NCBI GenBank assembly: GCA_038252255.1
Contig: JBBSAM010000002.1
Coordinates: 87,964 to 151,963, forward strand
Length of the DNA stretch: 64,000 nt
Origin: Acidimicrobiia bacterium
Lineage (GTDB): Bacteria; Actinomycetota; Acidimicrobiia; IMCC26256; JAENVU01
Direction: 5' to 3'
Notes under the pieces: model-generated
What the model saw: only the letters and a program-made list of their open reading frames with translations
Told to the model about the DNA's origin: nothing
Databases searched by the model: none
Program-made: the position numbers and the translations under genes
Shown here: piece after piece, positions 1 to 64,000 of the stretch
How positions within the stretch are numbered: position 1 is the first letter of the stretch
Layout of the letters: each line of letters begins with the position of its first letter

Positions 1-243
1 GAGCCGGTGCCGTCGCACGACGGACGTGGCGAGGTCCCGGCCCTTCTTCGTGAGCCGCAGGCTGCGGTCGTCCATCAGCTCCGTGTAGCCCCCGCCGACC
101 AGCCGGTTGACCTGCTCCGAGACCGCCGGGGCGGACACCTTCAGCCGCTCGACCAGCCGGGCCCGGATGGGGGTGATGCCCTCTTCCTCGAGCTCGAGGA
201 TCGTCTCGAGGTACTCCTCGGTGGCATCGTGCATCTCGGCCAT
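1..243 (-). CDS. DtxR/IdeR-family metal-dependent transcriptional repressor, N-terminal part (gene runs off the window edge)
   Basis: My reverse-strand translation from the ATG (cat at 241-243) gives MAEMHDATEEYLETILELEEEGITPIRARLVERLKVSAPAVSEQVNRLVGGGYTELMDDRSLRLTKKGRDLATSVVRRHRL. This is the typical DtxR winged-HTH N-terminus. It is absent from the ORF track because it is open at the edge. Confidence 0.75.
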   Translation of the reverse strand, partial: MAEMHDATEEYLETILELEEEGITPIRARLVERLKVSAPAVSEQVNRLVGGGYTELMDDRSLRLTKKGRDLATSVVRRHRL

Positions 244-326
244 GGCGCCGCGAGCGTACGCCGTAGCGGCCCCGAAGTGCCGAGGCGGGAGCGGCCCGGA
301 GCGGCGCGCGGGTACCTCACCTCGAA

Positions 327-353
327 CTTGCACTCCCCCGGGCAGAGTGCCAA
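327..353 (+). promoter_or_regulatory. Degenerate CIRCE-like inverted repeat (HrcA operator), upstream copy
   Basis: cTTGCACTC-N9-GAGTGCcAA compared with the consensus TTAGCACTC-N9-GAGTGCTAA. It lies about 95 bp upstream of groEL. Confidence 0.55.
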
Positions 354-359
354 CATGGA

Positions 360-386
360 CTAGCACTCAGACATACCGAGTGCTAA
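360..386 (+). promoter_or_regulatory. CIRCE element (HrcA operator) upstream of groEL
   Basis: cTAGCACTC-agacatacc-GAGTGCTAA is a near-perfect match to the CIRCE consensus. It lies 60 bp upstream of the groEL start. Confidence 0.85.
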
Positions 387-2096
<1,710 letters not shown>

Positions 2097-2119
2097 CTTC
2101 CCCGCTCCAACCGGACTTC

Positions 2120-2149
2120 GAGAGAGGCGCCCTTCGGGGCGCCTCTCTC
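2120..2149 (+). terminator. Stem-loop terminator candidate after groEL
   Basis: Perfect 13-bp stem gagagaggcgccc / gggcgcctctctc with a ttcg loop, 24 nt after the groEL stop. There is no clear T-tract, so intrinsic termination is inferred. Confidence 0.55.
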
Positions 2150-2243
2150 GCGTCTACCGTCGGGCCCGCACTGACCACGTTCCGTGGTAGGTAGAATGTG
2201 TCCACGACAGGCCAACGGTCTGTACTGGCAGGAGGAACGCCCC

Positions 2244-3086
2244 ATGCGTCGTCTCGCGGTGGCCGCTACCGCGGCTCTCATGTTCACGCTGAGCGCGTGC
2301 GGCTCGGGGTCCGGCTCGACGCAGAGCGCCACCCAGCTGATCGCCGCGTCGGCCGACAAGGCGACCGAGGCGAAGACGGCGCGCATGAGCGGTGAGGTCA
2401 GCTTCGACCTGGGGGGCGAGCACAAGACGCTGCCGCTCGACGGCGTGCTCGACTTCGGCACCGGCGCGTACGAGTTCACCTACGACATGAGCCAGCTGGG
2501 TCTGCCGGGCGCCGCGGGCCTCAAGATCAAGGCGCGCATCGTCGAGGGCGTGATGTACCTCGACTTCGGCGATCTGGCTCGCAGCAGCAGCCGCCTCTCG
2601 GCCATCACCGGTGGCAAGAGCTGGGCGAAGCTCGACTTCCGCGCGCTCCTGGGCCCGAACGGCGCGGGTGGCTTGGCCGACACGAACCCCACCGGCACGC
2701 TCGACGCGCTCCGGGGGGCCGGCCGCGTGACGAAGGTCGGGACCGACACGCTGCGGGGCGTGGAGACGACGCACTATCGCGCCATGGTGGATCCGGCGAA
2801 GGCCCTCGAGCAGGCTCCCGCGGACCTGCGCAGCAAGATCAAGCAGGGCCTCGCGATGTTCAAGGGCCCGCTGCCGGTCGAGGTCTGGGTCGACGGGGAC
2901 GGGCAGGCGCGCAAGATCGCCATGGACATCCCGACGCCGGCCGGGAAGGCCTCGGTCACGATGGAGTACTACGACTTCGGCGTCGCAGTGAACGTGCAGG
3001 CGCCACCGGCCGACGACGTCTTCGACCTCTCGCAGCTCACCGGCGGTACGCACGCGCCGGCGGGGACCGGCACCCCCGCGATCTGA
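2244..3086 (+). CDS. Putative secreted lipoprotein
   Basis: ATG at 2244 is preceded by ggagga. The N-terminus MRRLAVAATAALMFTLSACGSGSGS carries a lipobox (LSAC). No family was recognised with certainty. Confidence 0.65.
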   Translation: MRRLAVAATAALMFTLSACGSGSGSTQSATQLIAASADKATEAKTARMSGEVSFDLGGEHKTLPLDGVLDFGTGAYEFTYDMSQLGLPGAAGLKIKARIVEGVMYLDFGDLARSSSRLSAITGGKSWAKLDFRALLGPNGAGGLADTNPTGTLDALRGAGRVTKVGTDTLRGVETTHYRAMVDPAKALEQAPADLRSKIKQGLAMFKGPLPVEVWVDGDGQARKIAMDIPTPAGKASVTMEYYDFGVAVNVQAPPADDVFDLSQLTGGTHAPAGTGTPAI

Positions 3087-3123
3087 TCGTCGCATCGAGA
3101 AGCCCGGCCGGTAGCCTGGCGCC

Positions 3124-3909
3124 ATGCCGCTGGAACCCGTCACGCCGTCGGTCGGGTGGGGAGTCCTGCACCTGTTCTTCCGCGTCGACCGGCTCCGCGC
3201 CGAGCACGAGCCCGGGGCCGCGAAGCGGATCGTGGACGCCGTCGCATCACTCGAGGCGGACGGTCACCAGGCGCTCGTGTTCGCGGTGCTCGGGCACAAG
3301 GCCGACCTCGGCGTCATGGCCCTCGGGCCCGATCTCGCCCGGCTCCACGCCTTCCAGCAGGAGCTGCTCGCCGGCCCGTTGGTTCCGGAGCTCTCGTACG
3401 TCTCGTTGACCGAGCTCTCGGAGTACGGGGCCACCGAGGACGACGAACGGGTGCGGCTGCGGGACGAGGAGGGGATCACGGAACCGGAGGGTGTCGAGGA
3501 GCGCCTCACCGTGTGGCGGGACCGGATCGAGCACTACCGGGAGAACCGCATCCACCCCCAGCTCCCGCGGCGCCGGCTGCTGTGCTTCTACCCGATGTCG
3601 AAGCGCCGGGCCGGCGACGACAACTGGTACATGCTGCCGTTCGACGAGCGGAAGCGGCTCATGGCCGGCCACGCCCGCGTCGGGCGCTCATACGCGGGGC
3701 GGATCCTGCAGCTCATCACCGGCTCGGTCGGCCTCGACGATTGGGAATGGGGTGTGACGCTCCTGGCGGACGACCCGGCCGTGTTGAAGGAGATCGTGAA
3801 CGAGATGCGCTTCGACGAGGTGACCGCTCGTTACGGCGAGTTCGGCCCGTTCTTCACCGGCTTGCTGCTCGAACCGGCGGAGGCGCTCGAGCGGGTCGGG
3901 CTGCGATGA
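3124..3909 (+). CDS. hemQ: Chlorite-dismutase-family coproheme decarboxylase (HemQ/ChdC)
   Basis: 261 aa with WGVLHLFFRVDR, FYPMSKRR..NWYMLPFDERKRLMAGHARVGRSY and EWGVTLLADDP, which are typical of actinobacterial HemQ. Confidence 0.8.
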   Translation: MPLEPVTPSVGWGVLHLFFRVDRLRAEHEPGAAKRIVDAVASLEADGHQALVFAVLGHKADLGVMALGPDLARLHAFQQELLAGPLVPELSYVSLTELSEYGATEDDERVRLRDEEGITEPEGVEERLTVWRDRIEHYRENRIHPQLPRRRLLCFYPMSKRRAGDDNWYMLPFDERKRLMAGHARVGRSYAGRILQLITGSVGLDDWEWGVTLLADDPAVLKEIVNEMRFDEVTARYGEFGPFFTGLLLEPAEALERVGLR

Positions 3910-4151
3910 CCGACGGCGTCCGCCTCTACGTCTCGTTTCCGGAGGAGCTCGTCGACCGGCCGATGATCTACGAGATCGTCAAGGAGTACGACGTCGTGCC
4001 GAACATCCGGCGCGCCGGCATCGAAGCGCACGAAGGCTGGGTGATCCTGGAGCTCAGCGGACCGGTCGAGCAACGCGACGCGGCGATCGCCTACCTCGAG
4101 GGCATCGGCTGCACCGTGAACCGCATGGAGGGCGACATCCTCGAGGGCTGA
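3906..4151 (+). CDS. NIL-domain small protein
   Basis: The ATG at 3906 overlaps the hemQ stop (ATGA). Translation MTDGVRLYVSFPEELVDRPMIYEIVKEYDVVPNIRRAGIEAHEGWVILELSGPVEQRDAAIAYLEGIGCTVNRMEGDILEG resembles stand-alone NIL domains. Confidence 0.65.
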   Translation: MTDGVRLYVSFPEELVDRPMIYEIVKEYDVVPNIRRAGIEAHEGWVILELSGPVEQRDAAIAYLEGIGCTVNRMEGDILEG

Positions 4152-4193
4152 CTCCGTTCCGAACATCTCCGGCGCCCGAATGCCGGGCTACGG

Positions 4194-4763
4194 GTGTCGG
4201 GCGGGCGCCGGCGGCATGATGGGCTGGTGCGCGACGAGGAGCTTCCACCGGACGCCGAGGCGCGCGGTCTGGCGATGCTGGCCGAGACCGGTGAGCAGAT
4301 CGTGACCGGCGTCGCGCGGGAAGTACCGGGTTGGGTGCAGGCGCAGATCGCCCGCATCCTCGATGCGTGGGGTCGGGCCGGCGCCGCCGAACGGGCCGAG
4401 GCCCTGCACGCCGCGCAGTCCGCGGGCGGGGCCGCCGCGCACCGGATCGGGGAGGCGCTGCGCGCGCTGCTCGTCACCGATCCGGCCGATCAGCGGTCCA
4501 CCCCCCTCGAGATCGTCCGCACCGTGTACCGGGAGCCGACCGAGGTCCTCGTGGCGGCGGGCGTCCCTCCCGTCGTCCGCGACCCGTTCGACGAGCGGAC
4601 CCAACCCGACGACCGCTACGACCTCGCGCCCCGGACCCTCGGCGACCTCGGCGACGCCGAGCTGGCACCGCTGCACCTGGCCTGGGGCGTAGCCAAGGCC
4701 ATGGTGCTGCGGGCCCGCATCCGTGACGGGCAAATGGGTCATTCAGGGTGGCCCGACCTGTGA
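4194..4763 (+). CDS. Hypothetical protein (start uncertain)
   Basis: 189-aa ORF in the only frame consistent with the gene spacing. No motif was recognised. Confidence 0.4.
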   Translation: MSGGRRRHDGLVRDEELPPDAEARGLAMLAETGEQIVTGVAREVPGWVQAQIARILDAWGRAGAAERAEALHAAQSAGGAAAHRIGEALRALLVTDPADQRSTPLEIVRTVYREPTEVLVAAGVPPVVRDPFDERTQPDDRYDLAPRTLGDLGDAELAPLHLAWGVAKAMVLRARIRDGQMGHSGWPDL

Positions 4764-4805
4764 AATCTCCTCAGGATCGTCCCGAAGCGCCCCGATAGTC
4801 CCAGG

Positions 4806-7800
4806 GTGAGCTCCCACCCGCCGGCCGAGCGAGAGACGACCGCCGCCACCAGCTCCCTCACCTCGGAGGAGAACGAGCTGGCGAACCGGTCCGGCGCGCT
4901 CGGAGCCTCCCCTCTGGACGCGCTCGAGACCGTCACGGATCTCGACGTGCTCGCGCTGTCGGCCCCGCTCGGGGTGTTCCGCAGCACGGCGGCGGACGGG
5001 GTCGTGTGGGTCAACCGTCGTCTCCTCGAGATCATCGGCCTCGAGCGGGAGCAGGCGCTCGGGCACGAATGGGTGCGGGCCCTCCATCCCCTCGACCGGG
5101 CCCGGGTCGACGAAGCGCGCCGGAGCCTGGGCGCGAGTCCGCACGACCTCACGATCCAGTTCCGCATCGTGCGGCCGGACGGGACGTTGCGGCACGTGCG
5201 GGTTCGGGTGCTCCCCGCACCGGACCGCCCGGGCGAGCAGCAGGTCTTCATCGGCGCGATAGAGGACGTCACCGACCGGATCGCTCGGCCGACGGTCCTG
5301 TCCGCGGAGGATTCGTTCCGCTCCCTGATCGCGTCGTCGCCACTCGGCGTCTGCTACTCGGACGCGGCAGGACGGATCGCCTACGTCAACGATCGGTGGC
5401 AGGAGATCACGGGACGCAGCGCAGCCGACCTGCTCGACAGCAACGACTTGCGCTTCGCGCACCCGGACGACCGCGACGCGATCTTCGAGTCCATGACCGC
5501 TGCGGCACTGGCCGGCGAAGAATGGTTCGGCGAGATGCGCGTGCTGCGCCCGGACGGAGAGTTGCGGCACACCCGCACGAGCATCGCGGCCATTCGCGGT
5601 GATGGCGGCGTCGTTGGATACGTCGGCACGCTCGAAGACGTCACGGACGAGGCAGCCGACCGGAAGCGAGCCGAGCTGGCGCTGAAGGCCCGCGTCGCCG
5701 CCGAAGCATTGGTCGCCGAGACCTCGCGGGCCCTTGTGACCGCCTCGGTCGACGACGTCGACGACCAGGTCGTGGGCGTCCTGCAGCGGCTGGCCCAGTT
5801 CGTCGGAGCGGATGCCGCGGTCCTCGCGGTGCGCCAAGACGAGCTCGAGGCCGGGACCGCCCGCCGGCACGCCTGGTACCACCCGGACCTGCTCGAAGAG
5901 CTCGAGCGTCGCGGTGACCCTGGCCGAGGTGGAGACGCCGCAACCTGGAGTGGCGCGACGCGCGAGGTCATCGGCTCCGTGACGTTGGAGTGGCGCTCCG
6001 AGTCGACGACGATCGATTGGGAATCACTCGAGCCGTTGGTGGTGGTGGGCGATGCGCTGGTGTCCACCCTCGCACGGGTGCGGGCCGAGCAGGCGGTGCG
6101 TTCGAGCGAGGAGCGGTTCCGGTCGTTCGCGGAGCACTCGTCCGACTTCATGCTCGTGTACAGCGCGCAGGGAGACATCAAGTACCTCAGCCCGTCGACG
6201 GCGCGTTTCTCGGGGCTCGATGTCGGGGAGAGCTTCTCGGATTCGGGGATCGTGCATGCGGACGATCGGGTGCTGGTCCAGAAGATGTTCGGTCCGCTGC
6301 GCGCCGGCGTGCGCGGCGACACCTCCCCGCCGTTCGAGGTGCGGATTCGCAGCGCGGAGGGTGAGTACCGCTGGCTCGAGATGATCGCGACGAACCTCCT
6401 GGACGATCCGGTCGTCGGCGGCATCGTGGTGAACGCCCGCGACGTCACGGAGCGGCGCGAGTCCCGCGACGAGCTGCAACGGATCAACGACTCGCTCGAG
6501 CAGACCAACGCCCAGCTGAGCGGGTTGGTGGAAGAGAAGTTGGAGGTCGAGCGTCAGCTCCGATCGAGCGAGGAGCTGTTCCGCGCGATGGTCCAGCACT
6601 CCTCCGACGCGATCACGCTCCTCGACGAGGACGGCACGGTCCGCTACGGCAGCGCGCTCGGCGAGAGGGTGCTCGGCTACCCCGAAGGCTTTGCCGCCGG
6701 TCTCGACGCGCTCGAGCTCGTGCATCCGGACGACCAGGCGATGGTGACGGAGGTCATGGCCAACGCGTTCACCGAGCCGGGTGTCCACGGCCCGGTGCGG
6801 GTGCGCGTGCGCCACGCCGACGGCTCGTGGAAGTACCTGGAGGCGTTCGGCAACAACCTCTTGGACAACCCGGCGGTCCACGGCGTGGTCGTCTCGGGTC
6901 GGGACGTGACCGAGCGCGTCACTGCCGAGGAGGCGCTGCGCCGCAGCGACGACCGCTTCCGGGCCCTGGTCCAGAACTTGTCGGACGTCGTCACGATCGT
7001 CGGTCCCGAGGGCCGCCTCGTCTATTCCAGCCCCGCCGCCCAGCGGCTCTTCGGCTTCCAGGAGGACGACGAGAGCTGGACCGACCCCATGGCGCGGGTC
7101 CATCCGGACGACGTGGACCGCGTGGTCGTGGAGATGGGTGAGCAGCTCGCGTGCGGGGGCATCGATCCGGTCTCCTTCCGGTTGCTCGTCGCGGAGGGCT
7201 CGTATCGAGACGTGGAAGCGATCGTCCAGGATCTCACCGACGATCCGTCGGTCGGGGGCATCGTCGCCACGACCCGAGATGTCACCGAACGGGCACGGGC
7301 CGAGGCGATGGTCGCCGACCAGGCGCAGGTCCTCCGGCTGATCGCCGAGGGCGCGCCGCTCGGCGAGACGCTCGCCACGATCTGCGCCGTGGTCGAGCTC
7401 CAGGTTCCGGGCGCGTTGTGCTCGGTGATGCTGGTCGACGAGGCGGAGCAAGTGCTGCGCCCGGGCGCGGCCCCGAGCCTGCCGCCCGAGTACGTCCGCG
7501 CGGTGGATCAGGTGCCCATCGGCCCGAACGCCGGCTCGTGCGGGAGCGCGGCCTACTACGGGACGCAGGTCGTGGCCGAGGACGTCGAGCTCGACCCGCG
7601 TTGGGACGGGCATCGGGAGGCTGCGATCAAGCACGGGCTGCGGTCCTGCTGGTCCACGCCGGTCTTCGCTTCGAGCGGCGACCGCGTGCTCGGCACGTTC
7701 GCCATGTACCACCGCGAGCCCCGGGGAGCGAACCCCCAAGCCGAAGAGATCGTGGCCATGTTCAGCCCGCTCGCCGCGATCGCGATCGAACGCCGGACGT

Positions 7801-9140
7801 TCGAGGACCGGCTCGCTCACCAGGCGCAGCACGATCCGCTGACGGGCCTGCCGAACCGCGTGCTCTTCGTGGAGTTCCTCACGCTGGCCCTCCGCCGGAC
7901 GCAGCGTCGCCAGTCGGCGGCCGCGGTGCTCTTCCTCGACCTGGACCGGTTCAAGGTCGTGAACGACAGCTTGGGGCACGACGCGGGCGACGAGCTCATG
8001 GTCAAGCTCGGCACGCGGTTGTGTGCCGCGGTGCGACCGGGAGACACCGTCGCGCGCTTCGGCGGCGACGAGTTCACGGTGCTCTGCGACGACCTCTCGT
8101 CCGAGGACGCGCGCCGGCAGGCGATCGACGTCGCCGAACGGCTGCTCGAGGTGATCGAGTCGCCGATCCAGCTCAACGGCGAGGACCAGCACCTCAGCGC
8201 CAGCATCGGGATCGCGATCGCGGGCCCCGGTGACAGCCCCGAGACGCTCCTGCGCGATGCCGACGCCGCGATGTACCAGGCGAAGGACCGTGGCAAGGGC
8301 CGCTGGGAGCTGTTCGACGAGGAGATGCGCTCGTCGGCCCGGATGCGGCTCGAGACCGAGAACGCGCTCCACCGCGCGCTCGAGCGCGACGAGCTCCGCA
8401 TCTACTACCAACCGATCATCGAGCTCGACGGCTGCACGTGCTCCGGTGCCGAGGCGCTCGTGCGCTGGCAGCACCCCGACCGCGGCCTGGTCGCACCTGA
8501 TGCGTTCATCGACCTGGCCGAAGAGACCGGTCTCATCGTCCCGATCGGCGCCTGGGTGCTCGAGGAGTCGTGCCGTCAGCTGATGCAGTGGCGCGCCGAG
8601 GGCCTCGTGTCACCCGCCTTCACCGTGGCGGTCAACCTCTCCGCCCGGCAGCTGGCGCAGGCGGATCTCGTCGAGAGAGTTGCCGCCGCGCTCGAGCGCA
8701 CCGGCGCGCCACCCGAGCTCATCTGCCTCGAGATCACCGAGAGCGTGCTGATGGCCGAGACGACGATCGAAGCGATCGACGCGCTGCGCGCCCTCGGTGT
8801 GCGACTCAGCATCGACGACTTCGGTACCGGCTACTCGTCACTCGGCTACCTGCGCCGGTTCCCGGTGGACTCGGTGAAGGTCGACCGCTCGTTCGTCGAC
8901 GGGCTCGGTACCGAGTCCGAGGACTCGGCGATCGTGGCCGCGGTCGTCGGGCTCGGGCACGCGCTCGGGCTGAGCGTGGTGGCCGAGGGTGTCGAGACCG
9001 AGCTGCAGCTGGCCGAGCTCCGCGCGCTGGGCTGCGACCGGGGTCAGGGCTTCTGGTTCGCGCGGCCGCAGCCCGCGGACGTGTTCGCGGCGGTGGTGGC
9101 GAACCCGCGTCGCTGGCAGCTTCACACGGCCACACCCTGA
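4806..9140 (+). CDS. Multidomain signalling protein: several PAS/PAC domains, GAF, GGDEF and EAL
   Basis: 1444 aa. Repeated PAS-like blocks (e.g. HPDD..., WLE...RDVTER x4), an intact RFGGDEFTVL motif, and an EAL domain (GAEALVRWQHP, DDFGTGYSSL, KVDRSFV). Confidence 0.9.
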   Translation: MSSHPPAERETTAATSSLTSEENELANRSGALGASPLDALETVTDLDVLALSAPLGVFRSTAADGVVWVNRRLLEIIGLEREQALGHEWVRALHPLDRARVDEARRSLGASPHDLTIQFRIVRPDGTLRHVRVRVLPAPDRPGEQQVFIGAIEDVTDRIARPTVLSAEDSFRSLIASSPLGVCYSDAAGRIAYVNDRWQEITGRSAADLLDSNDLRFAHPDDRDAIFESMTAAALAGEEWFGEMRVLRPDGELRHTRTSIAAIRGDGGVVGYVGTLEDVTDEAADRKRAELALKARVAAEALVAETSRALVTASVDDVDDQVVGVLQRLAQFVGADAAVLAVRQDELEAGTARRHAWYHPDLLEELERRGDPGRGGDAATWSGATREVIGSVTLEWRSESTTIDWESLEPLVVVGDALVSTLARVRAEQAVRSSEERFRSFAEHSSDFMLVYSAQGDIKYLSPSTARFSGLDVGESFSDSGIVHADDRVLVQKMFGPLRAGVRGDTSPPFEVRIRSAEGEYRWLEMIATNLLDDPVVGGIVVNARDVTERRESRDELQRINDSLEQTNAQLSGLVEEKLEVERQLRSSEELFRAMVQHSSDAITLLDEDGTVRYGSALGERVLGYPEGFAAGLDALELVHPDDQAMVTEVMANAFTEPGVHGPVRVRVRHADGSWKYLEAFGNNLLDNPAVHGVVVSGRDVTERVTAEEALRRSDDRFRALVQNLSDVVTIVGPEGRLVYSSPAAQRLFGFQEDDESWTDPMARVHPDDVDRVVVEMGEQLACGGIDPVSFRLLVAEGSYRDVEAIVQDLTDDPSVGGIVATTRDVTERARAEAMVADQAQVLRLIAEGAPLGETLATICAVVELQVPGALCSVMLVDEAEQVLRPGAAPSLPPEYVRAVDQVPIGPNAGSCGSAAYYGTQVVAEDVELDPRWDGHREAAIKHGLRSCWSTPVFASSGDRVLGTFAMYHREPRGANPQAEEIVAMFSPLAAIAIERRTFEDRLAHQAQHDPLTGLPNRVLFVEFLTLALRRTQRRQSAAAVLFLDLDRFKVVNDSLGHDAGDELMVKLGTRLCAAVRPGDTVARFGGDEFTVLCDDLSSEDARRQAIDVAERLLEVIESPIQLNGEDQHLSASIGIAIAGPGDSPETLLRDADAAMYQAKDRGKGRWELFDEEMRSSARMRLETENALHRALERDELRIYYQPIIELDGCTCSGAEALVRWQHPDRGLVAPDAFIDLAEETGLIVPIGAWVLEESCRQLMQWRAEGLVSPAFTVAVNLSARQLAQADLVERVAAALERTGAPPELICLEITESVLMAETTIEAIDALRALGVRLSIDDFGTGYSSLGYLRRFPVDSVKVDRSFVDGLGTESEDSAIVAAVVGLGHALGLSVVAEGVETELQLAELRALGCDRGQGFWFARPQPADVFAAVVANPRRWQLHTATP

Positions 9141-9177
9141 GTCAACGCGTGCGAGAGCGCGCCGGTAGGGTCGCGCC

Positions 9178-9870
9178 ATGAGCGGAGCAACGGGAGAGGA
9201 CGCGTACACGGCCTCGGACCTGCTCCGGTGGGCAGAGACGCTCGCCGGGATCGCCCGGACCGGGCTCGGGTTCACGAAGAGCCTGTACGAGAAGGAGCGG
9301 TTCGAAGAGGTGCTCCGGGTCGCGGCCGACATCCGCGTCGCGGCCATGGAGGAATCGAGTGCCGAGGCGCTGTTCGACGAGTGGATCTCCACCGTCGGCG
9401 AGGGGGTCGGTGGCTACATCACCCCGAGGTGCGCGGTCGCCGCGGTCGTCGGCAACGAGAAGGGTGAGCTGCTCCTGACCCAACGGTCGGACAGCGGGAT
9501 CTGGCTCTACCCCGTCGGCTGGGCGGACGTCGGGTACTCCCCGTCCGAGGTCGCGGTGAAAGAGGTGCTCGAAGAGACCGGGATCGAGGTCGAGCCGGTC
9601 TCGCTGATCGCGGTGCTCGACGGTCTCCGGCTCGGCTTCGCGCACCTGCCCCTCTACTCGCTCGTGTTCCATTGCCGGATGCTCGGGGGTGAGCTCGCCG
9701 GCCATCCGCTCGAGACCCGCCAGGTGGGCTTCTTCGCCCGGGACGCCCTGCCCCAGCCGCTCGCCGGGCAGCACCGCTGGGCCGATCTGGCGTTCCGGGC
9801 GATCGACGGTGAGGTCTTCCCGGCCGATTACGACCTCCCGCGCACCCCGCCGTGGCGCGGCATGCCGTGA
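9178..9870 (+). CDS. NUDIX hydrolase with an N-terminal NUDIX-associated domain
   Basis: 230 aa. The N-terminal LLRWAETLAGIARTGLGFTKSLYEKERFEEV block is followed by a NUDIX box G..(x)..EVAVKEVLEETGIEV. Confidence 0.8.
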   Translation: MSGATGEDAYTASDLLRWAETLAGIARTGLGFTKSLYEKERFEEVLRVAADIRVAAMEESSAEALFDEWISTVGEGVGGYITPRCAVAAVVGNEKGELLLTQRSDSGIWLYPVGWADVGYSPSEVAVKEVLEETGIEVEPVSLIAVLDGLRLGFAHLPLYSLVFHCRMLGGELAGHPLETRQVGFFARDALPQPLAGQHRWADLAFRAIDGEVFPADYDLPRTPPWRGMP

Positions 9871-9900
9871 CGATGTGGCTGCAGCGATCGCCGCTTGTGT

Positions 9901-10380
9901 CTAGCTCTCGAGCTGGTCGGCGAGGAGGCGGATGATCGAGACCGCGCCCTTCGTGGTCTCCCAGGCGTCGGCGACGCGGTCGTGGTCCACCAGCCCGCAG
10001 AGGTCGGGGAGCGGACCGAGGAGCTCCGCGGCCCGGCGGGAGAGCGTGGCCGGCTCGAGATCGTCACCGTAGGCCGGGAAGCACTCGAGCCCGTCCCACA
10101 GTCCGGTGAGCGCGCGGGTCTCGGAGCCGAGCTCGAGCGCGTTTGCACTCCCCCCGGCGTGCAGCTCGTCGACGACGCGCTCCCAGAGGTCGTAATGCGT
10201 GAGCCCCTCGGGCTGGGTGAACCCGGCGACCGGGTGCAGCCGCCACTCGAGGGTCTTCTCGTCCCCGGTGAACCACGTCTGGGAGCCATTGAGGTAGGAG
10301 TCAACTGGTGAGCCGAGCCGGGCGTCGAGTGCGCCGACGAGCTCCGGCGTGATCCACCAGAGCGCGGTGGCGATCAGCAT
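9901..10380 (-). CDS. Hypothetical protein
   Basis: Inner ATG (cat at 10378-10380) of the 248-aa ORF. The upstream part of that ORF is low-complexity. No family was recognised. Confidence 0.45.
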   Translation of the reverse strand: MLIATALWWITPELVGALDARLGSPVDSYLNGSQTWFTGDEKTLEWRLHPVAGFTQPEGLTHYDLWERVVDELHAGGSANALELGSETRALTGLWDGLECFPAYGDDLEPATLSRRAAELLGPLPDLCGLVDHDRVADAWETTKGAVSIIRLLADQLES

Positions 10381-10435
10381 CCCGGCAGGGTACGCGCGAT
10401 ACCGTCCGCGTACGGTCTGGGGGGACGGTTCTGGC

Positions 10436-10930
10436 GTGAAGCGAGCTTGGGGCGCATGCGGAGTGGTGGTGCTCCTGGCGCTGGTGGCCGGGTGTGGTGG
10501 CGGTAGCGACGGCCCGACCGAGGCCGAGTTCGTGCGCCAGGCGAATGCGGTGTGCCGGGACGGCGCCGCGAAGGTGTCGCTCGTGCGTATCCCGGGCCGG
10601 GCGGATGTCACGAGCATGCCGCAAGCCGCCGCCCAGGTCGTGGCCATCCAACGGCACGAGCTGGACCGGTTGCGCGCGCTGACGGCGCCGAAGAAGGATC
10701 GGACCGCGGTCGAGAGCTGGATCGCCCTCGTCGACCAGACGCTCGATCAGGCAGACCTGTCCGCGCGGGCGCAGCGGGACGGCGACATCTCCCGGGCCTT
10801 GAGGGCGAACCTCAACGGCGCCGCGCTCGACCGGCGCGCCGACGAGCTGGCACACCGGTACGGGCTCGCCGCGTGCGTCCGGGCCACGACCGCGCCCCCT
10901 ACGACGTCGACGACCAGAGCCGGAGCCTGA
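10436..10930 (+). CDS. Putative lipoprotein
   Basis: GTG at 10436. The N-terminus VKRAWGACGVVVLLALVAGCGGGS has a lipobox (VAGC). Confidence 0.55.
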   Translation: MKRAWGACGVVVLLALVAGCGGGSDGPTEAEFVRQANAVCRDGAAKVSLVRIPGRADVTSMPQAAAQVVAIQRHELDRLRALTAPKKDRTAVESWIALVDQTLDQADLSARAQRDGDISRALRANLNGAALDRRADELAHRYGLAACVRATTAPPTTSTTRAGA

Positions 10931-10988
10931 CCGAGCGGTACGGATCCGCCCCTGTCGTCCTCGTGAACACCCCGGGTACGATCCGGGG

Positions 10989-12416
10989 ATGCCGCGCTAC
11001 GACCGACTGAGCGCGCTCGACGCGTCGTTCCTGCACTTGGAGCGGCTCGAGACGCCGATGCACGTCGGTGCCGTCTCGATCTTCGAGGGGGCACCGTTTC
11101 TCGACACCTCGGGCCGGTTCCGGCTGGCCGAGGTCCGCCGCCTGGTGGGCTCGCGGCTGCATCTCATCCCGCGCTTCCGCAAGCGCCTCATGTTCGTGCC
11201 CTTCGAGCAGGGACGGCCGGTCTGGGTCGATGACCCCCGCTTCGACATCGCCTACCACGTGCGCCTCACCGCGCTGCCGCACCCGGGCAGCCGGGAGCAG
11301 CTCCTCGCCCTCACCGCGCGCATCCAGGCCCAGCTCCTGGACCGGGACCGGCCGCTCTGGGAGCTCTGGTTCGTGGAAGGGCTCGAAGGTGGCAACGTCG
11401 GGCTGATCCAGAAGACGCACCACGCGCTCGTCGACGGTGTGTCCGGCGTCGACGTCGCGACCGTGCTGCTCGACTTCACCGAGGACCCCACGTACCTCGA
11501 ACCGCCTCGGTGGATCGTCGAGCCGCCTCCGAGTCCCGGGCGCCTGCTCGTCGACACGCTCTACGAGCGCACGACGGAGCCGGCCGAGATCGCGCGCACG
11601 ACGCGACGCATCGTCCGCACGCCGCAGCGAACCCTGGCCCGCACCGGTCAGCTCGGCCGCGCGCTGTCCACGCTCGTGGACCGCAACTCGATCGCGCCGC
11701 GCACCTCGATCAACGTCGCGGTCGGGCGCCGGCGGCGCTTCGAAGGTGTGCGCGTGTCGCTCGACGACGTGAAGGCGATTCGCAAGGTGCTCGGCGGCAC
11801 GGTGAACGACGTGGTGCTGGCCGGCGTCGCCGGCGGGATGCGCGCGCTGTTCGAGTCCCGCGGCGACGACATGACGGATCTTCGCCTCCGCGCGCTCTGC
11901 CCGGTATCGGTACGCGACGACTCCGAGCGCATGCAGCTGGGCAATCGCGTCTCCGCGATGTTCGTCGAGCTTCCCGTGGGCGAACCCGATCCGGTGCAGC
12001 GGCTCCAGTCGATCCGGGCGACGACGGTCGACCTGAAGGACCGCCAGCAGGCCGTCGGCGCGGCCTTCCTCATGGACCTCACGACCTTCGCGGCGCCGAC
12101 GTTGCTCGGCCTCGCCGCCCGCGCGGTCCATCGTCAGCCCTTCTTCAACCTGGTGATCACCAATGTTCCCGGGCCGCAGGTGCCGCTGTACTGCATGGGC
12201 GCGCGGATGCTCGAGGCCTATCCCGTCGTGCCGCTGACGAAGAACCTGGCACTCGGGATCGCGATCCTCTCGTACTGCGGCCAGCTGCACTTCGGCCTCT
12301 ACGTCGACGCGGACGCGGTCGCAGACGTCGCCGTCCTGGCCGGCGGGATCGAAGACGCGTTCGCGGAGCTGAAGAAGATCGCAGAAGAATCGGACGAAGC
12401 GGGGGAGCTCGAGTGA
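10989..12416 (+). CDS. Wax ester synthase / diacylglycerol O-acyltransferase (WS/DGAT)
   Basis: 475 aa. N-terminus LSALDASFLHLE, catalytic HHALVDGVSG (HHxxxDG), and C-terminal NVPGP. Confidence 0.9.
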   Translation: MPRYDRLSALDASFLHLERLETPMHVGAVSIFEGAPFLDTSGRFRLAEVRRLVGSRLHLIPRFRKRLMFVPFEQGRPVWVDDPRFDIAYHVRLTALPHPGSREQLLALTARIQAQLLDRDRPLWELWFVEGLEGGNVGLIQKTHHALVDGVSGVDVATVLLDFTEDPTYLEPPRWIVEPPPSPGRLLVDTLYERTTEPAEIARTTRRIVRTPQRTLARTGQLGRALSTLVDRNSIAPRTSINVAVGRRRRFEGVRVSLDDVKAIRKVLGGTVNDVVLAGVAGGMRALFESRGDDMTDLRLRALCPVSVRDDSERMQLGNRVSAMFVELPVGEPDPVQRLQSIRATTVDLKDRQQAVGAAFLMDLTTFAAPTLLGLAARAVHRQPFFNLVITNVPGPQVPLYCMGARMLEAYPVVPLTKNLALGIAILSYCGQLHFGLYVDADAVADVAVLAGGIEDAFAELKKIAEESDEAGELE

Positions 12417-13837
12417 CGGACCTTTCGACGCGAGATGCCTGGGAGCTGGCCGACGCGGTGCGGAAGGGAAAGGTCTCGGCAGTGGAGCTGCTCGAGGTCT
12501 CGCTCGAACGCATCGAGTCCTACAACGCCGACCTGAACGCGGTCTGCTATCTCGACGCGGAAGCTGCCCGCGCCCGAGCGAAGGAGATCGACGCGCAGGT
12601 TGCGGACGGCGGCGACCCCGGTCTGTTCGCCGGCGTGCCGATGGGCGTCAAGGAGCTGGCACAGGCGAAGGGGTTCCCGGACACCCATGCCTCGGTGATG
12701 TACGCCGACCGCGTCGCCGCGGAGGACGGGACCGAGGTCGCGCGCTTGCGTGCCGCCGGCGCGGTCATCGTCGGTCTCACGACGGCGCCCGAGATGGGCA
12801 TCCCGAGCTTCACCAACTCTCCCTTGCACGGCGTGACGCGCAACCCGTGGAATCCCGAGGCCACGCCGGGCGGGTCCTCGGGCGGCTCGGCCGCGGCCGT
12901 TGCGTCCGGCATGTTCCCGGCCTGCACCGGCAGCGACGGGGGCGGGTCCATCCGCATCCCCTCGTCGTACTCCGGCCTACCGGGGTTCAAGACCACGTTC
13001 GGGCTCAGCGGAGTGGGACCGCAGCCCTTCGACACCGGGCTGACGTCCGTCTACGGCCCGATGGTGCGGTCGGTCCGTGATGCCGCCCGCTACATCGACA
13101 TCACCTCGGGCCCCACGCTCTTCGACCCCACGTCCCTGCCGAAGCCGGCGCCGTTCGAGCCGCTCACCACCTCGCTCGACGCGGCGCGTGACCGGTTGCG
13201 GGGCAAGCGGGCCGCGTGGTCGTCGACGCTGGGCTACGGCGTGTGCGACACGGGCGTCGAGGCCTTGACCTTCGAAGCCGCGCAGCAGCTGGTGGCCGAA
13301 GCCGGGCTCGAGCTGGTCGACCTGGACGTCAAGTTCCCGAAGCCGGGCCGCGCCTGGGGTCTCCTGAGCGCGCCGAACCTCGCGGCGTGGCACTACGACG
13401 AGGCCAAGGACCGGCTCGACGACCTCGACATGCTCCTGCGCGTCTCCGTCGAGGGGCTCCCGAACCTCCGGGCGTCGCACCTCGGCCAGGCGGTCCGCCG
13501 GCGCCACGAGCTGCTCCTCGCGTCGGCCGAGGTGTTCGCGGATGTCGACCTGTTGCTCACGCCGACGACCGCGACGACCGCGTACCCGGCGGAGGGCGTG
13601 CTGGAGGGACCGGTCAATGGCGAAGTCGTGAACCTGATGATCCTGTCCGCCGCGTTCACCGCGCCGTTCAACATGACGGGGCAGCCGGGGTTCAGCATCC
13701 CGGCCGGTCTCGTGGACGGCATGCCCTGCGGCCTGCAGGTCGTCGCCCGGCGCCACGAGGACGATGCGTGCGTCGCCGCGGCGGCGATCATGGAGCAGGC
13801 CCGCCCCTGGCCCAAGATCGCCCCCGGCTACAGCTGA
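12413..13837 (+). CDS. Amidase-signature family amidase
   Basis: The GTG at 12413 overlaps the WS/DGAT stop (GTGA). Contains GGSSGGSAAAVASG and CTGSDGGGSIRIPSSYSG. Only the 3' part of the 775-aa track ORF is real. Confidence 0.88.
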   Translation: MTDLSTRDAWELADAVRKGKVSAVELLEVSLERIESYNADLNAVCYLDAEAARARAKEIDAQVADGGDPGLFAGVPMGVKELAQAKGFPDTHASVMYADRVAAEDGTEVARLRAAGAVIVGLTTAPEMGIPSFTNSPLHGVTRNPWNPEATPGGSSGGSAAAVASGMFPACTGSDGGGSIRIPSSYSGLPGFKTTFGLSGVGPQPFDTGLTSVYGPMVRSVRDAARYIDITSGPTLFDPTSLPKPAPFEPLTTSLDAARDRLRGKRAAWSSTLGYGVCDTGVEALTFEAAQQLVAEAGLELVDLDVKFPKPGRAWGLLSAPNLAAWHYDEAKDRLDDLDMLLRVSVEGLPNLRASHLGQAVRRRHELLLASAEVFADVDLLLTPTTATTAYPAEGVLEGPVNGEVVNLMILSAAFTAPFNMTGQPGFSIPAGLVDGMPCGLQVVARRHEDDACVAAAAIMEQARPWPKIAPGYS

Positions 13838-13879
13838 CGGCCCGGAAGGCTCTCCGGCGGGAGGGGGTAGCCTCGGGTC

Positions 13880-15076
13880 GTGACCGACGTCGCGCGTCGG
13901 CCGGGCGACTCCGCACGAGCGCCCAGGCCGCCCAAGCAAGAGCAGGAGCCGGCTTCCGAGGAGATCACGGAGGTCGCCCCCGGCGTGCTGCGCATGCAGC
14001 TGCCCATCTGGATGCCGGGGCTCGGCCACGTGAACATGTACGGCCTCGTCGACGACCGCGGCCTGACGGTCGTGGACCCCGGCCTTCCCGGGCCGAAGAG
14101 CTGGAAGGCGCTCAAGCACCGGCTCAAGCTGGCGGGCTACGACGTCAAGGACATCCACACCGTCATCGTGACCCACTCGCACCCGGACCACTTCGGTGGC
14201 GCCGGGCGCATCAAGAAGGAAGCCAACGCCGAGCTCATCACCCACAAGGCGTTCACGACCTGGTCCCTCGACCGCAGCGGGAAGGGCACGCTCTCCGAAG
14301 CCGAGGCGGAGCGCCTGGAGCAGGCCGCGATCGACGAGGCCGAGCGCTACACGGGCCCGTCGCTCGAAGAGCTGCCGGCACTGCGCGAGGACGACGCCAG
14401 CGCGCTCGACGAGCTCACCGAGGAGCATCAGCGCCAATCGGTGCCCTGGGGCGGCACGACGCCGTGGGGTGGCAGCAAGCACCCCATGCCGCCGCTCGCC
14501 AAGCGCGTCGCGATCCGAGCCATGCGGCTCGTGTTCGCGCCACCGGATCCGACGCGCCGGGTGAAGCACGGCGCGCCGATCGAGCTGGCCGGCCGCACTT
14601 GGCTCGCCATCCACACCCCGGGCCACACGCTCGACCACCTCTGCCTCTACGACCCGGAGAACGGGATCCTGCTCTCCGGCGATCACGTCCTCCCGTCGAT
14701 CACGCCACACATCGCGGGTTCCGGGATGGGTGACGCGCTGCACTCGTACCTCGCGACGCTCGACCTGGTCGCGTCGCTCGACGGGGTGAAGCTCGGCCTT
14801 CCCGCGCACGGGCACCCGTTCGACGACGTTCCCGGCCGCGTCGACGCGATCAAGGAGCACCACTTCGAGCGCATGGAGAAGCTCCGGGCCGCGTCGCTCG
14901 CGCTCGGGCCGGCGAGTGTCGTGACGCTCAGCCACGAGCTGTTCCCGGAGCGGCACTGGGGTGTGATGGCCGAGAGCGAGACGTTCGCCCACCTCGAGCA
15001 CCTCCGGGGTACCGGCGAGGCGGAGCGGTGGGATGAGGGCGGGACGTTGATGTACCGCGTCGCCTCCCGCGCCTGA
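13880..15076 (+). CDS. MBL-fold metallo-hydrolase
   Basis: 398 aa with VTHSHPDHFGG (HxHxDH) and a later HTPGHT. Confidence 0.85.
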   Translation: MTDVARRPGDSARAPRPPKQEQEPASEEITEVAPGVLRMQLPIWMPGLGHVNMYGLVDDRGLTVVDPGLPGPKSWKALKHRLKLAGYDVKDIHTVIVTHSHPDHFGGAGRIKKEANAELITHKAFTTWSLDRSGKGTLSEAEAERLEQAAIDEAERYTGPSLEELPALREDDASALDELTEEHQRQSVPWGGTTPWGGSKHPMPPLAKRVAIRAMRLVFAPPDPTRRVKHGAPIELAGRTWLAIHTPGHTLDHLCLYDPENGILLSGDHVLPSITPHIAGSGMGDALHSYLATLDLVASLDGVKLGLPAHGHPFDDVPGRVDAIKEHHFERMEKLRAASLALGPASVVTLSHELFPERHWGVMAESETFAHLEHLRGTGEAERWDEGGTLMYRVASRA

Positions 15077-15101
15077 CCCGCCTGCGGCCTACGCTCGGCT
15101 C

Positions 15102-16433
15102 ATGACCGACGACCCCACTCGGGAAGCCACCGCTCTCCTGCAAGACCTGATCCGCAACGCCTGTGTGAACGACGGGCGGCCGGAGTCGGGTGCGGAGGTT
15201 CGCAGCTCGGACCTGCTCACCGGCTATCTCGAGGGAAGCGGCGTCGACATCGAGCACTACGAGCCGCAACCGGGTCGCCGCAGCATGCTCGCCAAGATCG
15301 AGGGTTCGGACCCCGACGCGCCGTCGCTGCTGCTGATGGGGCACACGGACGTCGTGCCGGTCAACGAAGACGGCTGGTCCCGCGACCCGTTCGGGGGCGA
15401 GATCGTGGACGGCATGGTGTGGGGCCGCGGCGCGGTCGACATGCTCAACCTCACCGCCACCCAGGCCGTCGCGTTCAAGCGGCTCGCGCAGTCCGGGTTC
15501 AAGCCGAAGGGCACGATCTCGTATCTCGCGGTCGCCGACGAAGAGGCGCGCGGGATCTGGGGTGCGGACTGGCTGGTCGAGCACGAGCTGGATGACGTGA
15601 AGGCCGACTACGTCCTCACCGAGTCCGGCGGGTTCCAGGTGCCGACCGCGCAGGGGCCGCGGTTGCCGGTGATGGTGGAGGAGAAGGGCACCTTCTGGTC
15701 GAAGATCACGGTGCGCGGCACGCCGGGGCACGCGTCGTCGCCGTACCGGACGGACAACGCGCTCGTCACCGCGGCGGAGGTCGTGCGCCGGCTGGCCGAG
15801 TTCCAGGCGCCGCCGCAGCTGAGCGGCACGTGGCAGCGGCTCGTCCAAGGTCTGCAGCTTCCTGAGGTGTTGCTGCAAGAGGAAGGATTCCGCGACACGA
15901 TCGACGCGCTGCCGCTCGGCATGGCACGCATCGCGTACTCGTGCACGCACACGACGTTCGCGCCGACGGTCATCCACGGGGGCACGAAGACGAACGTGAT
16001 CCCGGACCGCGTGGAGATCGAGGTCGACATCAGGACGCTCCCCGGTCAGAGCGGTGAGGTCGCGCACGATCTGCTCATGGAGGCGCTCGGCGATCTCGCC
16101 GGCAAGGTGGAGATCGAATCGGGCGACGACCCGTCCTCGCAGTCACCCATCGACACTCCGTTGTGGGACGCGCTCGGCCGGGTCACCGCACGGCTGTGCG
16201 AAGGTTCCGCGCTGGTGCCGTGGCTGATGACCGGCGCCACCGACAACCGCTTCTTCCGCCGCGCCGGGTCGGTGGGCTACGGCTTCGGGCTCTTCAGCAA
16301 GCGCCTCACGTTCGAGGACTACGCCACGATGTTCCACGGCAACGACGAGCGGGTGGACCAGGAGAGCCTGCGCCTCTCGACCGAGCTCTGGCTCGCGATC
16401 GCCGAGGAGCTGGTCGGCCCGCAATCGGGCTAA
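15102..16433 (+). CDS. M20/M25/M40-family metallopeptidase
   Basis: 443 aa with LLLMGHTDVVP, GRGAVDMLN, VADEE and a C-terminal HGNDERV. Confidence 0.85.
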   Translation: MTDDPTREATALLQDLIRNACVNDGRPESGAEVRSSDLLTGYLEGSGVDIEHYEPQPGRRSMLAKIEGSDPDAPSLLLMGHTDVVPVNEDGWSRDPFGGEIVDGMVWGRGAVDMLNLTATQAVAFKRLAQSGFKPKGTISYLAVADEEARGIWGADWLVEHELDDVKADYVLTESGGFQVPTAQGPRLPVMVEEKGTFWSKITVRGTPGHASSPYRTDNALVTAAEVVRRLAEFQAPPQLSGTWQRLVQGLQLPEVLLQEEGFRDTIDALPLGMARIAYSCTHTTFAPTVIHGGTKTNVIPDRVEIEVDIRTLPGQSGEVAHDLLMEALGDLAGKVEIESGDDPSSQSPIDTPLWDALGRVTARLCEGSALVPWLMTGATDNRFFRRAGSVGYGFGLFSKRLTFEDYATMFHGNDERVDQESLRLSTELWLAIAEELVGPQSG

Positions 16434-16493
16434 CCCCACTCTCCGTTTGTGCCGAAAGGGTCCGCCAGGGACCTTGATGGCACAGACGGCGGG

Positions 16494-17372
16494 TTACTCG
16501 AGGCCCTGCTCGCGCAGGTACTCCTCGAACGCCTCGGCCAACGCGTCGCCACTCGGGATCTCGTCGGGGTCCACGTCACCGTCTCCGGCGATCGTGGGTT
16601 CGTCCGACTGCTCCTCGAGCGCGCGCACGTAGTCCCGCATCTCGTCGTCGGAGTCGACCGCGCTCTCGACCCGGGCCTTCCACGCTTCGGAGGCGACGGC
16701 CAGCTGGCGCAGGTCGAGTGGCCGGCCGGTGAGTGCCGCGAAGCGGTCCAGGAGCGCGCGGATGGCCGGTGGGTTCGGCGGGGTCGCGACGTAGTGCGGG
16801 ACCGGAGCCCAGAACGATGCGGACGCGAGGCCGGCCGTTCGGCACGCGTCGTGGAGGACGCCGACGATCCCGGTAGGCCCCTCGTAGTGCGAGCGCTCCA
16901 GGCCGAGTCGCTCCATCAGCACGGTGTCGGTGGTGCTGCCGGTGACCCGGATCGGCTGTGAGTGGGGGCTGTCCGCGAGCAGCGCACCGAAGGTGACTAC
17001 CGTGGTGCAGCCGGTCTCGCGGGCGACCTCGAGCACGGTGTCGCAGAACGAGCGCCACCGGAGATTCGGTTCGGGGCCGGAGAGCAGGACGAGGTCCGGG
17101 CCTGCGCCGTTCGCCGGCGCGGCGGAGAACTCGAGCGTGGGCCAGCGCAGCTCGCGGATGACGCCGTCGATCAGCTCGACGGTCGGCCGGTTGGACTGGA
17201 AGTCGTAGTGCTCGTCCGGGTCGATCGTCGCGAACGGGCGGGCGGCGAAGTGCTCGGCCAGCCATGCGACCGCATCGGACGCGGCGTCGCCCGCATCGTT
17301 CCAACCCGTGAATCCGGCGACCAGCACCGGCTCACGAAGCTGCGGTCGCGCGTCCCAGCGCAGGGCACTCAT
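16494..17372 (-). CDS. PAC2 (proteasome assembly chaperone 2-like) family protein
   Basis: Inner ATG at 17372. Translation MSALRWDARPQLREPVLVAGFTGWNDAGDAASDAV...GPTGIVGVLHDA with an acidic C-terminus. The upstream part of the 600-aa track ORF is an artefact. Confidence 0.78.
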   Translation of the reverse strand: MSALRWDARPQLREPVLVAGFTGWNDAGDAASDAVAWLAEHFAARPFATIDPDEHYDFQSNRPTVELIDGVIRELRWPTLEFSAAPANGAGPDLVLLSGPEPNLRWRSFCDTVLEVARETGCTTVVTFGALLADSPHSQPIRVTGSTTDTVLMERLGLERSHYEGPTGIVGVLHDACRTAGLASASFWAPVPHYVATPPNPPAIRALLDRFAALTGRPLDLRQLAVASEAWKARVESAVDSDDEMRDYVRALEEQSDEPTIAGDGDVDPDEIPSGDALAEAFEEYLREQGLE

Positions 17373-17398
17373 GCAACCGATGGTAGGCGGTGGTGCGG

Positions 17399-18451
17399 TC
17401 AGCCCCGAAGAGCGGCGATCGACGAGTGGTTTGCCTGGTCGAGCGCGCCGTTGATCAACAGGTCGACCGTGTGGCCCATCGCGTCGAAGCCTTCGCCCAA
17501 GGTCTTGCCCATCTTGAAGCGGGCGTGGATGCCCTCGACGATGATCGCGAGCTTGAAGGAGGCGAACACGACGTACCAGTCGAGCGCGTCCACCGCGTGG
17601 CCGCTCTTGCGCGCGTAGCGCTCGACGATGTCGTCGGACGAGAGGAACCCCGCCTGCTCGTCGATCACCGCGCCCGTGGCGATGATCTGCGCGCCGGCAT
17701 TGCCCCAGTAGAGAAGGAACAACCCGAGGTCGGCCAGCGGGTCGCCGAGGGTCGACATCTCCCAGTCCAGCACCGCGACGATCCGTCCCGGGTCGTCGCT
17801 CGCCATCATCGTGTTGTCGAGGCGGTAGTCGCCGTGGACGATGGTCGGGGGACCGGATTCGGGGAGCGCGGCCCGCAGCCGGCGCGCGAGCTCGTCGACC
17901 TCCGCGAAGTCGCGCGTCTTCGACCGTTCCCATTGCTCGCCCCAGCGCCGGATCTGCCGTTCGAGGTAGCCGTCCGGATGGCCGAAGTCGCCGAGGCCCG
18001 CGGCGACGAAGTCGACGCGGTGGATCTGGGCCAGCACGTCGACCAGCTCCTCGGAGAGCCGCCGTGCGTCGGCCGCGCTCAGCGCGGTGAGTGACGCGCC
18101 GTCGCGGTAGATGATGCCCTCGACCTTGTCCATGACGTAGAACGGCGCGTCGTTGACCTCGAGGTCCTCGCACAGCGCGTAGGTGCGCGGCACGGGCACG
18201 CCGGTCCCGGCGAGCGCGCTCATCACCCGGTACTCGCGGGCCATGTCGTGCGCCGTCGGAAGGACATGCCCGAGCGGTGGCCGCCGCAACACCCACGTCT
18301 GCTCGCCGTCCGAGATCGAGTACGTGAGGTTCGAGCGACCGCCCGCGATCAGCTCGGCGGTGAGCTCCCCACCGGTCGCGCCGGGGACGTGCTCGGCGAA
18401 GTACACGCGCAGCCGCGCGAGATCGACGCCTTCAGGGACTTCCTCGGGCAT
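17399..18451 (-). CDS. Phosphotransferase (APH/ChoK-like kinase) family protein
   Basis: 350 aa with GGRSNLTYSI, VLRRPP, IVHGDYRLDN and VLDWE. Confidence 0.85.
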   Translation of the reverse strand: MPEEVPEGVDLARLRVYFAEHVPGATGGELTAELIAGGRSNLTYSISDGEQTWVLRRPPLGHVLPTAHDMAREYRVMSALAGTGVPVPRTYALCEDLEVNDAPFYVMDKVEGIIYRDGASLTALSAADARRLSEELVDVLAQIHRVDFVAAGLGDFGHPDGYLERQIRRWGEQWERSKTRDFAEVDELARRLRAALPESGPPTIVHGDYRLDNTMMASDDPGRIVAVLDWEMSTLGDPLADLGLFLLYWGNAGAQIIATGAVIDEQAGFLSSDDIVERYARKSGHAVDALDWYVVFASFKLAIIVEGIHARFKMGKTLGEGFDAMGHTVDLLINGALDQANHSSIAALRG

Positions 18452-18494
18452 TGCGCTCCCCGTCAGTCAAGTGACGGGAGCGTAGACCGGTGGT

Positions 18495-18842
18495 TCAGGC
18501 GACCCGGGGGGTGCGCGGCGCGACGGGCTTGCCGTTGCCCTTGGGGTATCGGGCGACCCGCCCGACGGGCATGTCGACCCGGAAGCCGGCGGCGGCGCGC
18601 TCCTCCTCGGACTCGCCACCCCAGAAGCCGTACTCGCGCTGCTCGCGGGCCCAGTCCCGGCAGGAGTCGAGGACGGGGCACTCGTTGCAGATGGACCGGG
18701 CCTTGCTCTCCCGCACCACCCGCGCCTCGGGCCGTTCGCCGGCCGGCGCGAAGAAGAGCTCGGTGCGGCCCTCGCAGGCCGCGTCGACGGTCCAGGACAA
18801 CGGTCCCGTATAGATCAAGCTCGAAAGGGTGTCGATTGCCAC
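18495..18842 (-). CDS. WhiB-family Fe-S transcriptional regulator
   Basis: 115 aa with four Cys in the WhiB pattern (C...C-x2-C-x5-C: AACEG...SICNECPVLDSC) and GFWGGESEEER. Confidence 0.9.
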   Translation of the reverse strand: MAIDTLSSLIYTGPLSWTVDAACEGRTELFFAPAGERPEARVVRESKARSICNECPVLDSCRDWAREQREYGFWGGESEEERAAAGFRVDMPVGRVARYPKGNGKPVAPRTPRVA

Positions 18843-19048
18843 AGCAAGTTCCTCGAATGCTCGTGGGCCCGGGGGAGGGCCACGGTCGGGAAAGGGAGGA
18901 TCGGGGAGCCGACGGGGGGACCGGCTCCCCGATTCGTCCTGGGCTCCATGGAACCACTAGGACCCCTGATCTGTCCAACAGGTTGGAGTGATACGTTCTA
19001 TCGGACCGACAGATGATACTCCGTCCATCCACCTCGTAGAACACCTCG

Positions 19049-19990
19049 ATGTTCCCGGGAGGCCTCGTGGAGCTGCGTCACCTGGAGACTCTGATCGCGA
19101 TCGAGGAGGAAGGGACCTTCACGGCCGCGGCCGACTTCCTCAGCACCGTGCAGTCCAATGTGTCCGAACAGGTGCGCCAGCTCGAATCCGAGCTCGGCGT
19201 GACCCTGCTCGCCCGGGGCCGCTCGGGGGCGACGCCGACCGAATCGGGCGAGGTGGTGCTCGCGCACGCCCGCCGGATCCGCCGCGAGCTGGAGCTCATG
19301 CGTGAGGACGTCGCCGCCCTCCAGGGACTGCAGGTCGGGAGCGCGAGCTTCGGGATCGTCGGTACCGCGAGCCGGTGGCTCGTGCCGCGGCTCGTGGCCG
19401 ACCTCCGCAAGCGCGCCCCCGGGATCGAGCTGCGCGTGAACGAAGGCGCGTCGGAGCGGCTGCTGGCCGAAGTGCTGAACCAGGAGCTCGCGCAAGCGGT
19501 CATCACCGAGCCGGTGCGGGACGAGCGCCTCACGGTGGAGCGCCTTCTCGACGAGGGCCTGGTCGGTCTCGCGCCGCCGGGAACCGACCTCCCGCCCGAG
19601 CCGGTGCCGTTCGAGGTCCTGGCCGAGATGGCGCTCGTGCTCCCGCCCGCGGCGAACCCGCTGCGGATCGAGATCGAGCAGGCCGCGCGCGCCCGCGGCG
19701 TCACGCTGCAGGTCCGGGTGGAGGTCGAAGGCATCCGGCTCATCGCGGATCTCGTTGCCGCCGGTGCCGGTGTGTCGGTCCTCCCCGAGACCGCGATCCC
19801 GCCCGAGCTGTCCTCGGTGCTGATCTTCGCGATCGCCGATCTCCCGCTCCGTCGGCTCGCCCTCATCTCGCCGAAGGCGGCGCCGCTATCGCTTGCGGAC
19901 CAAGCCGTCCGGGAGACGGTCCTGCAGATCGTCGGCAACGCGCGGTCACGCCCGCCGCGAGCCGGCAGCTCGGCCCGGCAGCGCGTCTAA
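19049..19990 (+). CDS. LysR-family transcriptional regulator
   Basis: N-terminal HTH LRHLETLIAIEEEGTFTAAADFLSTVQSNVSEQVRQLESELGVTLLAR. The start could be a few codons downstream. Confidence 0.85.
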   Translation: MFPGGLVELRHLETLIAIEEEGTFTAAADFLSTVQSNVSEQVRQLESELGVTLLARGRSGATPTESGEVVLAHARRIRRELELMREDVAALQGLQVGSASFGIVGTASRWLVPRLVADLRKRAPGIELRVNEGASERLLAEVLNQELAQAVITEPVRDERLTVERLLDEGLVGLAPPGTDLPPEPVPFEVLAEMALVLPPAANPLRIEIEQAARARGVTLQVRVEVEGIRLIADLVAAGAGVSVLPETAIPPELSSVLIFAIADLPLRRLALISPKAAPLSLADQAVRETVLQIVGNARSRPPRAGSSARQRV

Positions 19991-20751
19991 CCCGGCGCGA
20001 GCACGAACGGCTCTCCGCTCAGCTCCACGGTTCGCGGCGTCCCCGTGTGATCACCCTCGAGCCGAACGAACCCGGGGGTGGTGTCTGGACCGTGCTCGAG
20101 CCGCACGCGCCCGCCGCCGGGCCAGGCGAGCTCGACCGCGCCTGCGGATTCGTCGACCACCTCTCCGTCGAGCAGGCCGGCGAAGAAGCCGACGGCCGCG
20201 GGCAGCGACGGCGTGGACATCACCACCCGGCGGAGCCGGCACCGGTCGGCGGCTCGCTTGGGCGGCTGCGGCCACCACTCGGGCTCGAAGAACGCGCTTC
20301 CGGCTTCGGCTTTCGCTACGAGCTCCGGCGTCCCCGGGTGATCGGGGTGGACCTGTGCGAGCTGGACCACCGTCCCGTGGGCCTCGCGGGGTTGGAGGAA
20401 CGCTTCCTTCCAGCTCGGGTCCGTGAGGTTCACGTTCACCGGCCGGAACCCGGCTTGGCGGACCCGGCTCAGCGTCGCGGCGAGGTCCGGCACCTTGAAC
20501 GTGAGGTGGTGCTGGCCCGGCCCGTGGCGCGCGAGGAATCGGGCGAGGAAGTCGTTGTGCTCCGGCTGCCACTCGACGAGCAGCTCGACCGTCATCGCCG
20601 CCGCGCCCTCGCCGAGGCGCACCTGCACCCAACGAAAGCCGTAGCCGTCGCCGCCGGCGAAGATCGTTCCGCCGAGGTCGCCGACGGCCGTGCCGAGGGC
20701 GGCCCCGATGTCGGTGGTGGCGATCGCGACGTGGTCCAGGTCGATCGGCAT
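19987..20751 (-). CDS. VOC (glyoxalase/dioxygenase-fold) family protein
   Basis: 254 aa. Contains IDLDHVAIATTD and HHLTFKV, consistent with two VOC repeats. Confidence 0.7.
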   Translation of the reverse strand: MPIDLDHVAIATTDIGAALGTAVGDLGGTIFAGGDGYGFRWVQVRLGEGAAAMTVELLVEWQPEHNDFLARFLARHGPGQHHLTFKVPDLAATLSRVRQAGFRPVNVNLTDPSWKEAFLQPREAHGTVVQLAQVHPDHPGTPELVAKAEAGSAFFEPEWWPQPPKRAADRCRLRRVVMSTPSLPAAVGFFAGLLDGEVVDESAGAVELAWPGGGRVRLEHGPDTTPGFVRLEGDHTGTPRTVELSGEPFVLAPG

Positions 20752-20793
20752 GCCCGAGACTCGACCGGGTGGGCCGGCGCGGGCAAGTCGAGC

Positions 20794-21621
20794 TCAGGTG
20801 GTGGCGATCGGGTCCGGCTCGAGGTTGATCGTCGGGCCGTGTCCGGCGCGGGTGAGGATGCGGGCGACCGTGTAACCGATGCCAAAGATCACGAACCCAC
20901 CGACCGCGTCGAGGAAGTAGTGGTTGGCGGAGATGACGATCACCGCGACCGTCAGCACGGGATAGCTCGCCGCCAGCCACTTGACCCACGTGCGCTTCAC
21001 GCGGGGAACGAGCGCGCACGCGCACCACAGCGCCCAGCAGCAGTGCACGCTCGGCATCGCCGCGTACTGGTTCGAGATGTTCTTCATCGCGCCCGAGTTG
21101 AAGGCCCACAAGGTGGGGTACTTGGCCAGCGTGTCGACGAACCCGTAGTGGGCGTTCGGCATGGAGTCGAGCAGGCGCGGCGGCATGAGCGGCCAGAGCC
21201 GGAAGCCGATGAGCGCGATCGCAGTGGCGACACCGAGCGTGTTGCGCCAGCGCGGATAGTCGTTCGGCCACTTCCGGAACAGGAAGACGCCTACCCCGAT
21301 CGTGATGATGAAGTGCAGCGACCCGTAGTAGTAGTTCGCGGCCACGACGATCGGCTTGAAGTGCAACGCCCAGCGGTTGACCGTGAGCTCGTGATTGATT
21401 CCGAGGGACTGCTGCCAGCCCATCAGCTCCTTGGCGTGGGCGTACGCCTCGACGGTGTGGACCGCGTCGGCGTTCCGGACCGCGGAGTACACGAGGTAGA
21501 AGAGGCCGATGGCCAGCATCTCGGCCCACCAGTAGATGACGTGGCCGTCGCGCAGGACCTTCGCGGCCCAGAGCTTGCGGTGGATGCGCGGCACGGCCCG
21601 GCGCTCGGTCGTCGCGCTCAC
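20794..21621 (-). CDS. PAP2_C-type integral membrane phosphatase/phosphotransferase (sphingomyelin/IPC-synthase-like)
   Basis: 275 aa, polytopic. Carries AAMPSVHCCWALW and SANHYFLDAVGG (PAP2 C2/C3-like motifs). Confidence 0.7.
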   Translation of the reverse strand: MSATTERRAVPRIHRKLWAAKVLRDGHVIYWWAEMLAIGLFYLVYSAVRNADAVHTVEAYAHAKELMGWQQSLGINHELTVNRWALHFKPIVVAANYYYGSLHFIITIGVGVFLFRKWPNDYPRWRNTLGVATAIALIGFRLWPLMPPRLLDSMPNAHYGFVDTLAKYPTLWAFNSGAMKNISNQYAAMPSVHCCWALWCACALVPRVKRTWVKWLAASYPVLTVAVIVISANHYFLDAVGGFVIFGIGYTVARILTRAGHGPTINLEPDPIATT

Positions 21622-22616
21622 GGTTGCGAACCCGCCCCGACCGACGCCTGGTTCCGATGCCCGACTGCGAATGCCGGTGCACCGAGCAGGCTCACGAGCA
21701 GCATGGTGAGGTACCAGAGGAGGCCGATGCCGATCGCCTGGCCGTTGGGAATCCCGAGCGGGTGCAGCAACAGCACGAACATTCCTTCACGCACACCGAG
21801 GCCGCTCAGCGAGATCGGGATGACCTGGGCCATGGCCACCACCGGGACGAACGCGATCACCGCACCGACGGGAACCGGCGCCCCGATGGTGAGGATGACG
21901 AATCCGACCGTGAGCACGACCGACACCTGGTAGATCATGGCGGTGCCGAGCACGGCGAGCGCGGCTTTCGGATCGGCCCGGAGCCGGGCGACACCGACGT
22001 GGGCCGCGCCGATGAAGCGCATCCAGTTCTCGTGGTGCTCGAAACGACCGGCCATCCTCGGGTGGGCGGCGAGCAGCAGGATCCCGGCGAGCGCGGCGAG
22101 CGCGACCCCGGACACGAGGAGCGCGACCCAGGCGGTGCTCGAATCCAGCAGCGACGGGTCGATCAGGAAGCCGAACAGGCACAGCACCGGGAGCGCCAGG
22201 AAGCCGCTCAACCGCTCTAGGGCGACGGCGGCGAACGCCGTCTCGCGCGATCCGATGTTCTTCGCCGAACGGGTGATCCGGAGCACGTCCCCGCCGATGG
22301 TGGACGGGAGCACGTTGCCGACGAACTGGCCCGCGAAGTAGTGGCCGGTGAGGGCGCGCAGCGGTACCGGCGCCCCGAAGGCGAGGAGCACCCGCTGCCA
22401 GCGCCAGGCCGAAAGCACGATGCCGACGGTGGCCAGCAGGACGGCGAGGGCGAAGTAGACGAGGGTGGCCAGGTGCCGGTGCTTGGGGAGCGCGCCGTCG
22501 AAGTCGATCTTCGTCACCAGGATCGCGAGCAGTGCCGCGCTCACGACCATGCGGATGCCGAGTCCCCAACGGGCCCAGCGAGAAGGCGCGGGCGGCTCCG
22601 ACTCTTCCAGCACCAT
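21618..22616 (-). CDS. Flippase-like (lysylphosphatidylglycerol synthase TM-region, UPF0104) membrane protein
   Basis: 332 aa, multi-TM, with GNVLPSTIGGDVLR. Its stop overlaps the start of the PAP2 gene by 4 nt. Confidence 0.7.
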   Translation of the reverse strand: MVLEESEPPAPSRWARWGLGIRMVVSAALLAILVTKIDFDGALPKHRHLATLVYFALAVLLATVGIVLSAWRWQRVLLAFGAPVPLRALTGHYFAGQFVGNVLPSTIGGDVLRITRSAKNIGSRETAFAAVALERLSGFLALPVLCLFGFLIDPSLLDSSTAWVALLVSGVALAALAGILLLAAHPRMAGRFEHHENWMRFIGAAHVGVARLRADPKAALAVLGTAMIYQVSVVLTVGFVILTIGAPVPVGAVIAFVPVVAMAQVIPISLSGLGVREGMFVLLLHPLGIPNGQAIGIGLLWYLTMLLVSLLGAPAFAVGHRNQASVGAGSQP

Positions 22617-22729
22617 CTCCCCAGCCTACGGGCTGGGCCCTATTGGCCGGGAGCCGTCCCGGTCGGCAAGCATGGTGTCCGCGAGCCGTTTTGGCGGCCC
22701 GACGGAACGGTACGGATGGGGGGAAGCGC

Positions 22730-23566
22730 ATGAGGGTTGTCGTCGACGACGGCGTCGGGCTCGAGGTCGTCGAGCAGGGGAGCGGTCCCGCCCTCCTGCT
22801 CGTCCACGGGTTCGGCGGGGCGAAGGAGGACTTCTGGGACCAGGTCGACGCGCTCGCGACCCGGTACCACGTCGTCACGTTCGACCACCGCGGCCACGGT
22901 GAGAGCGATGCTCCGGCGGAGGTGGGGGCGTACTCCCTGGACCGGCTCGCGGCCGACACGCTCGCGGTCGCCGACGCCGTCGGCGCCGACCGGTTCCGGC
23001 TCCTGGGCCACTCGATGGGCGGGATGGTCGCCCGCCGGGTCGTCCTCGCCCACCCCGGCCGGGTCGAAGCGCTCGTGCTCATGGACACCTCCCCCGGCCC
23101 GGTGCCGGGGATCGACGGCGAGATCCTCGAGTTGGGGGCCGCGATGGCGCTCACCGACGGGATGGACGAGCTGAAGCGGGTCATGGATGCGTTCCAGCCA
23201 CTCGGGACGCCCGCGTACGAGCGGCTGCTGGCCGAGCGCCCGGGCTACCAGGAGTTCAACGACCGGAAGTGGGCCACCCTCTCGGCCGTGATGTGGGCGA
23301 CGATGGGTCGCGAGATCCGGGACCAGCCGGACCAGCTCGCCGCGCTCGCCGCGGTCGAATGCCCGACGCTCGTCATCGTGGGTGAGCAGGACGAGCCGTT
23401 CGTCGGCGTGTCGCGCGACATGGCCGAGACCGTTCGCAGTGCGGAGCTCGTCGTGCTCACCGACGCGGGCCACTCACCACAGTTCGAGAACCCAGGTGCG
23501 TGGCTCGCGGCGCTCGAGCGGTTCCTGTCGCGGGTCGACCGTCAAGACGAATCCCCCGCGGCGTAG
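22730..23566 (+). CDS. Alpha/beta hydrolase
   Basis: ATG at 22730. Contains LLLVHGFGG, the nucleophile elbow GHSMGG, and a C-terminal DAGHSPQFE. Confidence 0.85.
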   Translation: MRVVVDDGVGLEVVEQGSGPALLLVHGFGGAKEDFWDQVDALATRYHVVTFDHRGHGESDAPAEVGAYSLDRLAADTLAVADAVGADRFRLLGHSMGGMVARRVVLAHPGRVEALVLMDTSPGPVPGIDGEILELGAAMALTDGMDELKRVMDAFQPLGTPAYERLLAERPGYQEFNDRKWATLSAVMWATMGREIRDQPDQLAALAAVECPTLVIVGEQDEPFVGVSRDMAETVRSAELVVLTDAGHSPQFENPGAWLAALERFLSRVDRQDESPAA

Positions 23567-23578
23567 CGAGCCGTCTCC

Positions 23579-25204
23579 ATGACCCAGGAGCTGGGTTCGG
23601 GAGGGAAGCTCGCGGCGGAGGTGCTGCGACGGCACGACGTCGACACCGTGTTCACGCTCTCCGGCGGTCATCTCTTCCCGTTCTACGACGGGTGCGTGCA
23701 GACCGACATCCGGTTGGTGGACGTCCGGCACGAGCAGACGGCCACGTTCGCGGCCGAGGGTTGGGCCAAGGTGACCCGCCGGGTCGGAGTGTGCGCGCTC
23801 ACCGCCGGGCCGGGTGTGACGAACGGGGTGAGCGCCTTGACCGCCGCGCAGCTGAGCGGCTCCCCCGTGCTCGCGATCGGTGGGCGCGCCCCCGCCGAAC
23901 GTTGGGGCTCGGGCTCGCTCCAGGAGCTCGATCCGGTGCCGATCCTCGCCCCGGTGGTCAAGCACGCCGCCACGGCACCGTCCACCGAGGCGATCCCTGC
24001 GACCTTCGACGCCGCGTTACGTGCCGCACGCACACCGCATCGTGGTTCGACGTTCGTCGACGTCGCGCTCGACGTCTTCGTGAACGGTGCCATGGCCGAG
24101 ATCCCCGACGCGCCCGGGGTTGCCGAGCTCACGGGCGGCGAGCCGGACCCAACGGCCATCGCGACGATTGCGAAGCTGGTGGCGGACGCAAGGCGCCCGG
24201 TCGTGGTCGCGGGTGGCGACGTGTACTGGGATCGGGCCGAGGTCGCGCTCCAGGCGTGGGCCGAGGTGGCGCGCCTCCCCGTGTTCGCGAACGGGATGGG
24301 CCGCGGGACGATCCCGGCCGACCACGAGCTCGCGTTCGCCCGCGCCCGTTCGGCGGCCTTGAAGGAAGCGGACCTGGTGCTGGTCGCGGGCACGCCGCTC
24401 GACTTCCGGCTCGGGTTCGGCGTGTTCGGGGACGCGAAGGTCGTGCACGTCTGCGACGCGCCCGGGCGCGTCGCCCGTCACGCGCCGCTCGCAGCCTCGA
24501 GCGCGGGCGACCTGTCACAAACCTTCAGCGCACTCGCCGGCGGCGTCGCCGGCGGCGACCACGACGATTGGATCAGCCGCCTCCGTGACGAGGAACGGGC
24601 GCGCCGCGCCGTCGACGCCGAAGCTCTCGGTGCCGCGACCACGCCGATCAAGCCGCAGCGGATCTACGGCGAGCTGCGCCCACGGCTGGCCCGCGACGCG
24701 ATCGTCATCGGCGACGGAGGCGACTTCGTCTCGTACGCAGGCCAGCTCATCGACAGCTACCAGCCGGGTTGCTTCCTCGATCCCGGCCCGTTCGGGTGCC
24801 TCGGCATGGGGCCCGGCTACGCGCTGGCTGCCGGCGTCGCGCATCCCGGTCGCCAGCTGGTGCTGCTCCTCGGTGACGGCGCGATCGGGTTCTCGCTCGG
24901 TGACCTCGACACGCTCGTGCGGTTCGGGATCGACGTCGTGATGATCGTGGGGAACAACGGGATCTGGGGCTTGGAGAAGCACCCGATGGAGTTCTTCTTC
25001 GGATACGCCGTGGCTGCCGAGCTCCGACCGGGAACCCGCTACGACCTCGTGCTCGAAGCGCTCGGTGGGCACGGCGAGCTGGTGGAGGACCCGGCCGAGC
25101 TCGGCCCTGCACTCGATCGGGCGTTCGCGACACCGGGCCCGTCACTCGTGAACGTGCTCACCGACCCCGCCGACGCCTATCCCCGCTCCAGCAACCTCGG
25201 CTGA
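23579..25204 (+). CDS. Thiamine-diphosphate-dependent enzyme (acetolactate synthase large-subunit-like)
   Basis: 541 aa with VRHEQTATFAAEGWAK, GPGVTNG and GDGAIGFSLGDLDT...NNG. Confidence 0.85.
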   Translation: MTQELGSGGKLAAEVLRRHDVDTVFTLSGGHLFPFYDGCVQTDIRLVDVRHEQTATFAAEGWAKVTRRVGVCALTAGPGVTNGVSALTAAQLSGSPVLAIGGRAPAERWGSGSLQELDPVPILAPVVKHAATAPSTEAIPATFDAALRAARTPHRGSTFVDVALDVFVNGAMAEIPDAPGVAELTGGEPDPTAIATIAKLVADARRPVVVAGGDVYWDRAEVALQAWAEVARLPVFANGMGRGTIPADHELAFARARSAALKEADLVLVAGTPLDFRLGFGVFGDAKVVHVCDAPGRVARHAPLAASSAGDLSQTFSALAGGVAGGDHDDWISRLRDEERARRAVDAEALGAATTPIKPQRIYGELRPRLARDAIVIGDGGDFVSYAGQLIDSYQPGCFLDPGPFGCLGMGPGYALAAGVAHPGRQLVLLLGDGAIGFSLGDLDTLVRFGIDVVMIVGNNGIWGLEKHPMEFFFGYAVAAELRPGTRYDLVLEALGGHGELVEDPAELGPALDRAFATPGPSLVNVLTDPADAYPRSSNLG

Positions 25205-25264
25205 CCCGGCTCGCATCTCTGCGTCGCGTACGCGCGATATGCGCTTCGATCGACGCCAAACGGG

Positions 25265-25897
25265 TCAGCGGCGAGCCGCGATCTCGCAGACCTTCCAGTC
25301 GCCGTCCTCCCGGACGAGCCGGACGGTCACGTGGTAGTCGATCCCGGCTCGGGTGACGTCGCCGTTGGTGGTGGCGCGGTTGCCGGTCCGATCGAACTCC
25401 GTGATGTTGAAGTCGCGCACGCGTCCGTTCGACTGCTCCCGTTGTGCGAAGTCCGGCTCGCTGATCTGAGCCTTGAACGCCGCGCACCGCAGGTCGTACG
25501 CCGCCGAGTACTTCTCGTCGCGCAACGCGGAGAAGTAGTCGTTCGTCGATTCGATCGGCCCGACGATCGCGCGCACCGCGAACACCACGATCAGCACGAC
25601 GCTCACCGCGAAGACGGCCAGCACCGGGATCAGGATCCAGAGCCAGGTCAGGCGGCGCTTCTTGACCGGCGGCGGCGGTGGCTCCCAACCGGAGGCGGCG
25701 GGCGCCGGCGGCGTGATCGGTGGTGGCGGCCCGGGTGGCGCGCCCCATCCGGGCGCGGCGGGTGGCCCGGGTTGCGGTGCGGGGGGCGCGTCCGGCGGGG
25801 GTGGTGGTGGAGTCGGGCTCGCCCACCCCGGTTGGCCGGCGTCGGGGTCCCCACCCGGCGCGCCGCTCGGATCGATCGGGTTCCCGGGATCACCCAT
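25265..25897 (-). CDS. Proline-rich single-pass membrane protein
   Basis: 210 aa: a Pro-rich N-terminus, then the TM helix LTWLWILIPVLAVFAVSVVLIVVFAV, then a globular C-terminal domain. Confidence 0.55.
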   Translation of the reverse strand: MGDPGNPIDPSGAPGGDPDAGQPGWASPTPPPPPPDAPPAPQPGPPAAPGWGAPPGPPPPITPPAPAASGWEPPPPPVKKRRLTWLWILIPVLAVFAVSVVLIVVFAVRAIVGPIESTNDYFSALRDEKYSAAYDLRCAAFKAQISEPDFAQREQSNGRVRDFNITEFDRTGNRATTNGDVTRAGIDYHVTVRLVREDGDWKVCEIAARR

Positions 25898-25996
25898 GCC
25901 TGGAGCGTACCGGCGCGGGAAAGCGCAAGAAGGGAGTGTCGGAACGGAGGGCAGGAGCGGGTACGAAGTGCGGAGGCCGCAGCGACCGGGCTCGAG

Positions 25997-26362
25997 TCAG
26001 GTCGTGCCGCCGGCTTTCCCCAGGAACCGGGAGCGCTCGACGACGACACGGGTGATGCGCCCCGCAGCCACGAGGCCGTCCCGATGCTTCACCGAGACGC
26101 GAAAGGTGAGGCGGCGACCTTCGACCGATTCGAGCACGGCCTCGGCGAGGACTTCGTCGCCCACCGGCACGGGGGCCAGGTGGTCGAGCTGGACCCGGTA
26201 CCCCACGGTCGTGCCGTCGGGCGCGATCTGGCCCGCGATCGCGGCAACCGTGGCTCGTTCGGCCAGCAGCACGACCCGGGGGGTCGCGAGGACCGGGACG
26301 TCGCCGCTCCCGAGTGCGAGCGCGGTATCGCTCTCGCAGACGGTGAGTTCTGATGTTCCCAC
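25997..26362 (-). CDS. Hotdog-fold thioesterase
   Basis: The GTG at 26362 is preferred, since the longer ATG start would abut tldD. Translation VGTSELTVCESDTALALGSGDVPVLATPRVVLLAERA resembles the fluoroacetyl-CoA-thioesterase-like family. Confidence 0.6.
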   Translation of the reverse strand: MGTSELTVCESDTALALGSGDVPVLATPRVVLLAERATVAAIAGQIAPDGTTVGYRVQLDHLAPVPVGDEVLAEAVLESVEGRRLTFRVSVKHRDGLVAAGRITRVVVERSRFLGKAGGTT

Positions 26363-26433
26363 GAGTCCGGGCTCCAGAGGCACGGGCGTACCATACGCAC
26401 CCCGCGCGCCCGGCGGCACCTTGGAGGTTCGTC

Positions 26434-27822
26434 GTGATCGAAGAGTCGGTTCTCCAACGCACGCTGCACCGTGCTCTGGCGCGGGGTGGCGACTTCGCGG
26501 AGGTGTTCGCCGAAGACCGTCGATCGTCCAACGCCACGTTCGACGACGGCAAGGTGGAAGAGCTGCGGTCCGGTCGGGAGCGCGGCGCCGGCGTGCGGGT
26601 GGTGCGGGGCGAGACCACCGGGTACGCGCACACGGCCGACCTCTCGGAGTCCGGGCTGGGTGAGGCCGCGGAAGCGGCGGCCGCCGCGGCGAGCTCGGGT
26701 GGGGCAGGGGCCACGATCGTTCCGCTCACGCGCCGCCCGAACACCCCCCCGCACGACGTGAAGGTGCTCCCCGAAGACGTCGAGAAGGCGCGCAAGGTCG
26801 AGATGCTGACCCGGGCCGACGAGGCCGCTCGCGCCGTGGGCGACTCGGTACGGCAGGTGTCGGTGAGCTACGCGGACGGTCGGCGCCGGATCCTGGTCGC
26901 GAACTCCGACGGGCTGCTCACCGAGGACGACCAGGTGCGCACACGCTTCATGGTGAACTGCGTCGCGGTCGGTGACACCGGCATGCAGACGGGCCTGGAG
27001 GCCCCGGGCTTCACCGTCGGCTTCGAGTACTTCGACGAGCACGCGCCGGAGGAGACCGCGCGCATCGCCGCGGCTCGGGCGCTCTCCAAGCTCAACGCCC
27101 GGCCCGCGCCCAGCGGGAAGGTGCCGGTGGTGCTGAAGCGGGGGGCCGGGGGCGTGCTGTTCCACGAGGCGTGCGGGCACGGTCTCGAAGCGGACTTGGT
27201 GGGCCGGGACGCGTCGGTGTTCCGCGGGCGGGTCGGGGAGCAGGTCGCGTCACCGCTCGTGACCCTGGTGGATGACGGCGGGCTGGCCCGGGAGTGGGGC
27301 GCGTACGCGATCGACGACGAAGGTGCACCCGCGCAGCGCAACGTGCTGATCCGGGACGGGGTGCTCACCGACTACATGTGGGACCTCGTGCGCGCCCGGA
27401 AGGAAGGCCGCGCGAGTACGGGCAACGGTCGCCGGGAGACGTACCAGCACCTTCCGATGGTCCGCATGACGAACACGTTCCTCGAGGCCGGTACCGAAGA
27501 CCCGGACGACATCATCCGCCGGACGCCGTACGGCCTCTACTGCGTCGCGCTCGGCGGCGGCCAGGTCAACACCGCGACGGGCGACTTCGTGTTCGGGATC
27601 ACCGAGGCGTACATGATCGAGGACGGCCAGATCACCGAGCCCGTGCGCGGCGCGCAGCTGATCGGCAACGGCCCCGAGACGTTGCTCGGGGTCGACGCGG
27701 TCGGGAACGACTTCGACACCTGGGCGGGCACCTGCGGCAAGGACGGTCAGGGCGTGCCGGTGTCGTCCGGGCAACCGACGTTGCGGATCCGCGAGCTGAC
27801 GGTCGGCGGGACCGCGGCATGA
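26434..27822 (+). CDS. tldD: Metalloprotease TldD
   Basis: GTG at 26434 with ggagg 6 nt upstream. Contains GVLFHEACGHGLE (HExxxH) and a C-terminal GKDGQGVPVSSGQPTLRI. Confidence 0.9.
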   Translation: MIEESVLQRTLHRALARGGDFAEVFAEDRRSSNATFDDGKVEELRSGRERGAGVRVVRGETTGYAHTADLSESGLGEAAEAAAAAASSGGAGATIVPLTRRPNTPPHDVKVLPEDVEKARKVEMLTRADEAARAVGDSVRQVSVSYADGRRRILVANSDGLLTEDDQVRTRFMVNCVAVGDTGMQTGLEAPGFTVGFEYFDEHAPEETARIAAARALSKLNARPAPSGKVPVVLKRGAGGVLFHEACGHGLEADLVGRDASVFRGRVGEQVASPLVTLVDDGGLAREWGAYAIDDEGAPAQRNVLIRDGVLTDYMWDLVRARKEGRASTGNGRRETYQHLPMVRMTNTFLEAGTEDPDDIIRRTPYGLYCVALGGGQVNTATGDFVFGITEAYMIEDGQITEPVRGAQLIGNGPETLLGVDAVGNDFDTWAGTCGKDGQGVPVSSGQPTLRIRELTVGGTAA

Positions 27823-27883
27823 CCGCTCTGGACGCGGAAGCGCACGACCGCTCAGAAGGAGTGGCGCCGATGGAGCACGCGGC

Positions 27884-29245
27884 ATGACCCGTCGCAGTGA
27901 GGACCTGCTCGAGATCGCGCGCCGGGTCGCGTCGATGGCGCGAGCGGGCGAGCAGGTCGAGGCGTACGTGCTCCGTTCGCGCGACACGGACGTGCAGGTC
28001 TTCGGCGGCGAGGTCGAGTCGCTGGCCGTCGCGGAGGTCGACGGGGTCGGGGTGCGGCTCCTGCTCGACCACCGGCAGGGGTACGCGTGGGCCGGGTCGC
28101 TCGATGCCGACGTGATTGCCGAGACGGTGGCCGAAGCACGCGACAACGCGGGCTTCGGGACCCGAGACGAAGCCCTCGGGCTGGCCGAGCCGTCCGACCT
28201 CGCCGGCGTCACCGCGCCCGATCTCGATCTGTGGCGCGACGCGCTGCTCGCGGTACCGGCGGAGGAGAAGGTCGCGCTCGCGCTCGAGGTCGAAGCCGCG
28301 ACCCGCCGCGCGGATCCGCGCGTGCGTGGCGTCGAGTCCGCGGGTTACAGCGACGGCGCGGTGGAAGTGGCCGTCGCCAGCTCGTTGGGAATCGAAGCCT
28401 CGGCCCGGCGCACCGTGTGCTCGGTGGCGTCGTTCGCCATGGCGGGCGAGGGGGAAGAGACGCAGACGGGGTACGGCTTCTCCGTGGGCCGCACGTTCGG
28501 CGACCTCGATGTCGCGGCCGCCGGACGCGATGCAGCCGAGCGGTCGACCCGGCTCCTCGGGGCGCGCCAGCCCGCGTCCCGCCGGCTCCCGGTCGTCCTC
28601 GACCCGCTGGTGACCCGGTCGTTCCTCGGGTTGCTCGGCTCGGCGCTCAGTGGCGAGGCGATGCTCAAGGGGCGTTCGATGTTCGTCGGCCGGGCGGGCG
28701 AGGAGGTCGCGGCCGCGAACGTGACGCTCGTCGACGACCCGACGCTGCCCGACGCGTTCGGCGCCGCCACCCACGACGGCGAAGGGATCCCGACCCGCCG
28801 GGTCGAGCTCATCGTCGGCGGCCGGCTCCAGGGATTCCTGCACAACGTGTACACGGCCCGACGGTCGTCGACGCGAACCACGGGTTCGGCGATGCGGGGC
28901 TTCAAGTCCACTCCCTCTGTCGGAGCGCGCGCGTTGCACCTGCTTCCCGGGGCGAAGTCACCCGGCGAGATCCTCGCCTCGGTGCCGGAGGCGCTCTACG
29001 TGCAGTCGGTGAGCGGGTTGCACTCCGGGACCGATCCGGTCAGCGGCGACTTCTCGGTCGGGGCGGAGGGCCTGATCGTGCGCGACGGCGCGTTCGCCGA
29101 GCCGGTGCGCGAGGTGACCATCGCCTCGACGCTGCAGCGCATGCTGCTCGACGTGGCCGAGGTGGGAGCGGACCTCACCTGGCTCCCCGGCGGCGCCGCG
29201 GGCATGACCCTGCTCCTCAGCGACATGACGATGAGCGGCAGCTAA
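27884..29245 (+). CDS. pmbA: Metalloprotease PmbA/TldE
   Basis: 453 aa, adjacent to tldD. Contains DGEGIPT and SGDFSVGAEGL. Confidence 0.85.
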   Translation: MTRRSEDLLEIARRVASMARAGEQVEAYVLRSRDTDVQVFGGEVESLAVAEVDGVGVRLLLDHRQGYAWAGSLDADVIAETVAEARDNAGFGTRDEALGLAEPSDLAGVTAPDLDLWRDALLAVPAEEKVALALEVEAATRRADPRVRGVESAGYSDGAVEVAVASSLGIEASARRTVCSVASFAMAGEGEETQTGYGFSVGRTFGDLDVAAAGRDAAERSTRLLGARQPASRRLPVVLDPLVTRSFLGLLGSALSGEAMLKGRSMFVGRAGEEVAAANVTLVDDPTLPDAFGAATHDGEGIPTRRVELIVGGRLQGFLHNVYTARRSSTRTTGSAMRGFKSTPSVGARALHLLPGAKSPGEILASVPEALYVQSVSGLHSGTDPVSGDFSVGAEGLIVRDGAFAEPVREVTIASTLQRMLLDVAEVGADLTWLPGGAAGMTLLLSDMTMSGS

Positions 29246-29256
29246 CCCCCCGTCGG

Positions 29257-29976
29257 CTACGCGCGGGGGGAGACACCGCGGCGGTCGAGGATGGCGTCGA
29301 GCTCGGCGACGGCGACGAACGGGTCCTCGCCGAAGTGCACCGTCTCCATGCCGAGCGCGCGAGCGGCGGCGATGTTCTCGGCGTTGTCGTCGACGAAGAC
29401 GGATGCGTCCGGCGCGACCCCGACCCGCTCGCAGGTGAGCAGGTAGATGCGTGGGTCGGGCTTGCGCATCCCGACGTCACTCGAGTCCACGACGATCTCG
29501 AACAGCTCGTCGACCGGGAACGTCGCGCGCCAGTGGTCGCCCCACTCCTTCACGTTGTTCGTGAGCAACGCGATCGGGACTCCCCTCGCGAGCAGCTCAC
29601 GGGCCTTGTGCACGACCGGCCAGTGCACCCCGACGGGCATCTCGGCCATGAACGTGAGGTACGCGTCCATGTTGATCGGTTGGCCGAGCACCTCCGGGGC
29701 GCGGGCCCGGACCCCGTCGAACCATTCGTCGAGGGTGAGCTCGCCGATCTCCATGCGGTGCCAGTCGTGCGTCACCGCGACCCCACCGTCGGCCGTCGCC
29801 ACGACGGGTGCCGCGTCGTGACCGCGGCCTTCGACGCCGATGTAGGCCTTGTCGCCGAAGAGCAGCTCGAGCACCGCGCCCGCGGGGTATCCCATGTCGG
29901 CTTCGAACTTGCCGATGCCACGGAAGAGCGGGCTCGAGAAGACGCCGCCGTAGTCGAAGATCACCGCCTCGATCAC
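29257..29976 (-). CDS. HAD-superfamily hydrolase
   Basis: 239 aa. N-terminus MIEAVIFDYGGV (DxD-type motif I), then LLTNN and VFVDDNAENI. Confidence 0.8.
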   Translation of the reverse strand: MIEAVIFDYGGVFSSPLFRGIGKFEADMGYPAGAVLELLFGDKAYIGVEGRGHDAAPVVATADGGVAVTHDWHRMEIGELTLDEWFDGVRARAPEVLGQPINMDAYLTFMAEMPVGVHWPVVHKARELLARGVPIALLTNNVKEWGDHWRATFPVDELFEIVVDSSDVGMRKPDPRIYLLTCERVGVAPDASVFVDDNAENIAAARALGMETVHFGEDPFVAVAELDAILDRRGVSPRA

Positions 29977-30007
29977 GGTCGGGAGGGTATCGGCTCACGA
30001 GTGGTCG

Positions 30008-30667
30008 CTATCGGGCGGCGTCCTCGGGTGGGGCGATCGCGAGCGCGAGGGTGCCGGCCGCGGTGGCGAACGCCAGGCGTTTCGCCTCGTCCGGCGTCAC
30101 GAGCACCGTGACCCCGATCGAGCTGCGGTCGGCCGACACCGACCCGTCGTCCCGATCGACCGCGATCACGGGGACGCCGTGTGCGACCGTCAGCGTGGGC
30201 TCGACGTCCGAGCCGACCGTCTGGGGATCGAAGGTGGCGTAGAGGTCCACGGGATCCCCCGGCCGTGGCCGCACCCCGCCCGCGATGACCACGCGCATCG
30301 CGCGGCGGCCGGCAGGGACGGTGCCGTCACGCCCGTCGCGCCGGTGGGCCGCGAGGTGGCGGGTGGTGACGACGGCGCCGCGCAGGAGCGGGACCGCGAC
30401 CACCCGGCCGACCGCGGCGCGCGGCGCCGAGATCACTCCCGGTCCCTCCGCCTCACCGCGCACGCGGCGATCGGTGAGGTCGGGGGCTCGGAGCCGTCGA
30501 CCCAGTGGCAGGTCGCGGGTCGCGACGACCACGGTGTGGACCGGCCCGAAGGCCTGGTCCTGGTGGCGCAGCGAGACGAGGATGTCGGCGACGTACGCGG
30601 CGGTGGCCACGGCGAGGATCGCCGCGGCGGCCCACAGCAGCACGGCGCGCGGAGAGCGACGGAGCAT
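30008..30667 (-). CDS. SAF-domain (CpaB/RcpC-like) membrane-anchored protein
   Basis: 219 aa with an N-terminal TM helix followed by VVVATRDLPLGRRL, typical of SAF domains. Confidence 0.6.
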   Translation of the reverse strand: MLRRSPRAVLLWAAAAILAVATAAYVADILVSLRHQDQAFGPVHTVVVATRDLPLGRRLRAPDLTDRRVRGEAEGPGVISAPRAAVGRVVAVPLLRGAVVTTRHLAAHRRDGRDGTVPAGRRAMRVVIAGGVRPRPGDPVDLYATFDPQTVGSDVEPTLTVAHGVPVIAVDRDDGSVSADRSSIGVTVLVTPDEAKRLAFATAAGTLALAIAPPEDAAR

Positions 30668-30752
30668 GGCTGACCCCTTTCCTGCAGGTGCGGAGCGGGG
30701 GAAGCGAGGGGGAGGTGGTCGAGCGGGGCCGGTCAGCCGGCCGAAGCGCCGG

Positions 30753-31160
30753 TCAGGCCGACTTCTTCGCCGGCTTGCCGGACGACCTGGACGACCTGGA
30801 CGACCTGGACGAGGAGCTGTCCTTCTTCGACCCGTTGGACGAGCCGGCCTTGCTGTCCGCCTTGGTCGACTCGGACTTGCCGTCCGACTTGGTCTCCGAC
30901 TTCGAGTCCGGCTTCGAATCGGTCTTGGAATCCGACTTCGACTCGGACTTGGACTCGGACGCCCGGGACTTCGCCTTGGAGGCGGCCCGGCTGTCCGTCT
31001 TGTAGAAGCCGGAGCCCTTCAGCACGATCCCGACCGGGGAGAAGACCCTGTGGAGCGACCCGCCGCAGTCGGAATGGCGCTTCAGCGGCGCTTCGCTGAA
31101 CGTCTGGTACACCTCGAGATGCTCCCCGCACTTGGAGCACTCATACTCGTAGGTGGGCAT
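30753..31160 (-). CDS. FmdB-family zinc-ribbon protein with a Ser/Lys-rich tail
   Basis: MPTYEYECSKCGEHLEV...HSDCGG (CxxC...CxxC-like ribbon), then a roughly 75-aa SK/SD/SR low-complexity tail. Confidence 0.85.
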   Translation of the reverse strand: MPTYEYECSKCGEHLEVYQTFSEAPLKRHSDCGGSLHRVFSPVGIVLKGSGFYKTDSRAASKAKSRASESKSESKSDSKTDSKPDSKSETKSDGKSESTKADSKAGSSNGSKKDSSSSRSSRSSRSSGKPAKKSA

Positions 31161-31307
31161 CTTCTTCGACCTCGTCTTCGTGCGGCCGGACCGGCTCAGT
31201 GTCCCTCGCTGGCAGTCGCGCTGTGAGAGTGCAACATCGTACCCGCCCAGTCATTCCCGGTCCCCCCGGAGCCCTCGTCCCGCAGGAGTGGGGCTCCATC
31301 GCCTTGA

Positions 31308-31922
31308 ATGGACGTCGTGAGCGACCTCGCCCTCGCCCTGATCCTGATCCTCCCGGCCTACTTCCTCGGGACGTTCCCGAGCGCGCTCCTCGTGGCCCGG
31401 GTGGGTGGCCACGACGTGCTCAACGAGGGCTCGGGCAACCCCGGCGCCTCGAACGTCGCCCGGCTCATGGGGTGGAAGGCCGGCATCGTCGTCCTGGCCG
31501 CGGACTTCGGGAAGGGTGCGATCGCCAGCGGCGTCGGTCTGGCGGTGGCCGGCCGGGGCGGCGCCTTCGCCCTCGGCATCGCCGCGGTGATCGGCCACAT
31601 GTTCCCGGCGACCCGTCGCTTCCGGGGTGGCAAGGGCGTGGCGACGGCCGGGGGGATGCTGATCGTCCTCTACCCCGTCATCGTGCTCGTCCTGGCCACG
31701 GTCTGGTTCCTCGTCGCCCGGGTGCTCAAGCTCGCGTCGGTCGGGTCGCTTCTCTGCGCGGTCCTGTTTCCGATCCTGGTCGCGTTCGCCGGTTACGGCG
31801 TCGTCGAGACCGTCGTCATCACCGCGCTCGCGCTCGTGGTCATCGCTCGCCACGCTTCGAATCTCAGGCGCCTGTTCGGCGGCCGCGAGCTCCGCACCGG
31901 AGAGACGGACCCGCCGAGCTGA
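31308..31922 (+). CDS. plsY: Glycerol-3-phosphate acyltransferase PlsY
   Basis: 204 aa, multi-TM, with GSGNPGASNVARLMG and FRGGKGVATAGG. Confidence 0.9.
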   Translation: MDVVSDLALALILILPAYFLGTFPSALLVARVGGHDVLNEGSGNPGASNVARLMGWKAGIVVLAADFGKGAIASGVGLAVAGRGGAFALGIAAVIGHMFPATRRFRGGKGVATAGGMLIVLYPVIVLVLATVWFLVARVLKLASVGSLLCAVLFPILVAFAGYGVVETVVITALALVVIARHASNLRRLFGGRELRTGETDPPS

Positions 31923-32042
31923 TCTCCCCGGGATTCCAACGGGCCCTCAACCTCTGGGTCCTCCCGGTCGAGAACCTCACGAATGCCGGTAACCTTTGCC
32001 CGGTTCCGAGCTGGTTGAGGCACCCCGAAGGAGAACGTCGCG

Positions 32043-32927
32043 ATGACCGCACCGGTCCGTAAGGCCGTCATCCCCGCCGCGGGTCTCGGCACCCGCTTCC
32101 TGCCGGCGACGAAGAGCCAGCCCAAGGAGATGCTCCCGGTCGTCGACAAGCCGTCGATCCAGTACGTGGTCGAGGAAGCGGTGCGAGCCGGGCTCACGGA
32201 CATCCTGATCATCACCGGCCGTGGCAAGCGGGCGATCGAGGACCACTTCGACCGCAACTTCGAGCTGGAGCACTACCTCGAGCAGAAGGGTGCGGACGAG
32301 CTGCTGAAGGAGGTCCAGGAGACCTCCGAGCTGGGCGACATCCACTACATCCGCCAGCGCGACCCGCTCGGCCTCGGGCACGCGGTCTCGGTCGCGCGCG
32401 AGCACGTCGGGAACGAGCCGTTCGCGGTCCTGCTCGGCGACGACATCATGGTGGACGAGTCGCGCCTGCTCCGGTCGATGCTGGACGTGCACGAGCGCTA
32501 CGGCCGCTCCGTCCTCGCGCTGAAAGAGGTGACCCCGGACGAGATCTCTTCGTACGGGTGCGTGGAGCCCGAAGAGGTGGAAGCCGAGCTCGTACGGGTG
32601 AAGTCGATCGTCGAGAAGCCGGCCAAGGGCAGCGCGCCGTCGAACCTCGCGGTCATCGGTCGGTACGTGTTCACGCCCGAGATCTTCGACGCGCTGGACC
32701 GCATCGAGCCGGGCGCGGGCGGGGAGCTGCAGCTCACCGATGCCATCGGGCTGCTCAACGAGACGCAGACGGTCTACGGCTGTGTGTTCCGCGACGGCCG
32801 CTACGACATCGGCCAGAAGATCGACTTCCTCCGGGCCAACGTCGAGCTCGCACTCGATCGCGACGACCTCGGTCCCGAGCTGGAGAAGATCCTGGTCGAC
32901 ATCGTCCATCGCCGCGGCCTCGTCTGA
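32043..32927 (+). CDS. galU: UTP--glucose-1-phosphate uridylyltransferase
   Basis: 294 aa with KAVIPAAGLGTRFLPATKSQPKEMLPVVDKP and VEKP. Confidence 0.92.
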   Translation: MTAPVRKAVIPAAGLGTRFLPATKSQPKEMLPVVDKPSIQYVVEEAVRAGLTDILIITGRGKRAIEDHFDRNFELEHYLEQKGADELLKEVQETSELGDIHYIRQRDPLGLGHAVSVAREHVGNEPFAVLLGDDIMVDESRLLRSMLDVHERYGRSVLALKEVTPDEISSYGCVEPEEVEAELVRVKSIVEKPAKGSAPSNLAVIGRYVFTPEIFDALDRIEPGAGGELQLTDAIGLLNETQTVYGCVFRDGRYDIGQKIDFLRANVELALDRDDLGPELEKILVDIVHRRGLV

Positions 32928-32940
32928 GCTCCACACTCCA

Positions 32941-33125
32941 CGATCTCCGGAGGGCGAACGCTCGACCCGGATCTCGCCGGTGCCCTCCGGCGGTCAGCGA
33001 TCTCCGGAGGGCGAACGCTCGACCCGGATCTCGCCGGTGCCCTCCGGCGGTCCACGATCTCCGGAGGGCGAACGCTCGACTCCGATCTCGCCGGCGGTCA
33101 GCGATCTCCGGAGGGCGAACGCTCG
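32941..33125. repeat. Intergenic tandem repeat: 57-bp unit, 3 copies plus a shortened fourth. Each full unit carries a 9-bp inverted repeat.
   Basis: Units begin with cgatctccggagggcgaacgctcg at 32941, 32998, 33055 and 33102. Within a unit, ccggagggc pairs with gccctccgg. Confidence 0.9.
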
Positions 33126-33150
33126 TGCGGCGGGGCGGTACGGTCGGCCG

Positions 33151-34356
33151 ATGATCCCGCTCGCAGAGGTGCAGGCCGAGATCCTCGGCTCGGTGTCCGC
33201 GCTGGCACCCGTGCCGGCGGCTCTCGGCGACGCGCTCGGGCTCGTTCTCGCGGAGCCGGTCGTCGCCCGCGAGCCGGTACCCCCGTTCGCCAACACCGCG
33301 ATGGACGGCTACGCGCTGCGAGCCGCCGACACCACGGGAGCGACCGAGGGGACGCCGGTGCGCCTCACCGTCGTCGCGGACCTGCCGGCCGGCCACGCGC
33401 CGACCGTTCCGGTTGGTCCCGGCGAAGCCGTGCGCATCATGACGGGCGCGCCGATCCCGGAGGGGGCCGACGCGATCGTCATGGTCGAGCGCACCGAGCG
33501 CGACGGGGCGGACGGGGTCCTCGTCCAGACGGCCGCCGCGGTCGGCGATCATCTGCGGGCCGCGGGCGGCGACGTGCAGGCGGGGGACCGTGTCTTCGAG
33601 GCGGGAATCGTGCTCGGGCCCGCCCACCTCGGCGTGCTCGCCAGCCTCGGCGCGACCGACGTGCCGGTGTTCCCCAAGGCCCGGGTCGGGGTGCTCTCGA
33701 CCGGCGACGAGCTGCGCGAAGGACCAGTGGAGCTGGCGCCGGGCCAGATCCGCGATTCGAACCGGCCCATGTTGCTCGCGATGTTGCGGGAAGCCGGGTG
33801 CGAGCCGGTGAACCTCGGGATCGCGCACGACGACGAGTCGTTCGTCGAGCGCGCGCTCACGGACGCGCTGGCCCGCTGCGACGCGCTGATCACGAGCGGC
33901 GGCGTCTCGGTCGGCGACTACGACGTCGTGAAGGCGGTGCTCGATCGGCTCGGCGTGCTGCAGTGGTGGCAGGTGGCGATCAAGCCGGCGAAGCCGCTGG
34001 CGTTCGGGCTCGTCCAGGGCGTCCCGTTGTTCGGGCTCCCGGGGAACCCGGTGAGCTCGCACGTGAGCTTCGAGCTGTTCGCCCGGCCCGCGCTGCGCAA
34101 GATGATGGGCCACGCCGAGCTGCAGCGGCCGCAGGTCGACGCGATAGCGGCGGCCCCGATGCCCCGCCGGCCCGACGGCAAGCTGCACCTCGATCGCGTC
34201 GTCGTGCACTACGAGGACGGCCGCTACGTCGCGCAACGTCGCGGCCCGCAGGTGAGCAACGCGCTCGCGGCGATGGCGGCGGCGAACGGGCTCGCGCTCC
34301 TACCCGACGGCGACGGCGCGGGAGAAGGCGACGTCATCAGAGTGATGCTGCTCTGA
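33151..34356 (+). CDS. moeA: Molybdopterin molybdenumtransferase MoeA
   Basis: ATG at 33151. Contains PPFANTAMDGYAL, ITSGGVSVGDYD and GLPGNPVSS. Confidence 0.9.
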   Translation: MIPLAEVQAEILGSVSALAPVPAALGDALGLVLAEPVVAREPVPPFANTAMDGYALRAADTTGATEGTPVRLTVVADLPAGHAPTVPVGPGEAVRIMTGAPIPEGADAIVMVERTERDGADGVLVQTAAAVGDHLRAAGGDVQAGDRVFEAGIVLGPAHLGVLASLGATDVPVFPKARVGVLSTGDELREGPVELAPGQIRDSNRPMLLAMLREAGCEPVNLGIAHDDESFVERALTDALARCDALITSGGVSVGDYDVVKAVLDRLGVLQWWQVAIKPAKPLAFGLVQGVPLFGLPGNPVSSHVSFELFARPALRKMMGHAELQRPQVDAIAAAPMPRRPDGKLHLDRVVVHYEDGRYVAQRRGPQVSNALAAMAAANGLALLPDGDGAGEGDVIRVMLL

Positions 34357-34486
34357 GTCTCTTGCGTGAGCGGGGGCCGGAGCGGGCACGAGGTGCGGAG
34401 CCCGGAGTGACCCGGAACGAACGCGGGAGTGCCCGGGGTGTGAGCCCCGGGCACTCGCCTCCCTAGCGCAACCTGTTTGCCGCGTG

Positions 34487-34891
34487 TTAGTGCGTTCCCT
34501 CCCGATGGCTGGATCGCACCAGTGCGGCCGCAGCCGCGGCGCACAGCAGCAGAAATACTCCGGCCATCGCGAGGATGGTCTCGGAACCAGTGGTATCGGG
34601 CAGCGCGGCTGCGGACGCCCCCGTCGCAGCCGCGCTGCCCAGCACAGTCGCAGTCTCAGTGGTGGCCCCCGTCCGAACCACCCTGCCAACCGCGGCCGCG
34701 ATCAATGTCGACCTTGCCGTCGTGGCGCCCCTGTCCATCGCCACGACCAAACCTGTTGCCGCGCCGGCCGTGGCCGGAGCGAGCTCGTCGCCCGAGAGAC
34801 CCGGGCGCGCTCCCAGAAGGGCCGCAGTGCCGGCGAGGAGCGCCAGCGTGCCGGCGGTGAGCCGGCGGGCCGTTCGGGAGGACTGTCGCAT
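34487..34891 (-). CDS. Small Ala/Thr/Gly-rich secreted protein with a sortase-like C-terminal sorting signal (tentative)
   Basis: The ATG at 34891 has gaggtgg upstream. The signal-like N-terminus is MRQSSRTARRLTAGTLALLAGTAALLGA. The C-terminus is LPDTTGSE followed by the hydrophobic stretch ILAMAGVFLLLCAAAAAALV and a basic tail RSSHR. The opposite-strand ORF shares third codon positions, so strand choice rests on these signals only. Confidence 0.4.
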   Translation of the reverse strand: MRQSSRTARRLTAGTLALLAGTAALLGARPGLSGDELAPATAGAATGLVVAMDRGATTARSTLIAAAVGRVVRTGATTETATVLGSAAATGASAAALPDTTGSETILAMAGVFLLLCAAAAAALVRSSHREGTH

Positions 34892-35180
34892 GAGCCACCT
34901 CGGTGCGAATCGGAGAGACCAAGCCCCATGAAGAGCTGGGGCCGGTTTCGCACTGGCTCCCCGCAGGCTCATGCGACCAGTGATCGCCTGCGGATCAACG
35001 CCTCCCCGAGGTGTGACCTGTCTCTGTTGTCAGTGCGGTGCCTGCCTCCCAGTGGCGCCGCTCGAGAGCAGTAAACCACTCTGCGCGCGAGGTTGGAATA
35101 GGGCAACCGGCCCAAAAGTGCCGCCGGTCACGTCCGGATTCCCCGGGAGCCCGACGCAGCTGCTGTGGCACTCTGAGGGG

Positions 35181-36188
35181 GTGCAGTCGACGCTGGTTCC
35201 GTTGATCGATCCGTACGCCCGCCGGGTGCGGGACCTGCGGCTCTCGGTCACCGACCGCTGCAACTTCCGGTGCACCTACTGCATGCCCGAGGAGGGTATG
35301 GAGTGGCTGCCCCGGTCCGAGCTGCTGACCTACGAGGAGCTGGCCCGGATCGCGCGGGTGTGCGTCGAGCGGTGGGGCTTCGACGGGATCCGGGTCACCG
35401 GTGGCGAGCCGACGGTCCGAGCCCACCTGCCGCGGCTCTTCGAGCTCCTGCGCCCGCTCGGCGTGGACCTCGCGATGACGACGAATGGGGTTCGCCTGCC
35501 CGAGGTCGCACACGATCTCGCGGCAGCCGGCCTGCAGCGGGTCAACATCTCGCTCGACACGCTCCGACCCGAGACGTTCCGCGCGCTCACCCGTCGCGAC
35601 GAGCTCGATCGGGTCCTCGCCGGTGTCGACGCTGCGCTCGACGCGGGCTTGTCGCCGGTGAAGATCAACTGTGTCGTGATCCGCGGTGTGAACGACGACG
35701 AGGTCGTCGATCTCGCCGCGTTCGGCCGCACGTATGGAGTCGGCGTGCGGTTCATCGAGTTCATGCCGCTCGACGCGCAAGGCGAGTGGACGATGGACCA
35801 GGTCGTGCCGGCGCAGGAGATCCTCGAGCGGATCGACGCGGTGTTCCCACTCGGGGACGAGGCCGAGACGCAGACCGGCGCGCACGTCGAACCCGCGGCC
35901 CGGGTCAGGTACCGCGACGGGGTCGGCGACGTCGGTGTGATCGCGAGCGTGACCGAGCCGTTCTGCGAGAGCTGCGACCGCGTGCGCATCACCGCGGAGG
36001 GCAAATTCCGGACCTGCCTCTTCGCGTTGGAGGAGACGGACCTTCGCGCGGTGATGCGCGACGGCGGCACGGATGCCGACCTCGCCGCGGCGATCGAAGC
36101 GGCAGTCGGCACGAAATGGGCCGGGCACCGGATCGGCCAGGTCACGTTCGTGCGGCCGGGGCGGTCGATGAGCCAGATCGGCGGATAG
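35181..36188 (+). CDS. moaA: GTP 3',8-cyclase MoaA (radical SAM)
   Basis: GTG at 35181. Contains DRCNFRCTYCMP (CxxxCxxC) and a C-terminal FCESCDRVRITAEGKFRTCLF cluster. Confidence 0.92.
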   Translation: MQSTLVPLIDPYARRVRDLRLSVTDRCNFRCTYCMPEEGMEWLPRSELLTYEELARIARVCVERWGFDGIRVTGGEPTVRAHLPRLFELLRPLGVDLAMTTNGVRLPEVAHDLAAAGLQRVNISLDTLRPETFRALTRRDELDRVLAGVDAALDAGLSPVKINCVVIRGVNDDEVVDLAAFGRTYGVGVRFIEFMPLDAQGEWTMDQVVPAQEILERIDAVFPLGDEAETQTGAHVEPAARVRYRDGVGDVGVIASVTEPFCESCDRVRITAEGKFRTCLFALEETDLRAVMRDGGTDADLAAAIEAAVGTKWAGHRIGQVTFVRPGRSMSQIGG

Positions 36189-36210
36189 CCCCCGCCCCTA
36201 GACTGTCGGG

Positions 36211-36711
36211 ATGGCTTCCGAGTTCACGCACCTCGACCCGCTCGGTCGTGCCCGCATGGTCGACGTGTCGGCCAAGGACCCGAGCCACCGGCGGGCCGTC
36301 GCTCGGTGCCGGGTCTACATGGAGGCGGACACGGCCTCGAAGATCGCGTCGGGTGCGATCAGCAAGGGCGACGTGCTCGCCGTGGCCCGGGTGGCCGGGA
36401 TCCAGGCCGCCAAGCAGACGGCCAACCTGCTCCCGCTCTGCCACCCACTGCTCGTGGGGTCCGTGTTCGTGAACTTCCGGATCGAGGAGGGCCACGTCGA
36501 GGTCGAGACCCAGGTGGACTGCGTGGACCGGACCGGGGTCGAGATGGAGGCGCTCACCGGGTGTGCTGTGGCCGCATTGACCGTCTACGACATGTGCAAG
36601 TCGAGCGATCGGGGCATGACGATCGGCGACCTCGCGCTCTGGGAGAAGACCGGTGGACGCTCCGGGGTCTGGCGCCGCCCGGGCCGCGATCTGGACGATT
36701 TCGCGCTCTGA
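36211..36711 (+). CDS. moaC: Cyclic pyranopterin monophosphate synthase MoaC
   Basis: 166 aa with LTHLD..GRARMVDVS, KGDVLAVARVAGI.AAK.T..L.PLCH and TGVEMEALT. Confidence 0.92.
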   Translation: MASEFTHLDPLGRARMVDVSAKDPSHRRAVARCRVYMEADTASKIASGAISKGDVLAVARVAGIQAAKQTANLLPLCHPLLVGSVFVNFRIEEGHVEVETQVDCVDRTGVEMEALTGCAVAALTVYDMCKSSDRGMTIGDLALWEKTGGRSGVWRRPGRDLDDFAL

Positions 36712-36905
36712 GGCGCGGCTCGCGCGCCCTCGGCGCGCCGGGCATCACTTGCCGAACAAGTGTTCGTCGGCGGGCTCGACTCCGACGCGGAGTGGCGTCT
36801 AAGGTCGACTCTGGTTCTTGCGGAGGGCCACCTTGAAGCCCGGGTATCCACCGTTTCGCGCCCACCGCTCGTTAGCGTCCGCCTCACGGAAAGCGACAGG
36901 GAGCC

Positions 36906-37487
36906 TTGGCGATTCCCGTACTTGTAGTTCTCGCGGTGCTTTGGGCGGCCTTCTTTCTCTGGCCCCTCGTGTCGGGTCGAAGCAGCTCCGGGCGGCGGTC
37001 GGATTCGATCGGCGACTTCAGCTACCGGCTCGGCGTGATCGGCAAGACCGGCGGCCACAACCGGCGGCGCCGGTCCACCCCGCCGGCGATCCCCGTCGCG
37101 ATGCCTCCGGCGATCCCGCCCGCGCGCCCGCTGCACGCGGCGGTCCCCGGAGCGAACGGCCAGGGTCCGCGCGGCGCAGTCCCGCGAGCGGCCGCGCCCG
37201 TGCTCGGCCTGCCCCACCCCGGCATGACGCGGTCGCAGCGTCGCCGCCGTGATGTGCTGCTCATCCTCGGTGTCGGGGTGCTGAGCACGTTGCTGCTGGC
37301 GATCGTGGCCGGGAACCCGCTCTTCTGGCTGGTGCAGGGCCTCACCGACGTTCTGCTCGCCGGCTACCTGCTCCTGCTCGTCCGCATGAAGCGGACGGAC
37401 AGCCAGCGCCGGGCGAAGGTGCACTACCTGCCCGGTCCGGCCAGTGCACCGGCGCTCGTGCTCCGGCGCAGCAGCGTCTCCTCCTAG
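36906..37487 (+). CDS. Hypothetical membrane protein
   Basis: TTG start. Has an N-terminal TM helix IPVLVVLAVLWAAFFLWPLV and a second TM pair near the C-terminus. No family was recognised. Confidence 0.5.
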   Translation: MAIPVLVVLAVLWAAFFLWPLVSGRSSSGRRSDSIGDFSYRLGVIGKTGGHNRRRRSTPPAIPVAMPPAIPPARPLHAAVPGANGQGPRGAVPRAAAPVLGLPHPGMTRSQRRRRDVLLILGVGVLSTLLLAIVAGNPLFWLVQGLTDVLLAGYLLLLVRMKRTDSQRRAKVHYLPGPASAPALVLRRSSVSS

Positions 37488-37501
37488 CTAGATTCGAGCC
37501 C

Positions 37502-38149
37502 GTGAATCGGGCCGAGGAGATCGCGCGTGCAGGTGACGTGCTCCGCGGCGTCCTGGAGGCGAAGCACCGCGCCCGCGAGGTGACGCTCGGCGCGTCGCGC
37601 CAGACGATCCAGTGCGCGGCCGCGTCGATCCGGGCCACCCACCGCGGTGAGTTCGAGCGGGCCGAGGAGCTCGCGGCCGAGGGCGCCGCCCATCTCGCCC
37701 GGGCGGACGAAGCCGTCGCCGCGCACCAGGACGTCCGTCACGGCGGCTACCTGCACGACGCGAAGAAGGAGTACGCCGAGGCGCGCATCACGCTGGCCTT
37801 CGTTCGGGGCGATCCGCTCCCGCCGCCGGCGGACCTCGGCGTCGAGCCGCCGGCGTATCTCAACGGACTGGCGGAGGCGGCGAGCGAGCTGCGCCGGCAC
37901 ATCCTGGACTGCCTGCGAGCGGATCGGCTCGAGCGGGCCGAGATGCTGCTCGCCACGATGGACGACGTGTACGGGTTGCTCGTAACCATCGACTATCCCG
38001 ACGCCGTCACCGGGGGGTTGCGCCGCACGACCGACGCGCTGCGCGCCGTCGTCGAACGGACCCGTGGCGATCTCACCAACGCGCTCGTCGCGGCGCGGCT
38101 GCGCGCCGCGATCGCCGGCGCAGATGACCCCTCGGTCCCCGACGCCTAG
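37502..38149 (+). CDS. Translin-like family protein
   Basis: 215 aa, all-helical. The blocks YLHDAKKEYAEA and YLNGLAEAASELRR resemble bacterial/archaeal translin-family proteins. The assignment is by recollection only. Confidence 0.5.
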   Translation: MNRAEEIARAGDVLRGVLEAKHRAREVTLGASRQTIQCAAASIRATHRGEFERAEELAAEGAAHLARADEAVAAHQDVRHGGYLHDAKKEYAEARITLAFVRGDPLPPPADLGVEPPAYLNGLAEAASELRRHILDCLRADRLERAEMLLATMDDVYGLLVTIDYPDAVTGGLRRTTDALRAVVERTRGDLTNALVAARLRAAIAGADDPSVPDA

Positions 38150-38184
38150 GATCCGGCGAAGCGGACAAGGGGGGCGAACTGCCG

Positions 38185-39474
38185 GTGATGAGCCGTGTGG
38201 TGCTGAAGCGGGCCGTGCTGGCGGTCGTCGTGGTGCTGGTCGCCGCCTCGTGCCACCACTTCCCTCCGGCCGATGGTCCCCACGGGCCCGGCCTCGTCAT
38301 CACCGTCAGCCCTCCGCACGCCGGCGGATCCCGGGTGGTGCAGGTGACCGCGCCGCGACTGCGCGATGAGTCCGCGGTGCCGGTGTCGGTCTGGCTCGAC
38401 CACTCGCGCAAGGCGCCGATCGAGCGCGGCACGCTCCCGCTCACCTTCGTCCTCGACGGGTCGCTCGCGGGTCCCGGGCCGCACCGGCTCGCCGCCTTCG
38501 CCCACGGCGACTGGAAGTCGCGCCAGGGCGAGCAATGGTTCTCCGGCGACCTGCGGCTCAACCAGCTCCAGGCGCTCGGGACGCACAACAGCTACCACGT
38601 CGCCCCTACGGTCGAGCCGTGGTCGACGATCCAGCAGTGGCAGTACAGCCACGATCCGCTCGAGACGCAGTTCGGTTCGGAAGGGGTGCGCCAGATCGAG
38701 CTGGACGTGTACGCCGATCCGGCCGGCATCCGGGTCCTGCACGTGCCCGACGTGGACTTCGGCACGACGTGTTCGCTCTACGTCGACTGCCTGCGCCAGG
38801 TAAAGCACTGGTCCGACGCGAACCCGCAGCACGCGCCGATCGCGATCCTCACCGAGCTGAACGACGTCAACTACGGGTTCCCGACCCCCGTCCTCCCGTG
38901 GGACGGCCCGGCGATGGACCAGCTCGACAACGAGATTCGCTCCGTCTTCAGCCCGCGCGAGGTGCTCACCCCGGACGACGTGCGCGGTCACCACGCGACG
39001 CTCGCCGATGCGATCGCGACCGACGGCTGGCCGACGATCGACTCCGTGCGCGGACAGGTGCTGTTCCTCATGGACAACGCGGGTTCGTACCGTGACACCT
39101 ACACCGCCGGTCACCCGAACCTCGAGCACCGGATGCTCTTCACCAACTCCGAGATCGGCCGGCCCGACGCCGCGTTCATCAAGCTCAACGACCCGGTCGG
39201 AGACCAAGCCGCGATCCAGGCCGCAGTGGCCGCGGGCTACGTGGTGCGGACCCGGACCGACGCCGACACCTTCGAGGCGCGGGCGAACAACACGGTGCCT
39301 CGAGACGCGGCGCTCGTCGGTGGCGCGCAGTGGGTGAGCACGGACTACGAGGTGCCGGGGCGCGCGTACGGCCAGCCGTACTTCGTCTCGATCCCGGGCG
39401 GTACCCCTGATCGCTGCAACCCGCTGAACGCGCCGCCGTGGTGCACCTCGCGCCAGATCGAGTCGCTCCGCTGA
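38185..39474 (+). CDS. PLC-like phosphodiesterase (Ca-dependent PI-specific phospholipase C-like), lipoprotein
   Basis: 429 aa. Signal/lipobox VVVVLVAASC, then LNQLQALGTHNSYH (PLC X-box-like catalytic His). Confidence 0.65.
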   Translation: MMSRVVLKRAVLAVVVVLVAASCHHFPPADGPHGPGLVITVSPPHAGGSRVVQVTAPRLRDESAVPVSVWLDHSRKAPIERGTLPLTFVLDGSLAGPGPHRLAAFAHGDWKSRQGEQWFSGDLRLNQLQALGTHNSYHVAPTVEPWSTIQQWQYSHDPLETQFGSEGVRQIELDVYADPAGIRVLHVPDVDFGTTCSLYVDCLRQVKHWSDANPQHAPIAILTELNDVNYGFPTPVLPWDGPAMDQLDNEIRSVFSPREVLTPDDVRGHHATLADAIATDGWPTIDSVRGQVLFLMDNAGSYRDTYTAGHPNLEHRMLFTNSEIGRPDAAFIKLNDPVGDQAAIQAAVAAGYVVRTRTDADTFEARANNTVPRDAALVGGAQWVSTDYEVPGRAYGQPYFVSIPGGTPDRCNPLNAPPWCTSRQIESLR

Positions 39475-39520
39475 GCACCGGAGTCCACCGGACCGCGTTT
39501 GGTACCCTCCAAGGTCCCTC

Positions 39521-39594
39521 GGGGGTGTAGCTCAGCCCGGTAGAGCGCTACGTTCGCAACGTAGAAGTCGTGGGTTCAAGTCCCATCACCTCCA
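39521..39594 (+). tRNA. tRNA-Ala (anticodon CGC)
   Basis: Folded manually into a 74-nt cloverleaf. Acceptor stem GGGGGTG/CACCTCC includes the G3:U70 alanine identity pair. The anticodon stem is CTACG/CGTAG with loop TTCGCAA, and the T-loop is TTCAAGT. CCA is not encoded. Confidence 0.95.
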
Positions 39595-39612
39595 CTCCGT
39601 AAGTCCTGGTCA
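39553..39612 (+). repeat. Direct repeat DR1 (attL): 3' part of tRNA-Ala plus 18 nt downstream
   Basis: ttcgcaacgtagaagtcgtgggttcaagtcccatcacctccactccgtaagtcctggtca is identical over 60 bp to 63751-63810. Its first 43 bp are identical to 57662-57704. Confidence 0.92.
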
Positions 39613-39652
39613 GCGGCCCGAGGCTGCGCTCCGGTTGCCTGGCTCGGCGCCA

Positions 39653-39673
39653 TTGGCAACCGTTTGGCAACGG
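39653..39673 (+). repeat. Two direct TTGGCAAC repeats (candidate integrase arm-type sites) just upstream of int
   Basis: ttggcaaccgtttggcaacgg. The same doublet recurs at 57539 and 63628, immediately upstream of the other two tRNA-fragment repeats. Confidence 0.7.
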
Positions 39674-39689
39674 ATTACCCTCCCGGGCC

Positions 39690-40835
39690 ATGCGTGGTCA
39701 TCTGCGGAAACGCGGTCCTTCCTGGCAAGTGCTCGTCGACGCCGGACGTGATCCGATCACGGGGAAGCGGCGACAGGTCTCTCGCAACGTGCGTGGGACG
39801 AAGAAGCAGGCTGAGGAAGTTCTCGCTCGGATGCTGGTGGAGGCCGGTGCCGGCGCACACTCCGGGACTTCAAACGCGACGGTCTCCGGGCTGGTCGAGG
39901 CGTGGTTCGAGCTTGCGAGGCCTGACCTCTCTCCCTCGACGGTACAGACAACACGTTGGTTCATCGACCTTTACGTGCGTGACCGCATCGGCATCGTCCC
40001 GCTCCGGCGCCTTTCCGTCGCGAAGCTGGACCGCTACTACGCCGAGCTTCGCCAGGGTGGAGGCGCGAACGGCAAGGCTCTGTCGCCGCGCACGGTGAGG
40101 AGGGTCCACAACATCGTGAGGCGCGCGCTCGAGCAGGGGCTGCGATGGGGTTGGATCGGAACCAACCCCGCTGCGCACGCGTCTCCGCCGAAGCTGCAAC
40201 GGCGGGAGCCGACCCCGCCGACGCCGGCCGACGTGCAGCGGCTGCTCGATGCTGCGGAGGCCGACGATCCGGACTTCGCGATGTTCCTTCGGCTCGCGGC
40301 TGCAACCGGTGCGCGCCGCGGCGAGCTCTGCGGGTTGCGATGGGCGACTCTCGATCTCGACGGGGGAGCGGTGCTGATCGACCGGAGCGTCGTGCGCAGT
40401 GACGACGGGATCGTCGAGAAGGACACGAAGACGCATCAAGCGCGTCGCATCGCTCTCGACGGGTCAACAGTCACGATGCTTCGCCAACACCACGAGCGCG
40501 CCACCATGCGCGCTCGCGAGTGCGGCGTATCGCTCGCTGATGATGCGTACGTCTTTTCCTACGAACCGGGTGGCCGGAAGCCGTGGGCACCGTTGACGGT
40601 CTCGCAGCGGTTCGGCCGGTTGCGCGATCGATTGGATCTGCAGGGTGTACGTCTGCACGACCTTCGCCACTACGTCGCGACTCGACTGATCGCCGGGGGA
40701 GTGTCGATCCGAACCGTGTCCGGTCGACTCGGTCACGCCAGCGCCGCGACCACCCTCGGCGTCTACTCGCATTACGTTGACGCAACGGATCAGGATGCCG
40801 CTGACCTTCTGGGCGCCCTCCTCGATGGTTCGTAG
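39690..40835 (+). CDS. int: Tyrosine-type site-specific integrase
   Basis: 381 aa. N-terminus MRGHLRKRGPSWQVLVDAGRDPITGKRRQVSR. The catalytic region has ATGARRGEL, HDLRHYVATRL and LGHASAATTLGVYSH. Lies adjacent to the tRNA. Confidence 0.93.
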   Translation: MRGHLRKRGPSWQVLVDAGRDPITGKRRQVSRNVRGTKKQAEEVLARMLVEAGAGAHSGTSNATVSGLVEAWFELARPDLSPSTVQTTRWFIDLYVRDRIGIVPLRRLSVAKLDRYYAELRQGGGANGKALSPRTVRRVHNIVRRALEQGLRWGWIGTNPAAHASPPKLQRREPTPPTPADVQRLLDAAEADDPDFAMFLRLAAATGARRGELCGLRWATLDLDGGAVLIDRSVVRSDDGIVEKDTKTHQARRIALDGSTVTMLRQHHERATMRARECGVSLADDAYVFSYEPGGRKPWAPLTVSQRFGRLRDRLDLQGVRLHDLRHYVATRLIAGGVSIRTVSGRLGHASAATTLGVYSHYVDATDQDAADLLGALLDGS

Positions 40836-40895
40836 CGGCATCGGCTCTGGCCCGCCCGCAGGCAGGGTCGGAGGCCAAGCGTCCCTGGATCGCGT

Positions 40896-41108
40896 TTAGA
40901 GGGCGATGTCGCCGCCGCCGACGAGCAGAGTTCTCCCGGTCATGAACAGCGAGAGGTCACTCGCGCCGAGGACCACGACGCGTGCCACATCATCAGCCAC
41001 CCCGATCCGACCTAGCGGAAGCCGCTCGGCATAGCTGTCGAGGAGGTCGCCCGGGCCTGCCTTCCCGAACGCCTCTCGGCCTGCGGCGATACCAGGTGTG
41101 TCGATCAA
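40896..41108 (-). pseudogene. Truncated short-chain dehydrogenase/reductase (C-terminal about 70 aa only)
   Basis: Translation ...LGRIGVADDVARVVVLGASDLSLFMTGRTLLVGGGDIAL is the SDR C-terminus. The Rossmann N-terminal part is absent. Confidence 0.6.
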
Positions 41109-41229
41109 GGTTGGCGCTCATGTGCACTCTTCCTGGCCGAAGGGTGCCTCGCCGGGCTCCTGGGCCATTCGGCCTATCTCCACTTTCTCTACTTGTTCAG
41201 TCGAAATGCTTCATATAGTCTCTCCGGCC

Positions 41230-42312
41230 ATGAGAATCCGCCATGCGCTTCAGATCGTCGTTGTCCTGCTGACCGTCATCGTCGCCACCGCAGCCCTCGC
41301 CGGCTGCGGCAGCTCCGGGAGCTCGAACAGCTCGTCCGGCTTGACGGCTAGTACCAAGGCGTCAACGCAGCCGGTCACGATCCGGCTCGGCTACTTCCCG
41401 AACGTGACCCACGCGCCCGCGTTGGTCGGGATCGAGAGCGGGCTCTTCAAGAAGAACCTCGGCAGCAACGTGACCTTGGAGACCCAGTCGTTCAACGCGG
41501 GTCCCGATGCGATCACCGCCATCTTCTCCGGCGCGTTGGATGCGTCGTTCATCGGGCCCGGCCCGTCGATCAGCGGCTTTCAGAAGTCCGATGGCAATGC
41601 GCTTCGCATCGTCGCGGGCGCAGCGTCGGGCGGTGCGTCTCTGGTCGTGAAGAAGGACATCAACACGCCGTCCGACCTCAAAGGCAAGACCATCTCGACC
41701 CCGCAGCTCGGGAACACCCAAGATGTCGCGCTGCGCGCCTGGTTGAAGGAGAAGGGCCTCTCGGCGGATACGTCGGGCGGCGGCGAGGTGAACGTCCTCC
41801 CGCAAGAGAACGCGCAGACCTTGACGACGTTTGAGTCCGGCGACATCGATGGCGCCTGGGTCCCCGAGCCATGGGCGACGCGTCTGGTCCAGGAGGGTGG
41901 TGGCAAGGTCCTGGTGAACGAGGCCAGCCTTTGGCCGAAGGGCGAGTTCGTCACGACCAACCTGATCGTCGCGACCAGCTTCCTGAACGCGCACCCAGAC
42001 GTCGTCAAGCAGCTCATCGAAGGCGAGATCGCGTCGATCAACCTGATCAAGACCAAGCCGACGCAAGCTCAGAACATGACCGCCACCGCGATCGACAAGG
42101 CGACCGGCAAGCCGATCAAGACGGCGCTCGTCGCTGATTCGTTCAAGAACCTCACCTTCACCGTGAACCCGATTCCGCCTTCCCTGGTGAAAGATGCCAA
42201 GGATGCCGCCTCCCTCGGGCTGATCTCGTCTGCCGACGTGAAGGGGATCTACGACCTGAAGATCCTCAACAACGTTCTCAGGAGCGAAGGCCAAGCTCCG
42301 ATCAAGAGCTAG
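41230..42312 (+). CDS. ABC transporter substrate-binding lipoprotein (NitT/TauT: nitrate/sulfonate/taurine family)
   Basis: ATG at 41230. The signal peptide has a lipobox ALAGCGSSGS, followed by IRLGYFPNVTHAP, typical of SsuA/TauA-like SBPs. Confidence 0.82.
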   Translation: MRIRHALQIVVVLLTVIVATAALAGCGSSGSSNSSSGLTASTKASTQPVTIRLGYFPNVTHAPALVGIESGLFKKNLGSNVTLETQSFNAGPDAITAIFSGALDASFIGPGPSISGFQKSDGNALRIVAGAASGGASLVVKKDINTPSDLKGKTISTPQLGNTQDVALRAWLKEKGLSADTSGGGEVNVLPQENAQTLTTFESGDIDGAWVPEPWATRLVQEGGGKVLVNEASLWPKGEFVTTNLIVATSFLNAHPDVVKQLIEGEIASINLIKTKPTQAQNMTATAIDKATGKPIKTALVADSFKNLTFTVNPIPPSLVKDAKDAASLGLISSADVKGIYDLKILNNVLRSEGQAPIKS

Positions 42313-42357
42313 CCGACCGAACTGAACCGTCACGACGCTCAACGCGGGAGAGAACAC

Positions 42358-43158
42358 ATGACACAGACACAGGCGCTCGAAGCAGCGACCCAAGCACGCC
42401 AAGCGGCCGCCATCTCCCTCGTCAACGTCTCCAAAGTGTTCGGCAACACGGACGACGCGACCCACGCGCTGGACCGAATCTCACTCGACGTCGCCCCAGG
42501 GGAGTTCGTCTGCCTGATCGGCGCGTCGGGCTGTGGCAAGAGCACGCTGCTCAACCTGGTCGCGGGGCTCGACCAACCGACCTCCGGCGTGGTGACGGTT
42601 CGTGGCAAGCGAACCTCCATGATGTTCCAGGAGTCCGCTCTGTTTCCATGGCTGACGGTGCGGGACAACGTAGAGCTCGCCCTGCGGCTCGACAACCTCG
42701 GGCGGCCGGAACGCCGACAGCGCGTGCACGAACTGCTCGAGATGGTGCACCTCGAGGACTTCGGCGACAAGCGGCCGCACGAGCTCTCCGGCGGCATGCG
42801 CCAACGCACCGCGCTCGCCCGTGCCCTCGCGCAACAGGCCGACATCCTTCTCATGGACGAACCGTTCGGTGCTCTCGACGCGATGACCCGAGACCTGCTC
42901 CACGACGAGCTCGAAGCACTCTGGACGCGCACGCGCCTCAGCGTCTTGTTCGTGACGCACAACGTCCGCGAAGCGGTACGGCTGGGAGACCGAGTCGTGC
43001 TGCTCACGAGCCGGCCCGGCCGCGTCGCTGACCAGTACGTGGTCGACACCGCGCGACCGCGCCGCATCGACTCGAGCGACGTCGCGCGGCTTGCGGCTTC
43101 CATCACCGACCGTCTTCGCGAAGAGGTGCGCCGCCATGGCGACGACGCTCGAAGCTGA
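42358..43158 (+). CDS. ABC transporter ATP-binding protein (NitT/TauT family)
   Basis: Walker A GASGCGKST, signature LSGGMRQR, Walker B ILLMDEPFGALD. Confidence 0.9.
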   Translation: MTQTQALEAATQARQAAAISLVNVSKVFGNTDDATHALDRISLDVAPGEFVCLIGASGCGKSTLLNLVAGLDQPTSGVVTVRGKRTSMMFQESALFPWLTVRDNVELALRLDNLGRPERRQRVHELLEMVHLEDFGDKRPHELSGGMRQRTALARALAQQADILLMDEPFGALDAMTRDLLHDELEALWTRTRLSVLFVTHNVREAVRLGDRVVLLTSRPGRVADQYVVDTARPRRIDSSDVARLAASITDRLREEVRRHGDDARS

Positions 43159-43996
43159 CCTCGCCGGTCTCGACGCGCTCGAGATCGCAGTACCGCGCCG
43201 TCGCAGCCGCGCCGCCCGCATCTGGGCCGCGACCTGGCCCAAGATCGGCGCCGTCACACTCGCGCTGATGCTCTGGCAACTCCTGGTCTGGAGCAGTTGG
43301 AAGCCGGAGTACGTGCTGCCCGGCCCGGCGACCGTATTCAAAGCACTCTTCGACAACCTCGGTACCTACATCGCAGCTTCCGCCGTCACGCTGCAACGCG
43401 CCGCGATCGGCTTCACCGTCGCACTGATCGTCGGGACACTGATCGGCGCGCTCGTCGCGCGAAGCCGCATCCTGCGTTCCGCGGTCGGCTCGATGATCAC
43501 CGGCATCATGACGATGCCGTCGATCGCCTGGTTCCCCGCCGCGATCGTGCTCTTCGGTCTCAAGGAGAGCGCAATCCTGTTCGTCATCGTCCTCGGCGCC
43601 GCACCGTCGATTGCGAACGGCTTCATCGCCGGTGTCGACAACACGCCGCCAATCCTCATGCGTGCTGCACACATGCTCGGCGCCCGAGGTTGGAAATCGT
43701 TCCGCTACGTCGTCCTCCCCGCAGCTCTCCCCACCTACGTGTCCGGCCTCAAGCAGGGATGGGCGTTCGCCTGGCGGAGCCTTCTCGCCGGTGAGCTGCT
43801 CGTCCAGATCGCGGGCCAGGAGTCACTCGGACGATCCCTCGACAACTCCCGCCAGTTCGCCGACTACCCGGGGCTCTACGCGACCATGATCGTCATTCTC
43901 GCGATCGGCATCCTGGTCGACTCGCTCATCTTCGGCCAACTCGACCACCGGATTCGGAGGCGCTACGGCCTCGTCGACGCCGCGGCCAACGAATAG
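43136..43996 (+). CDS. ABC transporter permease (NitT/TauT family)
   Basis: The ATG at 43136 overlaps the ATPase gene. The product is multi-TM with an EAA-like loop (..AAHMLGARGWKSFRYVVLPAALP). Confidence 0.85.
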   Translation: MATTLEADLAGLDALEIAVPRRRSRAARIWAATWPKIGAVTLALMLWQLLVWSSWKPEYVLPGPATVFKALFDNLGTYIAASAVTLQRAAIGFTVALIVGTLIGALVARSRILRSAVGSMITGIMTMPSIAWFPAAIVLFGLKESAILFVIVLGAAPSIANGFIAGVDNTPPILMRAAHMLGARGWKSFRYVVLPAALPTYVSGLKQGWAFAWRSLLAGELLVQIAGQESLGRSLDNSRQFADYPGLYATMIVILAIGILVDSLIFGQLDHRIRRRYGLVDAAANE

Positions 43997-44306
43997 GCCG
44001 CTGGGCCCGACCCGATCGTTCGATCCCCGCGACCTCGACGCCTGCTGTCGCAATTGCGAACTCCTCGACCCCGCGCCGCACGAGCCACGCCTGCCCGCGA
44101 GCTGATCGAATCGATACCTGGCACGCTCGGAGCATCGGAGATCCGGAGGGTGGGGACTGGAGTGAACCGCGGGTTGGTGAGCGTTCGAGCCTTCAGACCA
44201 GTTCCGCGCATGTCCCCTCGCGCGGGTCCGCGGCGCGGCGCTGCGCCGTTCGCGCTGTCAATTGCATCTGGGCCCGCCACAGGCGTCCAGCCACGTTTGC
44301 TCTTGT

Positions 44307-47300
44307 TCATCCGAGGCCAACGCCGAGGTCGACTTCGGGTATGGGTTCGCGTGCTTGGGTTGTGAGCGCGCCGAGCTGTCGAGTGTCCATGTGCCAGAGG
44401 GTGGCTTCGTCGCCGGTCGGTTCGGGTCCGAGCGGACGGCGCGGGTCGGTGCTGTTGTGGTCGACGCGGTAGCGCTCGACGAACTCCGCGGCGCGCCGCC
44501 AGTCGGTGGGACGCGTCGGGTCGTCGGGCGGCGGGCCGAGTGCGCGGAGGTATGGCGGTGGCTCTGCGAGGTCGGCGTCGACGAGCTGGGCGATGCGGGC
44601 GTCGACGGTGACCTGGATGGCCGGGAGGCGTCGCAGGTCGTCGCGGTGCTCGGCAACATACGCCTGGTGTTCGTCGTGTCCGTCGCGGGCGCGTTCGAGC
44701 GCGTCGTCGAGGCTCTGGACGCTGAGGGTGTGAACATCGACCTGGTTGGTGAGCACGAGCCGGCGCGTCCGTCGATCGGCGCGGTGGCGCCATCCGTGCT
44801 TACTGAGGGCATCGAGCTCCCGCTGCGTGTGCGCGAGGCGATTGTTGGCCCGGCCGCGTTGGGTGGTGAGTGAATCGATCTCGTAGGACCGATCGCGCGG
44901 GCATCGGCCTGCGATCTCCCGGAGGCGGTCGCGTTCCTGCATGAGCGATCGGATCTCATGGTGGATCGCGTTGCGGTCGATGCCAGCGTCGACCGCGAGG
45001 TGCTGAGCGTGGCTGACCGTGAGCGCTTGAGTGAGCGCGTCGAGAGGTTCGGGCGGCACGGCTTCGGGGGTGTGGGCGTCGGGCCGGGGTTCGCGGCCGA
45101 CGAGGTAGATGCTGTTCTCCGTGCGACCACGTGAGAGCGCGACGTAGCCGGCTTCTTGGTAGAGCAGATCGGAGCCAAGCACGAACGCGCGCTCTGCGGT
45201 CTGGCCTTGGGCCTTGTGAATCGTGGTCGCGTAAGCGTGGAGGACGTGGCCCGCGTCGAGGTACCGGTCGGGCAGCGTGACCGCGGCCCCGGTGTCGGTG
45301 CGGACGGTCATCGCCCGGTCGTCGGGGTCGACACTGGTGATGAGAGCGCAGGTGCCGTTGCGGACCTTGAGTCGCCGGTCGTTGCGAAGGGTCATGATCC
45401 GATCGCCGGATTGATAAGGGCGGTGCTCGACGGTGAGGGTCGGGCCGGTCAGCCTTCCTGCGGCTTGGAGGTGGGATCGGGCGCGGGCGTTGAGGTCATC
45501 GACGTCGGACCACCGGGTGGCGAGCATGAGCACCTGCTCGCCGGCGAGGGTGGCGGCCCACCAGTCCGCGCTCATCGCGTCGCGCGCGCCGGGCGCGGTC
45601 TCGTGGGTGTGGATACGGCCGTGGGCGTCGTAGGCGGTGACGGCATCGTCGACGTTGCCATCTCGCAGTTGTGCGAGTGCGTGACGTTCCCATGCTTCGT
45701 GTTGACGTCGGTTCTGGGTGAGACGAATCGGTGGGATGCGTCGGCCGAGGCCGCGGAGGAGCCCGCCAGCGTCGATCTCGGGGAGCTGGCGGGGATCGCC
45801 GACGAGAACGACCTTCGTGTGTGCAGCCGCGGCGTGGTCGAGGAGCCGAGCGAGCTGTCGGGTGCCGGCCATGCCTGCTTCGTCGACAACGAGGACCGTG
45901 CCCGCTCGGAGTCCTCCATGTTCGGGATGGTCGAGGTCACTGAGAAGGCCGGCGATGGTGTGGCTGGGGATGCCCGCGGTTGCCTCGAGCTCGGCGGCGG
46001 CGCGCGCCGCCAGCGCCGTGCCGACCACGAGGTGCCCGGAGCGTTGCCAGGCGTCGCGCGCCGCGTCGAGGCTGAAGGTCTTGCCGGTCCCCGCCGCGGC
46101 GATCACCACGTCCACCGCGCGTCCTGATGTGGTGAGCGCGACGACCATCTCGACTTGCTCCCCCGAGAGACTGGGTCGGGCGGCCAGCGCGGCAAGCACG
46201 CAGTCCTCGTCCGCGACACCCAGGACCTCGTCCGTGCGGGCGACGGAGCGGCGCACCAGGCGGGCTTCGAGCGCGAGCAGCTCGTCGGTCGAGAACCGCT
46301 GCCCGGTCGAGGGCGTGTCGATCGGCCGTCCCGTAGCGCGCCGCCGCATTGTTCCAACGGGGCCGTGGTCTGCTGGCGCGAGGGGCACGACATGCGGATC
46401 GGCGAGGACCTGATCGGCGAGCGTCTCGACCAAGCTGACGTCGGCGCCTTCGGGGAGTTGGTCGCACCAGGCTCGCAACACGGCGCGCCGATCGAACGTG
46501 CTGGCCTGGCGGGTCAGCCCGTCGGGCCCGAGCAGCCAGCTCCTGATCTTGTCGACCCGTTCGGCGGTCAGCGCGGTGGGACAGGCCTGTCCCAGCACGC
46601 GCTCGAGCTGGTCAGGTTCCCATCCGAGCTCGGCGGCTTGTTCGGTCCACCGGGTGTGGAGCCGGGACGGTTCGACGTCGTAGTTCTTGGCCTGGCGGGT
46701 ATCGAGCACCGCGTACTGCGCAGCGCGAGCCGAGCTGACACCCCGGGCAGCCATCTCGGCCTCGATCTCGCGCCGTCGGGTCGAGAAACGCTCCAGCACC
46801 GTGGCAGGGATCCCTTCGACGTCGGCGATCCCGTTGACAACCGGACCCCACGCAACGCCGAGCCGGGCGGTGAGCTCGGCTCGAAGCTGTGCCTCGTAGA
46901 GGTACCCGGCGGTCTTCGCGTGGAGGTAGAGGTGCCGGGCGTCGAGCGCGCCCCAGAGACCATCCGCGCTACGCGTCGTGTTCGCAACGAGGACGTGGGT
47001 GTGCAGGTGGGGGTCACCGGCCCGGCTCGTGCGGTGTCGGAACCCGGCCGCGACGAACCCGTCACCGCGCAGCGCCACGATCCCGTTCGTGCCCCGCCGC
47101 GACCAACACGCCTCGCCTTCCAGGTACCCGAGTGCGGTCCTGACGCTCGCGTCGTGCGCAGCTCGTACCTCTCTGCTGGTCTCCCATTCACTGAGCCCCC
47201 AGAGCACCGACACCGATTTCGGTGCGCAGAACGTGAGGTCGAAGCCCGGTACGCGGCGATGCCGGGAGCGCGCGAGCGGCTCGCCGGTGGACGGGTCGTG

Positions 47301-47486
47301 GCCCGCGAGGATCTCGCGCAATGTCTCCGCGCCGACCTGACCTTCGAGACCGAGCTCGGTGCCCATCGTCCCCAACCATCGGCCCGGCGCTTCGCCGCGC
47401 CCGACGTAGTAGTCCTCGATACCGGCGGCAACGGTTTCGAGGTAGTAGCCCTCCTGCCCGTAGCCGAGCTTCCCGATGCTCAGCAC
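44307..47486 (-). CDS. MobF/TrwC-family conjugative relaxase fused to a RecD-like helicase
   Basis: 1059 aa, GTG start. The N-terminus is MLSIGKLGYGQEGYYLETVA...YYVGRGEAPGRWLG. It carries the histidine triad GDPHLHTHVLVAN and a P-loop AAGTGKT followed by helicase motifs. Confidence 0.9.
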   Translation of the reverse strand: MLSIGKLGYGQEGYYLETVAAGIEDYYVGRGEAPGRWLGTMGTELGLEGQVGAETLREILAGHDPSTGEPLARSRHRRVPGFDLTFCAPKSVSVLWGLSEWETSREVRAAHDASVRTALGYLEGEACWSRRGTNGIVALRGDGFVAAGFRHRTSRAGDPHLHTHVLVANTTRSADGLWGALDARHLYLHAKTAGYLYEAQLRAELTARLGVAWGPVVNGIADVEGIPATVLERFSTRRREIEAEMAARGVSSARAAQYAVLDTRQAKNYDVEPSRLHTRWTEQAAELGWEPDQLERVLGQACPTALTAERVDKIRSWLLGPDGLTRQASTFDRRAVLRAWCDQLPEGADVSLVETLADQVLADPHVVPLAPADHGPVGTMRRRATGRPIDTPSTGQRFSTDELLALEARLVRRSVARTDEVLGVADEDCVLAALAARPSLSGEQVEMVVALTTSGRAVDVVIAAAGTGKTFSLDAARDAWQRSGHLVVGTALAARAAAELEATAGIPSHTIAGLLSDLDHPEHGGLRAGTVLVVDEAGMAGTRQLARLLDHAAAAHTKVVLVGDPRQLPEIDAGGLLRGLGRRIPPIRLTQNRRQHEAWERHALAQLRDGNVDDAVTAYDAHGRIHTHETAPGARDAMSADWWAATLAGEQVLMLATRWSDVDDLNARARSHLQAAGRLTGPTLTVEHRPYQSGDRIMTLRNDRRLKVRNGTCALITSVDPDDRAMTVRTDTGAAVTLPDRYLDAGHVLHAYATTIHKAQGQTAERAFVLGSDLLYQEAGYVALSRGRTENSIYLVGREPRPDAHTPEAVPPEPLDALTQALTVSHAQHLAVDAGIDRNAIHHEIRSLMQERDRLREIAGRCPRDRSYEIDSLTTQRGRANNRLAHTQRELDALSKHGWRHRADRRTRRLVLTNQVDVHTLSVQSLDDALERARDGHDEHQAYVAEHRDDLRRLPAIQVTVDARIAQLVDADLAEPPPYLRALGPPPDDPTRPTDWRRAAEFVERYRVDHNSTDPRRPLGPEPTGDEATLWHMDTRQLGALTTQAREPIPEVDLGVGLG

Positions 47487-47635
47487 CGCATCTCGCTCGC
47501 ATCGACCGCGCCGCGCATTTTGAATGCAAGTGCGTGCGGGTATTCGTGGAGGTTGGGAAGGGCGAACGTGAGGGCGTCGTCGAAGCGACGCGCGAGGCGA
47601 TCGCGGACGCGGGGCGGGGGGTAGTGGTGAGTCAT
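47480..47635 (-). CDS. Small ORF (51 aa) wedged between xis and the relaxase gene (tentative)
   Basis: Its ATG overlaps the xis stop (ATGA). Its stop overlaps the first codons of the relaxase gene. There is no recognisable motif, and support comes only from the coupled arrangement. Confidence 0.35.
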   Translation of the reverse strand: MTHHYPPPRVRDRLARRFDDALTFALPNLHEYPHALAFKMRGAVDASEMRC

Positions 47636-47844
47636 GAGGTGGCGCGCGCGAGGAGTGCTTCGATCGCGTGCTTCGGGATCACGACTCGACGGCCGAGCCG
47701 CAAGTGCGGGAGCTCGCCGCGCGCCACGAGCTCGTAGGCGTGTGCACGCGAGATCCCCAAGAGCCTTCCGGCCTCCTCGACCGTCCACACGAGCCGCTCC
47801 TCGTCGGGCCTTCTGGCTTCTGCTTCGTTCATCTCGACCTCCAT
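47632..47844 (-). CDS. xis: Excisionase-type (MerR-like HTH_17) DNA-binding protein
   Basis: 70 aa with LVWTVEEAGRLLGISRAHAYELVARGELPHLRLGRRVVIPKHAIEALL, the classic excisionase-family HTH. Confidence 0.8.
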   Translation of the reverse strand: MEVEMNEAEARRPDEERLVWTVEEAGRLLGISRAHAYELVARGELPHLRLGRRVVIPKHAIEALLARATS

Positions 47845-48163
47845 TGGGCTGCTACCGCTCCTATGCGCGTTCGCCGGTGCGTGACGCGACTCACCGATCC
47901 AGAGAATCTGCGGATTCAGCGTCGAGTCCGTAGGCTCCGCGGAGTCCGGCGCTCACCCCGAATAAGCGGTCGCAGCTCCCGAAACGCGACATCCAACGCG
48001 GTGCCTTGTGAAGGGGTACAGACAGGTGGTGCAGCCCCGACGTGCAGAGGGGCAGTGGCGCGTGCAGTGAGGCGTGTAGACCTGTACCGAATCGCGAAGA
48101 TGCAGGTACTGGCGTCAGACGAGTAGGAATGCCTTTACATCAGTCAGCGACGCGGCAGGAGAC

Positions 48164-49942
48164 TTGATGGACGCCAGGAATCGCACGCTCCCTGATTGGT
48201 TCGATCGCGTCAGGACCGGTCAGGTTCTCCTTCCTCGCTTCCAGAGGCACGAAGCCTGGAGCCACAACGAGATCGCCAGCCTGCTCAATGCTGTTTTGCG
48301 TGGGCTGCCAGCCGGGGCGACGCTGGTACTAGAGGTTGGTGACAGAGAGCCCTTCAAGAGTCGGCCCGTCGCTGGCGCACCGACACCAACCGAGCGCGCG
48401 TCCGAACACCTCTTGGATGGTCAGCAGCGCATCACTGCACTCTGGCGCGCGTTGCGAGACAACTACGACGACAGGACTTACTTCGTCGGACTCGATGACG
48501 ACGAGAGCCATGAAGGCGAGAGAGTCTGGACTGTTCGTGGCGTGGCACGGTGGTACCGCACGGACGCCAACCGGCAACGACGCCGGTACCCCGCCTGGGC
48601 AGACGACGCCAAAGGCGTTCACGCGCGCGACCTGCTGCCGATGAAGCTTCTACGCCCGGGAGACATCAGCCAAGAGATACGCGAGTGGGCGGACGCTGCG
48701 ACCGGTGATCTTGCCGCGAGCCGTGATCTTGAATCGCAGCTTCACGAACTCCGCACCCGTGTAGCGACGTACAACATCCCCTACCTCTCCCTCCCGGTGA
48801 CTACACCCAAAGATGTCGCGCTCGACGTGTTCATCAAGATGAACACCAGCTCGGTACGGCTCAGCGCTTTCGACATCGTGGTCGCCCAGCTCGAGGAGGC
48901 AACCGGCGAATCCCTTCACGACCTCGTCGATGGCCTCGGCAATAGGGTTCCGAATGCCCACGCCTACCGTGACCCTGGTGTGTGGGTGCTCGACGTTGCA
49001 GCGCTGCGGGAGGACCGAACCCCAACCCAGGCCAGTTACCAGCGTCTCGATCTGGAAAGGCTCAGCACCGATTGGGACGAAGTCGTCGACGGAATCGCCT
49101 GGGCGGTGCAAGTGCTCGAAGACGAGAATGTGTTCGACGCAGACCGACTTCCCACCGTCGCGGTCTTGCCGATCCTGGCCGCTCTCCACCAATACATCCC
49201 GACCGACCCCGACCAACTCGGCAACGCTCGAACGCTCGTCCGCAAGTTCGTCTGGCGTGCATTTCTCACCAGTCGCTATGAAACGACGGCGGGCACACGC
49301 TCGCTACAGGACTTCCGCGGGCTGCGAGCGATTCTCGCAGGCGAGCGAGGCGATCCTTCGCCTCCAATATTTGACGACAAACAGTTTCCGCTGCCTGGCG
49401 TCGATCAGCTTCTCTCAGCGGGATGGTCGAAGAACAAGGAGATTCTCGCTCGAGGCGTTCTCGCGCTGTCCCTTCGGGCAGGAGCACGAGACCTTGCTGA
49501 TGATGCCCGCGCCGCCCGAGGAAACATCTCGAAACGCGAATACCACCACCTGTTCCCGGACTCCATTCTCACCGGGCGTGACGGTGGTCAGCTCCTGCCG
49601 GTGGAGAGTTACCGCGCACTGAACTGTGCGCTCATCACCTGGCGCACCAACCGAAAGATCAGCGCCAAGCAACCGTTGAAGTACCTCCGTGAGCGAGTTG
49701 ACGGAAGCACGCTCGGAGAACAGGTCGTCCGCGAACGCCTGCGCTCACACCTCGTTCCGTACGACGAACTGTCAGCGGCCGGATGGGATGGGATTCACGA
49801 TCCGACGATCCTCACCCAGACGATCCAAGCGGACTACGACCGTTTCCTTAGGGCTCGGGCCGAGGTCCTCCTACAGCCCATCGCGGACCTCGCCGCAGGC
49901 CGCGCCCCAGTCGAAGAATGGCTGGTTGCTGCGACTCGGTGA
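48164..49942 (+). CDS. DUF262 (ParB-like NTPase) plus C-terminal His-Me/HNH-like (DUF1524-like) nuclease; GmrSD-family type IV restriction-like protein
   Basis: 592 aa. The N-terminus has LPRFQRHEAWSHNEI and the DGQQRITALWRAL motif of DUF262. The C-terminus has KREYHHLFPDS...ALNCALITWRTNRKISAKQP. The TTG at 48164 or ATG at 48167 follows ggcaggag. Confidence 0.82.
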   Translation: MMDARNRTLPDWFDRVRTGQVLLPRFQRHEAWSHNEIASLLNAVLRGLPAGATLVLEVGDREPFKSRPVAGAPTPTERASEHLLDGQQRITALWRALRDNYDDRTYFVGLDDDESHEGERVWTVRGVARWYRTDANRQRRRYPAWADDAKGVHARDLLPMKLLRPGDISQEIREWADAATGDLAASRDLESQLHELRTRVATYNIPYLSLPVTTPKDVALDVFIKMNTSSVRLSAFDIVVAQLEEATGESLHDLVDGLGNRVPNAHAYRDPGVWVLDVAALREDRTPTQASYQRLDLERLSTDWDEVVDGIAWAVQVLEDENVFDADRLPTVAVLPILAALHQYIPTDPDQLGNARTLVRKFVWRAFLTSRYETTAGTRSLQDFRGLRAILAGERGDPSPPIFDDKQFPLPGVDQLLSAGWSKNKEILARGVLALSLRAGARDLADDARAARGNISKREYHHLFPDSILTGRDGGQLLPVESYRALNCALITWRTNRKISAKQPLKYLRERVDGSTLGEQVVRERLRSHLVPYDELSAAGWDGIHDPTILTQTIQADYDRFLRARAEVLLQPIADLAAGRAPVEEWLVAATR

Positions 49943-50045
49943 ACTGAGGGCGCACCCGGGTTCTGGCAAGTCCAGCCGCATTTACCAATGAGGCGAACCA
50001 CTGCGCGCCTGATCGAGCAAACTGCCTGAAGCAGACAACGGGGGA

Positions 50046-53000
50046 ATGCACGTGGGCGATACGCGACCGACGATCGAGAACCCAATCCTCAACTCGCCGT
50101 ACGACGCGCCCACGCGCTGCTTCAAGTTCGACGCCGACGGGATCACGGACGAGATCCTTGACGAGCGCCGAGCGAGCGAGTTCTTCGTCGCGGTGCCGGC
50201 GCCGAAGAAGAGGAGCGGCAAGCAGCAGGAGATCGACTTCCTTGACGTGAGCACTGAGCGTGTCGAGCCGAACGAGCTCATCAACCGGATCCGTCGCCGT
50301 GTCGACCGGTGGCGAGAGTTCGGATATCCGGGCATCACGCCGACGACCCGCGCCCTGCTCGACCACTGGCATGATCCCGAGCGCGAACGACGCCTGTTCT
50401 TTTGTCAGCTCGAAGCCATCGAGACCGCGATCTATCTCGCCGAGGCTGCGGCGAAGAACAGCGACGTGTGGATCGAGAATGCGGTCCGCGACGCGAACGA
50501 TGAAGCGAACCCCGGCCTCTACCGTGTCGCGCACAAGATGGCGACGGGCACCGGGAAGACGGTGATCATGGCGATGCTGATCGCGTGGCACACGCTCAAC
50601 AAGGTTGCCAATCCCCAGGACCGGCGCTTCGGCGACGCGTTCCTCGTGGTCTGCCCGGGGATCACGATCCGCGACCGGTTGCGGGTGCTGCTGCCGAGCG
50701 ACCCGACGAACTACTACCGGGAGATGGACCTCGTCCCTGCGGATCGGTTGGCGGACCTCGGCACCGCGAAGGTCGTGATCACGAACTTCCATGCATTCAA
50801 GCCGAAGGAGAAGCTCCGCGCGCCGAAGACTACGAAGCAGGTGCTGCTCCCCAAGGGTGACACCGCGGGCGTCTTCACCGAGACGCCCGACCAGATGGTG
50901 CGGCGAGTCCTCAGAGATCTGGGCACGAAGCGCCAGATCGTGGTGCTCAACGACGAAGCGCACCACTGCTACCGCCGCAGGCCGGCCGAGACCGAAGCCG
51001 AAGCGACCGTCGACGACCTCGACGCGCTCAAAGGCGAGGAGAAGACGGAGGCGAAGAAGCGCGACGAGGAAGCACGCGTCTGGCTCAGCGGGCTCGAAGC
51101 CATCCAGAACAAGGTTGGCATCCGCGCCATCCACGACCTCAGCGCGACGCCGTTCTTCCTCAAGGGTTCGGGCTGGCCCGAGGGCACGCTGTTCCCGTGG
51201 GTGGTGAGCGACTTCGGGCTCATCGACGCGATCGAAGCCGGGCTTGTGAAGATCCCCCGCGTGCCGATCGACGACGACGCCGCGTCGAAGGACCTCCCGA
51301 CGTTCCGCAACCTCTGGTTCCACATTCGCGATGAGCTGCCCAAGCGGGGTCGGAAGAACACCGACGACGCGAGCGCGGAACCGAAGCTCCCCGCCGCCCT
51401 CCAGGGTGCGCTGCACAGCCTTTACGGCAACTATGAGGCCGCGTTCGTGCGTTGGCGCGCCCACCACGATCTCGGTGGCTCCGCCACGAGTACCCCGCCC
51501 GTGTTCATCGTGGTGTGCAACAACACGACCGTCTCGAAGCTCGTGTACGACTACCTCGCCGGGTGGGAGAAGCCGCAGCCGAAGGGCGAGCCCGTGGTGG
51601 TGCCGGGCGCGCTTCCGCTGTTCTCGAACGAGTACGGCGGTGGTTGGCGTGACCGCGCGTATTCGATCCTCATCGACTCTACGCAGCTCGAGGGCGAGGG
51701 GAGCATGAGCGATGCGTTCAAACAGATCGCGTCGCGCGAGATCGCGGAGTTCAAGGCCGAGTACGCGCAACGCTTCCCCGGCCGCGATGCCGACCAGCTC
51801 ACTGACGAAGACCTCCTGCGTGAGGTGATGAACACTGTCGGGAAGGCGGGCAAGCTCGGCGAGGCCATCCGCTGTGTGGTGAGCGTGAGCATGCTCACCG
51901 AGGGCTGGGACGCGAACACCGTGACGCACATCCTCGGTGTGCGGGCGTTCGGCACCCAGCTCCTCTGTGAGCAGGTCGTGGGCCGGGGGCTGCGCCGCCG
52001 CAGCTACGTGGTCGACGACGACACCGGCCACTTCCTTCCCGAGTACGCCGAGATCTACGGCATTCCGTTCTCCTTCATCCCGGCCGCGGGGCAGGCCAAG
52101 GACCCGAAGCCGCCGAAGCCGGTGCACCGCGTGCGCGCCCTGCCCGAGCGGGCGCGCGCCGAGATCACGTTCCCCCACGTGGTCGGCTACCGCTACGAGA
52201 TTCCCGACGATCGCCTCGGCGCGCAGTTCGGTCCCGATTCGTGCCTCGTGCTCTCGGCCGAGGATGTGCCCACCAAGACGGAGGTCTCCGGTGTGGTCGG
52301 CGAGGTCGAGATCCATACGCTCGACGACCTGCGCCGCGTCCGTCCGCAGCAGATCGCGTTCACGATCGCGAAGGAGCTACTCGGCAAGTACTTCACCACG
52401 CTCGACGAAGAGACCGGCGAGAGACAGGAACGCCCGTGGCTCTTCCCTGCGCTGGTGAGGATCGTGAGCCAGTGGATGGACGACCCCGCGTGTCTCGTAC
52501 TCAAGGACAATGCATTCCCGCAGCTCCTGTGGTTCCAGACCCGGATGGCCGAGGCGACGGAGAAGATCTACCGCGGGATCGTCACGGCCGACGGTGGGGC
52601 ATCGCGCCTCCAGCCCATTCTGCGCGGCTTCGAGCCCGTCGGCTCCACCCGGTACGTGGACTTCGACACCACGAAGCCGGTCTACGAGACCGACCCCGAC
52701 AAGTGCCACGTGAACCTCGTGACCGGAGACTCCAACTGGGAGCACCGCATGGCCCAGGCACTCGAAGAGATCGACGAGGTCAGGAGCTACGTGAAGAACC
52801 AGGGCCTCGGGTTCACCGTGCCATACACGTTCGAGGGGCGCAGCCGCGCCTACGTTCCGGACTTCATCGCCCGCGCCGACGACGGTCACGGCGAGGATCT
52901 GCTCAGTCTCGTGATCGAGGTCACCGGCGAACGCCGGAAGGAGAAGGTTGAGAAAGTGGCCACGATGCGAGACCTTTGGGTTCCCGCCGTGAACGCGCAC

Positions 53001-53093
53001 ACCGGCTTCGGCCGGTGGACGGTGGTCGAGGTCACCGACCCGTGGGATGCGCACGCCACCATCCGCAGTGTCCTCGCCGGAGCGTCTGCCTGA
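50046..53093 (+). CDS. Type III-like restriction enzyme Res subunit (SF2 DEAH helicase with a C-terminal PD-(D/E)xK nuclease)
   Basis: 1015 aa. Motif I is MATGTGKT, motif II LNDEAHHC, and the late helicase motifs SVSMLTEGWDANTV and QVVGRGLRR. The C-terminus YVPDFI...LVIEVTGERRKEK fits a PD-ExK core. Confidence 0.88.
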   Translation: MHVGDTRPTIENPILNSPYDAPTRCFKFDADGITDEILDERRASEFFVAVPAPKKRSGKQQEIDFLDVSTERVEPNELINRIRRRVDRWREFGYPGITPTTRALLDHWHDPERERRLFFCQLEAIETAIYLAEAAAKNSDVWIENAVRDANDEANPGLYRVAHKMATGTGKTVIMAMLIAWHTLNKVANPQDRRFGDAFLVVCPGITIRDRLRVLLPSDPTNYYREMDLVPADRLADLGTAKVVITNFHAFKPKEKLRAPKTTKQVLLPKGDTAGVFTETPDQMVRRVLRDLGTKRQIVVLNDEAHHCYRRRPAETEAEATVDDLDALKGEEKTEAKKRDEEARVWLSGLEAIQNKVGIRAIHDLSATPFFLKGSGWPEGTLFPWVVSDFGLIDAIEAGLVKIPRVPIDDDAASKDLPTFRNLWFHIRDELPKRGRKNTDDASAEPKLPAALQGALHSLYGNYEAAFVRWRAHHDLGGSATSTPPVFIVVCNNTTVSKLVYDYLAGWEKPQPKGEPVVVPGALPLFSNEYGGGWRDRAYSILIDSTQLEGEGSMSDAFKQIASREIAEFKAEYAQRFPGRDADQLTDEDLLREVMNTVGKAGKLGEAIRCVVSVSMLTEGWDANTVTHILGVRAFGTQLLCEQVVGRGLRRRSYVVDDDTGHFLPEYAEIYGIPFSFIPAAGQAKDPKPPKPVHRVRALPERARAEITFPHVVGYRYEIPDDRLGAQFGPDSCLVLSAEDVPTKTEVSGVVGEVEIHTLDDLRRVRPQQIAFTIAKELLGKYFTTLDEETGERQERPWLFPALVRIVSQWMDDPACLVLKDNAFPQLLWFQTRMAEATEKIYRGIVTADGGASRLQPILRGFEPVGSTRYVDFDTTKPVYETDPDKCHVNLVTGDSNWEHRMAQALEEIDEVRSYVKNQGLGFTVPYTFEGRSRAYVPDFIARADDGHGEDLLSLVIEVTGERRKEKVEKVATMRDLWVPAVNAHTGFGRWTVVEVTDPWDAHATIRSVLAGASA

Positions 53094-55792
53094 TGCCGCC
53101 CGCGAAGAAGCCCACCAAGAAGAAGGTCGCCGCGCCGACGGCGGTCGAGGCCACGACGCACGCGGACACGCGCGTCAACATACCGACCGACGCGCAACGC
53201 GACTTCGTCGCCGACGACGAGCGCGCGCCGCTCCCGGTCTCGATCCCGCGCTACGCGGAGTACCGCGACCCGTCACTCGATCCGCAGCTCATCTGGAACG
53301 GCAAGATCAGCCAGGACGCCGACGGGCTCGACGTGCCCGCGGTGCCCATCTACATCCAGGAGAAGATCGACCCGCGGGCGATCATCGAGAACCTGCGCGA
53401 CACCGCCGCACCCGGCGAGGACGAGCCCGAGCTCAGCCTGTTCGACACGTTCGACGGGCTCGGCGGCTACGACCTGGTGGAGTTCTACGAGCACGACGCC
53501 AACTGGGCGAACCGGCTCGTGCTCGGCGACTCGCTGCTCGTGATGACGAGCCTCGCGGAGAAGGAGCGGATGCGCGGCAAGGTCCAGATGATCTACGTGG
53601 ACCCGCCGTACGGCATCAAGTTCGGCTCCAACTGGCAGGTGAGCACCCGCAAGCGCGACGTGAAGGACGGCAAGGCGGAAGACGTCACCCGCCAGCCCGA
53701 ACAGATCAAGGCCTTCCGCGACACGTGGGAGCTCGGCATCCACTCGTACCTCTCGTACCTGCGCGACCGTTTCACGGTGGCGCGCGACCTGCTCACCGAG
53801 ACCGGCAGCATGTTCGTGCAGATCGGCGACGAGAACGTCCACCTCGTCCGCAGCGTCATGGACGAGGTCTTCGGCTCGGAGAACTTCGTCAGTCAGATCG
53901 CGTTCAAGAAGACCAGCGCGGTCGGAAGCTTCGCTGGTGGAACCAACGTGGTACCGAGCACGTGCGACTACATCCTGTGGTTCGCGCGAAACGGCGAGCG
54001 TGCAAAGTACCGGCAGCTGTTTCGGGACAAAGACCTCGAAGGCGCGGGCGGAGAGGCGTATCGAACTGTCGAGCTCCCGGATGGTTCCACGCGCCCCGCT
54101 ACCGCCGAGGAGCGGCGCACCGGGATCTCCGAGGGTCGATTTTTCCGGCCGGGACCGCTGACGTCGATCACAGTCCGAGAAGCCGCCACGACCGTGTTCC
54201 CGGTCGAGGCTGATGGGAGAACCTTCCTCCCCGGCGGCACTCGCGGGTGGAGCACAAACGCTCATGGGATGGAGCGGCTAGCTCTGGTCGGTCGCCTTAT
54301 CCCCATGGGTCGTTCGCTCGCCTTCAAGCGATATCTCGACGATTTTCCCGTCTTTCCGGTGACCAACCTCTGGGCTGACACTCAGTCAGGGAGCTCGATG
54401 GAGAAGACGTACGTCGTCCAGACCAATACGAAGGTCATTGAGCGATGCATGCTCATGGCGACCGATCCGGGAGACCTCGTCCTCGACCCGACGTGCGGCG
54501 CGGGTACGACGGCCTACGTCGCGGAGCAGTGGGGGCGGCGGTGGATCACCGTCGACACCTCGCGCGTCGCGCTCGCCCTGGCGCGCACCCGGCTCATGGC
54601 GGCCAAGTTCCCGTACTATCTCCTCGCCGACAGTGAAGCCGGCGCGCAGCAAGAGCAGAAGATCACCGGCATCAAACCTGACGGTCCGTTCACGAACGAC
54701 ATCAAGCGCGGGTTCGTGTGCAAACGGGTGCCGCACATCACGCTGAAGTCGATCGCGCAGAACCCCGAAATCACCGAGGGGATGAGCCGTGAGGAGATCG
54801 ACGCTGCCATCACGCGCCACGCCGACACCGAGCTCCTTGTGGATCAGCCGTACCCGGACAACAAGACGGTGCGCGTGTCGGGTCGCTTCACCGTCGAGAG
54901 TCTCTCGCCGCACCGAACCCTCGAAGCGCCCGATCCGTTGAGTGACACGCCCGCACAAACGGACGGCGTGGCGTTCGAGACGATGATCCTCGACAACCTG
55001 CGCAAGGCGGGGGTGCAGAACACGTTCAAGGACGAGCGACTCACGTTCGACCGGCTCGACCCGCTCGCCAATGCGTGGATCCAGGGTGAGGGCGAGTTCA
55101 CCGACGCCGACGGCACCACACGAAGGGTCGCGGTCGCCATCGGGCCTGAGCACGGCACCGTGAGCCCCGATCAAGTGAAAGAAGCGGCCCGCGAGGCACT
55201 CAAGGGCCAGGGCTTCGATCTGTTGGTGATGTGCGGGTTCGCGTTCGACGCGAGCGCGGGGGAGCGGGCCAAGGAGTTCGCGCCCTCCACCGACGGATTC
55301 GCCGAGGCCGCGGACGAGCGCAAGCTCGGTCGGCTGCGCGTGCTGCTCGCTCGGGTGAACCCAGACCTCGCGATGGGTGACGAGCTGTTGAAGAAGACCG
55401 GCTCCGGGAACCTGTTCATGGTGTTCGGCGAGCCCGACGTCGAGCTCCGCCGGCTCGATGGCGACCAGCTCGAAGTGGAGATTCACGGCGTCGACGTGTA
55501 TGACCCGACCACCGGCCAGGTGCGCAGCTCGTCGACCGACGACATCGCATGTTGGCTCGTGGACACGGACTACGACGACACGAGCTTCTTCGTGCGCCAC
55601 GCGTACTTCACTGGCGGACAGCAGCCGTACGACTCGCTCGCGAAGACCCTGCGGGCCGACATCGATGAGTCCGCGTGGGCGACGCTCTACTCCACCATCT
55701 CCCGCCCGTTCCCGGTGCCCGCCACCGGCAAGATCGCGGTCAAGGTCATCAACCACTACGGCGACGAGGTCATGCAGGTCTACGACGTGTGA
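53093..55792 (+). CDS. Site-specific DNA methyltransferase (N6-Ade/N4-Cyt, beta-class, Mod-like) with a long C-terminal extension
   Basis: The ATG at 53093 overlaps the res stop (TGATG). Contains LIWNGK, NRLVLGDSLLVMTSL, the catalytic YVDPPYGIKF and the AdoMet site LVLDPTCGAGTT. About 350 aa follow the catalytic core. Confidence 0.88.
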   Translation: MPPAKKPTKKKVAAPTAVEATTHADTRVNIPTDAQRDFVADDERAPLPVSIPRYAEYRDPSLDPQLIWNGKISQDADGLDVPAVPIYIQEKIDPRAIIENLRDTAAPGEDEPELSLFDTFDGLGGYDLVEFYEHDANWANRLVLGDSLLVMTSLAEKERMRGKVQMIYVDPPYGIKFGSNWQVSTRKRDVKDGKAEDVTRQPEQIKAFRDTWELGIHSYLSYLRDRFTVARDLLTETGSMFVQIGDENVHLVRSVMDEVFGSENFVSQIAFKKTSAVGSFAGGTNVVPSTCDYILWFARNGERAKYRQLFRDKDLEGAGGEAYRTVELPDGSTRPATAEERRTGISEGRFFRPGPLTSITVREAATTVFPVEADGRTFLPGGTRGWSTNAHGMERLALVGRLIPMGRSLAFKRYLDDFPVFPVTNLWADTQSGSSMEKTYVVQTNTKVIERCMLMATDPGDLVLDPTCGAGTTAYVAEQWGRRWITVDTSRVALALARTRLMAAKFPYYLLADSEAGAQQEQKITGIKPDGPFTNDIKRGFVCKRVPHITLKSIAQNPEITEGMSREEIDAAITRHADTELLVDQPYPDNKTVRVSGRFTVESLSPHRTLEAPDPLSDTPAQTDGVAFETMILDNLRKAGVQNTFKDERLTFDRLDPLANAWIQGEGEFTDADGTTRRVAVAIGPEHGTVSPDQVKEAAREALKGQGFDLLVMCGFAFDASAGERAKEFAPSTDGFAEAADERKLGRLRVLLARVNPDLAMGDELLKKTGSGNLFMVFGEPDVELRRLDGDQLEVEIHGVDVYDPTTGQVRSSSTDDIACWLVDTDYDDTSFFVRHAYFTGGQQPYDSLAKTLRADIDESAWATLYSTISRPFPVPATGKIAVKVINHYGDEVMQVYDV

Positions 55793-55840
55793 ATCGGCGG
55801 AATTAGGGCCGGGCATGGCCGAGGGGCCACCGCCCACCTC

Positions 55841-55861
55841 ATTGTGCGATAATCGCACAAT
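55841..55861. promoter_or_regulatory. Perfect 10-1-10 palindrome (candidate Xre operator) overlapping a -10-like GATAAT and the start codon of the Xre-ImmA gene
   Basis: ATTGTGCGAT-a-ATCGCACAAT. The A of the ATG is at 55860, inside the right arm. GATAAT sits at 55848-55853. Confidence 0.7.
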
Positions 55862-56978
55862 GACCTCTGACAACGTGACCACGCAGGAAGACCTTGGCCG
55901 TCGCATCGCCACGGGACGTGAAACTGCAGGGCTCACGCAGCTCGAGCTCGCTGACGCGGTCGGGATCGACCGGACGGCGGTAGCGAAGGTCGAGCGCGGG
56001 AGCCGAAGGGTGTCAGCGACCGAGTTGGTTCGGATAGCAGCTGCGCTCGACCGGCCGGTTGACTGGTTCGTTTCAGAACCGCCACCGGCTGTCATCAGCA
56101 GGCGGGAGGACGTGTCGGTCAACGGGCGCTCGAAGCGTTTGGACGCAACAGTCGATCGTGTCGGGCGTGACGTTGCGTTCTTGCTCTTGGAGTCCGTGCT
56201 CCCGGCGCGCGAGCGCGAGAGCTTCGCGACTCCAGAAAGTTTCGAAGCGGCAGCGCAACTGGCTGAACGTGCGCGGGGGTTGCTCTCCTCGGGAGACGGT
56301 CCTCTGTTCGATCTGCAGCGCGCGTGCGAGCAGCTCGGTCTCCTAGCGTTTTCACTGTCCTTGGGTGACGGAGGCGGGGACGCGGCATACGTCGACGTGG
56401 ACGGATGGGGTGTTGCCGTCGTCAATGGCGATACCGATCCTGGGCGCCGTCGATTCAACCTCGCGCACGAGTTGGGCCACCATCTTGTTGGCGATGCATA
56501 CGCGGCCGAGGTGACGATCACCGCTGGCGACGAGACGGAAAAGCTCCTCAATGCGTTCGCTGCGTACCTTCTGATGCCGCGATCTGGTGTCACGGCGACC
56601 TGGAACGAGTTCAGCGACCGTGATCGGCGGCTCGCAGCAATCGCTGTGGCAACGCGGTACCGGGTGAGCTGGAGCGCCGCGCTGGCTCACCTCCGCAATC
56701 TTGAGCTCATCGACAGTGCAGAGATCGAAGAGCTCACGCCTGCAACACCGCGTGGCGGGGATCTCGTCGAACTGGGCGAATGGTGGGTTCCCGAACTCGA
56801 TCCGCCGAGCGTCCCGCCTGACTACGGCCGCCGGGTCGTCACGGCCTATAGGGCGTCCAAGTTGACCGCGGCCCGGGCAGTCGAGCTCCTCTGGGGCACG
56901 GTCACCGAAGCCGACTTGCCCGAGGTCGAGGGCATTCCGGTCGACGCCCTCCGCCGTGAGTTCGATCCTCTGCAGTGA
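55860..56978 (+). CDS. Xre-type HTH fused to an ImmA/IrrE-family zinc metallopeptidase (COG2856-like)
   Basis: 372 aa. The N-terminal HTH is LGRRIATGRETAGLTQLELADAVGIDRTAVAKVERGSRRVSATELVRIAAAL. The central FNLAHELGHHLVGD (HExxH) is followed by AFAAYLLMP. Confidence 0.85.
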   Translation: MTSDNVTTQEDLGRRIATGRETAGLTQLELADAVGIDRTAVAKVERGSRRVSATELVRIAAALDRPVDWFVSEPPPAVISRREDVSVNGRSKRLDATVDRVGRDVAFLLLESVLPARERESFATPESFEAAAQLAERARGLLSSGDGPLFDLQRACEQLGLLAFSLSLGDGGGDAAYVDVDGWGVAVVNGDTDPGRRRFNLAHELGHHLVGDAYAAEVTITAGDETEKLLNAFAAYLLMPRSGVTATWNEFSDRDRRLAAIAVATRYRVSWSAALAHLRNLELIDSAEIEELTPATPRGGDLVELGEWWVPELDPPSVPPDYGRRVVTAYRASKLTAARAVELLWGTVTEADLPEVEGIPVDALRREFDPLQ

Positions 56979-57508
56979 GGACGTTGGTGTTCGACAACAC
57001 CGTGCTCAGTCATTTTGCGCGGGCTGGCCAGCTTGATGTGCTGCGTGAGATTTCTGACGGCGCCCGGCGCGTCATGCCGGCCGAGGTCGCAGTCGAACTC
57101 GTCGCAGGGATACGTGAGCATCCAGCGCTAGCAAAGGTCCTCGATCGGGAATGGCTCGAGACCGTCGAACTGGTTGACGTCAACGAGATCGTGGCGTTTG
57201 CTCGGTACAAGGCCGAGTTCGGTGGCGGTATCGACCGGAACAACGGAGAGGCAGCGGTGCTCGCCTGGACCAGCGTCCACGGCGGGACCGCGATCGTGGA
57301 CGACGCGGTTGCTGCTCGTGCTGCGAAGCGTGACGGTGTCGATGTCCACGGCACGTTGTGGCTCGTCGCGAATGGGTTTCGTGATGGCAAACTCAAGCGT
57401 GCCGCTGCGGAGGAGGTCGTCGACCTTCTCGCTGCGAGCGACATGCGACTCCCGGTCGATGGTCGGGGATTCTTCGCCTGGGCTTTCCGCGAAGGCTTGC
57501 TCCCCTGA
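56975..57508 (+). CDS. PIN-like nuclease-fold protein (DUF3368/DUF4411-like), candidate toxin/effector
   Basis: The GTG at 56975 overlaps the ImmA stop (GTGA). Translation MRTLVFDNTVLSHFARAGQLDVL...NNGEAAVLAWTSVHGGTAIVDDAVAARAA has the acidic residues and layout of PIN-like domains. The family assignment is by eye. Confidence 0.65.
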   Translation: MRTLVFDNTVLSHFARAGQLDVLREISDGARRVMPAEVAVELVAGIREHPALAKVLDREWLETVELVDVNEIVAFARYKAEFGGGIDRNNGEAAVLAWTSVHGGTAIVDDAVAARAAKRDGVDVHGTLWLVANGFRDGKLKRAAAEEVVDLLAASDMRLPVDGRGFFAWAFREGLLP

Positions 57509-57538
57509 GCCCGTTCACCTGCGAGAGCGCGCTCAGCT

Positions 57539-57559
57539 TTGGCAACCGATTGGCAACGG
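57539..57559 (+). repeat. TTGGCAAC doublet (arm-type site candidate) in the right arm of island 1
   Basis: ttggcaaccgattggcaacgg lies about 100 bp upstream of DR2. A second conserved block gcagcgacctgacctgcacag is at 57603-57623 and is also present at 63692-63712. Confidence 0.7.
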
Positions 57560-57661
57560 AACCGGTTGGGCGGGGTGGGATGCACGGATCCAGCGGACTG
57601 CCGCAGCGACCTGACCTGCACAGATAGACGCCGTGGCATCACGACGACGAGACCGATGACC

Positions 57662-57704
57662 TTCGCAACGTAGAAGTCGTGGGTTCAAGTCCCATCACCT
57701 CCAC
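57662..57704 (+). repeat. Direct repeat DR2 (attR of island 1 / attL of island 2): displaced 3' fragment of tRNA-Ala
   Basis: 43 bp identical to tRNA positions 39553-39595 (ttcgcaacgtag...cacctccac). The sequence then diverges (caaatc) before a second short match tcctggtca. Confidence 0.9.
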
Positions 57705-58044
57705 CAAATCTCCTGGTCACAGCGTTGAAACGGGTCGGGCCCGGTCGAGATAGGTGGGCGTTGGCAACCGAGCTCGCGATTTGAGCAGCTTCGTTCCGAC
57801 TGGCGGCGGCAGAACTCCTCGCCGGCGCGCGTCGTCGGTCTTCGGTGCCACGGTCACCGGCTCGAGGTCCGCAGGGCGCACGCCCGAGCCCGAGCGGATG
57901 GCCCCGAGGGCGTCTTTGACTCGCGCTGCACCCGGCAGGGAAGACCGGCGCGAGGTGGCCTCCGAGGCACCGACGACTGGTGCCGAGTAGCCCGGCGGGT
58001 CAATCTCGACTTGTGAGCGGGAGCCGAGGTGCGATCCTGGGGTC

Positions 58045-58617
58045 ATGGCGCGCTACTTCACGGCCGATCTCCACCTCGGCCATCGCAACATCATCGACTA
58101 CAGCGGCCGACCCTTCCGTGACGCCGAGCAGATGAACGGCGCGCTCGTCGAGCGCTGGAACGCCACGGTGACGCCGGAGGACGAGGTGATCGTGCTTGGC
58201 GACTTCGCGATGGGTCGCATCGACGAGACCCTTCCGATCGCGGGTGTGCTCAACGGCCGGAAGGTGCTGCTGGCCGGGAACCATGACCGCTGTTGGCTCG
58301 GGCACAAGAAGGGCGTCGATGTCGCGACCGACCGCTACCTCGCCGCGGGATTCGACGAGATCTGGCAGGGCACGATCGAGATCGCCGTCGATGGTGTGCG
58401 GGTCCTCGCTTGTCACTTCCCGTACCGCGGCGACAGCCAAGACCGCGATCGGTACGTCTCCCACCGCCCCGCCGACGCGGGCGCCTGGCTCCTGCACGGT
58501 CACGTCCATGAGCGTTGGAAGGTGCGGGAACGGATGATCAACGTCGGCGTCGATGTCTGGGACTTCGCCCCGGTAGCGGAACGCGAGCTCGCGGATCTCA
58601 TCACGCAACGACCCTGA
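58045..58617 (+). CDS. Calcineurin-like metallophosphoesterase
   Basis: 190 aa with FTADLHLGH, VLGDF, LAGNHD and LLHGHVH (MPP motifs). Confidence 0.8.
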   Translation: MARYFTADLHLGHRNIIDYSGRPFRDAEQMNGALVERWNATVTPEDEVIVLGDFAMGRIDETLPIAGVLNGRKVLLAGNHDRCWLGHKKGVDVATDRYLAAGFDEIWQGTIEIAVDGVRVLACHFPYRGDSQDRDRYVSHRPADAGAWLLHGHVHERWKVRERMINVGVDVWDFAPVAERELADLITQRP

Positions 58618-58719
58618 GGCAGCGTACCGAGAACTGATGCAGTGCCCGGCGACATCCTTCACGCCTGTCGCACCGGCCCCATTGCCAACGTCGTGCTCGG
58701 CGCGGCGTACCGTGCATCG

Positions 58720-59052
58720 ATGGCTCGTCTTGTCGGCGGCTGGCAGATCGTCGAGATGGATCTATGGGATCGCGATGCGATCGACTTGCTCGGCCCTGCC
58801 TTTATCGAGTTCAGGGCTGACGGCACTGGCAGCTTTCGTTTCATCGCGGTGGAGGGCTACCTCGACTTCAGGCACGACGAACGCGTAGCCGGAGCGAGGG
58901 TCGAGTTCACCTGGGAAGGTGACGACGAAGGGAGTCCCGTGTCCGGGCGAGGTTCGGCAGAGTTGCAGCCCGACGGGTCACTCTGTGGCCGCATCTTCTT
59001 CCACCTCGGTGACGACTCCGGCTTCCGAGCCGTCGCAGACGCCAGCTGCTGA
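58720..59052 (+). CDS. Hypothetical protein
   Basis: Inner ATG at 58720 (MARLVGGWQIVEMDLWD...). No family was recognised. Its last about 35 nt and the next about 25 nt are repeated at 62607-62665. Confidence 0.45.
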   Translation: MARLVGGWQIVEMDLWDRDAIDLLGPAFIEFRADGTGSFRFIAVEGYLDFRHDERVAGARVEFTWEGDDEGSPVSGRGSAELQPDGSLCGRIFFHLGDDSGFRAVADASC

Positions 59053-59143
59053 CGCACCTCCGGCGTCGACGGCCAAGCTGATCCGCTCGGTGCTTCCGCG
59101 ACAAGGCACGTGTGCGACCCTCACGGCGGGCCGGCCGCTTCAG

Positions 59144-59461
59144 CTACGCGTCGGGGAACTCCGACGCCACCACGGACCGCAGCGCGGCGACGAAGTCCGG
59201 GAGCAGCTCCGTAGCGGTCGTGTACAGGATCTCAAGGTCGATCGACCAGTAGCTGTGCACAATCCGGTTGCGGAGCCGGATCGGGTTCTGCCACGCGACA
59301 TTGGGGTGACGGAGTCGGATCTCTTCGGAGACCTGGCCCGCGGCCTCGCCGAGCACGGTGAAGTTCCACAGGAGAGCATCGCGGCGTGTCTCGTCCTGCT
59401 CGAGTTGGCCGACGGTCTGTCCGCCGACCAAGGAGATCGCCCGTTCGGCGACGTCGATCAT
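59144..59461 (-). CDS. hepT: HepT-like (DUF86) RNase toxin of a type VII TA pair
   Basis: Contains the RNRIVHSY (Rx4HxY) motif. The start is the ATG at 59461 or the TTG at 59470, just after the MntA stop. Confidence 0.8.
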   Translation of the reverse strand: MIDVAERAISLVGGQTVGQLEQDETRRDALLWNFTVLGEAAGQVSEEIRLRHPNVAWQNPIRLRNRIVHSYWSIDLEILYTTATELLPDFVAALRSVVASEFPDA

Positions 59462-59480
59462 CTCGGCCAAGAGGAGACGA

Positions 59481-59804
59481 TCACGCTGAATACAGGATGC
59501 GCGCGTCGTGGAGGATCTGCTCGCGCAGCAGTTCGTGCAGGTGCCGCTTCGACACCAGATCCACCGGCCGCCCGTACAGTGCGGAGAGCTCCTCCGCGAG
59601 CTCCTCGATCCTCCAGCCGAGATGGGCGTCGCGATTCGGTACGTAGAGCAGGTCGATGTCACTCCCGGGCTCGAGCTCACCGCGTGCCGCCGAACCGAAC
59701 ACCGCGAGCTCTGCGAGGCCGTAGCGACGGCAGATCTCCGCGAGACGATCAGCGTCGACCGACGAGCTCTCCACGATTCTCGGGGCTGGTGCATCGCTGG
59801 TCAC
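59481..59804 (-). CDS. mntA: MntA-like minimal nucleotidyltransferase antitoxin
   Basis: 107 aa, GTG start. Contains LAVFGSAARGELEPGSDIDLL (GSxxRG...DxD). Confidence 0.85.
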   Translation of the reverse strand: MTSDAPAPRIVESSSVDADRLAEICRRYGLAELAVFGSAARGELEPGSDIDLLYVPNRDAHLGWRIEELAEELSALYGRPVDLVSKRHLHELLREQILHDARILYSA

Positions 59805-59831
59805 GGCATCATTCTCGCAGGTGGGGTGTGC

Positions 59832-60521
59832 TCACGCTGCGACTGCGATCGTCTTGGTGACGATCGCCCGCCGAAGTCGGTCGGCGGCCTCCTCGCGGTC
59901 CTCGCCGCCGAGATCGCGGAGGTCCCACCACTGTTGCACCGGATCCGCGAGTGGGACCCCGTCGATCGTCGCGGGCCAGGGCGCGCAGGAGAAGAGAAGC
60001 GTGCGGTCGCTCGTCGTACGAAGCACGATGCTCGCGTCGGCGCAGCCCTCTGCGGCCACCATCCCCGCAGCTCCTGGGTCGAGGATGCCATCCGCGTACA
60101 CAACCGTCAGGCTCGGGTGTCTCCAGGGCACCACGAGATCGGGACCAAGGTCTGCCGAGACCGCGATGGTGAGACCTTGTCGCCGTGCCTCCTTCGCAAT
60201 GCGACGTGCCTGGTCGATGAGCTCGCGGGTGCTGTACCAGAACGTCTCCGGTCCGAGGAGATGAGGCCGAGCCTTCTTGGCGTACAGATCGAGCAGGCGC
60301 GCCGGCTTGCCGCGATATCCGTTGACCGACACGGTTACCGCGTTCGCCGCCGCGAGCTGCTTCAGGACCTGCGACGCCCGTGGCTGGGTCACCCCGATCG
60401 CGCCCGCGATCGCGACCTGGGTCAAGGGACCATCCGCAGCGATCAGGAGCCGCACGATCGCAGCGGTTCCTGATCCCCACTTGCGCGTGTGGGGTGGGGC
60501 CGAGGACGGGGCAGTCGCCAT
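59832..60521 (-). CDS. Winged-HTH protein with an uncharacterised C-terminal domain (AbiEi-like architecture, tentative)
   Basis: 229 aa. The N-terminus IVRLLIAADGPLTQVAIAGAIGVTQPRASQVLKQLAAANAV looks like a MarR/ArsR-type wHTH. The gene ends 27 nt upstream of mntA on the same strand. Confidence 0.55.
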   Translation of the reverse strand: MATAPSSAPPHTRKWGSGTAAIVRLLIAADGPLTQVAIAGAIGVTQPRASQVLKQLAAANAVTVSVNGYRGKPARLLDLYAKKARPHLLGPETFWYSTRELIDQARRIAKEARRQGLTIAVSADLGPDLVVPWRHPSLTVVYADGILDPGAAGMVAAEGCADASIVLRTTSDRTLLFSCAPWPATIDGVPLADPVQQWWDLRDLGGEDREEAADRLRRAIVTKTIAVAA

Positions 60522-60730
60522 GCACTCAGGGTATAATCCTTCCTTTCAGAATGCAAGGAACACTTATAGGAAGACTTATGTGTATCCCGGCAATGCCGAC
60601 GACCCTCACGCGTCACGAGAAGGCTTGCGCGGAGGTCTCTGGGCCGGGTCGGACTCCTACGACGGACATCGCGTTCTAGAAGCTTCTAACTGTTAACCTT
60701 TCTAAACTCGCGGAGTTGAGAAGGGATCCG

Positions 60731-61840
60731 ATGTCGAGTGAGATCGTCATGGTCGAGTGGGAAGGCCGTCCGGTCGACGCGTTCGTTCCAGCTCCCCTCT
60801 CCGATGTCGGTGAGCTCGGCGCGGCCGCTCGACTCGATGCGGCTCACGCCGACGGGGCCCTGAGCGCGACGGCGGCTCGGCACGGGACGCGCCTTGAAGT
60901 CGCCGCTCGATTGCTCTTGCGCGCCGAAGGGGTGGCCTCCAGCAGCATCGAGGCGATCAACGCTCCCACGGACGCGGTCGCTGTAGCCAACGTGGACCTG
61001 TCCGTCGCCGGGCCCGCGGCAGAGGTCGCGGACAACCTGCGCGCCCTTGACGCGGTCTTGTCTCATGAGGGCCCGCTCGGACGCGAAGACTTGTGGCAGT
61101 GGCACACCATCCTGATGGCGTCGGCAGACCTCGACGCCCATCTCAAGGGGGCCTGGCGCGACCGCCTCGGCTGGGTCGGTGGACCCACCCCACGTCGGGC
61201 CGCGTACGTCGCCACGCCCGACGACCGCATCGATGCGCTGATGGTCGACCTCGTCGACTACGCGAACAAGCCGTCGCACGATCCGGTGACGGCCGCCGGC
61301 CTCCTCCATGCCCAGTTCGAGACGATCCACCCGTTCGCTGACGGCAACGGGCGCATCGGCCGGTTGCTGATCGGCTGGACACTCCACCGCCACCTTGCGT
61401 TGGCGGTCCCGCCGCCGGTGTCGGTCGCGTTCCTCCGCGACGTTGGCGGCTACTTGTCGGGACTTACGCTCTACCGCACCGTCGGCCCGGACGATTGGAT
61501 CCGCTGGTTTGCCAACACCGTCGAACACGCAGCAATGTCCGCCGCCGAGACTCTCGCCGCCGTCAGCGAGCTTGTCGCCTCATGGCCGGCTCGACTCGAG
61601 AATCTCCGGTCCGACGCTGCTGCTCGTCGCCTGGTCGATCAGGTGCTGACACACCCGGCCCTCGATGTGGACACGGCGGTCAGCCTCCTCGGCGTGAGCC
61701 TTCCGACCGCCCGAGCAGCACTCGAAGCTCTTGCCGAGCGCGGGGTATTGCGACCGGCCGAGCTGCCGATGACAGGCGAACCGGGGCGACCTCGCAGCTG
61801 GTGGGTCGCCGGCGAGCTCCTCGACCTTCTCGCTCGCTGA
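60731..61840 (+). CDS. Fic/DOC-family protein (AMPylase-type) with a C-terminal wHTH-like region
   Basis: Fic motif HPFADGNGRIGR. The N-terminal Fic_N-like segment is EGVASSSIEAI. The ATG at 60731 follows gaaggga. An alternative TTG lies at 60716. Confidence 0.88.
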   Translation: MSSEIVMVEWEGRPVDAFVPAPLSDVGELGAAARLDAAHADGALSATAARHGTRLEVAARLLLRAEGVASSSIEAINAPTDAVAVANVDLSVAGPAAEVADNLRALDAVLSHEGPLGREDLWQWHTILMASADLDAHLKGAWRDRLGWVGGPTPRRAAYVATPDDRIDALMVDLVDYANKPSHDPVTAAGLLHAQFETIHPFADGNGRIGRLLIGWTLHRHLALAVPPPVSVAFLRDVGGYLSGLTLYRTVGPDDWIRWFANTVEHAAMSAAETLAAVSELVASWPARLENLRSDAAARRLVDQVLTHPALDVDTAVSLLGVSLPTARAALEALAERGVLRPAELPMTGEPGRPRSWWVAGELLDLLAR

Positions 61841-61856
61841 TGTTCGCCGCGGCGGT

Positions 61857-61873
61857 TTGGCAACCGATTGCCA
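61857..61873 (+). repeat. Orphan TTGGCAAC-cga-TTGCCAg site inside island 2
   Basis: ttggcaaccgattgcca has the same spacing as the arm doublets, but its second half is inverted or mutated. It lies between fic and the pRiA4b-ORF3 gene. Confidence 0.5.
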
Positions 61874-61938
61874 GGGGACTGGCTGCAGCGCCACGTCGTG
61901 AAGTGGCACCGGCACCCGGATCTGCCGGTCCGTAGGGT

Positions 61939-62502
61939 GTGTGGATGCCGACCCCGCCGAGTCAGGTCGTCTTCCAGCTCCGCGTGACGCTCCGAGACGT
62001 CGACCCGCCCCCGTGGCGGCGTCTGCTGGTTCCCGGGTCGGTGAAGTTGGCGAGATTGCACGAGTTCCTCCAGGCCGCGATGGGCTGGACGAACTCTCAT
62101 CTGCACTGCTTCGAGATCGGCGGCGCACGCTACGGGATGCAGTTCGACGAACACCCGGAAGATGAGCTCAACGAAAGGGACGTGTCAGTCCTCCGAGCGA
62201 TCGGTGAGCACGAATCGTTCCTGTACGAGTACGACTTCGGAGACTCGTGGGAACACGACGCGGTCGTCGAACGTGTCGTACGCGCGCACCGCGGGCTACA
62301 GCGGGCGGTGTGTCTCGATGGCGCGAGCACGTGCCCGCCCGAGGACTGTGGTGGATCGTACGGGTACCGACATCTGCTCGAGGCTCTCGCCGATGCGTCA
62401 CATCCGGATCACCTGGATCTGACCGACTGGGTCGGCGGTGTGTTCGACCCGTCGTCGTTCGACTTGGTCGCGGTGAACGTCGCGCTCCAAGCTGTGCGCT
62501 GA
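61939..62502 (+). CDS. Plasmid pRiA4b ORF-3-like family protein
   Basis: 187 aa with FQLRVTLRDVDPPPWRRLLVPGSVKLARLHEFLQAAMGWTNSHLHCF, YEYDFGDSWEH and CPPEDCGG. Confidence 0.8.
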   Translation: MWMPTPPSQVVFQLRVTLRDVDPPPWRRLLVPGSVKLARLHEFLQAAMGWTNSHLHCFEIGGARYGMQFDEHPEDELNERDVSVLRAIGEHESFLYEYDFGDSWEHDAVVERVVRAHRGLQRAVCLDGASTCPPEDCGGSYGYRHLLEALADASHPDHLDLTDWVGGVFDPSSFDLVAVNVALQAVR

Positions 62503-62562
62503 CAGTCTTACGGACCGAAGTCGTGATCGATGCTCACCATCTCGACGTTCCCATCCCCGGTG

Positions 62563-62665
62563 AGCTTCTTCGTGCGCCACGCCTTCATCACCGGCGGGCA
62601 GTACCGCCGGCTTCCGAGCGGTCGCAGACACCAGCCGCTGATACACAACCGGCGTCGACGGCAAG
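62563..62665 (+). pseudogene. Mosaic relic: 3' fragment of a Mod-like methyltransferase gene joined to a copy of the 3' end of ORF 58720-59052
   Basis: 62563-62603 matches 55583-55623 of the mod gene, with the first 20 nt identical (SFFVRHA.F.TGGQ). 62607-62665 matches 59018-59077 at about 52 of 60 positions. Confidence 0.6.
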
Positions 62666-62976
62666 GCCGCACTGCTCGTTGAGTCAGAACGTGGCCTGTT
62701 CGGTGAAGCGAAAAGCGTCCGAGATTCGTATGAGCCCGAGCGAGATCCTCATGGAGTGGCAACGCCAGCACGAGGTCCTCAGCGCCGAGATGGCTAAAGA
62801 GATTCCTTGCTCATTCGGAGTTGGAGCGTCTCTCCGGGCCGTGGATCGCGTCCATCGAACGCGACCTTCGGAGCTAGCAAGGGTGGCCTGACCAGGGCCG
62901 CTGCACACAAGACGTCTCGGCGTCACCAGCGCGCGCTCATGAGGCGGACATGTGACGCCGGGAAATCGCAACCCCG

Positions 62977-63369
62977 CTACGGGACGAGAGTTGTCACACC
63001 AATCGTTGGCGCGTTCGCCAGTTTGACGTCCACGGTGATCAACGTCGCGTGGAGATGCCTCGCCATGACAACGTACAACGCGTCACCGATCGTCACGTTG
63101 TGCCGGAGCGCCCAGGCCTCGGACGCGAGAGTCCGGACCGACGCGCGACGGGCCGGGAGCGTGAGCAGTCGGTCGACGGTGGCCATCGCTTGTACGGGCG
63201 TGATGACTCCGCGGAGTTCGAGGCTGCGAAGCGTTGCTTCGACCTCAAGGTAGAAGTGTTCCGGCACCCAGATCGTGTGCCCGTCGATCGCCCTTCCGAC
63301 GCGACGACCAACCGCGCTGTGGAGCAGCAGCTCGACACCTGCGGAGGCGTCGAGCACGACGGGCGTCAC
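62977..63369 (-). CDS. vapC: PIN-domain toxin VapC
   Basis: 130 aa, GTG start. Translation VTPVVLDASAGVELLL...DALYVVMARHLHATLITVDVKLA has the PIN acidic residues. Confidence 0.85.
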   Translation of the reverse strand: MTPVVLDASAGVELLLHSAVGRRVGRAIDGHTIWVPEHFYLEVEATLRSLELRGVITPVQAMATVDRLLTLPARRASVRTLASEAWALRHNVTIGDALYVVMARHLHATLITVDVKLANAPTIGVTTLVP

Positions 63370-63551
63370 CGTTCGCCGTGCTCCCGGAGCTCGCGAACCA
63401 GATCCGCGACCACGCCCACGCCGAGCTCAATGGGTTCGAGTTCGTCGAGACTTCCGAGCCAGACCTCGACCGCGACAGGCGAAGTATCGGTCCCGTCTTC
63501 GATCGGAACGATCACGGGGTCGATCTCGAAGTCCTCGGGGTGCCTGGCCAT
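63366..63551 (-). CDS. Small antitoxin-like protein upstream of vapC
   Basis: 61 aa and acidic. Its stop overlaps the vapC start (GTGA). The family was not recognised. Confidence 0.55.
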   Translation of the reverse strand: MARHPEDFEIDPVIVPIEDGTDTSPVAVEVWLGSLDELEPIELGVGVVADLVRELREHGER

Positions 63552-63627
63552 TCGGAAATGCTACCGCCGACCTACGGCCACGGCGCCCGGAATGCCGTCG
63601 AGCGTCGCGTCGAGGCACCGACGCGGA

Positions 63628-63648
63628 TTGGCAACCGATTGGCAACGG
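63628..63648 (+). repeat. TTGGCAAC doublet (arm-type site candidate) in the right arm of island 2
   Basis: ttggcaaccgattggcaacgg is identical to 57539-57559 and lies about 100 bp upstream of DR3. Confidence 0.7.
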
Positions 63649-63750
63649 AACCGGTCGCACGGGGTGGCAAGTACAGACTCAGCCGATTCGCGCAGCGACC
63701 TGACCTGCACAGTTGGACTCGGTCGAACCGCGCCGATGAACCCAATGACC

Positions 63751-63810
63751 TTCGCAACGTAGAAGTCGTGGGTTCAAGTCCCATCACCTCCACTCCGTAA
63801 GTCCTGGTCA
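63751..63810 (+). repeat. Direct repeat DR3 (distal attR): displaced tRNA-Ala 3' fragment plus downstream 18 nt
   Basis: 60 bp identical to 39553-39612. Confidence 0.92.
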
Positions 63811-64000
63811 CGAGCGTCGCGCGGTGCCGACGACGACTCCGCCCCGACGTTCAGTCCGTGAAGGGTCGCTAGATTCGGGCGAACCGCGTGTCGAGCGCGT
63901 GTGTCACGGACCGACGAAAGTGGACCGCCGGGTCGGTGCGACGAAGAGGAGCGTTTCAAGACCTGGTCGGCCGCGAGAGTCGACCTGTTCCGCAAGCATC

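Follow-up and report, generated by a model that had tools for sequence, protein, structure and literature searches.

The locus and its core repeats

The window, the whole stretch of 64,000 nt that was analysed, derives from an Acidimicrobiia bacterium (GCA_038252255.1, contig JBBSAM010000002.1, positions 87,964-151,963 of the forward strand). A single tRNA gene is present at the locus, for which ARAGORN and Rfam each gave one tRNA-Ala(CGC) call. Copies of its 3' part (DR1, DR2 and DR3) delimit a tRNA-proximal element E1 (39596-57661, ~18.1 kb) and a distal element E2 (57705-63750, ~6.0 kb). All features are listed in Table 1.

Table 1. Features of the tRNA-Ala(CGC) locus (window positions)
Feature	Position	Strand	Evidence
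tRNA-Ala(CGC), integration target	39521-39595	+	ARAGORN; Rfam tRNA, 69 bits
DR1, attL core of E1, 3' part of tRNA	39553-39595	+	repeat search
P' arm of E1: CCTGGTCA motif and tandem arm-type repeat TTGGCAACCGtTTGGCAACGG at 39653-39673 (+58/+69 from tRNA end)	39596-39689	+	
E1: tyrosine integrase, 381 aa, arm-binding N-terminal domain	39690-40835	+	Pfam Phage_integrase (PF00589) 2.2e-23, 83 bits; Arm-DNA-bind_4
E1 cargo: SsuA-family (sulfonate/taurine-type) ABC transporter (binding protein, ATPase, permease)	41098-43996	+	Pfam; NCBIfam SsuA_fam 169.7 bits (cut-off 163.5)
E1: MobF/TrwC relaxase-helicase, 1059 aa	44307-47486	-	Pfam TrwC 1.7e-83, AAA_30; NCBIfam MobF 258 bits (cut-off 100)
E1: excisionase-type HTH_17 protein, 70 aa	47632-47844	-	Pfam HTH_17 6.8e-14; TIGR01764 46.9 bits (cut-off 28.8)
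E1 cargo: GmrSD-like (DUF262) type IV restriction protein	48164-49942	+	Pfam GmrSD_N 7.8e-20; PADLOC PDC-M55C (best, 1.2e-18), HEC-05 models
E1 cargo: restriction-modification pair	50046-55792	+	Pfam; NCBIfam; PADLOC
BPTD_3080-family endonuclease	50046-53093	+	NCBIfam 1197 bits (cut-off 800)
type III-like methyltransferase	ORF 52976-55792	+	PADLOC MTase_III 1.9e-259
E1 cargo: HTH + IrrE/M78 protein (RmrA-like)	ORF 55458-56978	+	Pfam; PADLOC RmrA; frame plot
E1 cargo: PIN-like DUF3368 protein	56975-57508	+	Pfam; PADLOC
P arm of E1: tandem arm-type repeat TTGGCAACCGATTGGCAACGG at 57539-57559 (-123/-112 from DR2)	57539-57661	+	
DR2, hybrid att site: attR of E1 and attL of E2	57662-57704	+	repeat search, exact identities
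Truncated P' arm of E2: CCTGGTCA motif and single TTGGCAACCG at 57761 (+57)	57705-57770	+	
E2: metallophosphoesterase-like	58045-58617	+	weak, sub-threshold Pfam match only
E2: orf136	58642-59052	+	
E2: HepT	about 59144-59490	-	Pfam
E2: MntA	59481-59804	-	Pfam
E2: HTH protein	59832-60521	-	Pfam
E2: Fic (SoFic-like)	60716-61840	+	PADLOC SoFic 3.5e-55
E2: PRiA4_ORF3 protein	61939-62502	+	Pfam
E2: PIN toxin	62977-63369	-	Pfam
E2: 61-aa partner of PIN toxin	63366-63551	-	
P arm of E2: tandem arm-type repeat at 63628-63648 (-123/-112 from DR3)	63628-63750	+	
DR3, attR of E2 and of the whole array; 43-bp core and the same 17 nt as in the DR1 flank	63751-63810	+	

The 43-mer TTCGCAACGTAGAAGTCGTGGGTTCAAGTCCCATCACCTCCAC begins with the first base of the anticodon loop, ends where the tRNA ends and occurs three times, always on the + strand and with 0 mismatches (39553-39595, 57662-57704 and 63751-63793). 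In the shuffle control, 0 of 100 shuffles contained any match, and no fourth copy was found in the window when up to 13 substitutions were allowed. A sequence-only reading of this DNA had placed a repeated segment at 39553, 57662 and 63751, which was borne out by the exact copies. It had also seen the middle copy diverge after 43 bp, and the exact identity of DR1 and DR2 is indeed 43 bp. DR1 and DR3 are identical over 60 bp (39553-39612 and 63751-63810), as had been stated, but this identity reaches 17 nt past the tRNA end determined by ARAGORN and not 18 nt. DR2 and DR3 share 49 bp, with the additional 6 bp (ATGACC) to the left of the repeat, which the sequence-only reading had not mentioned; since these extra bases are found on the left only, this is the pattern expected of two attR-type sites. 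A dispersed-repeat family was ruled out because the repeat is limited to three copies and att arms accompany each of them. A tmRNA match at DR2 was rejected as well (17.5 bits, cut-off 47 bits); it reflects the tRNA-Ala-like 3' end.

Both elements differ from the host core in base composition and are foreign in this respect. The GC content is 0.706 upstream, compared to 0.660 in E1 and 0.661 in E2. GC3 is 0.912 +/- 0.021 for 24 upstream genes, whereas the mean of the E1 genes is 0.796 and individual E2 genes have values of 0.75-0.85, with a mean of about 0.75-0.79 for E2.

Gene content of the two elements

The integrase gene of E1 is intact and starts 95 bp downstream of the tRNA. The catalytic residues R...HxxR...H...Y are readable in the translation, and full-length homologues with 96%, 76% and lower identity exist. 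The HTH_17 gene directly precedes the relaxase gene, with which it shares the strand, and has a counterpart in a related element (L026). As int, xis and MobF are all full length and score above the curated cut-offs, E1 possesses its own integration/excision module and a relaxase; it is an intact integrative mobilizable element (IME). The ABC transporter genes are inserted between the integrase and relaxase genes, a position which is empty in L026; the other cargo of E1 is a block of defence genes. For two cargo ORFs, the true start is probably located further downstream, near 53.1 kb for the methyltransferase and near 55.8 kb for the IrrE/M78 protein; the PADLOC models matched across the block 55458-57508 were RmrA and PDC-S70.

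All ORF-sized stretches of E1 and E2 are accounted for, and none represents a mating-pore/T4SS, coupling-protein or FtsK/TraB gene. Neither an FtsK-like TraB translocase nor a replication initiator domain is present in any E1 or E2 protein. An inverted-repeat search for an oriT between xis and the next gene gave nothing convincing, and the window shows no helper conjugation system. AICEs, which occur in the same phylum (for example pSAM2 and SLP1), also combine an excisionase with a tyrosine integrase that targets tRNA 3' ends; their double-stranded DNA is transferred by an FtsK-like TraB, and they have a replication gene. The array, in contrast, has neither TraB nor a replication gene, but a relaxase instead. 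SGI1 and NBU1 are functional analogues of E1 in that they combine an int, xis and relaxase backbone with site-specific integration and lack mating-pore genes. Unlike in these elements, the relaxase of E1 is a large MobF/TrwC relaxase-helicase, whose best plasmid matches are MobF proteins of Corynebacterium (33-34%).

Since the integrase is a member of the 'phage integrase' family, and prophages classically insert at tRNA 3' ends, the region could be read as a prophage or phage satellite, or as two of them, instead of elements related to conjugation. This origin is extremely improbable: capsid, tail, terminase, portal and lysis genes are all absent from E1 and E2, a MobF relaxase is present, and the viral collection yielded one weak, distant integrase match (32%) and no match to the arm repeat.

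No integrase, excisionase, relaxase or transfer genes were detected in E2 using Pfam and tblastn, and tblastn did not find an integrase homologue or remnant either. The main cargo named in E2 (58045-63551) consists only of toxin-antitoxin, Fic and PIN genes.

Attachment-site arms

The motif TTGGCAACSG occurs 8 times, compared to 0.12 expected occurrences. Seven of the eight are found at +58/+69 after DR1, at +57 after DR2 and at -123/-112 before both DR2 and DR3. The tandem TTGGCAAC repeats thus have fixed distances from all three core copies and are predicted to be integrase-binding sites; the crossover would take place within the 43-bp core. On the left side, DR2 and DR3 have homologous element-type arms, both carrying the tandem TTGGCAACCGATTGGCAACGG, and the 123 bp upstream of each are 79% identical. 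On the right side, DR1 and DR2 are followed by element-type arms with the repeat at about +58. The P' arm repeat of E1 is found at the identical position and with identical sequence in L026. In the P' arm of E2, similarity to E1 and L026 ends at TTGGCAACCG, where the integrase gene would come next.

E2 is therefore bounded by DR2 with a partial P' arm and by DR3 with a full P arm, with arm repeats as in E1, which is the arrangement characterizing a CIME. Because a full P arm and a truncated P' arm are combined with the lack of integrase, excisionase and relaxase, E2 looks like a decayed, non-autonomous, CIME-like relative of E1.

The 17 nt after DR3 resemble the element P' arms, so it may be that the flank of DR3 is not pristine chromosomal DNA and that the array extends past the window; judged from these bases, a third element may lie beyond DR3. 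The CCTGGTCA motif also follows the right-hand repeat of a single element in another genome (L057), and in L006 the sequence behind the tRNA is similar. Accordingly, the 17 nt may also represent native flank or extended att homology.

Related elements and host genomes

The element L026, with an integrase 76% identical to that of E1, is located at tRNA-Ala(CGC) and has the same tandem repeat at +57, followed by int, TrwC and HTH_17. Two further single elements in tRNA-Ala(CGC) (L027 and L057; integrase identity 61%) are each bounded by two core copies. Their arms carry tandem TGTCAAC at +54 to +82 and -125/-112, i.e., the geometry of E1 and E2 with a co-varying repeat. An integrase scan of metagenomes gave distant relatives only (55% identity or less), and those with an adjacent tRNA (46-49% identity) are located at tRNA-Glu or tRNA-Lys, not tRNA-Ala. 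Exact-protein look-ups returned a record for the 61-aa PIN partner alone, and none for int, xis, the PRiA4 protein or the PI-PLC-like gene of the flank. The PIN partner led to a Logan contig of 2.4 kb that matches the window exactly; this contig ends inside DR3 and is, hence, uninformative about the junctions.

In nine Acidimicrobiia relatives, the upstream genes and the tRNA are retained and E1 is absent; downstream of the tRNA, these genomes have essentially nothing in common with the window or with each other. According to the sequence-only reading, ancestral, syntenic core DNA between the repeats in related strains would have refuted the islands; the DNA between the repeats is absent from the related genomes. 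A comparison with unoccupied tRNA-Ala(CGC) loci had also been suggested, but an exact empty site with the downstream flank of the window was not among all fetched loci (BLAST of 207 bp, 63794-64000, no match). The flank past DR3 inside the window comprises only 190 bp, and the contig of the closest relative (L008) ends at the tRNA.

E2 modules are present at the same tRNA in two genomes (L005 and L007), without any E1 gene. Their nucleotide identity of 90-92% compares to 75-79% for the flanking core DNA, and the stretch with the P arm of E2 is 91% identical to L007 13578-13999. Additional core copies in L007 have 4 and then 6 mismatches, growing with distance from the tRNA, which fits newcomers entering at the tRNA.

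With these data, it can be considered whether only E1 is mobile, with E2 being ordinary variable chromosomal DNA and DR3 a chance or ancient relic of a tRNA fragment, unrelated to the ends of E2. The missing mobility genes of E2 and the variability downstream of the tRNA in all relatives would agree with this explanation. It is nevertheless strongly disfavoured and very improbable, as DR3 is an exact 43-bp (60-bp) copy behind a 123-bp element-type arm with the repeat spacing of DR2, a fragment of a P'-type arm, with its repeat at +57, is present after DR2, GC and GC3 of E2 are island-like, and the E2 modules are far more similar between genomes than the core DNA around them.

History and possible mobility of the array

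Two related integrative elements in tandem at the 3' end of one chromosomal tRNA-Ala(CGC) gene, the intact IME E1 and the decayed E2, of which E2 most likely arrived first, are probably the best explanation for the locus. Two tandem islands had already been proposed; the att anatomy supports them, with the restriction that only E1 has recombination and transfer genes. From this anatomy, we infer the following order of events and present-day activity. The tyrosine integrase of E1 probably recombines the 43-bp core starting in the anticodon loop, so that the tRNA would be restored upon integration, and the tandem TTGGCAAC repeats on both sides of attP probably position the integrase. The HTH_17 excisionase probably directs excision of E1, and the MobF relaxase probably nicks the excised circle, which would then be transferred via the mating apparatus of another element. 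In the likeliest history, the first integration was that of E2 or its ancestor, followed by decay: a deletion would have taken the integrase, and presumably excisionase and relaxase too, while both cores, the P arm and half of the P' arm were kept. E1 would then have entered the reconstituted tRNA gene, pushing E2 outward. Integration, decay to a CIME and subsequent integration of a new IME is a published sequence of events (PMC5704250, section 2.3).

Successive integrations, as suggested by the sequence-only reading, agree with the tandem anatomy, but the sequence also fits a single acquisition, in which an E1-E2 composite formed in another host, excised via its outer sites and integrated here as a 24-kb unit. 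All three 43-bp cores are perfect despite the heavy decay of E2 and its loss of mobility genes, DR1 equals DR3 over 60 bp, the arms at both outer sites are complete, and transfer of CIME-ICE tandems as a unit is on record (PMC5704250). We consider this route unlikely, given the E2 modules without E1 genes in L005 and L007 and the P arms of E1 and E2, which are only 79% identical, even though no feature in the sequence separates it from two successive events.

Under the preferred history of two tandem elements, int and xis of E1 could excise either E1 alone (DR1 x DR2) or E1 together with E2 (DR1 x DR3), the arms being complete in either pair. For E2 on its own (DR2 x DR3), excision is less likely due to its truncated P' arm. 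Excision of the whole 24-kb array had been suggested earlier on the grounds that DR1 and DR3 are identical. It is plausible, but this identity is not the reason, since all three copies share the 43-bp core. Rather, the complete P' arm at DR1 and the complete P arm at DR3 make it plausible, not the extra 17 nt. The shared core and arm sequences suggest that E2 may be moved by the E1 recombinase.

The mechanism holds no new principle and is as already described for streptococcal and Streptomyces elements. With ICESt1/ICESt3 and CIMEs of Streptococcus thermophilus (Guedon et al. 2017, PMC5704250), too, a single target gene has att sites in three copies at its 3' end, an element that is intact and has int and xis adjoins a relative which retains att sites but neither recombination nor transfer genes, and the composite may excise via its outer sites. 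Here, however, the host is an uncultured member of the Acidimicrobiia with tRNA-Ala(CGC) as the target, the integrase and relaxase come from unrelated families, and the inner arm of the decayed element is truncated. Tandem arrays are also known for SGI1 (PMC5704250). An actinobacterial precedent for tandem modular elements is given by Streptomyces TR1/TR2 and PAISt (tandem IME and ICE at aviX1 or bacA; PMC10711302). The Streptomyces elements are much larger, use protein-coding targets and have a full ICE as the autonomous partner, whereas the autonomous partner here has a relaxase only and is, therefore, an IME.

The array represents a clean, fully resolved case of tandem accretion from an actinobacterial class that is uncultured and little studied, and for which, to our knowledge, no conjugation system has been characterised. 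It supplies att sites with exact positions, candidates for the arm-type sites of the integrase and a backbone of int, xis and MobF, and it shows defence and toxin-antitoxin genes gathering beside a mobile element, with which they possibly travel jointly. Tentatively, tRNA-Ala(CGC) in this Acidimicrobiia clade might be a layered hotspot, which minimal int-xis-MobF elements enter, while older relatives decay outward into defence/toxin-antitoxin cassettes that are co-carried via the outer att site. If true, defence genes would be captured and spread by cis-mobilization, and the relaxase-only backbone would imply a helper or transfer route in Acidimicrobiia yet to be found. The array also accounts for metagenome assemblies of the clade breaking at tRNA-Ala(CGC).

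The target tRNA gene and its genomic setting

The initial 39.5 kb of the window hold ordinary housekeeping genes, including those for GroEL, TldD/PmbA, Moco biosynthesis and a PAS-GGDEF-EAL protein, with a GC content of 0.706 and a GC3 of 0.912 ± 0.021. Beyond the tRNA-Ala(CGC) gene, GC falls to 0.66 and mean gene GC3 to about 0.75-0.80. Directly upstream of the tRNA gene lies a PI-PLC-like gene, which is preceded by molybdenum-cofactor genes and has relatives only in uncultured Acidimicrobiia/Acidimicrobiales genomes (top match: MAG MFD05442.bin.2.104, 90% amino-acid identity).

A repeat search of the window located the 43-base core, which spans the tRNA from the first base of the anticodon loop to the 3' end, exactly three times on the plus strand, at 39553 (DR1), 57662 (DR2) and 63751 (DR3). 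None of 100 shuffles matched it, and no further degenerate copies were found in the 64-kb window. DR1 equals DR3 over 60 bp (39553-39612 = 63751-63810) and DR2 over exactly 43 bp; DR2 and DR3 share 49 bp, with 6 additional bases (ATGACC) on the left side. The sequence-only reading had described three tRNA 3'-half copies, the outer two identical for 60 bp and the middle one for 43 bp, and these exact matches bear it out. An Rfam tmRNA match ending at DR2 (57571-57706) scored 17.5 bits (cut-off 47) and was rejected as a gene; it is an artefact that arises because the 3' end there resembles tRNA-Ala.

Features of the tRNA-Ala(CGC) array (DR-relative positions in nt)
Feature	Position	Remarks
tRNA-Ala(CGC)	39521-39595	single call by both ARAGORN and Rfam
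Island E1 (DR1 to DR2)	39596-57661	18.1 kb; every ORF-sized stretch assigned
Tyrosine integrase (int)	39690-40835	381 aa; arm-binding N-terminal domain
SsuA-family ABC transporter	41098-43996	sulfonate-type
MobF/TrwC relaxase-helicase	44307-47486	minus strand; 1059 aa; NCBIfam MobF 258 bits, cut-off 100
HTH_17 excisionase-type protein	47632-47844	70 aa; just upstream of relaxase gene
Island E2 (DR2 to DR3)	57705-63750	6.0 kb
TTGGCAACSG tandem pair	+58/+69 after DR1	just before int
TTGGCAACSG tandem pair	-123/-112 before DR2	
TTGGCAACSG tandem pair	-123/-112 before DR3	
TTGGCAACSG single copy	+57 after DR2	

Gene content of the two islands

In the translated E1 integrase, the catalytic R, HxxR, H and Y are all readable. 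Apart from the tabulated genes, E1 carries a defence block, consisting of a GmrSD-like protein, a BPTD_3080-family endonuclease with a type III-like methylase, an RmrA-like HTH-IrrE protein and a PIN-like DUF3368 protein. Mating-pore, coupling-protein and FtsK/TraB genes were absent from the assigned ORF-sized stretches of E1, and no oriT was identified. With an integrase, an excisionase-type protein and a MobF relaxase, but none of these transfer genes, E1 has the gene complement that defines an integrative mobilizable element. A helper conjugation system was not identified within the window. In a related element with a 76% identical integrase (L026), only 2 bp separate the ends of the integrase and relaxase genes (1893-1895), whereas the window has a 3.5-kb operon for a sulfonate-type ABC transporter in between (40836-44306); the operon is therefore cargo inserted at the convergent int/trwC junction. 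The gap from the methylase gene to the probable true start of the RmrA-like gene contains a near-perfect 25-bp palindrome (55839-55863), a possible operator or terminator.

E2 carries genes for a metallophosphoesterase-like protein (a weak match only), an MntA/HepT pair, an HTH protein, a SoFic-like Fic protein, a PRiA4_ORF3 protein and a PIN toxin with a small partner. A tblastn search with the E1 integrase found no integrase homologue or remnant in E2, which, judged by its genes, cannot move by itself. Its metallophosphoesterase and Fic modules are also present in a distant relative (L005, 9891-11997), where they lie 2.3 kb downstream of the same tRNA and are 90-92% identical at the nucleotide level. 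The 2.1 kb that separate the two genes in the window (orf136, HepT/MntA, HTH protein) are missing there, and E2 is therefore a mosaic. Its PIN module and P arm (the element-type flank left of DR2 and DR3) recur in a second related Acidimicrobiia genome, L007, at 91% identity. Identity in the flanking core DNA of L005 and L007 reaches only 75-79%, and the closer match of the E2 modules suggests that parts of E2 have recently spread horizontally.

Short internal repeats were also noted in E2. The stretch 62562-62681 resembles the end of orf136 (59018-59092; 75 bp at 81%), and the 62.6-kb region also resembles the end of the E1 methylase gene (55582-55621; 40 bp at 87.5%); these are probably gene fragments or recombination scars.

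Attachment-site arms in the window and in related elements

The decamer TTGGCAACSG occurs 8 times in the window (0.12 expected), and 7 of the 8 copies stand in fixed geometry relative to the three core copies. The window's candidate arm-type repeat is TTGGCAAC. The 123 bp preceding DR2 and DR3 are 79% identical. To the right of DR2, the alignment with the right arms of E1 and L026 covers the CCTGGTCA motif and the first repeat, and ends where the second repeat and int would come next. On these alignments, DR2 and DR3 are assigned as putative attR-type sites and DR1 and DR2 as putative attL-type sites, and the left arm of E2 was presumably truncated by the same deletion that took its integrase.

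L026 also lies at tRNA-Ala(CGC), with the same tandem repeat at +57, followed by int, TrwC and HTH_17 and without the ABC transporter. Two further relatives with 61% identical integrases (L027, L057) are each a single element in tRNA-Ala(CGC) with a core copy at either end. Their counterpart repeat, TGTCAAC, stands in tandem at +54 to +82 and at -125/-112, the same geometry as in the window; the repeat sequence thus co-varies with the integrase clade, as would be expected if the repeats are arm-type sites bound by the integrase. Integrases that are more distant still (≤ 59% identity) adjoin other tRNA genes (Glu, Lys, Val). By sequence comparison, the relatives confirm the att architecture predicted for the window.

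A degenerate tandem arm repeat (TTGGCAACCGATTGCCAGGGG) also occurs inside E2 (61857-61878), with the Fic gene on one side, the PRiA4 gene on the other and no core copy in its vicinity; a further element may have left it as a scar, in which case E2 would itself be composite. The motif CC(T/A)GGTCA lies 8-17 nt past the tRNA end (39604-39612, 57712-57720, 63802-63810), also in L026, L027 and L057, and does not vary among the attL flanks and the two outer (attR) flanks examined; it may bind a further protein or may belong to a conserved native flank. The 17 nt past DR3 resemble element right arms, but the same motif is found past the outer repeat in L057; these 17 nt may belong to the native flank, extend the att homology or be what is left of a third element.

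Probable order of events and state of the locus in related genomes

We infer the order and number of integration events as follows. Most likely, an ancestor of E2 integrated first and then lost its mobility module by deletion, after which the reconstituted tRNA gene would have received E1. Since both site pairs have complete arms, the Int and Xis of E1 are proposed to be able to excise E1 alone, or E1 and E2 together via the outer sites; the relaxase would then permit mobilization by a helper element. Acquisition of a pre-formed E1-E2 composite in a single event is conceivable, and less probable than this three-step account.

The tandem-island interpretation first proposed is supported, with the refinement that only one of the islands is autonomous. 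The capacity for excision of the whole array, formerly ascribed to the identity of DR1 and DR3, is also kept, but depends on the arms together with the core common to all copies rather than on the 60-bp identity. The array matches the model of integration, decay to a cis-mobilizable element (CIME) and accretion (PMC5704250), and the proposed mechanism has a matching precedent in Streptomyces TR1/TR2 (PMC10711302); the array adds a new example to an already known accretion mechanism.

Nine related genomes retain the upstream genes together with a tRNA-Ala(CGC) of the same or nearly the same sequence; the DNA after the tRNA differs in every one, and E1 genes are found in none, which speaks for a foreign origin of the islands. 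In none of the fetched loci is the tRNA followed directly by the downstream flank of the window, of which just 190 bp are available, and no excised circle was identified. Three related MAG contigs (L001, L004, L008) end exactly at or within the tRNA gene, as expected of a repeat-bounded variable site. Logan contig L028 (SRR19962010), 100% identical to 61414-63774, stops inside DR3 and is therefore uninformative on junctions. The site seems to break assemblies systematically.

L007 (11358-15994) contains an intact tRNA-Ala(CGC) and two degenerate copies of its 3' half, one at 14000 with 4 mismatches and one at 15952 with 6, so that core mismatches rise with distance from the tRNA; the DNA leading up to the copy at 14000 shares 91% identity with the right end of E2. 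This locus has the appearance of old insertions stacked in layers at one site, in which the older ones seem to have been pushed outward from the tRNA.

What the first reader, a model, noticed from the sequence alone, without database searches (positions are those of the whole stretch)
55841..57508. Xre-ImmA fusion with a PIN-like partner, a perfect operator palindrome over its own start codon, and a probable leaderless transcript
- **Seen in the sequence:** a perfect inverted repeat ATTGTGCGAT-a-ATCGCACAAT spans 55841-55861 and contains a -10-like GATAAT (55848-55853). The ATG of the gene (55860) lies 7 nt after that hexamer and inside the right half-site. This suggests a leaderless, autorepressed mRNA.
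- **Seen in the sequence:** the protein fuses an Xre HTH to an HExxH ImmA/IrrE peptidase, and its stop overlaps the start of a PIN-like ORF.
- **Established:** ImmR/ImmA pairs control induction of ICEBs1 and some phages. COG2856-Xre fusions have been predicted as partners of diverse toxins.
- **Inference:** this pair is either a protease-gated toxin module or the induction switch of the island. It sits next to attR, the mirror image of immR-immA-int in ICEBs1.
Basis: partly seen in the sequence, partly recalled or inferred. Interest (0 to 1): 0.6.

Follow-up and report, generated by a model that had tools for sequence, protein, structure and literature searches.

The report
Self-repressed protease-antitoxin and PIN toxin pair
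This is a two-gene toxin-antitoxin or phage-defence module of an already predicted kind (a DNA-binding protease fusion plus a PIN nuclease); its promoter, repressor-binding site and start codon are packed into one short conserved DNA motif, which is tidy and testable but not surprising for this group of bacteria.

Summary
The palindrome is a perfect 12+1+12 repeat (55839-55863). It contains TGn-GATAAT, and the whole ATG lies 7 nt after the hexamer.

The gene encodes an Xre HTH fused to an M78 (HELGH) peptidase. Its stop overlaps the start of the next gene (GTGA). That gene has a confidently modelled PIN fold with four invariant acidic residues.

In 47 related loci (52-63% protein identity) the core TGTGC-N7-GCAC, with A and T of the -10 hexamer at its centre, is nearly invariant. 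An in-frame ATG or GTG sits at the same offset in 39 of 47, and nothing further upstream is conserved. This supports an operator, extended -10 promoter and leaderless start in one unit. The stop/start overlap with the PIN gene is also conserved.

The pair occurs in unrelated genomic contexts. Its operator is unique in the window, and it is linked to a similar integrase in 1 of 56 loci. It is therefore a RosmerTA-like toxin-antitoxin/defence cargo module, not the island's ImmR/ImmA-type switch.

HTH-M78 plus COG2405 PIN pairs were predicted in 2009 and 2017, and leaderless toxin-antitoxin operons are usual in actinobacteria. This is a new member of a known kind, of modest interest.

The parts
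55839..55863 (.). Perfect 12+1+12 palindrome TCATTGTGCGAT-A-ATCGCACAATGA. The family-conserved core is TGTGC-N7-GCAC(A) at 55843-55859. Proposed operator for the HTH dimer.
   Evidence: Conservation in 46 distinct sites: G-7, T-6, G-5 and A-2 in 46/46; T+2, A+6 and C+7 in 45/46.
55845..55853 (+). Extended -10 promoter element, TGc + GATAAT, lying inside the operator spacer and left arm.
   Evidence: TG, A at hexamer position 2 and T at position 6 are invariant or near-invariant in relatives. The geometry matches the actinobacterial TANNNT / TGN rules (PMC3898074).
55860..56978 (+). Gene for the 372-aa Xre-HTH / M78 peptidase fusion (RmrA-like antitoxin). The ATG at 55860 is the proposed leaderless start.
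   Evidence: Pfam. PADLOC RmrA, E 4e-25. Homologues are mostly 369-379 aa. An in-frame ATG or GTG is at the same offset in 39/47 loci.
55917..56069 (+). Xre/Cro-type helix-turn-helix domain (residues 20-70).
   Evidence: Pfam HTH_3, E 1.4e-13. Closest structures are C.BclI and C.AhdI, 37-40% identity, rmsd 0.7-0.9. R38, E45, G47 and R49 are invariant.
56325..56687 (+). M78 (ImmA/IrrE) zinc-peptidase domain (residues 156-276). HELGH is at 56466-56480.
   Evidence: Pfam Peptidase_M78, E 4.4e-16. H203, E204 and H207 are invariant. Fold matches IrrE, PprI and CapP.
56975..56978 (+). GTGA stop/start overlap that couples translation of the PIN gene to the upstream gene.
   Evidence: An NTGA overlap is conserved in most related loci.
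56975..57508 (+). Gene for the 177-aa PIN-fold protein (COG2405/DUF3368-like, PDC-S70-like), the proposed toxin/effector. Acidic residues: D7 (56993), E41 (57095), E92 (57248), D109 (57299).
   Evidence: AF2 pLDDT 95.9. Foldseek finds PIN/VapC proteins, TM up to 0.74. Invariant acidic residues. PADLOC PDC-S70, E 8e-13.
57662..57703 (+). Context: attR core of the island, a 42-bp copy of the tRNA-Ala 3' half at 39553-39594.

Best explanation
The locus is a self-contained, autoregulated two-gene toxin-antitoxin/defence module of the RosmerTA kind. It is carried as cargo at the right end of an integrative mobilizable island in tRNA-Ala, next to GmrSD-like and type III restriction genes.

**Shown by sequence and comparison:**
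- A 372-aa Xre-HTH/M78-peptidase fusion is followed, through a GTGA overlap, by a 177-aa PIN-fold protein with an intact four-acid active site.
- A conserved motif TGTGC-N7-GCAC lies in front of the first gene. The centre of the motif is the -10 hexamer, its left arm supplies the TG of an extended -10, and its right edge abuts the start codon.

**Inferred:**
- RNA polymerase uses TGn-GATAAT and starts at the A of the ATG at 55860, giving a leaderless bicistronic mRNA.
- A dimer of the HTH domain binds the GTGC/GCAC half-sites, which are one helical turn apart. This covers the -10 element and the transcription start, so the operon represses itself.
- The PIN gene is translated by coupling.
- The fusion protein holds the PIN nuclease inactive.
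- A trigger activates or consumes the M78 protease-antitoxin. By analogy with ImmA, IrrE/PprI and CapP, this could be DNA damage, single-stranded DNA or a phage product. A possible cleavage target is the invariant flexible linker RPxDWFVxExPPAVxSRR between the HTH and the protease.
- That step lifts repression and frees the PIN RNase, which arrests growth or aborts infection.
For: **Domains**
- Domains and HELGH motif.
- RmrA models match over residues 14-291, E 4e-25.
- PIN fold and invariant D7/E41/E92/D109.
- PDC-S70 match, E 8e-13. One PDC-S70 representative was reported to protect E. coli from T4, T5 and T7 (preprint 10.1101/2024.09.26.614923).

**Operator, promoter and start**
- In 47 loci (46 distinct sites, 52-63% protein identity), positions -8 to +7 around the centre are nearly invariant, while everything upstream of -9 is unconserved.
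- C+5, A+6 and C+7 have no promoter role and mirror G-5, T-6 and G-7.
- An in-frame ATG or GTG is at +9 in 39/47 loci.
- The NTG in the left arm is ruled out as the start by in-frame stops in 6 loci and by wrong frame or absence in 5.
- There is no Shine-Dalgarno sequence.
- In M. tuberculosis, TANNNT lies 7-12 nt upstream of transcription starts, TGN boosts activity, and 32 of 37 toxin-antitoxin operons are leaderless (PMC3898074).
- The recognition-helix residues are invariant.

**Autonomy of the module**
- The NTGA overlap with the PIN gene is conserved.
- Genomic contexts are unrelated.
- The window's own copy sits in a defence cluster.

**Literature on the kind**
- PMC2701414, PMC5499597, Millman 2022 preprint, PMC10440598.
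Against: - Nothing here has been measured. There is no transcription start, DNA binding, toxicity, neutralisation or proteolysis data for this family.
- The PIN protein matches no RmrT model in PADLOC. It scores below Pfam's DUF3368 cut-off (18.5 against 27.3 bits).
- GATAAT has G rather than T at hexamer position 1, and the consensus scan calls no promoter.
- 8 of 47 loci lack a start codon at +9. In those the start is at +10, +12 or +27.
- A more distant clade (42-48% identity) keeps the dyad but has a roughly 20-nt leader with a Shine-Dalgarno sequence, so leaderlessness is not universal in the family.
- No relatives were found in the phage or plasmid collections.
- The NCBI annotation uses the ATG at 55815.
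Confidence: 0.7

Rival explanations
1. Island induction switch. The fusion would act like ImmR plus ImmA of ICEBs1, repressing excision or transfer genes of the tRNA-Ala island and cleaving itself on DNA damage to induce the element. The PIN gene would be an accessory.
For: - It lies 154 bp from attR of an island that has an integrase and a TrwC relaxase.
- The M78 domain is homologous to ImmA/IrrE.
- The HTH profile also hits the ICEBs1 ImmR structure 7t8i (E 0.0022).
Against: - The operator half-site and the GTGC-N7-GCAC dyad occur nowhere else in either island.
- The integrase is about 15 kb away, at the opposite end.
- A similar integrase is nearby in 1 of 56 related loci and a relaxase in 1 of 56.
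- L080 carries the pair among metabolic genes.
- The constant partner is the PIN gene.
Confidence: 0.07
2. Controller (C) protein of the adjacent type III restriction-modification system, timing expression of res and mod after entry into a new host.
For: - The HTH is structurally closest to C.BclI and C.AhdI (40% and 37% identity).
- The gene directly follows mod on the same strand.
- From my own knowledge: C-protein genes are autoregulated through palindromic C-boxes, and at least C.PvuII has leaderless transcripts.
Against: - It lies downstream of mod, not upstream of res.
- No operator precedes res or mod.
- At 372 aa with a protease domain it is unlike C proteins of about 80 aa.
- A Res-like gene is nearby in only 1 of 56 related loci.
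Confidence: 0.03
3. A stress or DNA-damage regulator, not a toxin module. The fusion would be an IrrE/DdrO-like single-chain sensor-repressor, and the PIN protein a regulated, non-lethal RNA-processing effector.
For: - The M78 domain resembles IrrE/PprI, including the ssDNA-bound form 8sln.
- Makarova et al. raised generic-regulator roles for Xre-COG2856 pairs (PMC2701414).
- Some loci keep the fusion without a PIN gene: L015, L046, L047 and L054.
Against: - The only recognisable target is its own promoter.
- The distribution is patchy and mobile, and the overlap architecture is typical of toxin-antitoxin operons.
- It is co-located with defence genes.
- It matches RmrA and PDC-S70 models.
Confidence: 0.12
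4. The palindrome is coding sequence. Translation would start at the ATG at 55815 (387 aa, as annotated at NCBI) or at the TTG at 55842, from a conventional leadered mRNA, and the symmetry would be incidental.
For: - The frame is open upstream as far as 55458.
- The NCBI record uses the 387-aa product.
- Many homologues were called with an 'MCDNRT' N-terminus.
Against: - Nothing upstream of -9 is conserved.
- The 'CDNRT' codons are interrupted by in-frame stops in 6 loci, and are out of frame or lack a start codon in 5.
- Third-codon positions T+2 and C+5 are 93-98% conserved, against about 55% protein identity.
- Most homologues are 369-379 aa.
Confidence: 0.07

Closest known systems
RosmerTA (RmrT/RmrA) anti-phage toxin-antitoxin systems (Millman et al. 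2022; Ernits et al. 2023, PMC10440598)
   Same: The antitoxin has an N-terminal Xre HTH plus an ImmA/M78 zinc peptidase. It matches 14 PADLOC RmrA models, best E 4e-25. It is a two-gene operon with an exchangeable toxin and is found in defence islands. NetFlax already notes ImmA-domain antitoxins paired with PIN-like domains.
   Different: The toxin here matches no PADLOC RmrT model. The order is antitoxin first. No toxicity or phage test exists for this family. It is confined to Actinomycetota/Acidimicrobiia metagenome-assembled genomes, with no phage or plasmid copies found.
Predicted three-domain HTH-DUF955(COG2856)-PIN systems (Makarova 2009, PMC2701414; Matelska 2017, PMC5499597)
   Same: The domain set is exactly this: a fused Xre-COG2856 upstream of a PIN-like gene. 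Matelska et al. name COG2405/DUF3368 among the PIN partners and give a Geobacillus example.
   Different: Those were neighbourhood predictions and gave no promoter or operator anatomy. The conserved operator/-10/start-codon unit described here was not part of them.
ImmR/ImmA of ICEBs1, DdrO/IrrE(PprI) and CapH/CapP
   Same: All pair a homologous M78 protease with an Xre-type repressor. In those systems the protease cleaves the repressor after a DNA-damage or ssDNA signal.
   Different: There the two proteins are separate and control other genes (element excision, repair regulon, CBASS). Here they are one chain, the only visible target is its own promoter, and the linked gene is a PIN nuclease.
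VapBC-type PIN toxin-antitoxin operons of actinobacteria
   Same: They share a PIN toxin with four acidic residues, an upstream autoregulating antitoxin, overlapping genes and a leaderless transcript (PMC3898074; fold hits to VapC11 and VapC15).
   Different: The antitoxin is a 372-aa HTH-protease, not a small VapB. The PIN protein is a larger COG2405-type with only 12-21% identity to VapC structures.
PADLOC candidate PDC-S70 (single-gene PIN defence candidate)
   Same: The PIN protein matches five PDC-S70 models, best E 8e-13. One representative was reported as antiviral.
   Different: PDC-S70 is defined as a single gene and is mostly archaeal (PMC12988326). Here the PIN gene is translationally coupled to an HTH-M78 partner.

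Membership tests
RosmerTA | RmrA: one protein with an Xre HTH and an M78/ImmA zinc peptidase carrying HExxH | tested here: met
   Pfam HTH_3 and Peptidase_M78. PADLOC RmrA E 4e-25 over residues 14-291. HELGH is invariant.
RosmerTA | Adjacent co-oriented gene belonging to a recognised RmrT toxin family | tested here: not met
   The gene is adjacent and overlaps, but the PIN protein hits no RmrT model, only PDC-S70.
RosmerTA | Toxin is toxic, the antitoxin neutralises it, and the pair protects against phage | not testable with these tools
   No experimental data exist for this family. Needs expression and plaque assays.
PIN domain superfamily (COG2405/DUF3368 group) | PIN alpha/beta/alpha fold | tested here: met
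   AF2 pLDDT 95.9, pTM 0.90. The top Foldseek hits are almost all PIN-fold proteins, probability 1.00, TM 0.6-0.74 normalised to target.
PIN domain superfamily (COG2405/DUF3368 group) | Three to four conserved acidic active-site residues | tested here: met
   D7, E41, E92 and D109 are invariant in 30 sequences of 58-72% identity.
PIN domain superfamily (COG2405/DUF3368 group) | Passes the Pfam DUF3368 (PF11848) gathering score | tested here: inconclusive
   The window protein scores 18.5 bits against a cut-off of 27.3. All listed homologues carry a precomputed PF11848 hit.
ImmR/ImmA-type mobile-element switch | Repressor controls the element's excision or transfer promoter, so operators lie outside its own gene | tested here: not met
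   The half-site (<=1 mismatch) and the GTGC-N7-GCAC dyad are unique to 55839-55863 within both islands.
ImmR/ImmA-type mobile-element switch | Conserved linkage to the element's integrase | tested here: not met
   The integrase is about 15 kb away. A similar integrase is nearby in 1 of 56 related loci.
Leaderless actinobacterial mRNA | -10 element (TANNNT type) ending 6-7 nt before the first base of the start codon, with no Shine-Dalgarno sequence | tested here: met
   GATAAT at 55848-55853 and ATG at 55860. A at position 2 and T at position 6 are conserved in 46/46 and 45/46 sites. The start codon is at the same offset in 39/47 loci.
Leaderless actinobacterial mRNA | Mapped 5' triphosphate end at the start codon | not testable with these tools
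   Requires 5'-RACE, dRNA-seq or Cappable-seq.
Restriction-modification controller (C) proteins | Small HTH protein encoded upstream of, and co-transcribed with, the restriction gene, with C-boxes in front | tested here: not met
   The HTH is similar, but the gene is 372 aa, lies downstream of mod, and no operator precedes res or mod.

The most novel reading that the evidence does not exclude
The 25-bp element may work at two levels. As DNA it would be operator plus promoter. As RNA, in transcripts reading through from the upstream mod gene, it would fold into an 11-bp hairpin that buries the AUG. The antitoxin-toxin pair would then be translated only from transcripts that begin exactly at its own start codon.

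Combined with self-cleavage of the invariant HTH-protease linker on a phage or ssDNA signal, this would make one compact motif and one protein chain serve as sensor, repressor, insulator and antitoxin.
Probability: 0.15. Interest if true: 0.55.

Novelty: new member of a known kind. Interest (0 to 1): 0.35.

Why it matters
**Why it is useful**
- It gives a clean, small and evolutionarily validated test object: 17 bp of conserved DNA in which promoter, operator and start codon overlap. This could be used to study how HTH-M78 antitoxins of RosmerTA-like systems regulate themselves and what their protease does, which is still unknown for the family.
- It shows that gene callers often mis-start these genes inside the operator, producing the spurious 'MCDNRT' N-termini and the 387-aa NCBI model.

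**Why it does not change the picture**
- The domain combination was predicted in 2009 and 2017.
- Related systems are validated defence modules.
- Leaderless, autoregulated toxin-antitoxin operons are the norm in actinobacteria.

Tried and rejected
- **Second operators.** I searched for the half-site with up to 1 mismatch and for the GTGC-N7-GCAC dyad. There is none in the islands. The four other dyad matches lie in GC-rich sequence at 8-24 kb, outside the islands.
- **Sigma-70 consensus scan.** It found no promoter. I judged this uninformative for actinobacterial promoters that depend only on the -10 element.
- **Generic best-palindrome search in related loci.** It was too noisy. I replaced it with a motif-anchored search.
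- **Exact look-ups of the window's own proteins.** These were meant to identify the source contig.
- **Phage and plasmid collections.** No relatives of the PIN protein were found.
- **PDB sequence search with the PIN profile.** Nothing was found. Only the fold comparison worked.
- **Rfam on 55500-58000.** The only hit was a sub-threshold tmRNA match, caused by the tRNA-Ala 3' copy at attR.
- **Literature search for 'M78 antitoxin HTH toxin'.** It returned nothing useful.
- **Intrinsic terminator of mod.** Rejected because no T-run follows the palindrome.
- **Extended 12-nt symmetry as a family feature.** Rejected because positions beyond +/-8 are not complementary above chance in relatives.
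Full report
**1. What is in the sequence**

- The inverted repeat is perfect over 12+1+12 nt: TCATTGTGCGAT-A-ATCGCACAATGA, 55839-55863.
- It contains TGc-GATAAT (55845-55853), which has the form of an extended -10.
- The A of the ATG at 55860 is 7 nt after the last T of the hexamer. The whole ATG lies in the right arm, and no Shine-Dalgarno sequence intervenes.
- It is the longest perfect short-spacer palindrome in the window. First-order Markov randomisations of the window give 0.14 palindromes of that arm length per 64 kb.
- Its significance therefore comes from where it lies, in a 67-bp gap in front of an HTH gene, and from its conservation (section 3).

**2. The two genes**

- *First gene (55860-56978, 372 aa).* It has Pfam HTH_3 (residues 20-70) and Peptidase_M78 (residues 156-276). 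HELGH is at 56466-56480.
- *Junction.* Its TGA overlaps the GTG of the second ORF as GTGA.
- *Second gene (56975-57508, 177 aa).*
  - It barely registers in Pfam: DUF3368 at 18.5 bits, below the cut-off.
  - With a 30-sequence alignment it models at pLDDT 95.9.
  - The top Foldseek matches are almost all PIN-fold proteins, such as VapC11, AF0591, VapC4, Nmd4 and HARP.
  - D7, E41, E92 and D109 are invariant. These are the expected PIN acidic residues.
- *First gene, structure.*
  - The model has pLDDT 86.
  - Its HTH is closest to the restriction-modification controller proteins C.BclI and C.AhdI.
  - Its protease is closest to IrrE/PprI and CapP.
- *PADLOC.* The first protein is called RmrA, the RosmerTA antitoxin (E 4e-25). 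The second is called PDC-S70, a PIN defence candidate (E 8e-13).

**3. Comparative test of the operator / leaderless idea**

Both proteins have many relatives of 55-72% identity, which often come from contigs of the same length.

The first clue came from the protein alignment. Many homologues had been called with an extra N-terminal 'MCDNRT'. This is simply the translation of TTG TGC GAT AAT CGC ACA, which is the palindrome.

I fetched 79 loci and anchored them on the motif. In 47 loci (46 distinct sites) with 52-63% protein identity:
- G-7, T-6, G-5 and A-2 are present in 46/46 sites.
- T+2, A+6 and C+7 are present in 45/46, and C+5 in 43/46.
- Nothing upstream of -9 is conserved (information <0.3 bit per position).
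- An in-frame ATG (28 loci) or GTG (11 loci) sits at +9 in 39/47.

The conserved unit is therefore TGTGC-n-A-n-AAT-C-GCAC followed by the start codon.
- TG, A-2 and T+2 are what an extended -10 promoter needs.
- C+5, A+6 and C+7 have no promoter role and mirror G-5, T-6 and G-7. Together they form a GTGC-N7-GCAC dyad with half-site centres about one helical turn apart.
- Some changes are compensatory: G:C to C:G at +/-3, C:G to G:C at +/-4 in L018, and GTGT/ACAC in L054.
- The recognition-helix residues R38, K43, E45, G47 and R49 are invariant or nearly so.

The alternative upstream starts fail.
- The left-arm NTG is followed by in-frame stops in L012, L013, L022, L023, L026 and L035.
- It is absent or out of frame in L002, L003, L005, L006 and L043.
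- The window's ATG at 55815, used by the NCBI record, lies in unconserved sequence.

The geometry matches published actinobacterial promoter rules from M. tuberculosis (PMC3898074).
- TANNNT lies 7-12 nt upstream of transcription starts, with no -35 consensus.
- TGN is associated with the highest promoter activity.
- 32 of 37 toxin-antitoxin operons are leaderless.

I conclude that an operator, an extended -10 promoter and a leaderless start coincide here. I put the probability of leaderlessness at about 0.8. It is inferred, not measured.

Two qualifications apply.
- The perfect 12-nt arms are local. Beyond +/-8, relatives show no excess symmetry.
- A more distant clade (L047-L054, 42-48% identity) keeps the dyad. 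There a TANNNT lies just upstream of it, and a roughly 20-nt leader with a Shine-Dalgarno sequence lies downstream. The family therefore has a leaderless and a leadered architecture.

**4. Toxin module or island switch?**

*The island.*
- The window contains tRNA-Ala(CGC) at 39521-39595. Its 3' 42 nt recur at 57662-57703 and at 63751-63792.
- The first island (39.6-57.7 kb) carries:
  - a tyrosine integrase with an arm-binding domain (39690-40835);
  - an ABC transporter;
  - a TrwC relaxase (44307-47486, minus strand);
  - a GmrSD_N protein (48164-49942);
  - type III res and mod genes;
  - then the pair.
- 'Next to attR' is therefore correct, and the neighbours are defence genes.

*Evidence against a switch role.*
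- The operator is unique in the window.
- The integrase is about 15 kb away.
- Among 56 related actinobacterial loci, a similar integrase is nearby once, a relaxase once, a Res-like gene once and a GmrSD-like gene once.
- About ten of those loci lie within 4 kb of a tRNA gene.
- In L080 the pair sits among P450, lipase and transporter genes.

*What travels with the fusion gene.* It is the PIN gene, joined by an NTGA overlap in most loci.

This is the behaviour of an autonomous toxin-antitoxin/defence cassette, not of an element-specific regulator. The controller-protein idea fails for the same reasons.

**5. Mechanism**

*Shown:*
- the domain content;
- intact catalytic motifs in both proteins;
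- the conserved operator/promoter/start unit;
- the conserved translational coupling;
- the mobility of the pair.

*Inferred:*
- The HTH dimer represses its own leaderless operon.
- The fusion neutralises the PIN nuclease.
- A signal acting through the M78 domain relieves both repression and neutralisation.

The third step rests on analogy.
- ImmA cleaves ImmR, IrrE/PprI cleaves DdrO, and CapP cleaves CapH.
- PprI has a solved ssDNA complex, 8sln.
- In RosmerTA, deletion of rmrA could not be transformed, possibly because of toxicity.

A candidate cleavage or regulatory segment is the most conserved stretch of the protein, RP(I/V)DWFVxExPPAVxSRR at residues 65-82. It lies between the HTH and the protease in a low-confidence part of the model, with mean pLDDT 60-65. 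This is speculation.

In read-through RNA from mod, the palindrome would form an 11-bp hairpin that includes the AUG. Because the outer arms are not conserved, I treat this as a local curiosity.

**6. Comparison with what is known**

- Xre-COG2856 fusions next to PIN or RelE toxins were predicted as three-component toxin-antitoxin systems in 2009 (PMC2701414).
- Matelska et al. 2017 list COG2405/DUF3368 among the PIN partners of HTH-DUF955 fusions (PMC5499597).
- RosmerTA established HTH-M78 antitoxins as part of anti-phage systems.
- NetFlax notes PIN-like partners for the ImmA-domain antitoxin hub (PMC10440598).
- One PDC-S70 PIN protein was reported as antiviral.
- The PIN family found here numbers 1370 clusters (representatives at 50% identity) at E<=0.001, and 87 at E<=1e-30.

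This locus is therefore a new member of a known kind. What this analysis adds is the conserved promoter/operator/start anatomy, the two promoter architectures in the family, and the correction of start-codon annotation.

**7. Verdict**

- Interest is 0.35.

Noticed in passing
window 39553-39594, 57662-57703, 63751-63792: Three identical 42-bp copies of the tRNA-Ala(CGC) 3' half define two tandem islands. The second (57.7-63.8 kb) has no integrase but shares the roughly 130-bp attR-proximal arm with the first. It could be an integrase-less element that the first island's integrase can mobilise.
   Followed up: partly
window 39653-39671, 57539-57557, 63628-63646: TTGGCAAC-N3-TTGGCAAC occurs three times, against 0 expected. 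One copy is just before the integrase gene, and one lies about 105 bp upstream of each attR core. These are likely arm-type binding sites for the integrase, which has an Arm-DNA-bind_4 domain.
   Followed up: partly
window 44307-55792: The right half of island 1 holds a TrwC relaxase/helicase (44307-47486, minus strand) followed by a defence cluster: a GmrSD_N protein (48164-49942), type III Res (50046-53093) and type III Mod (52976-55792). Together with the integrase, the relaxase suggests an integrative mobilizable element carrying defence cargo.
   Followed up: partly
window 59144-59804, 60716-61840, 61939-62502, 62977-63551: Island 2 is dense in toxin-antitoxin-like genes. It has a HepT-like HEPN RNase overlapping an MNT nucleotidyltransferase, a Fic protein, a PRiA4_ORF3 protein, and a canonical PIN (VapC-like) gene with a small upstream ORF.
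   Followed up: partly
window 55815-55862; alignment A2 N-termini: Gene callers often start these genes inside or upstream of the operator. The NCBI model of the window gene is 387 aa starting at 55815. Many homologues carry a spurious 'MCDNRT'-type N-terminus, which is the translated palindrome.
   Followed up: yes
L047-L054 (e.g. L053 3890-3930): Relatives at 42-48% identity keep the GTGC-N7-GCAC dyad. They place a TANNNT hexamer immediately upstream of it and have a roughly 20-nt leader with a GGAGG-like Shine-Dalgarno sequence. The same operator is thus used in a leadered architecture.
   Followed up: partly
L015 6071-7546: One related locus lost the PIN gene. About 1 kb downstream it carries a different module in toxin-first order: a HigB/RelE-like toxin followed by another HTH-M78 fusion. 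This illustrates partner swapping.
   Followed up: partly
window 55807-55836: A GC-rich hairpin lies between the mod stop codon and the palindrome. It has no U-tail. It could be a tail-less terminator that insulates the module from mod transcription.
   Followed up: no
PDB 9vzy (chain A, 393 aa): A solved structure named only 'HTH cro/C1-type domain-containing protein' aligns with residues 19-333 of the family profile (E 8e-6). It may be the first structure of a full-length HTH-M78 fusion. I could not find an associated paper.
   Followed up: no
window 55860-57508: The two genes have lower third-position GC (0.71-0.72) than the neighbouring res and mod genes (0.87-0.88) and the flanking chromosome. 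This is consistent with separate and more recent acquisition.
   Followed up: no
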